Of a stretch of 64,000 nucleotides of DNA, positions 1-64,000 are shown piece after piece. The position numbers and the translations under genes are program-made. The notes beneath the pieces are model-generated. The model worked only from the letters and a program-made list of their open reading frames with translations. It was not told the origin of the DNA and searched no databases. Position 1 is the first letter of the stretch; the number at the start of each line of letters is the position of its first letter. This stretch comes from Octopus sinensis (Eukaryota): NCBI RefSeq assembly GCF_006345805.1, contig NC_042999.1, positions 4,402,001 through 4,466,000 of the forward strand, in the 5' to 3' direction.

Positions 1-3000
1 ATCAGAATTTAAACTTAGAATGTAAAAAACCAGAACAAATATGCAAGCATCTTTTCTGATGTTCTAACAGTTCTGCCAACTTGCCACTCTTCTTTGTTAG
101 TAAAATAGAAAATTAAAAGCAAATATATATATTATAAGGTCAATAATGATCACCTAAATTATACAGTAAAATACCTATGTTTCTTTTTGGGTCAATCTTC
201 ATCATCATCATTTACCATCCATTTTCCATGCTGGCATGGGTTGGACAGTTTGACAGGAGCTGGCACCAGGCTCCATTGTCTGTTTTGGCATGGTTTCTAC
301 GGCTGGATGCCCTTCATAATGTCAACCACTTGCAGGGTGTACTGGGTGCTTTTTACATGGCACCAGCACTAGTGTCTATTTATGTGGCACCAGTGCTAAT
401 AGGGCCACCAAGTACCTTGCAAGACAAAAATTCTTTAACTGGGAGTGCGGAGTAGTATTGAGGGTGTATCGCTTTGTGCTAGTTGAGAGATTCAAGGTAA
501 AGAGGAGACAGATAACGGTGTCTTGCTATAGAGTAGATACATGGATACTCCAGTTGGAAAAGGAAGGAGAGTGGGTTAGAGAGTAAGATAAAGAGAGCAA
601 TAGTGAGAGTGATGGTAGTGAAGATGTGTCAGGACATGCATTTGAGGAACGTTGGTGAAGTGAGAATAGGTGAGGTGATACAGAGGTTTGGACTGAGTGA
701 GTGAGCAGGATTGAGGTGACTGTCGCAAATGGTGGAGAGAAATGTAGGAGAGGCTTGGGGCGGGGATTGTGGTAGATATATGAGGGTATTGATAAACACT
801 GATATCACTGAATTAGCTCTTTCTATTTATTTATTTTACTTAATTTAACATAGAAATATCTCCCATAAAATTTTAGAATTCCTTTTTGCTATAATACACC
901 ATGAAGTCCCTGATGAAATCTAAGTGCCAAATATTTTATGAAAACTGAACTTAGACGTAAAGTAGGCATTTATGCATCATAACCATTATAAGGTCTTTAT
1001 TATGGACGATAGAATCTTTTATACTTACCATAAAGACTCTCCTATAAACTGCAGATAGAATCACTGCAGTGTTAATGCTCATCATAAGATTTCTACTGTA
1101 ATTTAATATGAGGTGAAGTTCATTAAAAACGTAAATTTACTCTTTCTTTTCTTTTTTTTTTTACCTTCTCACTAATTACTCTCCATTTCCAAAAAGTATA
1201 TAATATTTCCGAGCTATGTTCATGGGAAAATATCTGATTGAGACAGTTTAATGATTTTTATCAGCTATTCAAAAGCAGAGATGTTAAAATCATTTATTAA
1301 CCTGATTATATTGCTTGATGGGAAAAATATTTCAGTCTCAATTTTTTTTGCATTTATTTTTTTTTTACATTTTTTTTTTTGCATCAGTGACTGTTGAAAT
1401 TTTATTTTACTCATCTTCCTAGTTTCAATAATATAAAAATCGAGAGACCATAAAAATTGTCTTATTGTTGAAATGTTTCATCAAACATTAACTATATAGT
1501 GTTTGTTTCATTTTACTATTTATTATAAAACATTAGCTAAACACTTGCTCATATGAAATAAATGATTGATAAACAGTCACTGTTTAAATATATTTAATAA
1601 TTCAGTTGACATAATTTCCAGGGTTTCTTTCTTTCTATTTAGCATTGATTGCATGTTTTAAAAATCAATTTCAGTATGCTAATATATCATTTAGTCTTCT
1701 ATGTTCTTCAGTGTTATTTCATAGTATCTATACTCCACTATGCCATTCAATATTCTGTATTTATCCAGTATTGTCCTAGTTGCAGATATACAAAATCCTA
1801 GGAAACAACATTCCTGTTATGTTAAAAGAAAAACACTCGCACATACATATTAACCACATTTATCGTCATCCACAGCATCGCCAATCTTTTTTTAAAATCA
1901 ATGCTCTAGATCTAATGATAGTGTACCAATTGTGCTCCATCAATATTATCACTAAAAGTATCTTTGATAGCATTTTAAAATGTTGCTCCTGCTCTTATAA
2001 TTTTATATGGAAGCTTAGTCTAAACAAAGAGAACTACCATAATGGTGACTCTGATGATACCCATTGCCTTAACCCCAATTTAATTGTACACACATTTTAG
2101 ATTTGTATATAATTAAATATGAAATAAGTCAGCCATTTCATGTATTTCACTTGGTATGTTAAATAGAGGAGAGAAACCAGTACATCTTTATTTATTGACT
2201 TTTATTTTGTATTCTGGATCAGTTCAAAGTTCTTTAATATTCTTTCGCATCACAACAAATGGGCAATGCCCTTTCACTCCTTCAAGTAGATGTCAACTCT
2301 TTTGATACCAAGATTTGGTTTTATGGTAAAAAAAGAATTACTGTTTTTACAAACTTGCTCAAGAATACAATGCACCACCAAGTCTAGGAATTGAAATCAC
2401 AATCGTTAGACTGCAAGTGCAACACCCTAACCATTAAGCCATGCACCCTCACATATGTGTGTGTGTGTGTGTGGAAGGGTATGTTTATGTTTCCTTGTAA
2501 AACAGTTGTCACTGCCATACATGTGCTGTCACTCATTTTCAATATTCTGTGAGAACAAGTTTGGCTACTGGGAAATATTACTTCAATTTGAAACAGGTGA
2601 AGGTTGGGGACAGGAAAGGCAGCCAACTGTAGAAAATTTGCCTCAAAAAATTTCGTCTGAAACATACAAGTTGATATGATGACAATGATGACAACAATGA
2701 AGATGATATGCTACAGTCTACTTTCAGTTTCCATCTACCAAATCCACTTACAAGGCTTTAGTCGGCCTGGAGCTGTGCTAAAAGACATTTGTCTGATTTG
2801 CTCATAAAAACTCATAAAGACCTGTCATTTCCATAGCTGGATGACTTTCCTAATGCCAACCACTTTACAGAAAGTACTGGGTGCGTTTTCTTGTGATTCC
2901 CAAGACTAGAGTACTGTAGACTGAGGAAGAGATCATAAGAGGGACCAATGACAACAAAAAGGTCAGAAATTGATAGTTGAGTGGGGGAGAGAGGGAGAAA

Positions 3001-3796
3001 GGTGTATAAGTATAGTGGTTATTCAAAGTCGTAGGGCATGTACAGTTGCTTAGGTAACATATGAGGGGCCATAATGGAGGGAAAGAAATAGAAAGAGAGA
3101 GAAATACATCAGGAGGACCAAGATTGGTGAGAGGGTAAAAGAAAGGTGTGTGTGTGTGTGTGTGCGTGCGCATTGTGCTTTTACTTTTTTACATGTTTCA
3201 GTCACTGAGCTTTGTCAATGCTGGGCACCACCTTGAAGGGTTTAAATAAATTAACCCCTTTCCATATTCTTTTTGTCTGTCTGGTACTTATTCTATCAGT
3301 TTCTTTTTTTTCAAACCACTAAGTTTTGGGACATAAACAAACCAACAAACACTGGTTGCCAGGTGGTGAAACTGGACGGCAAATGCAACAACACAAACAT
3401 ATATACATACTTTTGCATGATATGGGTTTAGACAATGATGATGATGATGATGACGACGACGATGACGATGACAACGATGATGGTGATGATGACGACGACG
3501 ATGACAATGATGCTGATAGCTTCATAGTGTTCATTCAGTAAACAATAAAGCCATTTGACAATGTAGGATAAATTGCATTCCTACTTTCAAGATAACAGCA
3601 TGCTTTTTCACTGGAACCTGGCATGCTGATGGGGTTGATGTGTCTGAAAGGGAAATGAGAAAGTTACAGTTTAATACATGCTATGTACCATTACAGTACA
3701 TTGTCGTTTATTTACGGCTCACTAAATTTTGTACACAAATATTCAACATACACTGTATATTAGTAATTTTGGTTCTGTATTTAGTTTAAGTGTGTG

Positions 3797-3916
3797 TATA
3801 CATACATACATACATAAATACATACATACATACATACATACATACATACATACATACATACACAAACACATACATATACATACATACATACATACATACA
3901 TACATACATACATACA

Positions 3917-3945
<29 letters not shown>
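3797..3945. repeat. (TACA)n microsatellite
   Basis: Direct reading; one of dozens of simple repeats, e.g. (GAT/GAC)n 3433-3515, (TAA)n 48934-48996, (TG)n 55633-55713. Confidence 0.95.
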
Positions 3946-3948
<3 letters not shown>

Positions 3949-4644
3949 AAACATCTTATCTAGTCATGATTAGTAATATATATTTAATGAAACTTTCTAG
4001 TTTTTTTCAATTAATTAGATTCTGCATTCAAATCAATAACTTGATTTCTTAAAACCAATATATTGATTTCTAACTTTAAAAAAACAAAAACAATACTAAT
4101 TGCTGTGAGGGAAGAGCTAAAATCAACCTCAGTATATTGTTGGTACATGTATTATGGATTCTAGTGGAATGAATTGCAAATTTGACTTCAATGATTTTTA
4201 AACTCAGAACGAAGCATCAAGGAATTAAATGCAATAATGCATTGAGTCTGGCATTCCAATATCCATCATTTACATCACCCTCGTTAATCAATAAATTGGT
4301 AAATTAATAGCTGATGGTAAGACATGACTGCTTTTGAAATCTGCACTTAATAGTAATTTCTAAAAGAGAAGAAAATAATAGCTATAATGCTAACAACGTC
4401 ATCAACAACAACAATAGTATTAATAATAGTTTCTTTCGTTACAAGGGCGATGGATGAAAACTATCAAATTTTTATAATGGCTTCTTTATTGACTACAGGG
4501 GTCCACCATATAAAATAAATGAAGGTTTCATGTAAATTGTTAGAAACATGATAAGGTGTACACTACAGTAAAAATAGGCAACCCAAAACATAATACGACC
4601 ATATAGTCCAGATAGCAGGACAGTGTACCAGAGAGAATCAAGAC

Positions 4645-4760
4645 ATTGTGGATGAGAAATGGGTATGAATAGTTATTGGTTTATTTTCACTTAGAGATTC
4701 TGAAAAGAAAGATGCTTGGAAGTGCTACTATGAAAAGTTGTTAAATGTGGAGAATGCAAC
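4645..4760 (+). mobile_element. Short RTE LINE fragment
   Basis: Translates to DSEKKDAWKCYYEKLLNVENA, the W..(H/Y)YE.LLN linker motif of RTE ORFs. Confidence 0.5.
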
Positions 4761-5164
4761 TGAAAGACCATTTATTTCGGTGCCATGTAAAAGCGCTGTT
4801 GTTGGACCACAGGTACCATATAAAAAGCAACCTGTACACTTTGTATCAGGTTCCAGTTGTTTATTTTAGCAAGGTTTCTACAGCTGGATTCCCTTCCTAA
4901 TGTCAACCACTTTACACAGTGTACTGGGTACTTTTTATGTGACAATATCACAAGTGCATTTTACATGTGCATTTTACAATATCACAGGTGCATTTCACAA
5001 GTGTACCAACACAGATGCTTTTTACATGGCACCAGCACCAGTGATTTTTTTATGACACTGCTTTTTCCATTTAATTTTTAAAACAAAAAAGACTTTATTA
5101 AACAGGTGTTTGGAACATGCAAAATAAGTGTAGTCTGTGGTGGGTTGGTATCAAAAGAGTTTAA

Positions 5165-5388
5165 CCCTTTTGCTACCAACCTGACTGAAACCGGCTCTGG
5201 CTCTGTAGTACAAATGTCTTGTTTTCAAAAGTTCTGAATTAAAATCTTCCGCCAAACCTTAGCCACAATTTATGTTCCTAACACTAGCTTAATTGATATA
5301 ACTAAGTTATTTTACTAAATTCTTTGTTATATCAAAAATAATTGAAAGAAAAACAGAGCATCTCAGAATGAATGCAGTAACGAAAGGG
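5165..5388. mobile_element. piggyBac-type non-autonomous element (MITE)
   Basis: TTAA on both sides (5161-64, 5389-92); termini CCCTTTTGCTAC / GTAACGAAAGGG. Related partial copies near 46720-46920, 50670-50800 and 56240-56920. Confidence 0.8.
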
Positions 5389-5924
5389 TTAAACAAAAGG
5401 AAACTTATAAGATTGAAACCTCACTTGTGAAAAGTGGATTTTTTGGAAAAAAATTCCGTTATCTACATGAATATCTTAACAATTCAGTTGGTTCCTGATA
5501 TCCAGTCGTTAAATGAGAGATAAAGTTATTTAGAAATAATTTTATGAAAGGCAGTTATGTTTGCAACTACTGTAATGGCTATTCCAGTATTGCCAAATTG
5601 GTTAGTTTTTAATTTTGCCAGTTATTTTACTAAGTGGTGTGATTATGTCCTGTAATTAAACTGACAGAACTAGACAATAAAAACTAGACAGAATGCACTG
5701 CATTATTTTTAAATTGAGCTAGATTTATAGTTAGCCACTTGGTAATTGCTTTCGGGAGTAATGTTGTGTTAAAATATGTGTGATCTAGTTAGAAATTATC
5801 TAAATTAATAACACCAATCAGAAAGTTTTCAGATGAAAGAGTACTGGAGAGTATGTAAATAAAGTATTCACACACGACCTCATAATGCAAACTGAGTGAT
5901 TGAAAAAATAACCAAATGCTCATA

Positions 5925-6331
5925 GGCGCAGGAGTGGCTGTGTGGTAGGTAGCTTGTTTACCAACCACTTGGTTCCGGGTTCAGTCCCACTGCGTGGCAC
6001 CTTGGGCAAGTGTCTTCTACTATAGCCTCAGGCCGACCAAAGCCTTGTGAGTGGATTTGGTAGACGGAAACTGAAAAGAAGCCTGTCGTATATATGTATA
6101 TATATGTGTATGTGTGTGTATATGTTTGTCTGTGTTTATCCTTCTAGCATTGCTTGACAACCGATGCTGGTGTGTTTATGTGCCCGTTACTTAGTGGTTC
6201 GGCAAAAGAGACCGATAGAATAAGTACTGGGCTTACAAAAAGAATAATTCCCGGGGTCGAGTTGCTCGATTAAAGGCGGTACTCCAGCATGGCCACAGTC
6301 AAATGACTGAAACAAGTAAAAGAGTAAAGAG
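5925..6331 (+). mobile_element. tRNA-derived SINE family 1, full length
   Basis: A box TGGCTGTGTGG, B box GGTTCAGTCCC, CCTTGGGCAAGT core, internal (TA/TG)n, AAAAGAGT tail; many copies in the window. Confidence 0.9.
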
Positions 6332-7438
6332 TATACACATTGTTTAGGTACACTGAGGTGATTAAACTTTTAAAGCAATCGTTTATCTTTTTTTATCTTT
6401 TACTTGTTTTAATCATTAGACTGCGGCCAACAAATACTGGTTGTCAGGCAGTGAAGCTGGAAGACAAACACGACAGCACAAACATATGTACATATTTTTG
6501 CATGATATGGGTTTAGACAATGATGATGATGACGACGACGATGATGATGCTCATGGCATCAGAGTGTTCATTTATTAGTCAAATGAATCATTTTCTTTCT
6601 AAGCCTGGTACTTATTCTATCAGACTCTTTTGCCAAACCACTAAGTTACAGGGACAAAAACACACCAGCACCAGCTATCAAGCTGTGCTGAGGAACAAAC
6701 ACACACACATATATGTATGTATGTATATGTATATATATATATGATGGGCTTCTTTCAGTTTCCGTCTACCAAATCCACTCACAAGATTTTGGTCAGCCCA
6801 AGGCTATAGCAGAAGACACTTGCCCAAAGTGCCACACAGTGGGACTGAACTTAGAACAATGCAGTTGGGAGGCAAGCATCTTATGATACCACCACACCTG
6901 TGCCTATTATCAGAGATGATCAAGTATCCATTCTTATAATTATAAACAAGCTATAGATCATTAAAGCATGATCATCAAGAGCAACTTTGCTAAGTGATGC
7001 ATTGATGTATTCCAATCTTATTAATTAATTAACTAATTAATTTCCATATTGCAAGTTTATTTTTCTTAAATATGTTTAAAAGGTAATCTTTCGGAGTTGG
7101 TATACCAAAACTGAAACTATTTGTCGAGCAATTTCTTTAATTTCTCTTTCAGCTGAATCACGTTTATGTATTTTTTGAGTATATATGTGTCTATGTATGT
7201 ATGTATGTATGTTTGTATATGTAAATATATGTATTTATACATACACATGCTATGTGAATACTTCAGCAGTATTACTTTGCTATAGCCATGTCATTTCAAT
7301 TTTTCAGACTGTACCAATATATATCATTAAGATGAACTTAAAATTCTTTCTGTCTCTTTTGTTTGTCTTCATTACGTTAGTTTTATTTCTTCATTTATTT
7401 CAATTCCTGTTAAAGTAGAATATTTTACTCTTTTACAG

Positions 7439-7516
7439 GTGAAGAATTTAGAGACTGCTATGAAAGACGGCCATCAGGGAAGTATATCCATGAATGTAGC
7501 TGTCCATAAAGATTTT
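7439..7516 (+). CDS. CACNA2D: alpha2-delta Ca2+ channel subunit, first recognised internal exon A (VKNLETAMKDGHQGSISMNVAVHKDF), phase 0-0
   Basis: Acceptor ttttactcttttacAG, donor GTAAGT, 78 nt open. Resembles the LRxxMxxxxxGxxxMxV segment preceding the RV..YYY..I.G.PFS motif of alpha2-delta-3/4 and splices in frame to the next exon. Confidence 0.8.
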
Positions 7517-10500
7517 GTAAGTAATAAACATTCTTCTTCTGCCAAGAGTAATAAAATGTCTACAAACAAAAGATAAGCAATAAACCAGAACATTTCTCTT
7601 GAACTGTTGGGCTTTCTCCAGTACAGAAGCATAATTCTTGACAGTAGTGTTTTCCATTTATCACCAAACGGTGTTTTTCAATATGACCTGGCAAATCTAT
7701 GCCAAACAAACAGACGTTAAACCAATATTGGGGAAGAAGACTTCATTAGAATTCCTGAATACACATTTTTTTGTAGATTCTAATTTTGGTAAACTTCTGT
7801 AGTTTGTTGGTCTTATTTTTTTTTTAATCAGTCTTGAGACATTTTTAGGGTTATGAGAAGCTTCCACTTATCTATATAACAAAGTAGACATTAGGTTTAG
7901 GAAAATTGTTTCATAAGAGATTTAGAGTTACAAAGTAAGAAATTTTGATAAATGAGCATGCTACCTGAAAATGGTTCAGGTATATGAGATTCTGAGAATA
8001 CCTGTTTATTACTTACATTGGACTTTGTATCGAGCAGCTCATATTTGTTACCCTGTTAAAGCTTGGCATGACAGCATTTAATCTAGATTGCATGACAAGA
8101 ATTAACGGTTTTGTCATAAAAGGCAATTTTCCATATAGCGACCATGAGAATGGTATTTGTCGCTCATTCTCTATCAGAAATAAATTATTACATTAGCCAA
8201 TTGAAGCGTTTTTCCAGTTGTAAATGACATTTATATGGAAAGAGGCGAGAATAAATTTTAGCTATTCCCTCTGTTTATATTGGACATTTGGATGAAACTG
8301 CAGCTTCTCCCCCCCCCCCCACTCCAATCCATTTTGTGTAATGATTAGAAGCTGTTTCAACTAAAATGTAATATGCTTTTATGATTCACCGTGTAATGCC
8401 TTTTCATCTCAGCTTTCCAAATAATCATATTCATTTATCAACATTTCATCCAACACATCTTTTCATTTAAGCTACTACTAACACTACTGCAACTTTACAC
8501 TATCTAGTACTATATCTATCATTAGTATTATTACTACTATTTCATAATACTATTGTTTTATATTTCTTCATATTTTAAATGTTGGCTGTGTCATGAATAT
8601 TTTGGCCAAACTGCTAAACTCCAATGATCATGTGTATTGGAACCTTCCCCTTTTATTCTTATTTGCTGTTGAGAAATAAACAGTTTACATATAATTTGCC
8701 TCTCAAGATACTCTGCTTTAAAGTAAAAAGTCTAACTATCCTTCACTACCTTTGGAGATGTGGATAGGATTGGTATGACTTCATATTTTTTCCTTAGTGA
8801 ACTATTCACCATCACCACCACCACCATTATCATCATCATCATCATCATCATCTTCATCGTTTTAACTTTCACTTTCGATGCTCACATGGATTGGACAGAA
8901 TCAGTTGATGCAGATTTTCTACACCCAGATACACCCCACCCCTGTCACTAACACTCATCTGTTTCCAAGTGAGGTTGTTTTTCTCCATACCTGAACATGG
9001 TTTCACAGGGGATCGAAAACAAAGGACACCACTTGCATGACAGTAACACTCGTTTACAACAATCATACAATGTCAAGGCAAGAAGACACCAACTCATACA
9101 CACAAAAGCATGGGTTGGATGGTTTGACTGGGCTGGCATGCTGGAAGGCTGCACCAGGATCCAGTATCTGCCATGACTGCGATTACTTCTCTAGCATGAC
9201 ATAATGCTAAAGATCTTGGTCCAATGACCAAGATCTCCATGAGGCCCAACACTCAAAAAGAGCTCAGCCACTTTGCCTCCATGAGGCCCAATGCTTGAAA
9301 GGTACTCAGCCACTTTGCCTCTGTCAGGCCCGATATTCAAAGGTTGATTTTTTTTACATGCCACCAGCACAGGTGCACTTGGATTGGCAGGTCCTCTCAA
9401 GCAGAGCACATCGCCAAATGTGTGTGTGTGTGTGTATTATAAGCTTCTTTCAGAAGGGCATCGAAAGGGCATCAAAAAGGGCATCGACCTGTTAAAACAG
9501 TGACTCAATAACTCATTCATTCGTCTAACTCTTGCCAGCATGGAAAAATGGATGTATAATGAATGAACTACATACTATCAAACCATTCACAACAAACGAA
9601 TGAGAGGACCTCTATGAGGTTTCTCAGCCTGCAAGAAATAGCAGCCAAATTTCTTATCACATTCTACTCTCTTAAAAAGAGAAGAAAATATGAATTCAGA
9701 ATAACGTAGTCTTGGATGCATTATGTCTTAAATGAAAATGGGATGATCACTGCATGAATGTGTTTAATCATAGGTTTGCAAAATCAGAACAGAGCTAACC
9801 TGGGGCTAACTAACAACAACAACAACAACTGTAACACTCAAGCTTACAATGTGGTTTCTTGTTGTTTTTTTTTGGGGGGGGGCGGTATTTCTTGCATAAA
9901 ACAAAAAACATACAATTAACTAGTTCTTGAAATATTTTTTTAAAATGTATTTGGTAGGGGCTCAATGATCTGAGTCAAATGAACATGAAACAATATTAGG
10001 TATGAACTTGCTCTAATTATTAGAGAGATCAGCATGAGATATTTAGCTATAAAAGACATAAAAATTATAAAAGTTTTCATCCAAGAAAAATACTTGAGAA
10101 AATTTTAATAATAACAAAATAAAAAGAAAAAAGAAAATTAACATAATGTCTTGAAGTAATGTTTAGTTTTGTTGAAATATCACATATAAGGAAAAAGAAG
10201 GGTAGGAAGAGATTATATAAGATAGATTTTTCTAAGCTACAGGCAACTGCAAAAGAAAAAAACATGTGAAGTGTATTGAGAGAATGAAAAACAAATGAAA
10301 AATGCAAACCTGGAATGTTAGAAGAACAAAAAAATCTCTATTTTGATCATGCATCTGCTCAATGCAGTCATGTGACTAGCATTTTCTTTTGTTTTATTTT
10401 GTTCCTTTTCCTTTTTTTTTTTTTTAGTCACACTTATAAAGTTTGCTTCTTCACTCCAAGCATAGCCGATAGAAATGTAAAGTAGAATTATGTGATGGTT

Positions 10501-11154
10501 TTATTGTTTTTTTGGTTTGTTATTTATTACTTCTTTGCTAAAAATTTATTTGAAACAAAAAAAACAAAATGACAGTATTTAAGAAAAATGAAAGAAAATA
10601 AGTTGGCTAAAAATATTTTTCAAATATTATATTCAATGAATAATAATTTTCAAATTTTCAAAAAAATTATTTCATAAAACAAAACTAAAAAAAAAACCCA
10701 GCTAGATTCATTTTTAAATCAAAATTAATAATGTTAATTATTTTAGAAACCAAATTATCAAATTATTTTAAATTTAGATCAATTTTAAACATTCCAAACC
10801 AAATATTCAGGTAATTTACTCCTTGAATTCTCTGAGTTTCTAGTAAAACCATTTATTTATTTATTAGTTTGTTTGTTTATTTATTTCTTTGTTTTCTTTC
10901 AAAATTGATTCAATACCAACATTTTTGTTGCAAATATTTCTTCTCGTTTACTTCCCATAGTCCCTTATCCTTGGAGAAGGCATTCAACTGTAAGGCATCT
11001 ACTTCAATTACACATGCTCTGCTAATCTAAAATATTACTGCACCTGTAATGCAGATTAAATTATCCAACCTGAGTCTAGATTGTGTGCATCTGGTGTGGT
11101 GGTAGCTGTAACTCTACCAAACAACTACTGTTAACATTTGCAAGCAGGAAAGAA

Positions 11155-11213
<59 letters not shown>

Positions 11214-11552
11214 TTATGTGCAACAGAAAAAAACTATATTTTATATAAAATAAATAGAAGAGCTCACTATTTATCAAAACAATATTATTATGAGGAGAAA
11301 TTACTCTCCTTGTTTGTCTCTCTCTTTCCTGGTGTAACCTTTGGCATTGCTCCACCAACTTAGAATTTTGTTTGCTTCAGTTATTGTTTGCAAGAATTAG
11401 CCTGATATTCAATTGTCATCTGTTATATGATGTCTCCAAATAAAATATTTGCTTTCCCAAAACTATTTTTAATAATAATAATGATAATAATAATGATGAT
11501 AATAATGATGATAATAATAATAATGATGATGATGATGATGATAATAATAATA

Positions 11553-11998
11553 AAAGATTCATAAAACATAGGTAGAGAGCAGTTGCAGAGTGCGTGGAAA
11601 AGGAGACAAAAATATTAACCATTTCCTATGTGAGTGCAGTAAGCTGGCACAAAGTGGATATAAATGAAGACATGACGGTGTTGGTAAAAGAATACATCAA
11701 GATGTTGACCAAGTTTGTGGATATGAAGTGAGAACAAAGTAATATGGACATGAGCCAGAGGTTGTTTTATTGAATGGCAATTATAGGATTTTTAGGAATT
11801 TCTCCACAGAGACTGACCACATAATTGAAACAAAGAGATCAGATATAATCGTAGAGGACAGGAAAAAAAACCTATATCAGATCATAAATTTCGTAATTCC
11901 ATTTGATAGTAGAGTAGATATCATGGAAATTGAGAAAATTGAGAAATTTCAGGTCCTAGGTGAAAATTGTTCCTGTGATAGTTGGTGCACTCAGTACA
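11553..11998 (+). mobile_element. Decayed Dong/R4-clade non-LTR retrotransposon fragment (CCHC knuckle + restriction-like endonuclease)
   Basis: Frameshifted translation CRV..K..NINHFLCECSKLAQSGYK.RHDGVGKRIH...HEPEVV.LNGNYRI..NFSTETDHIIETKRSDIIV...IINFVIPFDSRVDIMEIEKIEKFQ. Abuts a (TAA/TGA)n tract. Confidence 0.8.
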
Positions 11999-12012
11999 TT
12001 TTTAACATAGTT

Positions 12013-12248
12013 TCTTATTTCTTTATTGCCCACAAGGGGCTAAACATAGAGGGGACAAACAAGGACAGACAAACGGATTAAGTCGATTACATTGATCCCA
12101 GTGCATAACTGGTACTTAATTTATCGACCCAGAAAGGATGAAAGGCAAAGTCGACCTCGGCGGAATTTGTACTCAGAACATAACGGCAGACGAAACACCG
12201 CTCAGCATTTCACCCGGTGTGCTAATGTTTCTACTGGCTGGCTGCCTT
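12013..12248 (-). mobile_element. SINE family 2 (central GCCTTTCATCCTTT.GGGTCGATAAA...GTACCAG motif, MetaSINE-like)
   Basis: Full length, flanked by a TAACATAGTT duplication. Confidence 0.85.
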
Positions 12249-13119
12249 AACATAGTTTTTTTTTAAACATAGTTTCTATGGCTGGAAACCCTTCCTAATA
12301 CCAAACACTGTAGAGTTTGCTTTGGCATTAGTAAGACTAAAGAGCTCTCTTAGCTTTGCATTGTTGCTTCTCAAATCAATTACCAGTCACCTAGAGTGTA
12401 GAGAATGCATTTTGTGGCACCAGCACTGTTGGGATTACCTTACAGCTCACAAAGCAAAAACAAGAAACTCCATGATGGAAAGGAATAGATTTATTGTGAG
12501 AGAATGGTAATAGAGAGAATAAGAGAGGGAACAGTGTTGGTGTGACAGCTGAGGTTACAGACCAAATAGGAAGGGAAAAGTAGTGTCAAGGGTTAGTGTG
12601 AAAGAGAAGGGGTTACAGAATGGTAATGGCAATAAGTAGTTGGACCCTGTGATGGGCTGGGTCAGTCTGTCTACCATGCTAAAGTGAATTGGAGAGTCCA
12701 CCAGGGTTTGAGACAGTTCTTGTTGGAGTTAGACAGGTGTACTGTTGAGAGAGAGTAGAGACACTGTTAGGAAAGGTGGTAATTGAAGGGAATGTGTAAG
12801 AGAGTTAGAGAGTACTAGGACAGAAGGAAATGTAGTGCTAACCATATTGTGGATTTATACCGCTTCACCCATACATGGGTTGGTCAAGTGGTTTGTGAAG
12901 GGAAGATGAGATGGTTGTGAGTAATTGGGGGAGAAAGGAAAGGTACTCCCCTCAGTCAAGTATCATGATTCAAGAAGGAGAAACAAGGATTAGTCGAGCA
13001 CAGGTGGTGCATAAATCAAGTACTTTTCTCTTAGTTAGTACAGAATAAGTGCAGCAGTTGGGAGAATAGGTTACACAGAAAGTTGTAACTTCTGCAGCAC
13101 CTCATATCACCAGTTGATG

Positions 13120-13980
13120 CAATTCTCTGTCATCTCCTTCATCAGATACAACATCTTAAGATCGTTTTTCACCACATCATCTCAAGTTTTTTTCAGTCGT
13201 CCTCTTCCCCAAATACCATTCACTTTGAGTACTTGGTACTTGCTTATGTAGATTATCATCATCATCATCATCATTTAGCGTCCGCTTTCCATGCTAGCAT
13301 GGGTTGGACGGTTCAACTGGGGTCTGGGAAGCCAGAAGGCTGCACCAGGCCCAGTCTGATCTGGCAGTGTTTCTACGGCTGGAAGCCCTTCCTAACGCCA
13401 ACCACTCCGTGAGTGTAGTGGGTGCTTTTTACGTGCCACCCACACAGGTGCCAGACGGGGCTGGCAAACGGCCATGGATGGATGGTGCTTTTTATGTGCC
13501 ACCGGCACGGGGGCCAGGCAAGGCTGGCAATGGCCACGATCGGATGGTGCTTTTTACGTGCCACCGGCACGGAGGCCAGTCAGGGCGGCGCTGGCAACGG
13601 ACACGGTCGGGTGGTGCTTTTTACGTGCCACCGGCACGGGGACCAGGTGAGGCTGGCAATGGCCACGATTGGATGGTGCTTTTTAGATGCCATCATTTAT
13701 TCATATCATGTGCTCATACCAACACATATTCCTCTCTTGCATGCTATGTCTGATTCTTCTTATACCCAGTGAGTCTCTCAGTTCATTTATACTGTCTTTC
13801 ATATATCTACCGAAGCATGTTCACCTTATTTCTTTCTAGCCTTTGCATGTCTCCTACACTGAACATCCACATCTTGCACTGTGCAGCAATGCACTTCGTA
13901 CATAAGCATCATATAATCTGTCCTTGATCTTGTAGGATAAGCTGTTTCATGCCAGCAGAGATAATAGCTTCCTGAACTTA
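13120..13980 (-). mobile_element. Decayed RTE-clade LINE fragment, interrupted by a SINE at 13255-13685
   Basis: Minus-strand KFRKLLSLL...YDAYVRSALLHS...DMQRLERNKVNML, and a GRGRxxKTW-like 3' segment. Confidence 0.65.
13255..13685 (-). mobile_element. Repeat family 3 ((GAT)n-tailed retroposon with internal ~62-bp tandem units)
   Basis: GGTTGGCGTTAGGAAGGG..TCCAGCCGTAGAAAC body and (GAT)n tail; 4+ tandem units at 13421-13685. Confidence 0.85.
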
Positions 13981-15559
13981 ATTTACCTGCAAAATTTACT
14001 TTTTGGATAAATCCTTAATACAATCTACATCTTTTTGAAAATTATGTGCAACTTCTAATGAAAATAATCTGGTAACTGTGAAAGGAATCCTCTATGTGGT
14101 CACTTAGCTTGTTAGAAAAAGCAGTTAAACTTTCCTCAAATCATGCAACTTGTCATAAAAAAAGGATAATGCAGCATTATGCGAAAATATGGGATGTGTG
14201 ATGCTGGAACACCTATTGTGATCAGAGATCATCTGATCAGGTCTGACCTTACATTCAGCAACTACCACAGTTACACTGTGTTACATGCCTGGCTGAGAAG
14301 TAATAACTTTGTAAGTGATTGTGTAACTGACTCCTGAGCATTGGACAAAATACTTTGCAGTATATCTCCCAGCAATTTACATTTTACGTTCATATGTCAA
14401 CTTTGCCTTTCATCTCTCTGGGTTCAATAAAATAAATCACCAGTCAAGTACTGAGGTCAGGGTTAGGGTTAGGGTTGAAATTTCAGTCCTTCTGCCTAAA
14501 CAAATATTTGAGATCTCACAATAATAATGGTTTCTTACTGAGGCTCAAGACAGGAAGAGCTTTTTATATCAACTGCTAGTACTTGATAGGGACTTATTTC
14601 ATCAACCCAAGAAGGATAAAAAGCAAAGTTGATGCCAGCAAAATTTGAACTCCTAATGTAAAATTTCAAAACTAAATACTATCAGCCATTTTTTTCTGAT
14701 GCTCTTCTGATTCTGCCAAATTCACTTCCCTAGACCTATTGGTAATAATAGCTTCAAATTTTAGCACAAGGCCAGAAAGTTCAGTAAGAAGAGTAAGTTG
14801 ATTATATCAACCCTAGTGCTCAACAGGTACTCAATTTTCCAGCCCCAAAAGATGAATGACAAAGTCAACCTCAGTGGAATTTGAACTCAGAACTTAAAGA
14901 AACAAAATGCTGCTAAGCTGGCTTGCCAATGATTCTGCCAGCTCTCTGCCTTCTGTCTTAAACCTAGTGGTAATAATAACTATATAACAGATATTGCATT
15001 ATATATATCATTAGAAACCTATCAGCTATCACCGTACAACCTACCTATCTACCTACCTACAAAGAGGTTGGTCGGATGCCAACATAGACATTAATACTAG
15101 TTTAATGTTCATGTTGTTATGGTGACATAATATTCCCTGTGTGGTGTGAGTAATTATCAACAACAAGAGGAATTATTCTCATTTATATTCGTTAAGTATA
15201 GGATCAAATGAATCAATTGGAGATTATAGTTAATTTATCACAGCAAACTGGTATATCATGTTATTGGGCTTCATTTAGCACGGTCGTTTTGTAAATACCA
15301 CATTAGAATCTGTGATAATTAGTAGATATTATTACGGAAATCAATCTTCAAGTTGTTGACGGTAGACACTAATACCCTGTCTAGATGTGAATATTGCTTT
15401 CGAGTATCTTTAATGAAGCGATTTAATGGTGATAAAGGTTTGTCTTTTTCTTTCCCACCAGAACCTGAACGAAATAAACTTACCACTTCTCAAATACACA
15501 CACACAAACACACATATACACACATTCACACAATCATCATCATCATCATCATCATCTAT

Positions 15560-15720
15560 TATCTTTCACTTGTTTCAGTCATTAGACTGTGGTCATGCTG
15601 GGGCACCACCTTGAATCAACCCCAGTACTTCTTTTTTAAGCTTGGTACTTATTCTATCAGTCTCTATGCCAAACTACTAAGTCATGGGGACATAAACACA
15701 CTGACGCCAGTTGTCAAGCA

Positions 15721-15760
<40 letters not shown>

Positions 15761-16317
15761 GGTGGCTTCTTTCAGTTTCCATCCACCAAATCCACTCACA
15801 AGTCTTTGGTTAGCCCAAGGCTAGAGTAGTAGGCACTTTTCCTAGGTACCACGTATGGGACTGAACCCAGAACCATGTGATTGGGAAGCAAGCTTCTTAT
15901 GTTTTTATTTTATCATCTTTCATTTCTTACCTGTTTCAGTCATTAGACTGCGACCATGCTGGGGCACCACCTTGAAGAATTTTTAATCAACTGAATTGAC
16001 CCCAGCACTTTTTTTTTTTGTTAAACCTGGTACTTATTCTATCAGCTTCTTTTGTCAAACTGCTGAGTTACAGTGATATAAAGACACCAAAACCAGTTCT
16101 CAAGTGGTGCTGGGGACAGACACAAACACAAATCCATTCATACACACACACAAATATATGACGAACTTCTTTCAGTTTCCATCTATCAAATCCACTCACA
16201 AGGCTTTGGTCAGCCTAAGGCTATTGTAGAAGACACTTGCCCAAGGTGCCATGCAGAGGGACTGAGCCTGGAACCTTGTGGTCGAGAAACCAGCTCCTTA
16301 CCACACAGCCACAGCCA
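15560..16317 (-). mobile_element. Two older tandem SINE family 1 copies
   Basis: Diverged copies at about 15560-15900 and 15925-16317; further old copies at about 3180-3400, 6395-6905, 24240-24450, 28950-29367 and 37740-37905. Confidence 0.75.
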
Positions 16318-18157
16318 TCCCTCAACACTTGTTCTTCATAATATTCATGCTCTCACCTATCCCCTATCTCTTACTCTTTTATACACCCTTGCAACCTCTT
16401 CCCATCCACTCTTCCCTTTTCTCCTGTCCCCACATGCATCTACTCACTTCATGCCTTGAGGGTCTGCCCAGACACCTCACCTTTACTATTTTATCTCTCT
16501 TCCCAGCTTCACCCTGGTCACTCATAGCCTCTCTTCTAAAATGTGAGTAACCATGTGGATCCTCTACATCAAGAAACCCATTCTGTTCTGGCGTTTTCTC
16601 TCACACTTTAATCAGTCGAGTGGGTTGGTTGATTGGGTGGTTGGTTGGTTGGTTGGTTGGTTGGTTGGTTATGGTCTCAAGTTCAATCCTGCTTTGGAGA
16701 AGTGTCTTCTGCTCTAATCCTCAGGCCAACCAACACCTTGGAAGTGGATTTGGTAGACCAAAAGAAGCCTCTCAGATGTGTTCATGTGTGTGTGTGCACA
16801 CATACATGTGCACCATGTGTGCATGTGCATGTTTCTAGGCATCACGTGATGCTTGAAAAGGAGCATCATCATCATTCAACCAATGTTGTCCATTTCTAAT
16901 CTTTCATGAAAAAGATATCTGACCATGGGGAGGTACTTACATTACTTAGAAACAGGTGAAGGTTGATGACAAGAAAGGCATCCGACCATAGATAGTCTGC
17001 CTCAACAATTTCCATCCAACCCATGCAAGGGTAGAAAAATCGATGTTGAATAAGGGTATGTATACATACATACATATGCATATGTGTATGAATGTATGTA
17101 TATGCATATGTGTATGAATGTATGTATACATATGCATATGTGTATGAATGTATGTATGTATGTCATTATTCAATTTTATTTCAAGATTTCTTGCCAATAG
17201 AAAAAGTGCCAGTTTCTAACCTAGATCCAAGGCTCCTTCAATGGAATTTCAACAACATCAATAGGATATTATTACATGTATTTGTGTATAAGTGCAGTAT
17301 TTGGAATCACTGCATGTGCAGGATTGTATGTTTTGCTTTATGAATGTATTCTCATGAATATAGTTGCATGTCTATATATGTGTATAAATGTATGTCTGAA
17401 GGAATGGTATATACATCAGAATAATCACAAAACCAAATGTTGATAGTTTGAAAGCAGTTCAAAATATTTAGAAATGTTGACTAACATGGGTATTATTATG
17501 TAACAGTTATCTTAAATAACTTCTTGAAATATTTGCAACTAAATACATTCAAAATATCAATATTTAGTTTTGTGATTATTCCAATATGGCACAATTCATA
17601 TTTACAACAATCTGGCCTGTCCTTGCTCAGATAGTACGGTTATAAAGCAACAATATAAGAATGAAAGGTTAAACTGAACACTGGTAAAGGGTATTGAATC
17701 AAAGGATGCTACTGAGTATATGTGTGAGTGTATGTGTGTGTGTGTGTATAAGAGAGACAGATAGACAGACAGATAGGCACCCACATATTATATTTAGCAT
17801 AAATGGAAACCTGAATAATGTCAATTGGCAAAGGTGGAATTTATGTTGCCATTTTGTAAGCTGACCTTTAAAATATAATTTCTTGACCAAAATTCTCTTC
17901 ACTGATTTTAAAAATAAATACATGAGGACATTAATTGAAATCTGGCAGATATTATATAAACCAAAAGAGCAAAATTTGTTTTTGTTACTTACCTGCAATA
18001 AATACCAAGCTAATTTTATTTGTTTATCTTCTGGAAAAGAGACAAGAATTTTGCTTTAATTATTTCGTTTTAGTCTATGCCAAAACTAATCTGTATATAC
18101 TTGCTTTATATTCTAAATGATAAAAATAAGATTAAATATAAATATATTTATTTTTAC

Positions 18158-18220
18158 AGTGACTTCAAAGTTTCAGTTTACTACCTGTAATAGGTAGTAA
18201 GATGAGACTTTGAAGTCACT
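18158..18220. repeat. 29-bp stem hairpin
   Basis: agtgacttcaaagtttcagtttactacct-gtaat-aggtagtaagatgagactttgaagtcact; 2 G.U and 1 mismatch on the + strand. Confidence 0.9.
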
Positions 18221-18363
18221 ATCAACCTTTTCCTTGTAGAAGTTAATACATTTGTGTGATACTAAAAGTATTGAGTGATCCTTCAATTTCATGTGAAATT
18301 GATTTTATATATCACTTTACATATAAACAATCATTAATACATATGAATACATATATACATTTA

Positions 18364-18395
<32 letters not shown>

Positions 18396-18833
18396 GAATG
18401 GTTTATACCAGGTAGCTTACTGGTAAAGTATGATCACTTTCACAGTGTTCGTTACATATATGGAAATAATTGCCGTGATTAATAGAAATTCTCATATTTT
18501 CCATCTTCTGCCTTTCATTTACCATATACATATTTATATATGTATATAAATATTGATGATGATATATATGAATATTATATATATATATATTAATTTATAT
18601 AAATAAGGATAAGGTTGTTATTTAAAATACTGATCATATCAAGTGGTGAGCATGGGAATAATAATCCTCATAGGTAATAATTATTATTAAAATTATAATT
18701 AAGGGTATCTAAAAGATACCACAATGCTAGATATAGCAGCCAAAACTTGAATCTAAAACCACATTAAAATGTTCATACAGCACCAGGAGAGAAGACAAAG
18801 AGACAAAATAAACTAGAGAAAAATTATTGCATA

Positions 18834-18891
18834 ATTCCAGATCCCAGATTTCTGGCTTTGCATAAGAAATGCTTTGCCTCATCAGTGGAAT
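18834..18891 (-). ncRNA. Type I hammerhead ribozyme motif with one extra A before G12
   Basis: Minus strand: ATTCCA-CTGATGA-GGC aaa GCAT ttctt ATGC aaa GCC-a-GAAA-TC tgg GA-TC-TGGAAT. All three stems pair; AUC cleavage triplet. Confidence 0.65.
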
Positions 18892-19357
18892 ATACACAAA
18901 ATAGTACATAAATACAAATATATATATATACAACATACGTGGCATGTAAAAAGCACTCACTACACTCATGGAGTGGTTGGCGTTACAAAGGGCATCCAGC
19001 TGTAGAAACACTGCCAGATCAGACTGGAGCCTGGTGCAGCCTCCTGGCTTCCCAGACCCTGGCTGAACCGTCCAACCCATGATAGCATGGGGAACGTACG
19101 TTAAACGATGATGATGATGATGATGATGAACACTTACATATATGCACATACACACACATATATATATGCATGTATGCACACGACCAGTTTGAATTTAATA
19201 TTTATATAAATATTATATATATATCATGCAATATTAATAAGAATATTAATAACCAGTTGTTAAAACTCAATATGCTTATGTTTTAGAGTAAAATATCAAG
19301 AGAGAGTGTAATATCAATTAATGAATGACAACAGAACAAAAGCTATGTAATCACTTA

Positions 19358-19447
19358 CATCAGCTTACAGCTGTTTCTGTTATAAGAAGCACTGCACTCA
19401 GCTCTATGTGTATTGCTTCTTATAGCAGAAACATTTGTAAGCTAATG
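19358..19447. repeat. 40-bp stem hairpin with 10-nt loop
   Basis: catcagcttacagctgtttctgttataagaagcactgcac / gtgtattgcttcttatagcagaaacatttgtaagctaatg; 3 G.U and 3 mismatches on the + strand. Confidence 0.85.
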
Positions 19448-19486
19448 AAAAGGATTACATAACTCCTGTTCTGTTTTCATTAATTG

Positions 19487-19519
<33 letters not shown>

Positions 19520-20019
19520 GAGTGAGAGAGAGAGAGAGGTGGCGGGAGAGTTCATTTTTAAGTCTGAGATGACACCATTATTTTGTTTTGAGTTATTCTT
19601 CACAGTTTGTCCATGACTGAGATTAACTCTCATATCCCTAAATAATTAGTTGTAAGCTCCTATACTTGTATAGATGTTTAGCTTTTGTTTCATACAAAGA
19701 TATTTAATTCTATTTCACTCAATTGACCTTACTGTTCTTTTATTCTTTTACTGATTCCAGTCATTGGACACCTGGTTCCATTCTAGGGCTTTGTTTTTGT
19801 AATTGATGGCAAGAAATAGCTATGATTTTTATACAAATATCTTCGCAACAATTTCCTAGCTCTTTCTTCTGAACATGCTGTGTATCTCATCTTCTTAATA
19901 CTACATAAACTAATATTAAACACCTGCTTTGTGAACTTCTGAAACTCATTAAATGATTGATTCGATTTAAAGTTTTGCATAGTCAAATATCAAGTTTCTC
20001 TTCTGGAAAATCTAAATGC

Positions 20020-21400
20020 ACTTATTGTTGCTTTTAGCTAGGATCTTGGAGGAAAATGCAGTGTAAAGAAAATAATTAGAGCTGTCTCAATATCTCTCTA
20101 ACTTATACTAAAGCCATTTGCAGAACACCTATTGATATTTAACATTGTTAAGTTCATTATTTACTGCCTTTTACTTTATGGCTTGATAAACTTCCTAATT
20201 CAAACAATGCTAAGCATAAGTGAAAACTGTCACAATATTTTCTGAAAGAGTTGGCAGAATTAAGTGGAAGATTGTAAATGCAATCACACTGTATGATTTC
20301 TACAAGACCTCTGGATATGATATCACCAAGGGAAATTACTTGACATCACTCTCCAGTGTGTCATGTTCTCATTAGCTTTTGCAATATTTCACTGTAAATG
20401 AGGTTATTGATGCTGCTTGCATGTATAGTGGAGATTAACCTCAATACAAAGTGGTTCTGTTTAGAGAGAAATAAAGAGTCTATGTGTGTTACAGTTTTAT
20501 GTAATCTTAGGAATAAGAGATCTATATTATAAAACCTTCAATTCACTCAGAATATAAATTACTCTATTCTAATGCTAATTATCTCTTTAGCAATAATGGG
20601 ATTTTCACCTATGGGGAGATGGATGTTTCAAATAATACTGAATGGTTGAAAAATTTGTGACCCACCAAAATTAGAGACAATCAAAAGCTTAGACTGATTT
20701 CTAGCGTGCTTCTTATGATTGTTTTAAAATTGGTTTTATTTTAATAGACTGAGACTAAATTTTGTAATTCTATTATTCGATATCTTGCAAATAAAAAGAA
20801 GAATATTTGCATTCGGAAAGAGAGAAAAAAAAGAAACTATAAATCAGGCAATTGAAGTGTAGATATATTTAAAAATGAAAATGTATTTATTCTTAGAAGA
20901 TAAGCATAATGATGCTTAAAGATCAAATATTAGTTACATAGAAATCATTTAATAAGAACAGATAAAAAAACAAATATTATTAGAAGCAAAGTTTAACAGA
21001 TAATAACATCAGATATTCAAAAATATTCATCAGCAAGCAGACGAATCTCAAGTCTCTAAGAATTAACTGTTCCAAAATAATTACTAAATACTAAAGTTGC
21101 TATGCTTGATATCAGTTTTACATTGGTGCCATTGTCAAAGACAGTAAAATGTGTCAGACAGAGAAGAACATTTACAGTAAAAATGTCAAAGAAGAAATTT
21201 AATAATAGCGTTAGATAGTAAACTATTTCTGGCAGTAATTGAACTCTCGTTTATTTTTTTCTGAACCATATTCAATCAATAGTTGACATTTTTACTGATA
21301 TCTGTATCACTATTTACTACATTGTATTAAATCATTTGCATTCTGAAAATGGCTGAGGCATTTACTTTCAAACTGTGTCTTCCTCTTTGATATCTCATGA
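20020..21400 (+). mobile_element. Possible highly decayed Ty3/Gypsy pol remnant
   Basis: Scattered motif-like remnants in RT-RNaseH-integrase order (AIF..M, Y.GD, AF....KNY, C.T, AF.KW.EA); many stops and frameshifts. Confidence 0.3.
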
Positions 21401-23706
21401 AAAACTCAGGAAATTTTCAAATTAAGAAAGTTGTGCTCATATTATTACTAGGGATTCTTTTTGAAAAGAAAAAAAAGGCATGTTTTTCATGTAGCTCAGT
21501 TTAGTATTGACTTCCAGTAAGAGGTTACATGTACTTCAAACATCTCTTCCTGATCTGTTAAAAATGTCAATCGTTTAGTTTTTCTTATGTGATTGATCAG
21601 CTTCGACATTAGCTCAAGACCAGTTAACAGTTATTATCAGAAGTGCCCAGAAAAAGTGTAGCTCCAAAACCATGAAAAAGCCTGCCAGTAGGTATTAAAA
21701 AATTACAAACTTCAAAAGTACACTGAAACATTCCAGAACATTATTTTCCAAACTAGATATAACGTGTTCATAATGTTTTGTACTATTGAAATGTAACACC
21801 TCTTACATTGGCTCTCAGAACAGTATTAGCATTGCTATCATTTACAATTGACAGTAAACAAAAACAAAAATGATAAAGTAATCAACATTAATGAGCTTTA
21901 GGATACATTTTCTCATTACAAGTCTTGTATTTTTTTGGTTACAAAATGTCTTTGATATATTTGACTGTACATATCCCAACCTTCAACTGAATCTAACATC
22001 TTGAAATACTGTTGTCAATACATTGAAGATAACTTGTTCCTTGCTGTTACTGTATTCATACTAAAATATGCTTCCTTTGAGTCAATTAATTTTTAAAATA
22101 ATGAAGAAATTATTAAAATAACTTTATCATTATTGAGCTGATGTTTGGGATGCAAGTATACATAAATTTTGATAATAGGTTTTAATTTAGGTCACTTTAA
22201 AACAAGGAATACATTTATTAGAACCATTTGAGTGTGGCCGTTGCCAGTATCGCTAGAATGGCCCTCGTGCCGGTGGCACGTAAAAGCACCCACTACACTC
22301 TCGGAGTGGTTGGCGTTAGGAACGGCATCCAGCTGTAGAAACTCTGCCATATCAAGATTGGAGCCTGGTGCAGCCATCTGGTTCACCAGTCCTCAGTCAA
22401 ATCATCCAACCCATGCTAGCATGGAAAGCTGACGTTAAATGATGATGATGATGATGATGAAAGGTGGTTTGAGGTGGGTTAGTATTAAGAGGGTTATTAA
22501 TATCTAAGTTCAAAGTTTTTTCATGAACTCAGAATTTTAATCATTTCTCATCTTAATATCTACAGCTCAAATAGACAATAGCTGGCAGAATCATTAGCAT
22601 AATGGACAAAATGCTTAGCAGCATTTCATCTGTCTTTTGTGTTCTTAGTTCAAATCCTGCCAAGGTCAACTTTACCTTTCATCCTTTCAGGCTTGATGAA
22701 ATAAGTACCAGTTGTGCACTGGGGTCAACATAATCAACTAAACCCCTACCCCTCAATTCCAGGCATTATCCCTATTGTAAAAGGGAATATCTACAGCACA
22801 ATTCATACAATTTCATAAATTTCATAAACACTGCTATTTATAACTTTATCTGCTTTGAGACCCACCATTCCAAAAATCATTGCAAGATCAGTTTTCCTCG
22901 TGAAAAAAAAAATCTGTGTATAACACGACATCTCTCAAACGTAGTAATTTGTAGATTCAGAGGAAACCTTGAGAGTATAATGCATTACATATTGTTTAGT
23001 AATGACTGACTCATAATTAATTCATCAGCTGTAAGCTTGATGAATTGATTATGTAATTTGTTTTCTTTTGATTTTTATTCATATGTATGTATAAACTCTC
23101 ACACACATGTTTATATATATGTGGTAAAAAAAAACAAGAATGAACAATTCAAAAATTTTGCTACACATATCATCATAGAGTGGCCATTTATTCAATAATG
23201 CATGATATTACATATTACATTAATTTTACATTACTATATTGCCTACTGAAATGGTGTTGGTATGTAATAAAGTAAATTTATGCAACATCATGTAGCACTA
23301 TGCATTACTGAATAAATGACCGTGCTTTGGAAACACATGTAGCAAAATTTTGACCTGTCCTGTCTTGATTTTTTTTACTCAATTTTACACTGCATAATAT
23401 GTGCAGTATCTTGTTGCTGCGTAAATGGATTTACAGGACACCCAGTATCATTATACAATAGTTTCACATTGCACTGACCACTATATTGAATAGTTGATTG
23501 ATCGGGAGTATTTACATATTCCTCCTGAGTATCATGTTAGCCTTATATATGTTGGGGTGCGACCAAGTAAATTGCTAGGACCATTTAGCTTCACACCACT
23601 CAATGTATATATATACAAATGGATACATAAGTAAATAGATAGATAGATGGATAGATAAATACATTGATAGAGAGATAGATAGACAGACTGCCATTATTGT
23701 TTTCAT

Positions 23707-24233
23707 GTATAATTACCAACACAGGAACATGTATCATATATCAAAATGAAGCTGGTTCTCTGTGGCTCACATCCCTACTTCTCAACATAGTCACCATTTC
23801 TCTCAATAGCAATGTTCCTCCTTCGAATGAGAGCATGTATTCCTGCCCCATAAAATTCTGTTGACCATTCTTTGAGCCACTTCTTTACTACAGTTTTCAC
23901 TTCCTTGTCCCTGGAATAATGTTTGCCTCTCAAACCTTCATTCATGGGGCCCGAAGAGATGATAATCCAGTGACGATGATAGTCCAGTGATGAGGAAGTG
24001 AAAACTGTAGTGAAGAAGTGGCTCAAAGAACAGTCAACAGAATTTTACGGGGTAGGGATACATACGCTCATTCAAAGGTGGAACATTGCTATTGAGAGAA
24101 ACGGTGACTATGTTGAGAAGTGGGATGTGATCCACAGAGGACCAGCTTCATTTTGATGTATGATACATGTTCCTGTGTTGGTAATTATACCTGTCCTAAA
24201 CAAAATGGCATTACTTTTTGACTCACCCTCGTA
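23707..24233. mobile_element. Mariner transposon 3' end duplicated in inverted orientation (MITE-like derivative)
   Basis: Minus ORF gives GPMNEGLRGKHYSRDKEVKTVVKKWLKEWSTEFYGAGIHALIRRRNIAIERNGDYVEK (mariner transposase C-terminus). The same segment recurs on + at 23983-24190 and ends in a mariner-type TIR ...GGCATTACTTTTTGACTCACCCTCG followed by TA. Confidence 0.88.
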
Positions 24234-25393
24234 CATATGTGTGCATGTGTGTGCGCCTTTGTGTCTGTGTTTGTCCCACCACCATTGCTTGACAACCAGT
24301 ATTCATGTCTACATCCCCATAACTTAGTGGTTTGGCAAAAGTGTCTGATAGAATAAGTACCAGGCTTTAAAAAGAAAAAGTTGGTTATTGGACTAAAACA
24401 CTTTGAGTTGGTGCCCCAGCATGGTTGCAATCTAATGATTGAAACAAGTTTTAAAAAAAGAATAAATTTGTTGGAGGGAAGATAGATAAGAGTAGGTAAT
24501 CACTGCAAAGACTGAGTAGATGTGGTTGGGGAGTGGACGTTGATGGACAAGAGGCTGGAGTGGTCAGTGATACAAATGGTTTGGAGAGGAGGAAACAGGA
24601 GTAGGAGATGACTGACAGAAAGGGGTGAGTAGATTAGTAATAATGACACAATTGACAGGGAAAAGATGAGAGAAAGAGTGATGGTATGTGGGTGGATTGT
24701 GTGTGTGTGTGTGTGTGTTTGTGTGTAAGAGAAAATTTTGGCCTTAGAGAGAGAATTGATCAAGGATGGTCGTTGCTCACAACTTTTCAATGCAGAACTT
24801 TCAACTTTAACAGGAAAATCCTGCAGCTTTTTATTGCTAATAACTTAATGTAACTTCTCGTTGCTCAATAAAAGAACAAAAAAAAAATGACCTGACTGCT
24901 TTAGAAAGATATTTGAAACTTAGAAATCAATTGACTAGAACTAAAAAAGCTCTCTCGACCAGTTTAGGATTTCATGCTTCAGCAACCACAAGTGATATTG
25001 GTCAGCATACAAGAAATAATTTAATATTATGTTTTAGTAGCATGGCTAGTGGGGGCACAAGAGAATTAGTTGTATTTCAGGCAGGCATACACTTCCATTT
25101 CATAGAGTTGAAGTACACAAATGCAGTACACAGTTCTTCCAATCAATATCCAGCAACAGTAGTCAATAGGAATGGATAAACTGTTAGTCTGAGAGCATGA
25201 TTAGTACTGAAACTATTTGAATATGTAAGTCAGGGGGAGAGATTATGAGACACATGCCACCCTCTGAGAGTTGAAAAATTAACAAAAGCTCGATATTAGT
25301 TCCAACATCTGTTAGGCACTTTTGCATCCAAAACTACAATAGTATAATGGATAATTTTGTTTCTTTTGTTGGTTTTTCAGTGTGTGCTTGTGC

Positions 25394-25445
<52 letters not shown>

Positions 25446-25595
25446 AGAAGGATACATGATGCATATACATATATGTTAAAAAGCACACAACGCATGGTTA
25501 TATTAATACACATGATATATGACATGCATATATGTATGTATGAGATGTGTGTTGTGTGCGTGTGTGTGTGTGCATGTAGATAAATAGATGTGTGT

Positions 25596-25630
<35 letters not shown>

Positions 25631-25971
25631 GTATATATGTACATGTTCATGTGCATGTATAATTGTGTATATAATGTGTGTACACATACATATATACATA
25701 TGTACACACATATATATACATATACATAAATATATGCACAATTCACATGCACATAGACACACACATAAGCACACACACACACACACACATGTATCTTTGT
25801 TAGAAACCAGCTTCTTCCTCAGAGGAATAATTAAAAACAGAAGAGAACACACACACACACATGCATATACACATACCTACATACACATATACATAAATAC
25901 TTACATACACATACATACATGCCTGTGTGTGTATGTTATGCTAATTCATTGTTTTTTGCTGACTTTTGCAG

Positions 25972-26033
25972 ATTCGGGTTTCTAAAAGACGTTACCACTA
26001 CTACTATAACAATATAGCTGGATTTCCTTTCAG
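25972..26033 (+). CDS. CACNA2D: alpha2-delta exon B (IRVSKRRYHYYYNNIAGFPF-S), phase 0-2
   Basis: Acceptor ttttttgctgacttttgcAG, donor CAG|GTAAGA. Matches the recalled CACNA2D3 motif RVLVMTNDYYYTDIKGTPFS. Confidence 0.9.
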
Positions 26034-26365
26034 GTAAGATTCTCTCTCTCTCTACCTCTCTCTCTCTCTCTCTCCCTAATTGTCTTTCTTCTTCTTTTCC
26101 TCCTCATTCTCCTGACTTTTATTATCATTATTATTATTAATATTATAATTATTAAGGCAGTGAGCTGGCAGAATCCTTAACACACCAGATGAAATGCTTA
26201 GTGGCATTTCCTCCTTCTTCAATTCTGAGTTCAATTTCCACTAAAGTTGACTTTGCCTTTCATCCTTTCGGGGTTGATTAAATAAGTACTGGTGGAGCAC
26301 TGAGGTCAATGTAATCAACTATCCCCTCCCCACAAATTTCAGGCCTTGTGCCAAGAGTAGAAAAG

Positions 26366-26400
<35 letters not shown>

Positions 26401-26456
26401 CTCTTATCTCCCTTGCCCTCCTCTCTCTCTCCCTAAAGGCACACACACACATGCAT

Positions 26457-26498
<42 letters not shown>

Positions 26499-26821
26499 GC
26501 ACTCTGTTGGTTTTGGTGATGAGTGTTCCATTTGGTTCACTCAATGCAACAGCCTGCTCATGAGATTAATGTGAAAGTGGCTGAGCACTCCACAGACACG
26601 TATACCCTTAATTCAATTCTCGGGAAGGTTCAGCATGACACAGAATGTGACAAGGCTGGCCCTTTTGAAATACATGTACAACTTAATTTTGCTAGATGAG
26701 CAATGTAAAATAAAGTGTCTTGCTCAAGGACAAAATGTGCTGCTGGGAATTGACTCCATGACCTTATGATCATGGTCCAAATATCCAGACCACTAAATCG
26801 CACTTCTTCATTCACACACAT

Positions 26822-26856
<35 letters not shown>

Positions 26857-27246
26857 CATGCACACTCACATATGCACATACACACACATACATAGTGAAT
26901 TCTCCATCATTATCAATAATGGCCATTCATTCTTTAGTTGATCGAATTCCTACTCATGAAGATTCACTTTAAGTAGCTGAGTATTCCACAGACAAACACA
27001 GCCTTAATATAATTCTCAGGCCAACTCCATGGGACACGATGGAACAAGACTCATCTTTTGAATTTAGAGAGAAAGAGAAAGAACAAGATGGAGAGAGGCA
27101 GAAGCACAAGAATGGATGTTCAATACTGGACTGATATTTTTATTCATTTCTTGCCAATGGAGAAAGAGACTGTTTCGATCCTAGATCCCAGTCTCTTTCA
27201 TTGGAATTTCAACATCAACAACAGGGTATTTTTGTTTGCTAGTATG

Positions 27247-27279
<33 letters not shown>

Positions 27280-27281
<2 letters not shown>

Positions 27282-27576
27282 CGAGACAGATGAGTGACAA
27301 CCTGGCCACTGGTGGTGGTGTAACACACCACACTAATCATATCTGTCGGGCATGTGGAAGAGAGTGTAATTCGGCAGGAGGACTTAAACGACATGCAAAG
27401 GTACATGAAGCCCAGTTACAACTACAGCCGGCTATTACCAGTAAAGGTCTTAGTTGCCAATTTTGTACAAGACATTGTAGATCTTTAGCTGGGCTAAAAT
27501 GTCACATTCGATCACAGCACCAGTAACAGTTAAGCTTCGTGCAATGGCCATACTCGATAACAAGGGGGCAGCCATA
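27280..27576 (+). mobile_element. 5'-truncated LINE 3' end (RTE-like) encoding two C2H2 zinc fingers, inserted in (TATG)n
   Basis: HICRACGRECNSAGGLKRHAKVH...CQFCTRHCRSLAGLKCHIRSQH*, a short 3' UTR, then (ATGT)n. Splits a host repeat also present at about 17185-17390 and 60015-60210. Confidence 0.65.
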
Positions 27577-30500
27577 ATGTATGTATGTATGTATGTGTGC
27601 AGATTTGTATGTTTTGCTTTATGTATTCTCATGCATATACTTGCATATCTAGACATGCTCATGTATCTCCAAATGTTGGGCCACACACAGAGACAATGAC
27701 AAGAGACTGAGACCTCTGGAGATATGTTATGATTGAGAAGATCCAGCAAGTAAAGTGAGACCACAGCCATAGCCTATACCAGTGTCGCATAACCAGCCCA
27801 CTTAACAAAAGTACCTTTGACTCGTCAGACGACACGCTATGCTTGAGGAGACCTATTGAGTCAAGTAAAATCAAAAATCAAAACCACAATCAGAATCTCA
27901 ATCGAATCGAAATCAAAATGGAAATTGTAGCTGTGGCAAATGCTAGTGCTGCCTGACTGGCCCCTGTGCTGGTGACACACAATAAGCACCATTCATGCGT
28001 GGATCGATGCCAGTGCCACAGTTAGACAAAGAGAAATTGATAAAATAGGTACCAGACTAGCATTGATTTGATCAATTTACACTGTTCAGTATGATGCTCC
28101 AGCATGGTCAGAGCGCAGTAACTGAAACAAAGAATAAAAGAATAAACCCGATCTGGTTTTCAACTGGGATCTGGTCACCATTATTAAAATGGATGTGAAG
28201 GTGTGTGGTTTAATGGTTAGGGTACTTGGGTCACAATTGTAAGGTTGTGAGTTCGATTCTCAGTGTCTCATTGTATCCTTGAGCAAAACACTTTATTTCA
28301 CGTTGCTACGGTCCAGTCAGCTGGCAAAAATGTGTAGTACGTGTATTTCAAAGGGCCATCCTTGTCATATTCTGAGCCACTCTGAATTAGGGTGGTGAAC
28401 CAGCAGAATCATTAGGGCACTGGACAAATTGTTTAGCAGTATTTTGTCCATCTTTACTTCTGAGTTCAGATGCCACTAGGGTCGGCTTTGCCTTCCGTCC
28501 TTTTGGGGTCAATAAAATAAGTATCACTCTGGTGCTGTGGTTAGTATAATCAACATACCCTTCCCCTCAAAAACTGCTAGCCCTGTACCAAAATTTGAAA
28601 CCCTTATTAAAATAGATCCACCTTGCATTTTGTCAAAAAAATAGAATAAACAAGAAATTTTTAAAATATGAGATAATAATTATATTTGCATGGAACTGCA
28701 GATGGTGGGAGGATCAGCCAACCCAGTCAAGCATACACTAGAGCATCAGAAAAATCGTGTGTGTGTGTGTTTTGGTGTAGGTTTTGGAGAATAGTGTCAG
28801 TCTAGTTAAGATAAGCAAATCACTTCTGATTCCTCATTGAATTCTGTGAAATCACCAAACACATACCATCATGGAAAATACACAAAATGGTGACGGTGAT
28901 GTGGGTGGTGGTAGTAGTGGTGAGGATGATTATGATGATGATGTAACAAAATATCTTTTACTTGTTTTAGTCATTTGTCTGCAGCCATGCTGGAGCACTG
29001 CCTTAAAGAACTCTTAGTTGAATAAAACAATCCCAGTACTAATGTTTGTTTTTTGAAGCCTGGTACTTATTCTATCGATCTCTTTTACCAAACTGCTAAG
29101 TTACAGGGATGTAAACACACCAACATTGGCTTTCAAGAGGAAGTGGGGGACAAACACAGACATATAGACACACACAAAAACACAAACACAGACATACAAA
29201 CAGACACACACACTCACACAAAAGCACAAACATACAAACACACATACACACACATACCTGAGGCTATAGAAGAAGACACTTAGCCAAGGTACCACACAGT
29301 GCATCTGAACCTGGAACCATGTGGTTGGGAAACAAACTTCTTACCACACTGCTATGCCTGCACCTATGTGTACTTGTGTGTGTGCACATGTATATGTCTA
29401 TATACCTGTGTCTTTATATGGGTTAATGTGTGCGCATTTATATTTTTCTCAAGCATTTATATTACACAGTGTAAGACGATTCTTGTCCTTGGGCAGCGAC
29501 TGTTATTTCCTATTTGCTGACCCCTAGAAAGTACATGAAATGGCTAATATTTCCTTCAAACCCCAAAGAATCCCTCTCAACACATAGCTATGATGCTCCC
29601 CCACTACTCTTGCTCATGACCAGAGAAGCACATATTGTCATCCACTAAAGAACATGCTCAAGTGGCTACGGTCAAGCAAATCTGTGGTATTGAGCAGAAT
29701 ATTTTCTATAATCATATTTCTGCTTCAACAACTCAGCACTGAGTTTGTTTGAAATACAATGGAAAATAGGCCAGTTTCAAGACATTGATGTCCAGGTCAC
29801 AAAAGCAAAGTTTGAAGGGAATAGCAATCATTTCCTTTGATTTCTAGATCAAAACAAATAGGAAATAACTCTTAGTGACCAAAGACGAAAAAAAAAGAAA
29901 ACTAAAATTTTGTTTCACAGTCATCATCATCATCATCATCATCATTTAGCGTCCGCTTTCCATGTTAGCATGGGTTGGACGGGTCAACTGGGGTCTGTGA
30001 AGCTGGAAGGCTTCGTCAGGCCCAGTCAGATCTGGCAGTGTTTCTACGGCTGGATGCCCTTCCTAACACCAACCACTCCGCGAGTGTAGTTAATAATAAT
30101 TATCTTTTAATCCTAGACATTCAAGAAGATTTTCAATTTGATAAAGTTTACCTTGAACAGTAAATATATTATTCTGATGTAAAACAAGTACAATTAAATA
30201 TATGCATAAAGTAGAAAAATCTCAATACACCAGTTATAGTGTAAAGTTATTTAAATCAAAAATCTTCATTATACCAGTTCGACAATGGTTGTCTAACCTG
30301 AGTGCACTATTAGATTAGAATGGCAAACAAAGATTATTCACTGTAACTAACGACATCCAATATCTGATTCTCCACTCAGCTGTATCATCTCCATCTCTTC
30401 TGCTTCTATTTAGTTATTACAACAGTTGCTAATCTCTTCCAAATGTCCTTGGTTTGTGCCACTCTGAATGTCATCTCTCTTTTTCTCCCACTTTCCATGC

Positions 30501-30841
30501 ACAGTCTATCTTGATATGAGTGATCAACTGGTACTTATTTTATCAACTGCAAAAGGATGAAAGGCTAAGTCGACCTCTGCAGAATTTGAACTCAGAATTT
30601 AAAGATGAATGAAATGCTGCTAAGCATTTTGCCCGGCATGCTAACAGTTCTGCCAGCTCACCACCTTGATAATAATAGTAATAATAAGAAGACTCAGAGA
30701 GCACAAACCTTCACCAAGGCAACACCAACGTCCTCTCAACGATTAGACAGAAATGATTTTTAAAATGAGAATGTCTGAAATAAAATTGACTGCTCTCACA
30801 AACGAGAATACTGAACACGAACCCAACTGCTATCAAAAATT

Positions 30842-30941
30842 AAGTTTGAAGGGAGTAGCAATCATTTCCTTTGATTTCTAGATCAAAACAAATAGGAAAT
30901 AACTCTTAGTGACCAAAGACAAAAAAAAGAAAACTAAAATT
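30842..30941 (+). repeat. 100-bp direct duplicate of 29808-29909
   Basis: aagtttgaaggga.tagcaatcatttcctttgatttctagatc...aaaactaaaatt occurs twice, about 1 kb apart. Confidence 0.92.
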
Positions 30942-31021
30942 AAGTTAAAAGAACGTGAAAAATAATCCAGAATCCTTCTCTGGTACCAGATCGATCCCAA
31001 AATCTAATCAGTTTGGGTGAG

Positions 31022-31570
31022 AGAGCAGTGCATGCCATCAAAGTGACACTGGGGTAAAATATACGAAGCCCGGTATGCAAATCATGACTACCCATCTGAT
31101 AAGGGTACACCAGGCACATGCATCACAACCATATGTGCACGACATGGTGATCTCATATCAAGATAAACAGCACATGATCTTGCAGGTGGGGCCCGGTTAA
31201 AATTTTCTTCTGGTCGAGTAACCCATCCTGCTCAAAAGGTCCCTGAATAAGGGTTGTTTAAGGATGTTAAACGAACCACCCATGTTTCCAGAGGTGAATT
31301 ATTCAAACCCCAAAGAATCCCTCTCAACACACAGCTATAATGCTCCCCCACTATTTCTCCTCATGATCAGAGATGCACATATCGTCAGCCACTAAGGGAC
31401 ATGCTCAACTGATTAAGGTCAAACAACTGACAAGCAAATCTGTGGTATTGAGCAGAATATTTGCTGTAGCCCATCTTTTATACCAAGATAAAATAATGTA
31501 CATGATAACAATTCCAATCAGTTAAGATCAGAAGCCATGAGAGCCACTGCCTGGTACGGCATCAGGGCAT
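31022..31570 (-). mobile_element. Repeat family 5, associated with (TAA)n tracts
   Basis: Closely similar copies at 32822-33322 and 29557-29705; adjoins (TTA)n at 31570-31652. Confidence 0.75.
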
Positions 31571-31588
31571 TTATTATCATTATTATTA

Positions 31589-31655
<67 letters not shown>

Positions 31656-32382
31656 GGCAGTGAGCTTGTAGAATCATTAGTATATAAGACAAAATATTTA
31701 GCAGCATTTCTTCTGGCTCATTATTTTTTGAGTTAAAATTCTGCTGATGTCATCTGTGCCTCTTATCCTTTTGGGATCAATAAATAAAGTACCAGCCAAG
31801 TCCTGGGGTCAATGGGATTCACTGCCCCTCCCCAACTACTGGCTTTGTGCTGAAATTTGAAACATTATTTCAATTTTTCATTTTCGTCTTAATTTTTGGT
31901 CAATTTGTTTGTATGTTTATGTAAAGTTTATTCTGAAATTTTTACTTGAGTTGATAATGTTGATAATATTCACGTATGTAAGCATATACAAGTACTATTT
32001 AAGAACATGAATATGTGCAGGTAGTGCAGATAGATATGGATGCCAACTTTTGAGGTTAAGTTTGATATTAAATCCTTTCTGATATCTAAAACAAATGAAT
32101 TGTAATTCAAATTTAAAGCTACATCATGTAATTTATAAAATCTAAAACAATCAGAAGTTATTTATAGAAAACACAATCAATAACTTGACTGACCAACCTT
32201 TGTGCTTGAACAAATCCAGGCAAATATGGTTTTAAATAAAATCAAAGTAAAACATTAAACTATGACAATATTTGACATGATTGAAAATGTTCTAAGAATC
32301 TAAAAATGAAACAGAAAATAAATTTTAATTTTATTTGTTGATGTATATTTTGCCAGTTGATAATTTCTAAAATGGGCTTTTG

Positions 32383-32441
<59 letters not shown>

Positions 32442-32546
32442 CATAAGTGCATGTGTATGGTTGTGTGTGTATGTGTGTATATATATGTATATTGTAATTA
32501 TTATCATTATCATTGCTATCATTCATTATTTTAAAATATTTTTCAG

Positions 32547-32611
32547 CTTGGCTCTAGTATTCCCTGAAAAATATGGAAATCTTCAGTTAAAAACTAATTT
32601 TGATATAGGAA
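32547..32611 (+). CDS. CACNA2D: alpha2-delta exon C (S-LALVFPEKYGNLQLKTNFDIG), phase 2-1
   Basis: Acceptor atttttcAG, donor GTAAGT. Completes the PFSLALVFP..YG motif typical of alpha2-delta; phases match both neighbours. Confidence 0.9.
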
Positions 32612-33711
32612 GTAAGTTTGACTTTCTTATATTTCTTACTACATTACACGAATATAAAAAAAAGTATTATATCTATCACTAAACAAGTGTTTATTGTAGG
32701 CCCTTAGATACAATTATCCAAGCATTATTATTATTATTATGAGTTTCTTGTCTTCTTTCAATTTTGTTTCCATTTCTTGTCGAGTGTCTTCACAATTATT
32801 ATTATTATTGTTATTGTCAAAGAGCAGCACACACTATCAAACTGACACTGTGATGCAAATATACAAAACCCCAATATACCTATCATGACTACCCATTTAA
32901 TATGCTTACACCAGGCATATGCATCACAACCATATGTGCATGACATGGTAATTTCATATTAAGATAAACAGTGTAAGACCTTGCAGGTAGGCCCAGTTAG
33001 AATTTTCTTTAAGTCAAGTAGCCAATCCTGCTCAAAAGGTCCCTGAATAAGGGTTGTTTAAGGATGATGAATGAAGCACCCATGTTTCCAGAGGTGAATT
33101 ATTCAAACCCCCAAAGAATTCCTCTCCACAAATGGCTATGATGCTTCCCCACCACTTCTGCTCGTGATCAGAGTTACACATATCGTCAGCCACTAAGGGA
33201 CATGCTGAAATGGTTATGGTCAAGCAACTGACAAACAAATCTGTGGTATTGAGCAGAATATTTGCTGTAGCCCATCTTTTACATCAAGATAAAACATGTA
33301 CATGATAACACTTCCAATCAGTGTTTTTTTTTTTTTTAATTTATAGATCATTTGGTTATTGAAAGTATTCTGTATAGTATTTGGACCATCCCCAGCTATA
33401 CTATTTTCTATTTTGATAAACGGTAAATTCTGGGGCTTTGGTTATGTATTTCTCTGCATTTTTTTCATTATTCATTCCTAAAGCACCTTTATTATAGGGA
33501 TTGTTTCTGTTTGAAGTCACCATTTTCTTTTGTTTTGATTATCTCTATTTCTAGATCATTATATTTAGATAATTTCCTTCTTTCTAATAGAAATACTTTA
33601 ATATTTTCTGTTTTTGGGGAGGGAATTTGCTGAATCATTTGAATATCAGAGTATCACACATATGTTCCAGACTTTTCTCTCACTTCTCTCAACCAATTCT
33701 TTCTTTTCTTC

Positions 33712-33916
33712 TTTCTTTTACTTGTTTCAGTCATTTGACTGCGGCCATGCTCGAGCACCGCCTTTAGTCGAGCAACTCGACCCCGGGACTTATTCTTTTT
33801 GTAAGCCCAGTACTTATTCTATCGGTCTCTTTTTGCCGAACCGCTAAGTGACGGGGACGTAAACACACCAGCATCGGTTGTCAAGCAATGCTAGGGGAAC
33901 AAACACAGACACACAA

Positions 33917-33978
<62 letters not shown>

Positions 33979-34138
33979 CATATATACGACAGGCTTCTTT
34001 CAGTTTCCGTCTACCAAATCCACTCACAAGGCATTGGTCGGCCCGAGGCTATAGCAGAAGACACTTGCCCAAGATGCCACGCAGTGGGACTGAACCCGGA
34101 ACCATGTGGTTGGTTAGCAAGCTACTTACCACACAGCC
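33712..34138 (-). mobile_element. SINE family 1
   Basis: Reverse complement of the 5925-6331 type sequence. Confidence 0.9.
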
Positions 34139-35325
34139 CTTATCTTCAGTTGGTTTTGCTTCAAACTCTTCTATCATATGGTGTAGCAAAATCATATTGT
34201 ACCATATGGTAGATGATGTTGTAATATCTGTAATCCTCCTTTCGCTTTGTTTTCTATCACAATCTTGTCTCTGTGACTCATTACATGATCAGTTTGCACA
34301 GAAAAATCTTATTAAATCTTACAATAATCACTTTAGTTCACACCTTCTGGATGTTGGTAGTGGTAGTGGTTGTGGTGATGGTGGTGGTAGTGGTGGCTTA
34401 TTTTTTTCTAGTTTGGACCCAAAGTTCCTGATAATCACCTAATCTACCTATCTATCTATCTATCTTTCATTCTATCTATCTATCTATCTATCTATATCAT
34501 CTTGTTATATTTAGACACTCAATTACTGAGAGTTTTACCTAGTTTGTCACATGTCAGACATTTATCTTGCTGACATCTGTCAACTTCTATTTTAAAGACA
34601 TTTGTTCTAATTGCTTCTTCTTGTAAAGCCATTGTAAGGCTTTCTGTTTCCCCTATTTATGTTGCCATCTTTCAATTAAGTTCATTATAATCTTCACTAA
34701 CACATTGTTATATTCTTTCTGTCACAAGCTGCCCATACAATACATTTTCTTTCCAGATCTCCATTCTCCACTTCTGCCTTTTTATCCATCTTTTGTTTGT
34801 AATCTATTTCTGCTTCTATGTATTCACCATTAAGCTCAATGGTTGCACATGTAAGCTTCTTTTCACTTTTCCTAATATCTTCTTAGTCCCATTATCAAAG
34901 ACATTCTGTAGCTGTTACATTGAGCACCTCCCAACTCCTCTCTTTTCTTGGTACATTCAGCCAAACTAACGTGTGTTGCAAACTAGTTTCTTATGCCCCC
35001 ATCTATCTGTTTTTATTTTGATGTGTTTTATATCAAAGATCTGTAACCAATCATGTCACTGGGTTATAGGTTTCCAATGGACCAATCGCTGATTCACTAC
35101 ATTTCCAATGGCAAGAATTACAAAAGAATGTTTATGCAACTTGAACAAAACAAATACCACAATGTTTTTTTTTCTTCATGTGTCAATTTATTGGCAATTC
35201 TTACTGATATGCAAATGTTTTGTCAATACACACACACACATTATGTGTGTGTGTGTGTGTGTGGTGTGTGTGTGTGTATCAAAGTGAAAGTTTATATGAT
35301 GTAAATGATCTAATTTTTCAAAAAT

Positions 35326-35627
35326 AAAGCACCATCCGTTCGTGTCCGTTGCCAGCCTCGCCTGGCCCCCGTGCCGGTGGCACGTAAAAGCACCATCCGT
35401 TCATGGCCGTTTGCCAGCTCCATCTGGTTCCTGTGCGGGTGGCACGTGAAAAGCACCCACTACACTCGCGGAGTGGTTGGCGTTAGGAAGGGCATCCAGC
35501 CGTAGAAACACTGCCAGATCAGACTGGGCCTGATGCAGCCTTCTGGCTTCACAGACCCCAGTTGAACCGTCCAACCCATGCTAGCATGGAAAACGGACGC
35601 TAAATGATGATGATGATGATGATGATG
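35326..35627 (+). mobile_element. Repeat family 3
   Basis: Two tandem units + body + (GAT)n. Other copies at about 198-560, 18940-19128, 22225-22460, 29921-30090, 37567-37715, 41505-41801, 41880-42230, 50940-51190 and 54190-54335. Confidence 0.85.
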
Positions 35628-36099
35628 AAAGCTGGATCACTTTTTTACATATTGCTGCAAAAAATACTTTGAAGAACTGACGGGGTCAGAACAAGTAAAA
35701 TGAGTTTGACTGAGTACATGGCCAAAATGGTTTGCTACAGTCTCTGCGCATGGTGGTCTGGTGATCTTATTATCTCTACAATACAGCTGTCTACACAAGA
35801 AATATAATTCTTCACCATCATATTCATTTCTGCCATCAAAGTCAACTTTGGCCAATAAGCGAATGAAAATAGTTGGTTATTCCTTGATTATTAAAAACTA
35901 TCCCTATCTCTCTAGCTTTCTTTCTTTCTCTATCTCTCTCATCATTCACACACATGTTTAGGTAGCAGTGATAGGGTTTCTAGATATTCCCCATCTTCTT
36001 CTCTTCTCTCACTTGCCTTAGTAAAGGTGATACATGTGTGTGTGTTAATTTATAATCTTCTACTTAAGCTCTGGCAGCCATGCCACTTATTCTATTCAA

Positions 36100-36480
36100 C
36101 TAGCAGTATCGCCCAGCGTTGCTCGGGTTTGTTTCGACCCTTTAGCATTGGAATTTTTGAAAAGTAAAAATTTTGCATTATGTAGCTTGTTATTCTCTTA
36201 AAGTGAACATTTTTCTGGTTGAAATACACCAAAAAATGGCGACACGGCAGTAAAAAATAGGTATTTTCATAGAAAAAAAGCACCTTTTTGATGTAAATAA
36301 TTTTTGGAGTTAACATGGTCCGATTTGAAAATTTTCTCCTACGGAAGGAAGAGCAAGCCTTCTTCTATCATACTTTCAATTTTGGTCAACTTGCGCTGCA
36401 GGGTCTCGGAGGAGATAGTGTTAGTTGAAGGCTACCAAACCTGCCATACACAAACAACTTCAGCTTTATATAGAGAGAGA
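36100..36480 (-). mobile_element. Non-autonomous Helitron
   Basis: Minus strand starts A|TC(TCTC)TATATAAAG and ends in a GC hairpin CCCGAGCAACGCTGGG plus CGATACTGCTAG|T; no TSD. Confidence 0.8.
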
Positions 36481-37049
36481 TTACTTAAGAAGGCTCTTCA
36501 TTGACAACTGAAATGTTGTAATAAAAAATGTATAAATAAATATACATGTTTTATTTTTTTTTAAATTGCATGGTTCATGGCTGATAATTTCTCTGTTCAG
36601 TTTTATAATTCATGGTCATATGGTAAAAAGTTTGCTTCCCAATCAGCCAAGTTTTTTCACTTTATCAAATTTCCAATCTGCCAAGTTTTTTTCTATTTAT
36701 CAAATTCTTTCACAAGACATTGACTAACCTCTGGCTATAGTAGAAGACACCTGCTCACACATAGTTGCCAAGTAAGCTTGTTAAACTTCCCAGTATTTGC
36801 ACTGACTGCTTGTGGATTTCTTTAACCAAGTTCTGAGTATTTGATCTTGTTTCTAAAATCTTCAACAGCATTATTCTTTTTTTTTTTCGCTTGTTTCAAC
36901 CATTATATTGTGGCCATGCTGGGGCACTGCTTTTCAGAATTTTTAGTTGAATGAATCCACTCCAGTGCTTATTTTTTCTAAGCCTGATATTTATTCTGTA
37001 AATATATAATCCAAATAAGAAGACAAAGGAATCCTTTAACACATCTGTA

Positions 37050-37091
<42 letters not shown>

Positions 37092-37259
37092 TATATATAT
37101 ATCCAAATTTACAGGGAAAAAAAATCAGATTTAGGATTAAATCCAATTTTATAGTAAAATATTATAAAATATTATTAGAGACAAAACCACTATTTTGCAA
37201 AACAAACAAGGAAAGACTTAATCAATACATAAAATTTTAATAAATAGTCAAAAAAACCG

Positions 37260-37302
37260 CCACTACAATCGTTTCTTGTCTTGATCGACAATCTTCAGGT
37301 GG
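37260..37302 (-). ncRNA. Minimal type I hammerhead ribozyme motif (left arm of palindrome, mirror copy)
   Basis: Exact reverse complement of 37350-37392. Confidence 0.75.
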
Positions 37303-37349
37303 ACTTCCAATAAGTCAGTTTCAAATTATGAAACTGACTTATTGGAAGT

Positions 37350-37392
37350 CCACCTGAAGATTGTCGATCAAGACAAGAAACGATTGTAGTGG
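37350..37392 (+). ncRNA. Minimal type I hammerhead ribozyme motif (right arm of palindrome)
   Basis: Stem I CCAC/GTGG; core CTGAAGA (37354-60); stem II TTGTC-gatcaa-GACAA; GAAA; short stem III AC-gatt-GT; predicted cleavage GUA^ after 37388. Confidence 0.75.
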
Positions 37393-37534
37393 CGGTTTTT
37401 TTGACTATTTATTAAAATTTTATGTATTGATTAAGTCTTTCCTTGTTTGTTTTGCAAAATAGTGGTTTTGTCTCTAATAATATTTTATATATATATATAT
37501 ATATATATCAATTCGTGTGTTCCTTTCAACCTTC

Positions 37535-37569
<35 letters not shown>

Positions 37570-39136
37570 TCATCATCATCATTGTTTAACATCCGTTTTC
37601 CATGCTAGCACGGGTTTGACGGTTCGACCGGGATCTGGGAATCCAGGAGGCTGCACAAGGCTCCAGTCTGATCTGGCAGTGTTTCTACAGCTTGATGCCC
37701 TTCCTAATGCCAACCAATATATATATATATATATATATACAACAGACTTCATCTAGTTTTCCTTCTACCAAATCCACTCACAAGGCTTTGGTCAGCCTGA
37801 GGCTATAAAAGAAGACAGTTGTCCAAGGTACCACACATTGGAACTGAACCTGGAACCATGTGGTTGGGAAGCAAACTTCTTACCACACAGCTATGCCTGC
37901 ACCTATGTTATTCATTTCCTTTTATTTCACTTCATCTAATCATCTTGAAACACATCCAGACATTTATAATCTTTTCCTTCCTTATATGATGTTATTTTCT
38001 TTGCTGTCTGGAAGAGTAAATTCTTTGAGATGTTACTCTTTTTCCTTCTTCAAAATTATTATGGCACATATGTCAATACCAAACTGCATTCTAATAACTC
38101 TGCTGAAAATTCTGACAGGCTGTATCAAAGAATTCCGTTTCTTCTCATACTTGAGATCATCCAAGAATCTTAATTAAATGATTGATTCATTTGTCCACTT
38201 TGACTAAATTCCATCTTGCTGTATGTTTTCATAGTATATGAGAAATACATTCAAAACAACAAGCGTTACTGTAATAACGAATCTTCTTGGGAGATATAAC
38301 TTTTAATCTCAATGTCACTCAGGATGTGAAAAAACAGTACTTAATGCTTAAAAAAAAAACAATTATATTTATTACTTCAGACAAAAGATTTTATGTAAAA
38401 ATTATGATGCCAAGATTGCATGGCTAGGTAACATCAAGAGAGAGAGAGTTAGTCTTTTAAACTTTTTCTTAGTATCCTTTCTATGACTTCATTGTTTTTT
38501 TCTTTTTTTTATTTTTCTTTATCAAAATCGTTAGTTTAAGTAGTCATTATTTCTTTTTAATGTCAACCAACATTTAATATCTTTCCTGAGTGACATATAG
38601 ATGTTCATTATTGATTAGTTATCTAAAAATGTAGTTCAAAACAATCTTTTTTCTTGGGACCAACCAACATATCCTTTGTCTTTATCTTGGCTGGTGATAT
38701 TTAAATAGAGATTGTGGTGGGTATTAAATGTAATTATAAAGAGCAGAAATTGCTTCTTTGTTAATTCAATCATTTATCAAATAATGATTAAATTGAGTTT
38801 AAATGATGAATACAGAGCCTTACTTTCACGGAAAAGAACAAATGCTCCAAATTCATGTCATTGTAGCTAGGGGGGAAAAAAGCCCTCAAAGAATTATGTC
38901 AAGAAAAGATATACACATTCTCCCTCGCCTCTCTCTACCTCTCTCTTTCTCTCTCTCTCTATGTGTGTGTTGAATAAAAAAATCGACTCAGCTCCACATT
39001 ACTCAATGTTAAGGCACAGGTATGCATCTACATCTTCTAACTCCATGCTTCTGGATGCAGCTATGTCTCGAAGCTTTGAATTACATGGAGGTGAATCAAC
39101 TTGTTACTAAATACTTACCACTCCAACTGTGCATAT

Positions 39137-39350
39137 CTTTTACTCTTTTACTTGTTTCAGTCATTTGACTGTGGCCATGCTGGAGCATCGCCTTTAGTTG
39201 AGCAAATTGACCCCAGGACTTATTCTTTGTAAGCCTAGTACTTATTCTATCGGTCTCTTTTGCCGAACTGCTAAGTTACGGGGACGTAAACATACCAGCA
39301 TCGGTTGTCAAGTAATCTTGGGGGGCACAAACACAGGCACACAAACACAT

Positions 39351-39389
<39 letters not shown>

Positions 39390-39541
39390 CATATATACGA
39401 CGGGCTTCTTTCAGTATCTGTCTACCAAATCCACTCACATTGCTTTGGTCGGCCTGAGGCTATAGTAGAAGACACTTGCCCTGAACCCAGAACTATGTGG
39501 TTTGTAAGCAAGCTACTTACCACACAGCCACTCATATGCCT
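39137..39541 (-). mobile_element. SINE family 1 (small internal deletion)
   Basis: Same family sequence. Confidence 0.88.
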
Positions 39542-39729
39542 ATGTTGATTTACTTTCTTTGATTTGCTTACCTACCAAGAGATGAAACTAGTTCAATCCT
39601 TATTTCCAACTTCTGAAGCTCCAGTTGTTTATCCACAGGGTCTCTTTTCCGAAAATGGCAAAATATATGTTTATTTAAAATATTTTATATAACTTTCATA
39701 TACATATACACACACAGAGAAAAGTGTGT

Positions 39730-39765
<36 letters not shown>

Positions 39766-41024
39766 AAACCTGTATTGATAGTTATATATAGATTTGTATA
39801 GCTCTGTGGTGAAGAAGGTTACTTCCCACTGATTTCAGGTTCAGTCCCACTGCATGGCATCTTGGGTGTCTTCCACTGTATCTCTGGGCCAAACCAAAGC
39901 CTTTGATTTGGTATAAACTGAACGAAGCCTACTGTGTATGTGTGTGTGTTTGTCCATATATAATAATAATAATAACAACAACAATAATAATAATGTAGGA
40001 AGCTACATGAAGTATAAAACCAAAAAGGAAAAATTCAGTCATCACTAATTGTGACCTATATTGCTGTCAGTAAATGAAAATGTGCTTCCTTGCAGTTCTA
40101 AGGGTTTTAGTTCTTGCAATATAGGTGATACCCAGCACCTTCTGTCACAAATAGTGATGATTGAATTATATATATATATATATATAAAGTATAAAGAAAG
40201 GAAAAGATATATAGGTGTAGACGATCTTTAATTCAAATCCAAGTTGGTACAAATCCAATATAAATTAAATTCTGAAAATTGTTTTGGAGTCTAATTAATT
40301 CCAAAGACAAGAACAAAATACCTCTTCTTGAAATAAAAATTAGATTTTTCGTTAGGAATTACATATTGTTATGAATAATTACGACCAACAAATATATATA
40401 TAGAGAGAGAGAGACAGACAGACAGACAGAGACACAAGGAGAGAGAGAGAGATTCATACATACATACATGCATGCACACATACACACACAGTGTCTATTA
40501 ATATAACAAAGTGTATATATACCACAAAATTCTATATAAAAAAACAAACAGTGAATTTATAGAATTAAAACAGCATATACGGAACAAATTCACCCGGCAA
40601 AATGTGAAAATTTGTATTAATTCCTGTCTGTCAGAGAAAGGCCTCCAATAACACTTAAGCTTATAGCATTAACTCTGAACAGAACTTACTGCCCTAGGTG
40701 TCAAAACATTTCTCCATTAAAGGATTAAAATACAACTTTATACAAAGTGACAATTTAACTTCTAACAGTAGAAAGGATTTTAATAATAGCTTGCAGACAT
40801 CATTTCCATTTTTGTTTTAGACGAAACGGAAGTAAACACTTGCTTCTTTCCAAGGTGTTTACAAGTTTCTTTTGAATATTATGACATATGTCCTAAATGC
40901 CCTTTACACAAACAAAAGTAACTCTTATTTTTTTCAAATGAAAACTCATATTGCATTCGGATGATTTTTAATATATTTTTATGCTTTCTTTTATGTTTTA
41001 ATTTTGTTTCTTTTTTTTTTTCAG

Positions 41025-41067
41025 AGAAGGATGTTCTTCGGAATAAATCATTTCGCTTATCAAGATG
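41025..41067 (+). CDS. CACNA2D: alpha2-delta exon D (K-KDVLRNKSFRLSR-W), phase 1-2
   Basis: Long polypyrimidine tract + cAG, donor ATG|GTAAGC, 43 nt. Supplies the TG of the conserved W(K)YC motif completed by exon E. Confidence 0.8.
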
Positions 41068-42268
41068 GTAAGCAGTTACTGCTTTATTTTGTTTTATTTT
41101 TTTTCTAACTCATTTATTAATTTTTTTTTGTGATTTATTTGTTTAAGCAAAGACTTTTTAAAAGAAAATACATCTACTTTAAATGAAAAAAAAAGTAAAT
41201 AATTATGTTCACTTGGACATACATACATACACACACATACATACATTTACACAAACCGTGTATGTACAGACATACACACACTTACATGTACTGACTCGCC
41301 AATATACACACACATGTACAAACACACAAACACATGCAGTCTCACAAACACATGCATGTACAAAGACACACAGACATATTCACAAGTAATCTTCGTTAAA
41401 TACTTAACACAGAAATATTAATAACTTTTATGCAGTTCAGCTATTTGTGTGTCTCTACATCATACTTGTTTACATATTTATATATTGTATTTATATATGT
41501 ATATGTCGGTGGCACATAAAAAGCACCATCCAAACGTGGCCGTTGCCAGCGCCGCCTTGGCTGGCACGTTAAAAGCTCCAACCGATCGTGGCCGATGTCG
41601 GACCCCCCCCTGGCACCTGTGCAGGTGGCACGTAAAAAGCACCCACTACACTCGCGGAATAGTTGGCGTTAGGAAGGGCATCCAGCCGTAGAAACTCTGC
41701 CAGATCAGACTGGAGCCTGGAGCAGCCCCTGGCTTCCCAGACCCCGGTCGAACCGTCCAACCCGTGCTAGCGCAGAAAACGGACGTTAAACGATGATGAT
41801 GATATATGTGTGTGTACGTGTTTGCACATATATACACATACATGCACACACACACATATATATATTTGTATGTAAGTATGTATCATCATCATCATCCTCA
41901 TCATCGTCATTTAACGTTTGTTGTCCATGCTGGCATTGTTTGGATGATTTGACCAGGGCGAGTAAGCTGGATGGCTGCACCAGACTCCAGTTTGATTTGG
42001 CTGGATGCTCTTCCTGATGCCAACCACTCAGAGCGTAATGGATGCTTTTACATGCCACCAGCATGGGTGCCATTTGTGTGGCATCAGTATTTGCCACGAC
42101 TGATTTTGCTCAGCTTCATGGGTCTTCTTCTCAAACACAACATAATGCCAAAGGTCTCAGTCATTGCCTCCGTGAGGCCCAACACATGAAAGGAACTCAA
42201 CCACTTTGCCTCCCTCAGGCCCAATGCTCATGTGTGTGTGTGTGTGTGTGTTCACATATGTATATATA

Positions 42269-42498
42269 TTTCTTTACTACCCACAAGGGGCCAAACGTAG
42301 AGGAGACAAACAAGACAGACAAAGGGATCAAGTCAATTACATCGACCCCAGTGCGTAACTGGTACTTAATTTATCGATCCCGAAAGGATGAAAGGCAAAG
42401 TCGACCTCGGCGGAATTTGAACTCAGAATGTAATGACAGACGAAATACGGCTACGCATTTCGCCCGGCGTGCTAACGTTTCTGCCAACTCACCGCCCT
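42269..42498 (-). mobile_element. SINE family 2
   Basis: Same family sequence. Confidence 0.85.
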
Positions 42499-43810
42499 AT
42501 ATATACACATATTTATATATACTCTCATACATACACATGTATATATAAGCATAGCTGTCACTCACAAATGAGTATGACTTCCTATCATGCTTTTACCAAT
42601 TTTATTAAGTGCTGATATAGTCACAAGCAGGCATAGACATCCTCATGGCCCATTGATCCCTGACCCCTTACACTGCAGACTATACAGGAAGGTTGCAGTA
42701 ACACTGGTCTGGTGCTCAGTTTATAGTGAGCAAGCTGGAGCAATGTGAAAACAGCAAACCTTCTTCGAGGAGACAATGCAGTGTCCCTTCAAGTAATCCA
42801 CTCACAACTTTATGTCTGTGAGCCCAACACACACACACACACATATGCACATGTGCATGCACACACACACACACACAACTCGTACATCATCATCCTTATC
42901 ATCATCAACATTTTCCATGGGTTGGCCAGTTTTAACAGGAGCTGGCCAGCCAGAGAACTGCCCAGGCTCCAATTGTCTGTTTTGGCATGGTTTCTATGGG
43001 TGAATGTTTTTCCTAATGCCAACCAATTTATAGAGTGTACTGGATGTTCTTTATATTGCACAGCAATGTTGCTTTTTATGTGGGAACACCAACACCAGCA
43101 GGATCACTAAGTAACCTGCAAGACAAAGACCTCTCAACCGGGCGAAGGAGTGGTACCAAGGGAAGTGGCTTTGTGCCAGGTGAGAATATAACAGAGGGGT
43201 AGAGACAGGTGTCTTATTTTAAAGGAGATACTCGGCTACCCCAATAGAAAAAGAGAGAAGAGGTGGGAGTGATAGAGTCAGAGAGAGAGAGAAAGAGTCA
43301 GAGTCAGAGTGAGAAATAGATTGTGTTGGAGATGCATTAGGACCTACCCACAGGAAACAGTGGGGTTTAATATATATATATATATATATATATGTGTGAA
43401 GGTGCATGGCTCAGTGGTTAGGATGTTACACTTAGGATTTCGAGATCGTGGGTTCAATTCCTAGACCAGGCATTGCAGTTGTGTTCTTGAGCAAAGCACT
43501 CCATTTCACATTGCTCTGCAATCATTTCATCATTTGATATGTGGCACCCGTTGCACCTGTATAGGTGATGTCGATTTGATGGAGGGTGTGAGCTCACCAC
43601 TAGATGAAGGTAAGTTTTTAATTAACCTTATAGAGTTAAAACTTACCTGAGCTAGTTTGTGTTTTTATAACCTCACCTGGAGGTCCAGAATTGCATCTCC
43701 CTGATCCTTTGACCCTTACCTTCACTGTCTTTCCTTCAACTACTAAACTTCAAAGTTTCAAATTCACCATAAATTACATTAAACGTTTGAGAGAGGGTCT
43801 ATATAGATAC

Positions 43811-44045
43811 AAGGCGGCGAGCTGGCAGAAGCATTAGCACGCCGGGCGAAATGCTTTGCGGTATTTCGTCTGCCATTACGTTGTGAGTTCAAATTCCGCC
43901 GAGGTTGACTTTGCCTTTCATCCTTTCGGGGTCGATAAATTAAGCACAAGTTACGCACTGGGGTCGATGTAATTGACTTAATACCTATGTCTGTCCTTGT
44001 TTGTCCCCTCTGTGTTTAGCCCTTTGTGGGTAATAAAGAAATATG
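43811..44045 (+). mobile_element. SINE family 2
   Basis: Head AAGGCGGCGAGCTGGCAGAA, B box GAGTTCAAATTC, TSD TATAGATAC. Confidence 0.88.
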
Positions 44046-44206
44046 TATAGATACTTGGCACTATACCTACCTCATTATCAGGATTAATTATGACTAAACA
44101 AAATAAAACATATTTCTAAGTTACACACCTAAGCATATATGTCTAATTATGAAATACAAAATTATCTAATAATTACTCATATCTTAATTTGCTTGTTGTC
44201 TCAAAG

Positions 44207-44292
44207 GAAATACTGTGAGAACCAGGAAGAAACCAGTATGTCGAGATTATATGAAAGTATTATGAGAGCGAAACGTGCAACACCTGAGAAAT
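44207..44292 (+). CDS. CACNA2D: alpha2-delta exon E (W-KYCENQEETSMSRLYESIMRAKRATPEK-C), phase 2-1
   Basis: Acceptor ttgcttgttgtctcaaAG, donor GTAAGA, WKYC motif. Lies inside ORF 44139-44486. Confidence 0.85.
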
Positions 44293-44439
44293 GTAAGAAT
44301 TCAAATGTCTTCTTTGTGAATTTTAAATTCATTTACAGCCTTTATCTTTTTATATCAACATCATTATCATTGTCGTCGTCATCATTATCATCGTTCGCAT
44401 CATTATCCTCATCATCATCATCATTACCAATATTATTAA

Positions 44440-44472
<33 letters not shown>

Positions 44473-44589
44473 CATTATTGCAGTGAGCTGGTTGAGCCGT
44501 AAACATGCTGGACAAAATGCTTAGTGGCATTTCATCTGTCTTTATGTTCTAAGTCCAAATTCCAATGAGGGTAGCTACAATTACTTGAT

Positions 44590-45420
44590 CTATGAGGGGT
44601 ATTCCTTATATAATTCTTCATTTGTGATTATGTTAGAGAGGCTACTATAGGTAATTTTAACAGAATTTCTATTAAAGGTCTTGTGATAATTATAGGAGTG
44701 TTTGAAGTGGGTATCTATAAATTAGAAAATGTGTAGCTATATTTATAGCCACATTCATGCTGTGTGGAGGATTATACCATAATATTTTCCCATGTCATAT
44801 TTTTTTGATTTACCTCCATTTGGTTTAATATAGATTATACTACTCTTAAAATTGAAACTTTCTAATACAATGCTGTAATAGAGGGCTGCATTTTGAAAGT
44901 TGCTTCATCAAAGAATAGTTTGGAAACATGCCTACAAATGCTATTTACTAATTGTTTAATCATTGATTATTGACAGTCAGTGGTTAGAGCCTCTGTCAGT
45001 GTAGCTGTCCTCATTTGGTCTATGGAAGGGTTTTAAATTTTCTTGCAGCTGACAAAATATTTTTGCATAATTTTTTTCTTATCTTATCCATGTCATGGCC
45101 ATTTTCATTATGTAGTACTCATAGACTGTCATCCCTATATAATTCCGTGCTGGCATCTTCTGTTTCGCTATTAAGCATACATAGGATTTAGAGGCCAATC
45201 ATATCCTCAATCTCTACTATACCATGGTTCCCCAGAGTGACATCAAATAGTTCATCTCCATTCTTTCTCATCCAATAGATATTATGGAAAAGCAATGATT
45301 TCCTTGTTTTCATCATAACGTTAGTGATGGTTGTATATGCTTTACTAAACTCAAGTGCCTTTGAGAGGAGATTTTTGGAGACCGAGGGGTAAAAATCCAT
45401 GATGAATTTGCACTGCTATA
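44590..45420 (-). mobile_element. Decayed Penelope-like element reverse transcriptase fragment
   Basis: MDFYPSVSKNLLSKALEF...RKSLLF...W.RK..LFDVTLG...EI.DMIGL, then ELYRDDSL (about 45123-45146): PLE RT motifs with stops and frameshifts. Confidence 0.8.
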
Positions 45421-45791
45421 TATTCATTGATTAAGGTTTAAGGAGGTTCTGATGTGTATTATATTATCAATGGATATGTAGCATTCTTGTGAAGATTGTA
45501 GAGATTTTTTCCACATGAAACCATCAGTTGCCTTGTTAATCTATTAATAAAGTGTGTGTGTGTATGTATATGCGTATGTACATATATACATATATATACA
45601 TATATACATATACACACATACACATACACACACACACACAAATGTGTAAACAAATGAATGGAGTAGCACTCAACACAAAGTTGGATTTTGATCTATCAAC
45701 AGGCTGACTTAGCTCCTTGTGTTATTTAAACTCTCACAGACATGAAACTCAAGTAGCTCCTCAGACATTCTCAAGCAAAGTGAAGAACTAG

Positions 45792-46080
45792 CAAAGCAGC
45801 TTCTTTTACAGAGAGAACTTTACCCCAATTCATCAGTTTGGATCATGTTGCTGCTGTAATAACTTAGCAACAACATAGTTAATTGCCACATGGATGTTAA
45901 TGCATAAGATGGGATGGTAATTCTTACCATCCCACATGCATCAAACATCATGCTTCAATAACTAAGTAGCATTAACATCCATGTGGCAATTAATTATGTT
46001 GTTGCTAAGTTATTACAGCAGCAACATGATCCAAACTGATGAATTGGGGTAAAGTTCTCTCTGTAGAAGAAGCTGTTTTG
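45792..46080. repeat. Inverted repeat, 112-bp arms, 65-nt spacer with internal hairpin
   Basis: 45792-45903 vs reverse complement of 45969-46080 shows three differences; the spacer contains TGGGATGGTAA/TTACCATCCCA. Confidence 0.92.
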
Positions 46081-46096
46081 GCTTATGTGTTATATT

Positions 46097-46491
46097 CAGG
46101 AGTGGCTTTGTGGTAAGTAGCTTGCTAACCAACCACAGGGTTCCGGGTTCAGTCCCACTGCGTGGCATCTTGGGCAAGTGTTTTCTGCTATAGCTCCGGG
46201 CCGACCAATGCCTTGTGAGTGGATTTGGTAGACGGAAACTGAAAGAAGCCTGTCGTATATATGTATATATATATATGTGTGTTTGTGTGTCTGTGTTTGT
46301 CCCCCTAGCATTGCTTGACAACCAATGCTGGTGTGTTTACGTCCCCGTCACTTAGCGGTTTGGCAAAAGAGACCGATAGAATAAGCACTGGGCTTACAAA
46401 GAATAAGTCCCGGGGTCGATTTGCTCGACTAAAGGCGGTGCTCCAGCATGGCCACAGTCAAAATGACTGAAACAAGTAAAAGAGTAAAAGA
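46097..46491 (+). mobile_element. SINE family 1
   Basis: Same family sequence. Confidence 0.9.
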
Positions 46492-47225
46492 ATATATGTG
46501 CATGTAATATGTATGTGTGTGTGTTTTGTAAAGTGTGGATAAGAATGTGCACCAGGAGGTGAATGAAACATCATATGAAAGTTAATCAAAACAATACTGT
46601 AACACCTACTGCAAGAGGTACCCATCATGGCCACATCTGTGCAAAAGTGTGTAAGTCTTCAAACAGTACTGCAGAGCATTTTAAAGAGAACAATCAAGCA
46701 ATGGCATTACTTTTGATACCAACCTGCCTGAGCCTGTCCCTATATCTGTGATATAAACTTCCTGTTTGAAAGTAATCTAACTCAAAAACCATCCATCAAA
46801 ATTTCATAGTGATTTATGTTCCAAACATAATGACCAAGTTATTCAACTAAATTCTTCATTATTTTCTTCAAAATTCTTCAAAATTAATTGAAACAAAAGT
46901 AACCTATCCTAATGGAAATATTACTCTGTCAAACTTTATATCAATTTTGTTGTTTTTCACAGAAATATATATGCATACTTTCCTTTATAACAAATGTATA
47001 GCCAGTCACATGCATAGTTACTGACTAAAAACATGCCCAAATGCACAAATTCAGAACTTTATATGCATGCAAAAACAAATCATTTACCTGAGTATAACTT
47101 GCACAAGAATATGTAAAAATGCAGTCAGTTGTCATGCACCACTGCACACATATTGATACAGCTCAACTGATATGTTATTAAATACAATTCCAAATTTGAC
47201 TGCAATTGACTGAATCTTCTTGCAG

Positions 47226-47322
47226 GTGACCGAGATTTAGTTAATCTTTTAGCTTTTGATGCTGACATGCTGGTAAAACTCTTCAAAGTATGGAAAGGAA
47301 AGAAGAGGGAAAAAATTAAGAA
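47226..47322 (+). CDS. CACNA2D: alpha2-delta exon F (C-DRDLVNLLAFDADMLVKLFKVWKGKKREKIK-K), phase 1-2
   Basis: Acceptor tcttcttgcAG, donor GTATGT. CDxxLxxxLxFDA...W is a hallmark alpha2-delta motif. Confidence 0.92.
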
Positions 47323-48017
47323 GTATGTACAAAATATCTTGTTCAAATATTTCGTGAATAATTGCAATATTTTGACGTAGAATATTGATTTTTTAATCTT
47401 TCATTGATTCTGTCTTCCATTTTTAATGTTATTATATGCTTTTATTTCAATTCATACTTTGTATTACAATTTTTAAAATTTTAATTTCAATCAATTATTT
47501 CTATTTATAGAGCTATTCATCATCTTTTGATTTTTCTTTTCCTTTTTTCTTTCTTTATAATAAATTTTCTTCTTAGAAGAAAGCGCAAACATTTCAGCTC
47601 TTAGTCACTGAAAATTTTAGGCATTAACCCATTAGGCTATTTGCTATCCAAATCTCTAAATAAACTTAAACCAGTTCCCTTTGGCTAAATCACTTGCCAA
47701 TCAAATTGAACAGGTATCTATCTTTAGACATTTGAAAACTGATTCAAAGGTGTAATATTCTTTAAAATAATTTTATTTTCATTTCTTACCTTAATAGTTT
47801 CTCTTTAAACCATAGGTGTGAGAATAATACGTTTTCAAATGTTACAAATTATCATTCCAACATTTAGATACATTTTGGATTACTTTGAAACATGTCTCCA
47901 GAATCTGAATGAAGTGCTATATTATTTGTTCAATGGACTGTAAGCACCAGACACTTATTGCTTAGTTCCAATGACTTTATATTCTAGGTCACTTAATAGA
48001 ATAGTTATTATCTAAAG

Positions 48018-48316
48018 CAGTGATTCTCAACCATTTTTCACCTATGGACTCCCTGTGATTGCTATTTTACTCGGCTGGCTCCACATAGCCATTCAATGTT
48101 AGGAAAAGTCCTATTATATTTTTATAATTAAATATTATTAAGAATTGTATTAAAAATAATAATGTTTAGGTATTTGTTTTGCAAGATTCTTTAAAAATTT
48201 TTTTTTTTATGTTTTGTGTATTGTAGAAATATAACTAGTTTATTGCACACAAATTTTAACAACAAACTCTTATATGGAGCCCTAAGGGTCATATCGACCC
48301 CAGTTGAGAACCCTTG
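48018..48316. mobile_element. hAT (Charlie/MER5-like) non-autonomous element
   Basis: 8-bp TSD ATCTAAAG (48010-17, 48317-24); TIRs CAGTGATTCTCAAC / GTTGAGAACCCTTG. Confidence 0.88.
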
Positions 48317-48931
48317 ATCTAAAGAAGGTTCTCCACTAAATCCATGACCATGCTTTCTAGTTCTACTCTAATCATGTAGAATTATAAAAAGCATCTACAC
48401 AAATCTGAAGTCTCATGATTACGAGTATAAATGAAATTCATTAATTTTTTATAAAGCTGACGTATTTGTTCATTAAACATCAGTGTTGATAGTATCCAAC
48501 AGCGTTTTTTGTAAACCTATATCATCGTTCTTCACATCCAACTATAAAATGTAAAAGTTAGGTGCCTCAGTTATCAAGTTGTTTGTTTGATTGATTGCCT
48601 GAGCATCTGCCCTAGTTTCATCAAACGACTGAAACTAGGAAGTCCAAATTATTTTATGAGTGTTTACAAAGCAAGATAAACAATTGTTATTTTATTTCAT
48701 TCCATTATGTTTTATTTATTTATTTGTTTGTTTGTTTGTTTGTTTGTGTATTTATTTATTGAGAAATTTTGCTGAGATGAAAAATAAAAATCAATAAATC
48801 AAAATCCAAAATGCAATATAAAGATAAGTTATACAATGAACAAAATCAGTTGCATGAAATATTAAATTCAATAGAAATACGCCTCCATACTGAGTTACAT
48901 AGCAACACAACTTGTTTCAGACATTGGTGGC

Positions 48932-48983
<52 letters not shown>

Positions 48984-50372
48984 GTAATAATAATAATGTG
49001 AAATTCATTCAAATATTGACCACTGCATATGTAAAGGAACATTTCCTTTTGTTTCTATTCATTAAATTTTTACGCTTTTATTGGTGAGTTCCAGCATTGC
49101 TGAGGCACGACCATTAAATTGGGTCAGATATTTATTCCAAATATGAAACAGGGTGGAGGGGGGGAAGAAGATGCAGGCCAATACCATTCTGCTTGGAGGA
49201 TTATTTTTTTTTTTTTTTTCTGGTTTTACTGCAATATATTTATTGATGATCTAATGTAGAACTATCATTGAAATAAATGAATTACAGCTTCTACATGTAA
49301 AAAGAGAAGAATCATCATCATCATTATCATCCCATTGCATCTGCATTCCATGTTTGGTATGGGTCAGATGAGTCATCATAGCCTATGTTACTTCTTATTC
49401 AGAGTTACTGCTCTCCAAAGCATGGTCAGGGATCCATGTCTTGTTCATACACTTTATTTCAGTTTGGCTTCAATGGCTTAATACCCTTTTCAAAATATGC
49501 TGAGGGTATTTTATTAGGGCAATGTTGCTAGAACAGTTATTAAGCCATTCAAGATCCAAGAAAAATGTCTAGAACTAGTGTATCCAGAAAATTCACCATA
49601 AGAAATTTTGCCATGTAGAAAAATTCACTGTATGGACATTTATAAAGCATATTATATCAGAATGATAAAAGGGTTTACAAAAGTTTTAAATAGAAAAATC
49701 TTTATTCAACACCAAACATTAAAAAAAATGTGATGTGGTCATTTAAAATGAAATTTCTTAATTGAAATTTCCTATATCCTGAAACCACATCATTCCTTAT
49801 GCACAATTTTCTGTGGTTGCTTCTTGTCAAGGTTTTCTATTTAGTGCCACATGAAAGTATGTGGAAGATTCATGAACGTTTTAGATGTCCACTTCATTTA
49901 TTTAGAAATGTTGAGACTCTTCATGAAGATCTGACAGGACGGATGCTCTATAACGAATACCTTTTTTCATCCTTCTTTATGGGTGTTAAGCAAAAGGAAT
50001 TTTTTTTTTTTGCTTCTACTTTTTTCAATCTAAACCTTGCAGCTATAATGCAATCAATACCACAACTCTCAGCTGGAATTTTGATCCAATATTGTTAGGA
50101 TAGAAGTAGTTTTTTGTTTTGTTTTTAATTTTTGTTTTTGTTTTCTTCTTCTTTTCAACCTTCTGAGACTAAAAACAGCTGAAAAAACTAAAGTTTATAA
50201 TTCTTCTGAACTTCAATATGCTGATGGTAACACCATCAGAAAGCACAATTCTGAAAATCTACAGGCTATTTCAGATATATTTGGGAATCTATATGAATTC
50301 CTTGGTCTATGTATACCTTTAATCCTTTTAATATTAATCAACCTGAGATGACTTCTGGTTCTCAGATATAAA

Positions 50373-50666
50373 ACAGCACAGCTCCCATGACTTCAGGAAA
50401 CATTTTTTCATGCTGAGAGTTGCTGAAGCATGGAACAAACTGCCGACATCAGTTGTTAGTTGTTGGAGCACTGCATCCTTCAAAACTTCCATGCTTTCTG
50501 AGATTCGCCAACACTACACCTGATTTTCTCCCCTCCATACACACACAAGCATGTATCTGACTCATGCATTGTTCGCTTTCCAGACATTTGTACATTACTG
50601 CATATACTCTGACAAGTTGTGGTGCACCTGAGCACTGTATACAATAATTTCATTATTATTATTATA
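50373..50666 (+). mobile_element. CR1/L2-like LINE 3' end
   Basis: QHSSHDFRKHFFMLRVAEAWNKLPTSVV matches the FF..RV...WN.LP CR1 terminal motif; ends in (ATT)n. Confidence 0.7.
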
Positions 50667-51279
50667 AACATTTTGTTTCAAAGTAGTCTTCCCGTTAATT
50701 TGTATTCCAAAATTATTTTACTAAATTCTTCATTATTTTCAAAATTAATTGAAACAAATGCAGTGAATTTTATCAACAATATAATAACAAAAGGATTATG
50801 GTAACACAGACACCAGTTTCTTAACGGTGTCTGTGTTTATGACCTATAACAGTGTTACAGCAAATAAACAGTTATCCATCAACTAAAATCTCTTCAAAGA
50901 GATGCCCCAGTAATCCTGCAGTCCAATGACTGGAACAAATCATCATCATCATCGTTTAATGTTCGCTTTCCATGCTGGCATGGGTTGGACAGTTTGACTG
51001 AGAACTGGCAAGCCAGGAGGCTGCACCAGTCTCCAATCTGATCTGGCAAGGTTTCTACAGCTGGATGCCCTTCCTAATGCCAACCACTCTGAGAGTAGCT
51101 TTTTATGTGCCACTGGCATGGGGCATTGTCCACACTTTAATGGTGCTTTTTATGTTCCACTGGCACAGGAGCCAGTCAGGCAACACTGGCATCAAGAATA
51201 AAACAGTTATAATATATGATTTTTCTGTTGTTTTGGCTTTTATATGCTAATGGTATATATGTTTGTTTCCTCTTCCTAG

Positions 51280-51360
51280 GAAAGGGGTAGAAATTATTTT
51301 TGTCGGAACATCTTCTGGATTATTTCTGTATGAACAGTTTGTAGATGAATTGACTGATTT
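51280..51360 (+). CDS. CACNA2D: alpha2-delta exon G (K-KGVEIIFVGTSSGLFLYEQFVDELTD-F), phase 2-2
   Basis: Acceptor tttcctcttcctAG, donor GTAAGT. Matches the recalled GVEVAFLGTRTGL motif of alpha2-delta-3. Confidence 0.92.
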
Positions 51361-51519
51361 GTAAGTATTGATTTCCTTGGCTCAATAATTTAATTTCTTG
51401 GTTCTTTTTTTGTCTCTTTTTACAATTTTTCTATCATATTCATTAAAGTATATGATTTAGACAATTAAGCTATATGGGTAATGATATCAGGTGTGATGTC
51501 TTCATTCTGTGTCTCTCTT

Positions 51520-51582
<63 letters not shown>

Positions 51583-51761
51583 TTCTACTGCTACATTGTC
51601 ACATCAGTTCCAGCATAGTTTTTGTAAACATTCACACACACACACGCTCACATAATAAATACATTATATATGTGACAGACTTCCTTCAGTTTCTTTTAAC
51701 TCAATTAGTTCTCAAGGCAACCACAACAACTGAACCTGAAGCCATACCTATGCCTACATCA

Positions 51762-51801
<40 letters not shown>

Positions 51802-52035
51802 TTCCATCTGACCAATGTAAACATGGAGAAGTGGCTGTTAAATGATGATGATGCCAATAATGATATATACCTATATATATATATATATATATATATTACA
51901 GAGATGTACTTGCATAGCAAGTTACTTGATCTGAGATCATGTGCTGGAATGAAAACAATTGCAGCGTGGAAGGTGTTTATAAGCCATTTAAAAGCTCACA
52001 AAAACCATGAGATTCACTTCGACATTTAAATTTAA

Positions 52036-52086
52036 TTTGCCAAAATATTTTCATTGCTTTGAGACCGCTACCTGTTCACTGACAAA
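52036..52086 (-). ncRNA. Hammerhead-like motif with G3:C8 core (GTGAACA)
   Basis: Minus strand: TTTGTCA-GTGAACA-g-GTAGC ggtctcaaa GCAAT-GAAA-ATATTT-TGGCAAA. 7-bp stem I (one G.U), imperfect stem II, self-complementary AAATATTT stem III. Inside a (TA)n-flanked repeat at about 51895-52100. Confidence 0.5.
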
Positions 52087-52505
52087 ATTCCATGCTGCAT
52101 ATATATATATTTCATTTATATCATCATCATCATTTAACGTCTGTCTTCCTTGTTGGCATGAGTTAAATGGTTCAACAGAATCTAGCGAGCTAGAGGACTG
52201 TGCCAATCTCTATTGTTAGCTTTGGCATGGTTTCTATGGCTGGATGCCCTTCCAAATACCAACCACTTAGCAGAATAAACTGGGCTCTTTTCATATGCAT
52301 GACAAAGACCCCTCAACTAGGAGAGGAAGAAGTATCGTGGGAGGTGGCTTTGTGCCAGATGATGAGAAGTTAAAAAGTAAAATAGCGGAATAAAGATAAG
52401 TGTTTTGTTATAGAAGAGATTACATGGCTACTCATGTTGGGAAAAAGAGAGTTTCAGAAAAAGATAGAAACTAAGAGAGAGAGAGATGGTGGTAGGGTAC
52501 CATAG

Positions 52506-52735
52506 GTGGCGAGCTGGCAGAAATGTTAGCATGCCGGGCGAAATGCTTAGCGGTATTTCGTCTGCCGTTATGTTCTGAGTTCAAATTCTGCTGAGGTCGA
52601 CTTTACCTTTCATCCTTTCGGGGTCGATAAATTAAGTACCAGTTGCGTACTGGAGTCGATGTAATCGACTTAATACCTATGTCTGTCCTTGTTTGTCCCC
52701 TCTATGTTTAGCCCCTTGTGGGTAATAAAGAAATA
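52506..52735 (+). mobile_element. SINE family 2 with 15-bp TSD
   Basis: GGTAGGGTACCATAG at 52491-52505 and 52736-52750. Older copies at about 1-90, 14330-14950, 22580-22790, 26153-26370, 28390-28610, 30510-30670 and 31653-31865. Confidence 0.9.
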
Positions 52736-52879
52736 GGTAGGGTACCATAGACAGAGAACTGATGAGTCTTTTGGGATGAGATGCGGGGGAAATGCTTGGC
52801 AAGACAGAGAAAGTGGGAGTACGGCAGAACCCTATATGTACAAGCATTACTAAGGTGATTTTAGGATATCTTTTCAGCA

Positions 52880-53341
52880 ATGTAGCCAGGTTTTCTCAAG
52901 CACTGCGAAGTACCAATCATCTTGACCCTTTTTCATCTCCTCCATAAAGTTCAGCATCTTGAAATTGGCCTTCACTACTTCATCCCCTGTCTTCCTAGCT
53001 TTCCCTTTTCCACAAGTTCCGTCCACTTTCATTGATCAGCACTTCTTCACGTGACTGTCCTCATTCATACACATCACATGACCAAACCAGCACAGTCTTC
53101 TTTCTTGCACACTACATCTAATTCTTCTTATGCCTAACTTTTCTCTCAATACATTAGCACTTTGTTACGCATGCACACTGACATCGTACATCCAATGGAG
53201 CAGACTAGCTTCATTCCTCTCAAGTCTTCATGTCCTCTGCATGCCTGTGTCACACTCCCTTCACATGCCTACATCACACTACCATGTAGCATTGCTGTTT
53301 CTACTCAGGCATCATACAATCTTCTTTTCCGTCAGAGATAC

Positions 53342-53378
<37 letters not shown>

Positions 53379-54165
53379 ATCTTCTGTTGCCAAGGGAGAT
53401 AAAAGCTCTCTGAATTTTCTCCATTCTATTCTTACTCTAAAAACTGCACTTCCAGAACATACTCCTCCACAACTAATTTACTCTTTACTCTCTCTTTTAC
53501 TCTTTTACTTGTTTCAGTCATTTGACTGCGGCCATGCTGGAGCACCGCCTTTAGTCGAGCAAATCGACCCTGGGACTTATTCTTTGTAAGCCCAGTACTT
53601 ATTCTATCGGTCTCTTTTGCCGAACCTCTAAGTGACGGGAACGTAAACACACCAGCATCGGTTGTCAAGCAATGCTAGGGGGACAAACACAGACACACAA
53701 ACATACACACAAATACATATATATATACATATATACGACAGGCTTCTTTCAGTTTCCGTCTACCAAATCCACTCACAAGGCATTGGTCGGCCCGAGGCTA
53801 TAGCAGAAGACACTTGCCCAAGATGCCACGCAGTGAGACTGAACCCGGAACTATGTGGTTGGTAAGCAAGCTACTTACCACACAGCCACTCCTGCGCCTA
53901 ATTAGTTCACCTGGGTTAACAAAAATTATCTATTACCTCCAGAATATTTGAGAAAATCAATTTCCAATGTATCTATAATCTTTATGGCTCCTGTGCATCT
54001 TCCACACATGGATAGTACTTTCTCCATTAACCTTCTTGTGATTCCACTGCACCTCTTACATGTCCATAGTTTGCACTGGGTGCACCACACGGGGTCCCTG
54101 CCTATAACTTTCCTATACACTTACCAAGGCCATTTATCTTGTCTATTTTCTTGTTTACTAGAACA
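52880..54165 (-). mobile_element. Decayed RTE-clade LINE fragment, interrupted by a SINE at 53480-53898
   Basis: ORF 53926-54120 (CTQCKLWTCKRCSGITRRL...CGRCTGAI), followed by KFREL...RLYDA.V.TAMLHG...LERNEAS and RLCWFGHV...GKGK.RKT motifs. Confidence 0.75.
53480..53898 (-). mobile_element. SINE family 1, inserted in an RTE fragment
   Basis: Full length, head GGCGCAGGAGTGGCTG on the minus strand. Confidence 0.9.
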
Positions 54166-54338
54166 TTTTGGTAATATATATATATATATATCATCATCAT
54201 CATCATCATCATTTAGCGTCCGTTTTCCATGCTAGCATGGGTTGGACGGTTCAACTGGGGTCTGTGAAGCTGGAAGGCTTCATCAGGCCCAGTCAGATCT
54301 GGCAGTGTTTCTACGGCTGGATGCCCTTCCTAATGGCA

Positions 54339-54387
<49 letters not shown>

Positions 54388-54535
54388 ATTTTTGCAAACA
54401 ACTTGCAGATGCCAGTGCTATCAAGTGAAAGTTCTGCATACTGGATGCTAGCATGCTTATGGGGTTATCAGGAAAGAATGTGCATTATATATATATATAT
54501 ATATATAGATATAGATAGATAGATAGATATAGATA

Positions 54536-54566
<31 letters not shown>

Positions 54567-54671
54567 TGTACATCATTTATTATATGTTAACCTCAGATTA
54601 AACAGCAGCAAATAAATGTTCACGTTTTAAGCAATATGGAATTTACAGATAATACAAAGAATATATATATA

Positions 54672-54713
<42 letters not shown>

Positions 54714-54968
54714 TTTTACTTTGTTTAAAACATTTACATGCACTCACACAAAGCAACACATCCTATGCATTTTCACAATTCATTATCTCTTATCACATCC
54801 TAGTTTGCAGTATTTTGAATTCTTTTTACTTATTTTGGGTTTTTCCCCCCTTTTTAGCATCCTTACAGGGAAAAAGAAGCATAAATGTTATTTAAACCAT
54901 TTAAGTCTTTTTTTGCTTTTTTCTCTCCAATTCCTTGTGCTTGAAACTTTACCGTATTATTTTGCTAG

Positions 54969-55123
54969 TACGATTTTACATATGCAAGATACAATCAGTA
55001 GCAGTTATTATGAACAAGCAGTGGAAGTGGGCCGAGCCAGAGATGAAATGAGGTGTCGACACGGAATCAATGAAACATATACATTCTCAGTGCCAATAAA
55101 TACGTTTCTGCAAAGAGGAAATG
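54969..55123 (+). CDS. CACNA2D: alpha2-delta exon H (F-TILHMQDTISSSYYEQAVEVGRARDEMRCRHGINETYTFSVPINTFLQRGN), phase 2-1
   Basis: Acceptor tattttgctAG, donor ATG|GTAAGA. YYEQAV...YTFSVP corresponds to the Cache-domain WY/FYxRAV...FVYSVP motif. Lies inside ORF 54721-55137. Confidence 0.88.
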
Positions 55124-55651
55124 GTAAGAGACCCTGAAACCACTTTTTTTTTTTTTTTTTTTTTTTATATTAGACATTTGTTGTAGAAAAAATTTGACAA
55201 AAATTGGAAACAAAATAACTTCAAGTTTTGTTGTTTGTGAGAGAAATGAATATAATGGCATTCCGATAAAATCTATTTTGTGTGTCTATGTATGTGTGTG
55301 TGTGTGTTTGTGTGTGTGTTTGTGCATATGTATATATATTTATTTGTATGTATATTTTTATCTATATACCTATATATGTGTATGTATGTATGTGTGTATG
55401 TATGTGTGTGTGTATAGATATATATATATGCATGCATGCATACAGACAGACAGGCAAATATACATACATATAAATATATACACATATTATAACTGAAAAG
55501 CTCTGATTTCAGTATTCCGAATTGCTCATTTCCAATCATGAGCTGGTAAACCAAGCCTTTCAGTAGTAAGGTATTGAAGAATACTCTACATCCATTTGTA
55601 TTATACTGAGTCCTGTAATTTATCATGAATCAACAGAAATTTATATATATA

Positions 55652-55705
<54 letters not shown>

Positions 55706-55969
55706 TGTGTGTGTATGCATGTGCTTGTGTGTGTGATGAGGATTCACTTCATCACTTCATAGATTTACTTCCTCCTCTCCTATCTGTCATTTGCAGAACA
55801 TTCTACAGATGACAGCAGAGTTATTAAACATATGTAATAAAAATATTTTTGTTTCATTTGGGGTTGTTGTTGTTGTTGTTGGGTAAAAAATAAAGAGAAA
55901 TTAATATAAAACTTGATTAATCTTTATTCCATACATAAATTGCTTTTATCTATTTATTATTTTATATAG

Positions 55970-56175
55970 AAAGGATTGAATATCTAGACTTAAACACAAC
56001 AGCAATAACTGTGAGCGTTCCTGTTCTTAAGTGTGCTAGTGGAGGAGATCGTCAGAATTACACTGTGGCAGGTGTATCTGGTTATCAAATGTCTTTCTAT
56101 AAATTTGATGAACTCGTCAGTGAAACGTTTGGTTGTCCAAATGGGAAGTACTGTTCCATCTATAATGGTGACAAT
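55970..56175 (+). CDS. CACNA2D: alpha2-delta exon I (E-RIEYLDLNTTAITVSVPVLKCASGGDRQNYTVAGVSGYQMSFYKFDELVSETFGCPNGKYCSIYNGDN), phase 1-0
   Basis: Acceptor ttattttatatAG, donor GTAAGT. ITVS..V...VAGVSGYQM is the Cache beta-strand pattern (vTaS.ai...aavvGiqm) followed by a Cys loop. Confidence 0.9.
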
Positions 56176-56345
56176 GTAAGTTCGCTTCTTTGTTTTTGTT
56201 TTTACTTCTTGTTTGTTTTCTTTTTATCTTGACTTAAATACCAAATCTGATACCAAATCTACCTGGAACCACTCCTAGATCTGTGATACAAACTGCCTGT
56301 TTTAAAGTGATTTAAATTTTAAAAAAGCTGCCATCAACACTTCAT

Positions 56346-56610
56346 ACTCTCTCTCTTTTACTCTTTTACTTATTTCAGTCATTTGACTGCGGCCATACTG
56401 GAGCACCACCTTTAATCAAGCAACTCTACTCCGGGACTTATTCTTTTGTAAGCCCAGTACTTATTCTATCGGTCTCTTTTGCCGAACCGCTAAGTAACGG
56501 GGACATAAACACACCAGCATCGATTGTCAAGCAATGCTGGGGGGACAAACACAGACACACAAACACACACACGCATCATCATCATCATCATCGTTTAACG
56601 TCCATTTTCC

Positions 56611-56650
<40 letters not shown>

Positions 56651-56812
56651 GACAGGCTTCTTTCAGTTTCCATCTACCAAATCCACTCACAAGGCTTTGG
56701 TTGGCCCAAGGCTTTAGTAGAAGACACTTGCCCAAGGTGCCACACAGTGGGACTGAACCCGGAACCATGTGGTTGGTAAGTAAGCTACTTACCACACAGC
56801 CACTCCTGCGCC
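56346..56812 (-). mobile_element. SINE family 1, inserted in a piggyBac-type MITE
   Basis: Full length; contains a short family-3 tail fragment at about 56573-56612. Confidence 0.88.
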
Positions 56813-59678
56813 TATTCATGTTTAATTTTTGTTCTAAACCGCAGGTTATTAACAATAATGTTCAGAATTAATTGAAATATAGATAGTGTATTTTGGCCAA
56901 AGTGTGGCAACAAAAGGGTTAATCTTTATTTAAGATGGTTACAGTGAGCTCTAAGGAACATTTATGGCAAAACTGTGGATATAGAACAACCAGATTATTA
57001 AAAAGTTTGATAAACACTCAATCCTAAACCTTTCCAACTGTCAAATCCACTCACAAGGTTTTAGTTGGAATGACATTATAGTAGAAAACACTTGCCTAAG
57101 GTCCCACACAGTGAAACAGAACCTGAATCCATGCACTTTGAAAGTGCACTACTTAACCACACAGCCAATGCTAGAAACTAGCTTTGTTCATTTGCAGTAG
57201 AGTGTCTGACATTTTTGGAAAGTCAAACTGGCATGGAACAAAAAGGAGGTGGTTGAGAAATGCTGGCACAGAAGCTCATTAGTTGCCTAGATAATTAGTT
57301 TCCAGTAATTATGGAGTTTATATATTTAAAACCTTTCAGACCTGTGGTCACTCCTTTGTAAATGTTCATATTACAAACTTGTCTTAATAGAAACATTGAT
57401 TTTTTTTTCTTTTCTCCTTTTACACTAATTGCTCCTCCACATTTAGATCAATCTACTCTGTTTTCATTTAATATTCCATGATAAATTGTTTCATATTTTT
57501 ATATGATTTTTATATGATTTAGTCTTTCTCCCATTTTTTTGTCTTTTTTTTAGATTTATGATAATTATCTAGTGCAGTAATTAGTTTCTCGTTTGATCCA
57601 TGATTTAAATAATTATCTACAGTTATTTTTAAACAGTCTCAAAAAATTATATCGCCACCTTTTTATATATTTATATATATTTTTTTTACTTTGTTAACAT
57701 CATCATCATCATCACACCGTCGTCATGATCATCATCATCATCACCACTATCACCACCACCACCACCACCATCATCATCATTGTTTAACATCAATATATTT
57801 TGCACAACTGCTATAATAGAAACTAAACAACTTTGCACACGTTAAACATTTATTTGTTTATTTATTCATTTATTGGAATCTGAACACAGAATTTATTTTT
57901 AATTAATTAAAAATTCTTGACTCTTACTATATGAAGTATTCTAGCCCCACTTCTCTGTAAAGTGTCTACACACAAGGCACCTCTAAAGATTTTTCTATTG
58001 TCATTCTTTTAATTTATTGCACTCCGCCATATTGATACATCCTTCACAAGTTCCAGAACAGAACCACTCAACTGATTGACATAAACTCACTCACAGACAT
58101 ACTCCTCCATTTAGCTTGCAGGCATGCTGTCTCCTCTCACTAGTTTTACTTCCGCTACTATAATGGTCTCTACTCATTGGAGTTGGCTAGGTTCATGCCA
58201 ACTGCTTTCAAGCACTTCCATTGTACTTATCACTTCCCATCACCCTTGTTGTGTCCAATTCATTCATCCTATGTTCCCACACACATCATTACACACGATC
58301 CTTCCTTCCCACAACCTTCTCCCTCTGAAATTCCCTCTCTATTCATGTCTTTCTCTCAGGGGTTGACTTACAAAGGTTCAAAATGAACATTAATGACCTC
58401 AATCTCACCAGTCTAAAGATGAGTGCTTGTGAAGTTGTGGGCACTGCCCTTTCCTCCTGGCCTGGATCAAGTCAGGTATGGGGGCATGCACCATTGCAGA
58501 GCATCTCTGCATCCACCAGCCACCAGTATCTGCTTGGGTTCATCCCAGGCAACCTTCCATGCAGTGTCCCAATCAGTTCCCATCTTTGTGAAATACTTCC
58601 TCATCCACTATGACTGTGTGGTCAACCAGCCTGAGCCATCATGCTAGTTAGATCCTCGGAGAAGAAAACAGTATACAAGATTCAACTTGGAAAATTGAGC
58701 AACCCCACAGACCCTGCTAGTGAAAAAATAATTGATAGATAATAATTGTTCTCCTCATTAAGGGTGTGATTTTAACGAATTGAAATTTATTGGATCACTA
58801 CATTAAGCATGCTAGCTTTCCACTTTACTCAACTGCAATATGTCTGTGCATGTTGTTGTTATTGTTGTGCATGCATGCATCTTCTGCCTAAAGCTGGATG
58901 TTGGTGACTTCTGACTGATCAGGCTGTTAGAAGGAGAGGTTGAAGAAATCACAAATCGATTGATCTACTACTTTAAACTGCTTCAATAAAGAAATCAATA
59001 GATTAGTATTGATTTCAGTTGTAGATGTAAGAAGAAAAGCGAAGTGGGAAGAAATAAATAAGTAAAGAAAAAAAAGAAAAGTAGAAAATCCTGGCAATTA
59101 GACATGCACACACACACACACACACATGCACACATAGAGATATATACATACACATGCATATACACATTGACATATATGTGCACATAGATATGCACAGATA
59201 TATATGTACACACATACACTCATACGGCCACACATATTTACATGCATTGACATTTATGCATACACTCACACAGAACAAAACACACAAACTGATACACATA
59301 CATAAACACACATAATCACACATATACACACACAAGAATCTATACACACATTCACATACAGATGCAATCACACACACACACACACACTCATACACACACA
59401 TATACCAGCACACACTCATACAGCACAATCACAGATAATATTTAGATAAACTTTGCACGACTGTATTGAACAGAAGACTGCGTCAACAACAGAAGCTTTT
59501 ACATGGTTGTGCAGCCTGCTAAGAATAGCAGCTAAACCTCTCTCCTCAAACCATATCCTATCTACTTTTAAATAAAAATAAGGAGCACATTAGATAACAT
59601 AGTCTTAGATAACCATAGGCCTGAAATAAAGATGGCACAAATGCTTTGATTATGGGTTTGCTCATTCAGGGTTTGTCA

Positions 59679-59974
59679 TCTTTATATATAAAAGTGAAGT
59701 TGTGTGTCTGTCTCCTACGATTTAGATTCCTAACTACTCCCACATTTTGCGATGCAGTTTAATTAAAAGCGGGTATCTTATTGTCATGATTCATATCGAG
59801 CCCTTCTGGGTATTAGCGCGCGTCTACGATGAGTCTACGATTTAAAAAAAAATTTACCATCACTTTTTCCCATTTTTAATGCATTTTTTGCTATTATATA
59901 AGGGAAGTAACTCTAAAAATGCTTATATAGTTATTTCCCTTACAAACCCGAGCAATGCCGGGCGATACTGCTAG
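59679..59974 (+). mobile_element. Non-autonomous Helitron
   Basis: A|TCTTTATATATAAAAG start; 3' hairpin CCCGAGCAATGCCGGG plus CGATACTGCTAG|T. Confidence 0.82.
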
Positions 59975-60303
59975 TATATATATATATATGGCTGTCATGT
60001 ATGTATTAATGCCATGTATGCCAATAGAGAAAGAGCCAATTTCTAACCAAGACCCAAGGCTCCTTCATTGGAATTTCAGCAACATCAACAGTGTATTTGT
60101 ACATGTTTGTGTGTATGAGTAAAATATTTGGATTCAGGGCATGGGCATTTTTGTACGTTTTGTTTTTATGTATTCTCATGCATATAGCTGTGTGTCTAGA
60201 CATGTGCATATATACTTAAATATAAAACTTCTGGAAAGTTTTACAAATTTTACATTTCCATATGTGAGTGTGTGTGTGTGCATCCATGCATACATGTGTG
60301 TGT

Positions 60304-60688
60304 GGAGTCGCAATGGCCCAGTGGTTAGGGCAGCGGACTCGTGGTCATAGGATCGCGGTTTCAATTCCCAGACCGGGCGTTGTGAGTGTTTATTGAGCGA
60401 AAACACCTAAAAGCTTCACAAGGCTCCGGCAGGGGATGGTGGTGATCCCTGCTGTACTCTTTCACCACAATTTTCTCTCACTCTTACTTCCTGTTTCTGT
60501 TGTACCTGTATTTCAAAGGGCCGGCCTTGTCACTCTCTGTGTCATGCTGAATATCTCCGAGAACTACGTTAAGGGTACACGTGTCTGTGGAGTGCTCAGC
60601 CACTTACACGTTAAATTCACGAGCAGGCTGTTCCGTTGATCGGATCAACCGGAACCCTCGTCGTCGTAACCGACGGAGTGCTTCCACA
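60304..60688 (+). mobile_element. tRNA-derived SINE family 4
   Basis: Head TGGCCCAGTGGTTAGGG...GGTTTCAATTCCC. Body shared with the minus copy at 26497-26790 and the partial + copy at 28195-28388; related head at 43398-43598. Confidence 0.8.
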
Positions 60689-61865
60689 CATGTGTGTATG
60701 AATGTATGTATATATGTCAATTGTAAGTCATGTATATATATATATGTATTCTTGCATATATGTATGTACCTGTGTATGTACATATGTATGTATATTTGTA
60801 TATATGTACATACGTATGTATGTATGCATGCAGTCTAGTCATACATAATCAGGAGTTTTCCAAGAATTAGGCATCAAAAAATACAATATTTATTTTCTGT
60901 GATGCTTAAAATTTTAGGCTTTAAAACAGAAAAGTGAGCATAAATGCACAACTGGAAACTTCATTACTGGTATGATCTTAAGCATTTCAATAGAAATCCA
61001 AAGAAAATAACAATTTACTGTTCTTTGGACATCACTCATTTCCACCACCATTTTGACACCTACATATCAATGCTTGCATGAGTCAGATGGAATTCACTGA
61101 GTTTTTTTGAGACTGGATGCCCTCCCTGTTACCAACCCTCACTTGTTTCTAAGCAAAGTAATATTTCCCATTGGCCAGACATGTTTTGATGGAAGACTGG
61201 AAATAAGCAGCATTGTTTGTATGATAGTAATACTTGTTTGCAGCAGTAACTTAATGTCAGGATGAGTACACACAAGCATGCACACATACACTCTCACACA
61301 TACATATGTATAAATACATATATATATATAATGGAGGCACACATGTGTATAAATACATATATATATAATGGAGGCGAACACCTTTCTCTGTGTGATTGGC
61401 TTGAAAAATTGTTAAAACACTGGGATATTTTCCTATGTTTCTTAACATGAAACCAATGGTAGCCTTAATTCACAAATAAAGAATTTATATCCACCGAAAC
61501 AGTGTTGAGCACTCATTTTCATCATTTGACATTTACATGTGTATATGTATGTGACAGCTTTCTTTCAATTTTCATTTACTAAATCCACTGATAAGGCTTT
61601 GATCAGCCTGGGGCTATTGTAAAAGACATCTTGTCCAAGATGCCATACAGTGGGACTGAACTCAAAAACATTATAGTTGGGAAGCAAGCTTTTTAACTAT
61701 GGAGTCTGATATTATTCTACAGTTTTGTCATGATTATTTTGTGTCATTATATGTTACCATTTGTTCTATATCATATGATGTAGATAACTGAACAAAGTAT
61801 TATTGTTTTTTTGTTTTTCTGTTCTTTTCAAACTGTTTCCAATTTAATCTGTTTTTCTATTTCAG

Positions 61866-61931
61866 TCAAACTATACAGTATTTGTGATTGACCATAATGG
61901 TATCATCATAACTTCCAGCACAAAAACCACG
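61866..61931 (+). CDS. CACNA2D: alpha2-delta exon J (SNYTVFVIDHNGIIITSSTKTT), phase 0-0; gene continues beyond the window
   Basis: Acceptor tttttctatttcAG, donor ACG|GTCAGT. FVIDHNGIII corresponds to the conserved (C)YLIDNNGFIL motif. Confidence 0.9.
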
Positions 61932-62352
61932 GTCAGTACTAATAAATTTTTACTTTGTTACTCAAATCAATTTATTATTATAGAATATCATGAGGATATA
62001 TAACAATGTGTATACAGTGATGTGAATATACTACTCACCATTGCTTTTTGCCTTCAGAGAACAACTTCTCACATCAAACATTGTGTTTTGAAACACCAAG
62101 GAAGTGATTTGACTGAAGAGACATAATGAGGTTGGAACAGCACAATGTCTCAAAGTCACTTAACATCAATGAATTGAGTGTGTTGTCAGCACACATTGCT
62201 TGAAGGATGTTGCTCTCTGAATGTGAAATACAAAAATGATTAGTCATATTTGCACTCAAATCTACTGAAACATGTTATGAATGGATATACTTATTATTGA
62301 CTTTTTGTTAATTGATCCAGCAGTTATTATTCTTCATATTTAGATCACATAT

Positions 62353-62922
<570 letters not shown>

Positions 62923-63280
62923 TATCAGTACATGCTTTCGATAATGTTGTCATTAAAGATATTGGTAGCTCTAATAATGAGATCTTTTGGATAAATCTTA
63001 TGTCTTCTTATATTGCATTATCTTCCGCATGAAAAACGACAGCTTCCTGCCAGTTTGGGTGTGAGGCATTATTATTGTGCAATGGATCTAAGTACCACCA
63101 CAAGATCAATCCTTGCTGTGGTGTGGTGGTTTATGTGTCACAATGGCAATGAGAGCTGTACTACCAGGATGCAAGCTTCTAGTAAGGCTTTCCATTCTGG
63201 ACAGGTCAAAGGATTGAGACCAATATGAACCACCTCTTGATGGAGATAAAAATAGGTTTGCATAGCAAAAAATAAGTTAA

Positions 63281-63501
63281 CCCTTTAGCATTTAAACAGG
63301 CCATATCCGGCCAAAAGTATTCTGCCTGTTTTATGTTCAAACTGGCCAGATCTGGTCTCTCACACCAACCCTACAATATCGTTTTAAAAATTAACAGCTA
63401 CCTCATCAAAATCTCATAGCTACAAGATAATGCATGATTAGTTCAAAACAATGTGGATGAAGAGGCATTAATTTTGGCAGAATAATGCTAACACTAAAGG
63501 A
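63281..63501. mobile_element. piggyBac-type non-autonomous element (MITE)
   Basis: TTAA flanks (63277-80, 63502-05); termini CCCTTTAG / CTAAAGGA. Confidence 0.7.
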
Positions 63502-63803
63502 TTAAAGAAGCATCAATGACAACTGGAAACCAATAAGAGCTGGGAAAGGAAGGCCTCAAAAGACAGTCCAGAATTGAGAAAAGTCATTGATGGCTTATGC
63601 TCCATAAGGAGTGAAGGAGTTTAAGAGAATGAATATAACTGACAAAATTAAATTTTTCCATTCATCAAACATGGCTGAAGGCACTTTAAAACTTAGTCTT
63701 TTGAGGTTAATGTTTTGTGATCCCTGATCACTCCTCACAGTATAAAGTCCAAGATGCTTAATGAGCTCTAAATTAATCCATCTTATTAATGAAAATATCT
63801 ATA

Positions 63804-64000
63804 GGCGCAGGAGTGGCTGTGTGGTAAGTAACTTGTTTACCAACCACATGGTTCCGGGTTCAGTCCCACTGCGTATCACCTTGGGCAAGTGTCTTCTACT
63901 TGTGAGTGGATTTGGTAGACGGAAACTGAAAGAAACCCGTCGTATATATGTATGTGTGAGTGTGTTTGTCCCCCTAGCATTGCTTGACAACCGATGCTGG
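63804..64000 (+). mobile_element. SINE family 1 (internal deletion; runs off the window)
   Basis: Head GGCGCAGGAGTGGCTGTGTGG. Confidence 0.85.

Follow-up and report, generated by a model that had tools for sequence, protein, structure and literature searches.

Hammerhead-bearing inserts at (TA)n tracts in an octopus calcium channel gene: likely truncated ends of Penelope-like elements

Introduction

The described systems closest to the inserts considered here are Penelope-like elements (PLEs) of the Hydra clade, which carry a C-terminal endonuclease and include Hydra-1_Obim from Octopus. (TA)n is the insertion site of nearly all Hydra families. Their type I hammerhead ribozymes (HHRs) have a short palindromic helix III and lie about 100–200 nt from the 3′ end, often with U where cleavage occurs; an inverted 5′-truncated copy with a one-sided tail of 30–40 bp is typical, and the role of the hammerheads is still open (Craig 2021, PMC8557442). 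Naiad PLEs (Naiad_Obim, Naiad_Ovul) are also found in Octopus, target (TA)n and leave inverted truncated copies, but have an N-terminal endonuclease and no canonical HHRs. Cervera and de la Pena 2014 (PMC4209133) describe most PLE HHRs as solo and heterogeneous, with a stem I of 4–5 bp, a palindromic helix III, usually a G10.1–C11.1 pair and some U3:A8 variants; opposite-strand pairs are separated by 100–700 bp, and cleavage was not seen with a monomer. A PLE HHR studied by Frangieh 2024 required an element protein, and no reads ended at the cleavage site. Non-LTR retrozymes, also non-coding, of about 200–400 nt, with a type I HHR and proposed to be PLE-derived (PMC7229834; bioRxiv 10.64898/2026.07.22.740005), are defined by circular RNAs and by tandem head-to-tail repeats in which every unit has its own HHR. 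Retroelement-derived type I HHRs also occur in amniote host introns (RECK, CTCL; PMC6155905).

We analysed a window of 64,000 nt from Octopus sinensis (NC_042999.1, positions 4,402,001 to 4,466,000). It shares with the Hydra clade (TA)n insertion, the HHR layout and an inverted 5′-truncated copy as in Penelope-13_HM, and relatives of its reverse-transcriptase (RT) relic carry Hydra-type RT motifs, but it contains no full ORF or endonuclease; the Hydra rows of the published table all have canonical cores, whereas we find G3:C8 at 52.0 kb and U3:A8 at 61.4 kb. Minimal PLE hammerheads resemble the window motifs in being solo and heterogeneous, in stem I, helix III and the U3:A8 variant, and in the spacing of opposite-strand pairs. 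They differ in that a U–A pair replaces G10.1–C11.1 at 37.3 kb; Octopus is outside the taxa covered in the accessible portion of that paper, which does not mention a natural G3:C8 core. The window inserts are solo or head-to-head, unlike retrozymes, and whereas the amniote HHRs are conserved across species, no such conservation is apparent for the window motifs. A literature search listed no octopus hammerhead paper other than Craig 2021 among its matches.

Results and discussion

Ten exons match an O. sinensis alpha2/delta-3-like protein (P0001, residues 436–749 of 1020). This exon map on the + strand places all named sites in introns, and the proposal in an earlier note on this DNA that they lie within one host gene is therefore borne out. 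Among 86 selected ORFs Pfam recognised neither the host gene nor the RT; it has no model for P0004, P0006 or P0010, and a PDB sequence search with an exon as query returned nothing.

Table 1 Features of the window (positions in nt from its first letter)
Feature	Position	Strand	Remarks
Host gene segment, voltage-gated calcium channel alpha2/delta subunit	7439..61934	+	Ten exons; gene extends past both window ends
Host exons, first five (edges approximate)	~7439-7517, 25970-26033, 32542-32611, 41027-41069, 44207-44296	+	
Host exons, last five (edges approximate)	~47225-47324, 51279-51359, 54968-55122, 55971-56175, 61864-61934	+	
Type I HHR-like motif, 18.8 kb	18834..18891	-	Relaxed score 25
Older fold-back, 19.4 kb	19313..19488	.	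69/85 aligned bases match; adjoins (TG)n
Head-to-head PLE-type insertion in (TA)n tract	37103..37489	.	Arms 37163-37323 and 37329-37489, 5-nt spacer
Identical HHR copy, left arm	37260..37302	-	Antisense to host
Type I HHR, right arm	37350..37392	+	Sense to host; matches strict descriptor
Broken PLE reverse-transcriptase fragment	44629..45412	-	Interrupted by stops and frameshifts; covers profile positions 253-539 of 704
Young inverted duplication	45792..46080	.	109/112 match
203-nt insert between two (TA)n tracts	51897..52099	-	HHR-like motif at 52036-52086
HHR-like motif, 61.4 kb	61391..61474	+	Sense, unpaired; overlooked in the earlier note; core at 61401

The insertion at 37.3 kb is a palindrome with arms identical at 161 of 161 positions, unique flanks and (TA)n on either side. 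Some 60 nt of additional, tail-like sequence is observed on its outer left end only. The anatomy is that of an inverted 5′-truncated copy with a one-sided tail; the tail exceeds the 30–40 bp reported, which counts against an origin by PLE truncation. Both arms contain a type I HHR core (CUGANGA, GAAA and UH, with stems I and II), confirming the hammerhead noticed earlier at this site; the C3:G8 core is canonical, stem I has 4 bp and stem II 5 bp, helix III is short and near-palindromic, and the site is GUA. The two copies match a strict descriptor (uninterrupted junctions, stems of at least 4 bp), and under nine of the ten descriptor settings nothing else matches (shuffle mean 0–0.5). The inversion centre is 25 nt from the HHR core, and the start of the arm coincides with the distal helix predicted for stem I. 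Folding predicts that the sense HHR is fully masked within a 161-bp hairpin, about 79 kcal/mol from the HHR fold. The copy looks recent.

The motifs at 18.8, 52.0 and 61.4 kb are solo and all fail the strict descriptor. The first has a canonical core, a 6-bp stem I and a 3-bp helix III, and fails on an additional A between stem II and GAAA. At 52.0 kb a G3:C8 core is combined with a 7-bp stem I, a palindromic helix III and a UU site; the core pair and a mismatched, broken stem II cause the failure. The 61.4-kb motif has a long stem II, a GUA site and a bipartite stem I, and is excluded by its U3:A8 core, spacers and 3-bp stem I. The cores lie 33 nt (18.8 kb), 20 nt (52.0 kb) and 35 nt (61.4 kb) from the upstream (TA)n; a position 20–35 nt from an upstream (TA)4+ tract is thus found in 3 of 3 cases, compared with 3.8% of 5000 positions drawn at random. 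At 52.0 kb the insert has clean (TA)n borders at both ends, while the others span roughly 18605–18920, with edges inferred from the flanking TA tracts, and 61367–61545. Random 5′ truncation makes no obvious prediction that four of four inserts should start 20–35 nt before the core. The four good motifs show no sequence relationship to one another (none of the 6 pairs is significant), as the earlier note had said of the three that it knew.

By relaxed rules HHR topology stands above chance at all three solo sites, with a score that was written after they had been seen. The score of 25 at 18.8 kb was attained by 0 of 48 decoy-core sets, which are interdependent, that of 22 at 52.0 kb by 2 and that of 21 at 61.4 kb by 6, on score alone. 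The two antisense hammerheads reported earlier, at 18.8 and 52.0 kb, hence rise above the decoy background, but both are flawed. All five real relaxed matches are predicted to lie within 1.8–3.7 kcal/mol of the HHR fold, the sense 61.4-kb motif folding best (ddG 1.8–2.5 kcal/mol); the corresponding calculation places 0 of 27 decoy matches (12 distinct sites) within 4 kcal/mol. The loosest descriptor setting gave 4 matches against 1.39 expected, a number attained by 7 of 100 shuffles, and unconstrained folds of the 37.3-, 18.8- and 52.0-kb motifs were no better than those of shuffles. A core-free count of half-motifs was insignificant (8, against 1–6 for nine decoy trinucleotides). Rfam returned no match in the window at gathering score, and the hammerhead is absent among the 150 of 199 weak matches listed under an E-value threshold; the weak matches are microsatellites matching miRNA models. 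MAFFT left the cores of the four motifs unaligned, for which reason a covariance model was abandoned. Core-like heptamers at 52759 and in two dispersed-repeat copies (30019, 54286) were rejected as HHRs.

A 12-mer at 61449, spanning GAAA and helix III of the 61.4-kb motif, occurs once in the 584-kb supplement of Craig 2021, within the Hydra-1_Obim HHR, with which the 4-bp helix III is identical; a 14-mer at 61447, with one mismatch allowed, turns up in 7 of 100 shuffles. Four probes from 18.8, 37.3 and 52.0 kb had no match in that supplement. Little importance was attached to a downstream 8-mer that 61.4 kb has in common with Hydra-2_Amil, since the window contains it five times.

Weaker hammerhead remnants had also been suggested at 0.9, 43.6 and 46.0 kb. 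These are at chance level: the best relaxed scores are −9 (0.9 kb), −12 (43.6 kb) and −4/−6 (45.8/46.0 kb), around or under the random-locus median of −5. The young inverted duplication at the last of these was rejected as an HHR, having a lone first core box, no GAAA and no valid stems. The 19.4-kb site scores 9, which 1 of 150 random loci attain, and decoys give about four matches of at least 10 per window. Both arms of this fold-back retain the half comprising hairpin, GAAA and helix III and lack the first core box; it may be a decayed analogue of the 37.3-kb insertion.

The Penelope-like RT fragment of the earlier note is real, with observed homology to PLE-type RTs (96 bits, E 3e-29); it is 43% identical to P0004 (E 3e-24). 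The fragment has neither an endonuclease nor a 3′ end or HHR attached. Hydra-clade affinity would be marked by RWK, DKT, a CxCX5C linker along with C-terminal GIY-YIG that lacks CCHH. The 29 relatives of the relic carry Hydra-clade motifs, DK[TS] being present in 26, CxCx4-6C in 20 and strict RWK in 7, in regions outside the relic's own span. Naiad was ruled out as the source by the C-terminal arrangement of the domains in these relatives. We note that no physical link exists between any HHR insert and the relic.

Taken with the RT, the four unrelated inserts are in our view likely to be independent truncated 3′ ends from several Hydra-type PLE families, near-neutral for the host. Against this reading, family membership, copy number and the real borders of the inserts are inferred from one copy each. 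Each of the four adjoins (TA)n, as expected of such insertion. The GIY-YIG nuclease of the element would cut TA repeats, and the RT would copy the RNA from its 3′ end and halt early, leaving 160–320 nt, the HHR among them. The 37.3-kb site would have received in the one event a second truncated copy, inverted and tailed, so that masking of the HHR would be a by-product of insertion and not of selection. The motifs are probably poor cutters of pre-mRNA, given the short helix III, the core and junction defects and the lack of both an element protein and a partner for dimer formation. Splicing is not necessarily stopped by slow cleavage within an intron, and introns cleaved by a hammerhead are reported, at second hand, still to have been spliced; little strand selection would therefore be expected. 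The inserts are probably new octopus PLE ends with core variants missed by Rfam, which is of use for repeat annotation and unsurprising.

A possible but rather unlikely alternative is that the solo inserts represent distinct non-autonomous families, with pLTR-sized units of 160–320 nt led by the HHR, mobilised in trans by Hydra-type PLE proteins. The uniform starts 20–35 nt before the core in all four inserts, the start of the 37.3-kb arm at stem I's predicted distal helix and the clean (TA)n borders at 52.0 kb speak for it. Against this, short truncations predominate and a hammerhead scan picks those that just include the HHR; one copy per family leaves the edges undefinable; and there are no tandem dimers for making circles. 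That Octopus at large holds several discrete, unrelated non-autonomous Penelope derivatives, each little beyond a hammerhead and a 3′ tail, starting at the ribozyme 5′ edge, targeting (TA)n and having covarying cores (C3:G8, G3:C8, U3:A8), we regard as doubtful. Were such elements real and numerous, the ratio of sense to antisense copies in very long introns, set against fragments lacking an HHR, would offer a natural test, in vivo, of cleavage by PLE hammerheads. We think it very unlikely that the motifs other than 37.3 kb are chance products of AT-rich DNA, or that the 37.3-kb palindrome is a fold-back artefact of long-read assembly. Chance does account for the sites at 0.9, 43.6 and 46.0 kb, and the strict-descriptor failures, the shuffles attaining four loose matches and the unremarkable unconstrained folds point the same way, as does the 100% identity of the arms for an artefact. 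The decoy-core and reversed-sequence controls, (TA)n adjacency and the Hydra-1_Obim match argue against chance. The palindrome's unique flanks, its (TA)n borders at either end and the asymmetry of its tail, in line with published PLE insertions, argue against an artefact.

The earlier note further proposed that such elements may be tolerated in introns only if antisense, degenerate or base-paired; on this rule the HHRs would cut pre-mRNA in vivo and intact copies would last in no other state. This we consider quite improbable. It is favoured by the predicted full masking of the sole strictly canonical sense copy, the variant core and junction spacers of the sense 61.4-kb copy, the 19.4-kb fold-back as a potential second masked palindrome and the antisense RT relic; Xenopus introns under-represent non-LTR retrozymes, in a study that did not analyse strand, and a fast HDV ribozyme is reported, at second hand, to have blocked splicing. 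The solo copies, however, are two antisense to one sense (one-sided p = 0.5, or 0.25 without 61.4 kb), and the palindrome, a known insertion product, is uninformative, because a head-to-head repeat gives one HHR per strand whichever way it is inserted. Both antisense copies are themselves defective, whereas the motif predicted to fold best is sense and unpaired, contradicting the statement that, of the sense copies, the masked one alone looks intact. Strand ratios of HHR-less repeats across the window are likewise skewed or mixed (13:5, 7:4, 4:4), and conserved HHRs endure in amniote introns. The phrase "antisense, degenerate or base-paired" embraces nearly all states open to an old neutral insertion. 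Our literature searches turned up no paper on whether intronic PLE hammerheads favour one strand; as the role of these ribozymes is open, a genome-wide strand test is worth running, with no signal coming from this window.

The description "PLE/retrozyme-like" survives in its first half, the Penelope-like origin being indicated by (TA)n, the Hydra-type HHR layout, the inverted truncated copy with one-sided tail and the Hydra-like RT. "Retrozyme" fails, since no HHR in the window lies within a tandem repeat; a non-LTR retrozyme was rejected for want of at least two head-to-tail units that each contain an HHR. Editing could plausibly act on the 37.3-kb hairpin. This hairpin accounts for only a small part of the inverted arms in the window, HHR inserts making up 7–18% of those within the same intron.

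Results and discussion

The hammerhead ribozyme (HHR) inserts and reverse-transcriptase (RT) relic of the window are likely real but ordinary debris of Penelope-like elements (PLEs), and what the earlier note described is confirmed in part. The Rfam search of the window gave no match at gathering score and no hammerhead among the weak matches listed. A type I HHR descriptor was run at ten settings, with 100 block-wise dinucleotide shuffles as control. At nine settings the sole matches were 37354 (+) and 37298 (-); the loosest added 52079 (-) and 61401 (+), four matches against 1.39 expected. A relaxed score, permitting junction inserts, one stem mismatch and covariation of the 3:8 core pair, ranked the two 37.3 kb sites (28), 18885 (25), 52079 (22) and 61401 (21) highest; the next site scored 14. 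Among 48 decoy-core sets on the real sequence none reached 25, two reached 22 and six 21, figures that are not clean p-values since the score was drawn up after the sites were known and the decoys overlap. In predicted folding the HHR fold lay within 1.8–3.7 kcal/mol of the ensemble at all five real sites, and 0 of 27 decoy matches (12 distinct sites) came within 4 kcal/mol, a comparison subject to the same caveat. Independent support comes from (TA)4+ tracts 33, 20 and 35 nt upstream of the three solo cores (3.8% of random positions). The earlier note had claimed at least three unrelated HHRs, at 18.8, 37.3 and 52.0 kb; all four inserts are indeed mutually unrelated and those three score at the top, but only 37.3 kb is strictly canonical. 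The 18.8 kb motif carries an additional A between stem II and GAAA. At 52.0 kb the 3:8 pair is swapped and stem II mismatched, and enforcing the full structure costs a predicted 10.7–12.6 kcal/mol.

Ten exons on the + strand between 7.4 and 61.9 kb, located by tblastn and exact peptide matching, encode residues 436–749 of the 1020 in P0001, an O. sinensis 'voltage-dependent calcium channel subunit alpha-2/delta-3-like' protein with a 100% match to one exon. The O. bimaculoides protein P0003 is also identical over the region of overlap. The alpha2/delta gene therefore spans the window, + is sense, and the HHR sites lie within one gene, as had been proposed. Alpha2/delta calcium-channel subunits function in excitable cells.

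At 37.3 kb the arms are identical (161/161), with a 5 nt spacer and 5′ ends facing inward. The right arm abuts (TA)n; on the left, about 60 additional bases intervene before (TA)n. In its predicted fold the transcript closes into a hairpin of 161 bp (-265.8 kcal/mol), owing to which the HHR fold would lie 79 kcal/mol away. The inverted copy, one-ended tail-like bases and (TA)n on both sides resemble published PLEs: Craig 2021 (PMC8557442) names as typical an inverted 5′-truncated copy, a one-ended tail and insertion into microsatellites, and Cervera 2014 (PMC4209133) reports opposite-strand HHR pairs 100–700 bp apart. Because such layouts are published, masking would most simply be a product of insertion; it is identical whichever way the repeat inserts.

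The same note took this masked copy to be the only intact-looking sense-strand one, a view that the 61.4 kb motif, absent from its list, does not bear out. In this motif the core is U3:A8, stem II is long (z -2.3), the cleavage site is GUA and stem I is bipartite; its HHR structure costs a predicted 2.4–2.5 kcal/mol. Allowing 3:8 variants, that note's own standard, it equals the 52.0 kb copy. Its 12-mer spanning GAAA and helix III is found at a single place in the window and likewise at a single place in the Craig supplement (584,131 characters), within the Hydra-1_Obim hammerhead, a match spotted post hoc; 7 of 100 shuffles yield a 14-mer with one mismatch.

It had further been proposed that intronic HHRs may be tolerated only when antisense, degenerate or base-paired. 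We consider this unlikely. Solo copies number two antisense to one sense (p = 0.5; p < 0.05 requires 5/5 on one strand), and masking at 37.3 kb is strand-symmetric, leaving the rule unsupported. The strand ratios of three HHR-less repeat families are 13:5, 7:4 and 4:4, a baseline against which any HHR strand bias must be judged; these families also form many inverted pairs of 85–97% identity. In favour of the rule, Xenopus introns contain fewer tandem retrozymes than expected, in a study where strand was not analysed. Against it, a minimal PLE HHR was inactive as a monomer (PMC4209133), and the anole PLE HHR cleaved only with the element protein and stayed partly active after a C3G/G8C swap (Frangieh 2024). 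Hammerhead-cut introns were still spliced, according to a second-hand account in which a fast HDV ribozyme blocked splicing. Monomer inactivity, the need for protein and this splicing together lower the selection expected on intronic HHRs. The analysis as a whole also drew on bioRxiv 2026.07.22.740005, PMC11167929, PMC7229834, PMC6155905, PMC9068888, PMC2995048 and PMC13282606.

Nor does 'retrozyme' apply to this population, since none of the tandem arrays in the window contains an HHR. As possible dsRNA for editing, the four HHR inserts account for 336 nt of the inverted arms that share an intron: 336/3259 for pairs within 2 kb, 336/4612 at any distance and 336/1910 at ≥85% identity; counting 19.4 and 46.0 kb would raise the any-distance figure to about 800/4612. 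Squid intronic repeat editing tends to the ubiquitous rather than the neural class. In all four inserts (18885, 37354/37298, 52079, 61401) the core lies 20–35 nt downstream of the insert start, which may reflect ascertainment or may mark discrete HHR-led units, with one copy per family here.

The Penelope-like RT fragment noted at 44.6–45.4 kb was confirmed. Its main frame is 43% identical to the unnamed protein P0004 (E 3e-24), and a profile built from the 29 of 151 relatives that are 640–800 aa long matches 44629–45403 (-) over positions 253–539 of 704; the window holds no second convincing match to this profile (next best E 0.07). DK[TS] occurs in 26 and YRDD in 28 of the 29 relatives, and one relative, P0006, carries the CxCX5C linker together with a nuclease region at the C-terminus; this is the Hydra signature of Craig 2021 (PMC8557442). 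The relatives' signature thus points indirectly to the Hydra clade, the signature regions being absent from the relic itself.

The weaker remnants fared less well. With up to three core changes permitted (150 random loci, median -5), 0.9 kb (-9), 43.6 kb (-12) and 46.0 kb (-6) fall near or below the random median; 45.8 kb scores -4 and 19.4 kb scores 9. Read outward, 19.4 kb keeps hairpin, GAAA and helix III in both arms and may be a counterpart of 37.3 kb of greater age; decoys give about four matches of at least 10 per window. The 46.0 kb site is a young inverted duplication (109/112 arm match) whose arms carry a solitary first core box. An HHR element that recent would be expected to be near-intact, which this site is not; it may be a local template-switch product.

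Other features of the window (GC 35%; about 39%, 24,780/64,000 nt, masked as self-similar or tandem repeats) are listed below. HHR searches at the four old fold-backs gave no match. The 522-nt fold-back is a palindromic transposon remnant. The zinc-finger ORF is probably the terminal part of a LINE ORF, and SINE and MITE are presumptive labels for other repeats. A 37-nt tandem duplication (61302–61375) precedes the 61.4 kb motif.

Coordinates of repeats and related features in the window
Feature	Coordinates	Strand	Remarks
HHR-like motif, 61.4 kb	61391-61474	+ (sense)	unpaired; ~390 nt upstream of exon
Young inverted duplication	45792-46080		nested inner hairpin inside; without (TA)n flank
Fold-back, 522 nt	23689-24210		208/233 arm matches; ORF resembles mariner/SETMAR transposase C-terminus (E 7e-4)
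Old fold-backs	6290-6429, 17419-17581, 18158-18220, 23124-23378		~70-90% arm identity
Commonest dispersed repeat	e.g. 33990-34138		18 copies, orientation 13:5
113-aa ORF	27185-27526	+	two C2H2-like zinc fingers
GC-rich tandem array	13421-13692		~62-nt units, 4.3 copies; after dispersed repeat

Follow-up and report, generated by a model that had tools for sequence, protein, structure and literature searches.

A perfect 161-bp palindrome in Octopus sinensis as a probable product of a spliced Penelope-like element mRNA

Penelope-like elements (PLEs) of the Hydra clade, which belong to the C-terminal EN+ group, are described as carrying a single ORF with a reverse transcriptase (RT) plus a GIY-YIG endonuclease (EN) at the C-terminus, marked by DKT, a CxCX5C linker, CxxC and CxH, CCHH being absent; they have a pseudo-LTR hammerhead, (TA)n targets, an inverted 5'-truncated copy at the 5' end and a one-sided tail (Craig et al. 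2021, PMC8557442). The octopus family treated here resembles them in each of these respects. However, the Hydra-clade unit is under 3 kb and its tail 30-40 nt, whereas the octopus unit measures about 5.7 kb and its tail about 82 nt; KWK stands in place of RWK, an Asn-rich stretch lies between RT and EN, and the hammerhead arms are mostly intron-less, while the same work describes PLEs as intron-retaining. Penelope of Drosophila virilis, like the octopus family, has its start and a 5'-UTR intron in the pseudo-LTR, the intron ending just ahead of the hammerhead, and spliced as well as unspliced RNAs (PMC2377424, PMC4209133). Its intron is 75 bp long, against 1.3-1.8 kb in octopus, and the available text of these two papers discusses intron retention in genomic copies and reports no spliced ones. 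Schistosoma PLEs contain pairs of minimal hammerheads on opposite strands, 100-700 bp apart (PMC4209133). In Adineta vaga, the pLTRs of PLEs form head-to-head palindromes, one arm of which may bear a tail (PMC3846280); a palindrome with two hammerheads is a known kind of object. For A. vaga, self-priming on an antisense template was proposed, whereas the octopus arms are spliced and end at the start site. The origin of head-to-head PLE palindromes and the reason for intron keeping are left open in the available text of PMC8557442 and PMC3846280. Poseidon PAc of Anolis, a PLE of a different clade, initiates reverse transcription internally in vitro at two sites that bound the tail, nicks both strands of AT-rich DNA and inserts independently of hammerhead cleavage, uncut RNA being usable as template (PMC11167929); the octopus element would be similar in these points, and the available text of that study leaves inverted products and splicing unaddressed. 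Animal non-LTR retrozymes are likewise short, non-coding and of PLE pseudo-LTR origin, with a type I hammerhead, but they form tandem head-to-tail arrays, whereas the octopus object is a single inverted pair (10.64898/2026.07.22.740005).

The window analysed here is a 64-kb stretch of Octopus sinensis DNA (contig NC_042999.1, positions 4,402,001 to 4,466,000). Its sole perfect non-microsatellite palindrome of at least 20 bp with a loop under 30 nt consists of two 161-bp arms (37163-37323 and 37329-37489) around a 5-nt loop, and recomputation bore out the 100% complementarity claimed in the first-pass annotation. The whole insertion, 37101-37489, sits in a (TA)n run. Only the right arm borders (TA)n directly, as had been stated for both; the left arm is first prolonged by a 62-nt 'tail' (37101-37162) that belongs to the element. 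The features are as follows.

32542..32616, plus strand: upstream host exon, aa 481-505 of the alpha-2/delta-3-like protein P0001
37049..37100, no strand: target site on the left side, a (TA)n/(CA)n microsatellite, from the sequence
37101..37162, minus strand: long-arm PLE 'tail', 62 nt out of about 82, the distal ~20 nt absent
37163..37311, minus strand: long arm, exon 2 of the PLE mRNA, 98% to exon 2 of L205/L094
37260..37302, minus strand: minimal type I hammerhead of the long arm by motif, predicted cut 37263/37264
37312..37332, minus strand: PLE exon 1 of the long arm, 21 nt, which precedes the GTAAGT donor in long copies
37329..37340, plus strand: PLE exon 1 of the short arm, 12 nt, splice junction 37340/37341
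37341..37489, plus strand: exon 2 of the short arm, which stops at the tail-less end point of other copies
37350..37392, plus strand: minimal type I hammerhead of the short arm by motif, predicted cut 37388/37389
37490..37508, no strand: right (TA)n target site
41027..41067, plus strand: downstream host exon, starting at aa 505, with an approximate end

The tail was assigned by its match to the tail of the natural long copies L097 and L094. The splice junction of the long arm lies at 37311/37312, with 37311 on the acceptor side and the acceptor context seen in long copies; exon 1 of this arm takes in the 5-nt 'loop' as well as 4 nt of microhomology (37329-37332) common to the short arm, reach and overlap being computed. 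Read in this way, the palindrome consists of two back-to-back fragments from the 5' end of a young octopus PLE from which the element's intron has been precisely removed, and its likely source is spliced, capped element mRNA.

An assembly fold-back would account for perfectly identical arms. However, the arms are asymmetric, with a tail on one only, their flanks are unrelated, host exons run in order across both sides, and 52 comparable places in the genome (see below) obey one biological rule with varied junctions; the chance of such an artefact is next to negligible. A search with the arm produced 645 candidates, and scoring of 40 of them gave a list of 65 matches, among which 47 are identical over all 161 nt, the window's own two included (45 elsewhere). 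Identity of 100% over 161 nt at no fewer than 45 other places agrees with the recent insertion proposed earlier; the ongoing gene conversion offered beside it is not required, since a young, many-copied repeat explains the arm identity. The exact 45-nt hammerhead core occurs 1,593 times genome-wide (control 0). The loci covering the first 100 core matches on C1, 71 in number, hold 105 arms, of which 49 are spliced, 42 unspliced and 14 other. As to inverted versus tandem copies, a count that the annotation had envisaged genome-wide, these 71 loci contain 23 close head-to-head pairs, and same-strand pairs closer than 250 nt are absent from them. Sister-family hammerheads (L175-L204), which have a fully palindromic GAUC loop and a longer stem II, give 668 exact matches, and several of these copies are also short head-to-head pairs.

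The pseudo-LTR origin that had been suggested for the arms was upheld when the parent element was located. Its layout is start, exon 1, intron, exon 2 with the hammerhead, tail, and an ORF with RT and GIY-YIG; the complete order is present at locus L205/L094, with an initiator-like start, an exon 1 of about 23 nt and a second pseudo-LTR 5.7 kb further on. The pseudo-LTR is arranged as a partial tandem at L094/L205 and as an inverted 5' copy at L091-L093. In long copies it holds a GT-AG 5'-UTR intron that the window arms do not have. The ORF, taken from a 598-codon open frame in L097 and, for the N-terminal part, from L096/L094 (the fetched copies have frameshifts), contains an RT with YRDD and DKT, the CxCX5C linker and, at the C-terminus, a GIY-YIG domain. 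Pfam gave no RT or GIY-YIG match on this ORF; its atlas neighbours include families with RVT_1/GIY-YIG in 17-45% of members. DKT, the CxCX5C linker, CxxC and CxH without CCHH were recognised in the translations against section 11 of PMC8557442, the RWK position reads RIKWKA, i.e. KWK, and (TA)n targeting and the hammerhead are present as for the Hydra clade. By motifs and layout, the parent is a Hydra-type EN+ PLE.

Several other arrangements were seen among the fetched loci. A 781-aa GIY-YIG family picked up through Pfam was rejected as the parent, its 3' ends lacking the window arm; this second young PLE family (L046-L059) has numerous near-identical copies, an upstream 479-aa frame and 3'-end tandem repeats, and a pattern search found no canonical hammerhead in it. 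Long copies also occur as inverted repeats of 5.5 kb (L096+L097, C1:73545600-73559400) and 2.4 kb (L091), with unspliced pseudo-LTRs at both ends. The Asn-rich stretch between RT and endonuclease lies at L097:1280-1620; N-rich inserts are described for rotifer PLEs (PMC3846280). At L024/L060, a spliced arm adjoins a decayed Hydra-like RT that belongs to a different family and lies on the opposite strand, and at L001:1200-1500 one arm is without the hammerhead core, deleted between both stem I strands via a GT microhomology.

The removal of the intron can be followed in the genomic copies themselves. In long copies a T-rich AG acceptor lies right before hammerhead exon 2, and the 12-21 nt of exon 1 found in the window arms sit 1,284-1,832 nt upstream, followed by GTAAGT, which gives an element intron of 1,284-1,832 nt; this exon 1/exon 2 junction is present in exact form in both window arms. 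Genome-wide, 1,106 exact spliced arms stand against 709 unspliced ones, and reversed-pattern controls gave 0. Three exon-1 variants exist, each in long and in spliced copies, so that splicing must have occurred repeatedly. A linked exon-2 marker matches the exon-1 variant in 107 of 119 spliced arms, the linkage being that of most long copies (L075 and L100 deviate among them). A sister family uses the same donor and acceptor, with long copies at L188/L189 and spliced ones at L184/L192/L196. Because splicing needs a sense transcript, the spliced copies derive from sense RNA. Searches of main texts in the open literature gave no description of genomic spliced PLE copies, and within that scope precisely spliced, start-bounded twin copies appear to be new as genomic evidence on PLE template polarity.

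Rarer isoforms extend this picture. Alternative splice forms are present on both arms at L115 (acceptor) and L120 (donor). At L099, two host exons that lie 69 kb apart in the genome, each with a GT donor at its source locus, are spliced to element exon 2 on both arms; judged by these joints, L099 is a retrocopy, made by a PLE, of an mRNA that joined host and element sequence. The palindromic insertion spans L099:600-2800 (C1:96557600-96559800), the host exons stem from C1:88522507-88522711 and 88591997-88592109, and a further 1.2 kb surrounding the first host exon at the source locus are also included. A search of the 120 kb that follow the L099 host exon on its downstream side gave no trapping element acceptor. 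Four runs guessed to be RNA yielded contigs over exon 2 and the tail with patchy ORF cover, whose loose ends run into (TA)n and which contain no splice joint; showing neither start, strand nor level, they were left out as evidence. One contig of depth 3 from an RNA-guessed run, at L205:3328-3555, differs by A>G at 16 positions when read antisense to the ORF, which may reflect hyper-editing.

The 5' ends of the spliced arms carry further information on the template. These arms terminate at, or just inside, the initiator-like ACTTC motif. In 217 of them that extend as far as the motif, the base ahead of it is A, C or G, the search pattern excluding T. Among the first 100 listed, scored by eye, the base before the motif is G in 66, genomic C in 20 and A in 14. 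In LINE-1, a G added without template is accepted as the mark left by copying of the cap (PMC4859970). The partner arm does not account for the extra G at L148, L171 and L173; however, 28 of 31 G rows, which include repeats of the same place, are also readable as partner-arm microhomology. The extra G is likely a copied cap, with start and cap alike read from DNA junctions only. About 20% of full-length spliced arms extend upstream of the putative start (L152-L155, L157, L165); the C cases run through it in this way, so that read-through RNA would also have been spliced and copied. RNA cut by the hammerhead was considered as the main template and rejected, as no strong pile-up occurs at the cut site: 26 of 2,095 arms start within about 2 nt of it (27 rows were flagged and one was removed since the hammerhead still lay upstream), a tally made without a matched neighbouring-position control, so that a small excess is possible. 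With so low a number, the main template is something other than cut RNA, in agreement with the anole PLE assay (PMC11167929).

The way in which two arms come together was approached through 52 distinct places with close pairs, partly chosen for full 5' ends (L004 was dropped as a repeat of L003). [quoted passage not shown] In 26 of them the tail arm extends further 5', in 15 the short arm does, and in 11 both reach equally far (p=0.12); the centres have 19 different lengths, with no unpaired base in 7 pairs, one in 6 and two in 16. Within a pair the arms agree closely. The exon-1 variant is the same on both in 42/42 pairs, substitutions common to both arms number 31, against 6.1 by permutation (maximum 15), private ones occur on both arms in 5 cases, and 32 substitutions are confined to one arm. 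This agreement points to one RNA or one source locus per event.

We hold with reasonable confidence that such pairs are two cDNAs made on spliced, capped sense mRNA from two nicks, their ends being joined by microhomology. The GIY-YIG domain would nick both strands of (TA)n, and the two nicks would prime two cDNAs on the spliced, capped sense mRNA, with RT starting internally at both tail ends, as the anole PLE does in vitro. Extension over about 170-250 nt would reach the cap, often copying it as an extra base, and the two cDNA 3' ends would then anneal through 0-6 nt of microhomology, occasionally after short snap-back synthesis (L174, L005, L013). Having no ORF, intron or upstream promoter region, the insertion is likely a dead end.

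Alternatively, a single cDNA on the spliced sense template could start at the tail, reach the cap and fold back, the endonuclease trimming the product at the tail-less point. This fits the arm-arm agreement equally well, rare isoforms included (the L115 acceptor, the L120 donor and the L099 host chimera), as well as the commonest junction, in which the full 5' end is more often kept by the tail arm, the brief snap-back insertions at L002, L005, L013 and L174, and the window's own junction, where the tail arm reaches further. However, a copy of the tail strand cannot extend beyond its template, as the tail-less arm would have done in 15 of the 52 pairs, and the annealing of two ends explains the loop-less junctions at the self-complementary AATT (L101, L114, L119), or blunt at the start base (L085), more readily than a hairpin does. 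Two cDNAs are therefore favoured; folding back is unlikely as the general route and may survive as a part-explanation.

A different possibility is that a palindromic, non-autonomous family arose once from a spliced copy and has since amplified as a unit, in the manner of a MITE or retrozyme. High copy number, near identity and the prevalence of one junction type are what such a family would show, and the antisense self-priming that PMC3846280 proposes for head-to-head PLE palindromes is possibly its route. The junctions, with their 19 centre lengths in 52 places, are nonetheless diverse; separate splicing events are seen in each of three subfamilies, and likewise in the alternative splice forms, in the host-exon chimera and in the sister family, and close tandem arrays, typical of retrozymes, are lacking in the 71 loci. 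An antisense template of the kind put forward in PMC3846280 would moreover keep introns and hence cannot be the source of these spliced pairs. The data already strain the idea of a single palindromic founder, and we rate it as very unlikely.

To a broader proposal we give slightly better than even chances: PLEs may massively copy spliced, capped sense mRNA, with internal starts at the first tail leading to short dead-end twin palindromes, and only copies begun at the downstream tail of longer unspliced RNA would keep the intron and remain active. Were this true, neither 'intron retention' nor head-to-head palindromes would need an antisense template, and the same route would retropose spliced host exons trapped on the element's acceptor. 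The octopus family offers over a thousand natural reaction products that bear on template polarity, the two priming sites and the joining step, a record that can be read from splice junctions, 5' ends and tail asymmetry and checked in the existing in vitro PLE assay. It also presents a PLE that has retroposed spliced host exons, and a family that seeds the genome with perfect dsRNA hairpins.

The hammerheads themselves can be described with some precision. At 37350-37392 on the plus strand, the type I motif comprises a 4-bp stem I, CUGAAGA, a 5-bp stem II, GAAA, a 2-bp stem III with a GAUU loop, and GUA, and the predicted cut falls at 37388/37389; the mirror motif on the minus strand is predicted to be cut at 37263/37264. 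The core CUGANGA/GAAA/NUH with stems I-III is present in the window arms, and the pattern of one complete minimal hammerhead per arm and strand, noted in the first-pass annotation, is confirmed. The search with covariance models proposed there returned no hammerhead family among 34 Rfam matches at E<=5; the matches were generic hairpins of miRNA type, all below their own thresholds. The call thus depends on the pattern, on the stem II kept in sister families and on the PLE context. Stem covariation, proposed as a further check, could be followed for stem II, which folds in 14 of 16 sister-family variants differing in sequence and length, whereas the core and stems I/III were preset by the search pattern and are no test of conservation. 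Conservation of stem II in the sisters indicates a constraint in the element lineage, not at the window site.

In the palindrome, the ribozyme is predicted to be a passenger locked in the hairpin. The folding energy of the 410-nt region is -272 kcal/mol, and to impose the hammerhead fold on it would take +80 kcal/mol, in keeping with the earlier claim that read-through of either strand would lock the ribozyme in dsRNA. Since the antisense arm comes first in host pre-mRNA, the prediction is that the ribozyme never adopts its fold there. A monomer folds weakly (-5.4 kcal/mol), and the loop could pair in a tandem dimer (-5.8); the neighbouring copy here is antisense, so that the second sense ribozyme required by dimeric minimal hammerheads (PMC4209133) would be lacking. 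Minimal PLE hammerheads are described as inactive monomers and weak dimers (PMC4209133), and in one case activity needed the protein (PMC11167929).

These properties bear on the host gene. A window exon is 100% identical to P0001 (68-aa query exon), annotated as an alpha-2/delta-3-like Ca-channel subunit of Octopus sinensis, and alpha2/delta-3-like exons lie in order on either side, which corroborates the placement in a Ca-channel subunit intron; the flanking exons, on the plus strand, are 3.5-4.5 kb away. Pfam did not recognise the single host exons, and a genome search with the VGCC_alpha2 profile matched paralogues elsewhere and not the window locus. The first-pass annotation had seen a self-silencing ribozyme cassette, a Dicer substrate and a conditional pre-mRNA cleavage site, that is, a selected regulatory device of the channel gene. 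The intron is transcribed and the orientation of the arms would yield a 161-bp duplex. However, the form recurs at many unrelated sites, which speaks against a purposeful cassette; the arm is identical to 45 other copies, leaving neither time for nor sign of locus-specific selection; the ribozyme fold would cost +80 kcal/mol and has no sense dimer partner; and the nearest exons are kilobases off. A conditional cut in the channel pre-mRNA is not borne out either, given the weak monomer and the antisense partner, and is made unlikely by the hairpin-locked fold together with monomers that are inactive and dimers that are weak or protein-dependent. A selected cassette is accordingly extremely unlikely, and so is any host function unlikely; the insertion is most likely neutral for the Ca-channel gene.

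Coleoids show extensive A-to-I editing. In host pre-mRNA the hairpin would be passive dsRNA, possibly edited, and its A-to-I editing is plausible by analogy. Elsewhere in the window, dispersed, presumably SINE-like repeats of 150-450 bp (5900-6250, 13250-13490, 33830-34140, 35390-35630, 46100-46460, 53490-53900 and 62340-62950) occur in both orientations and form many long-range inverted pairs in the same pre-mRNA.
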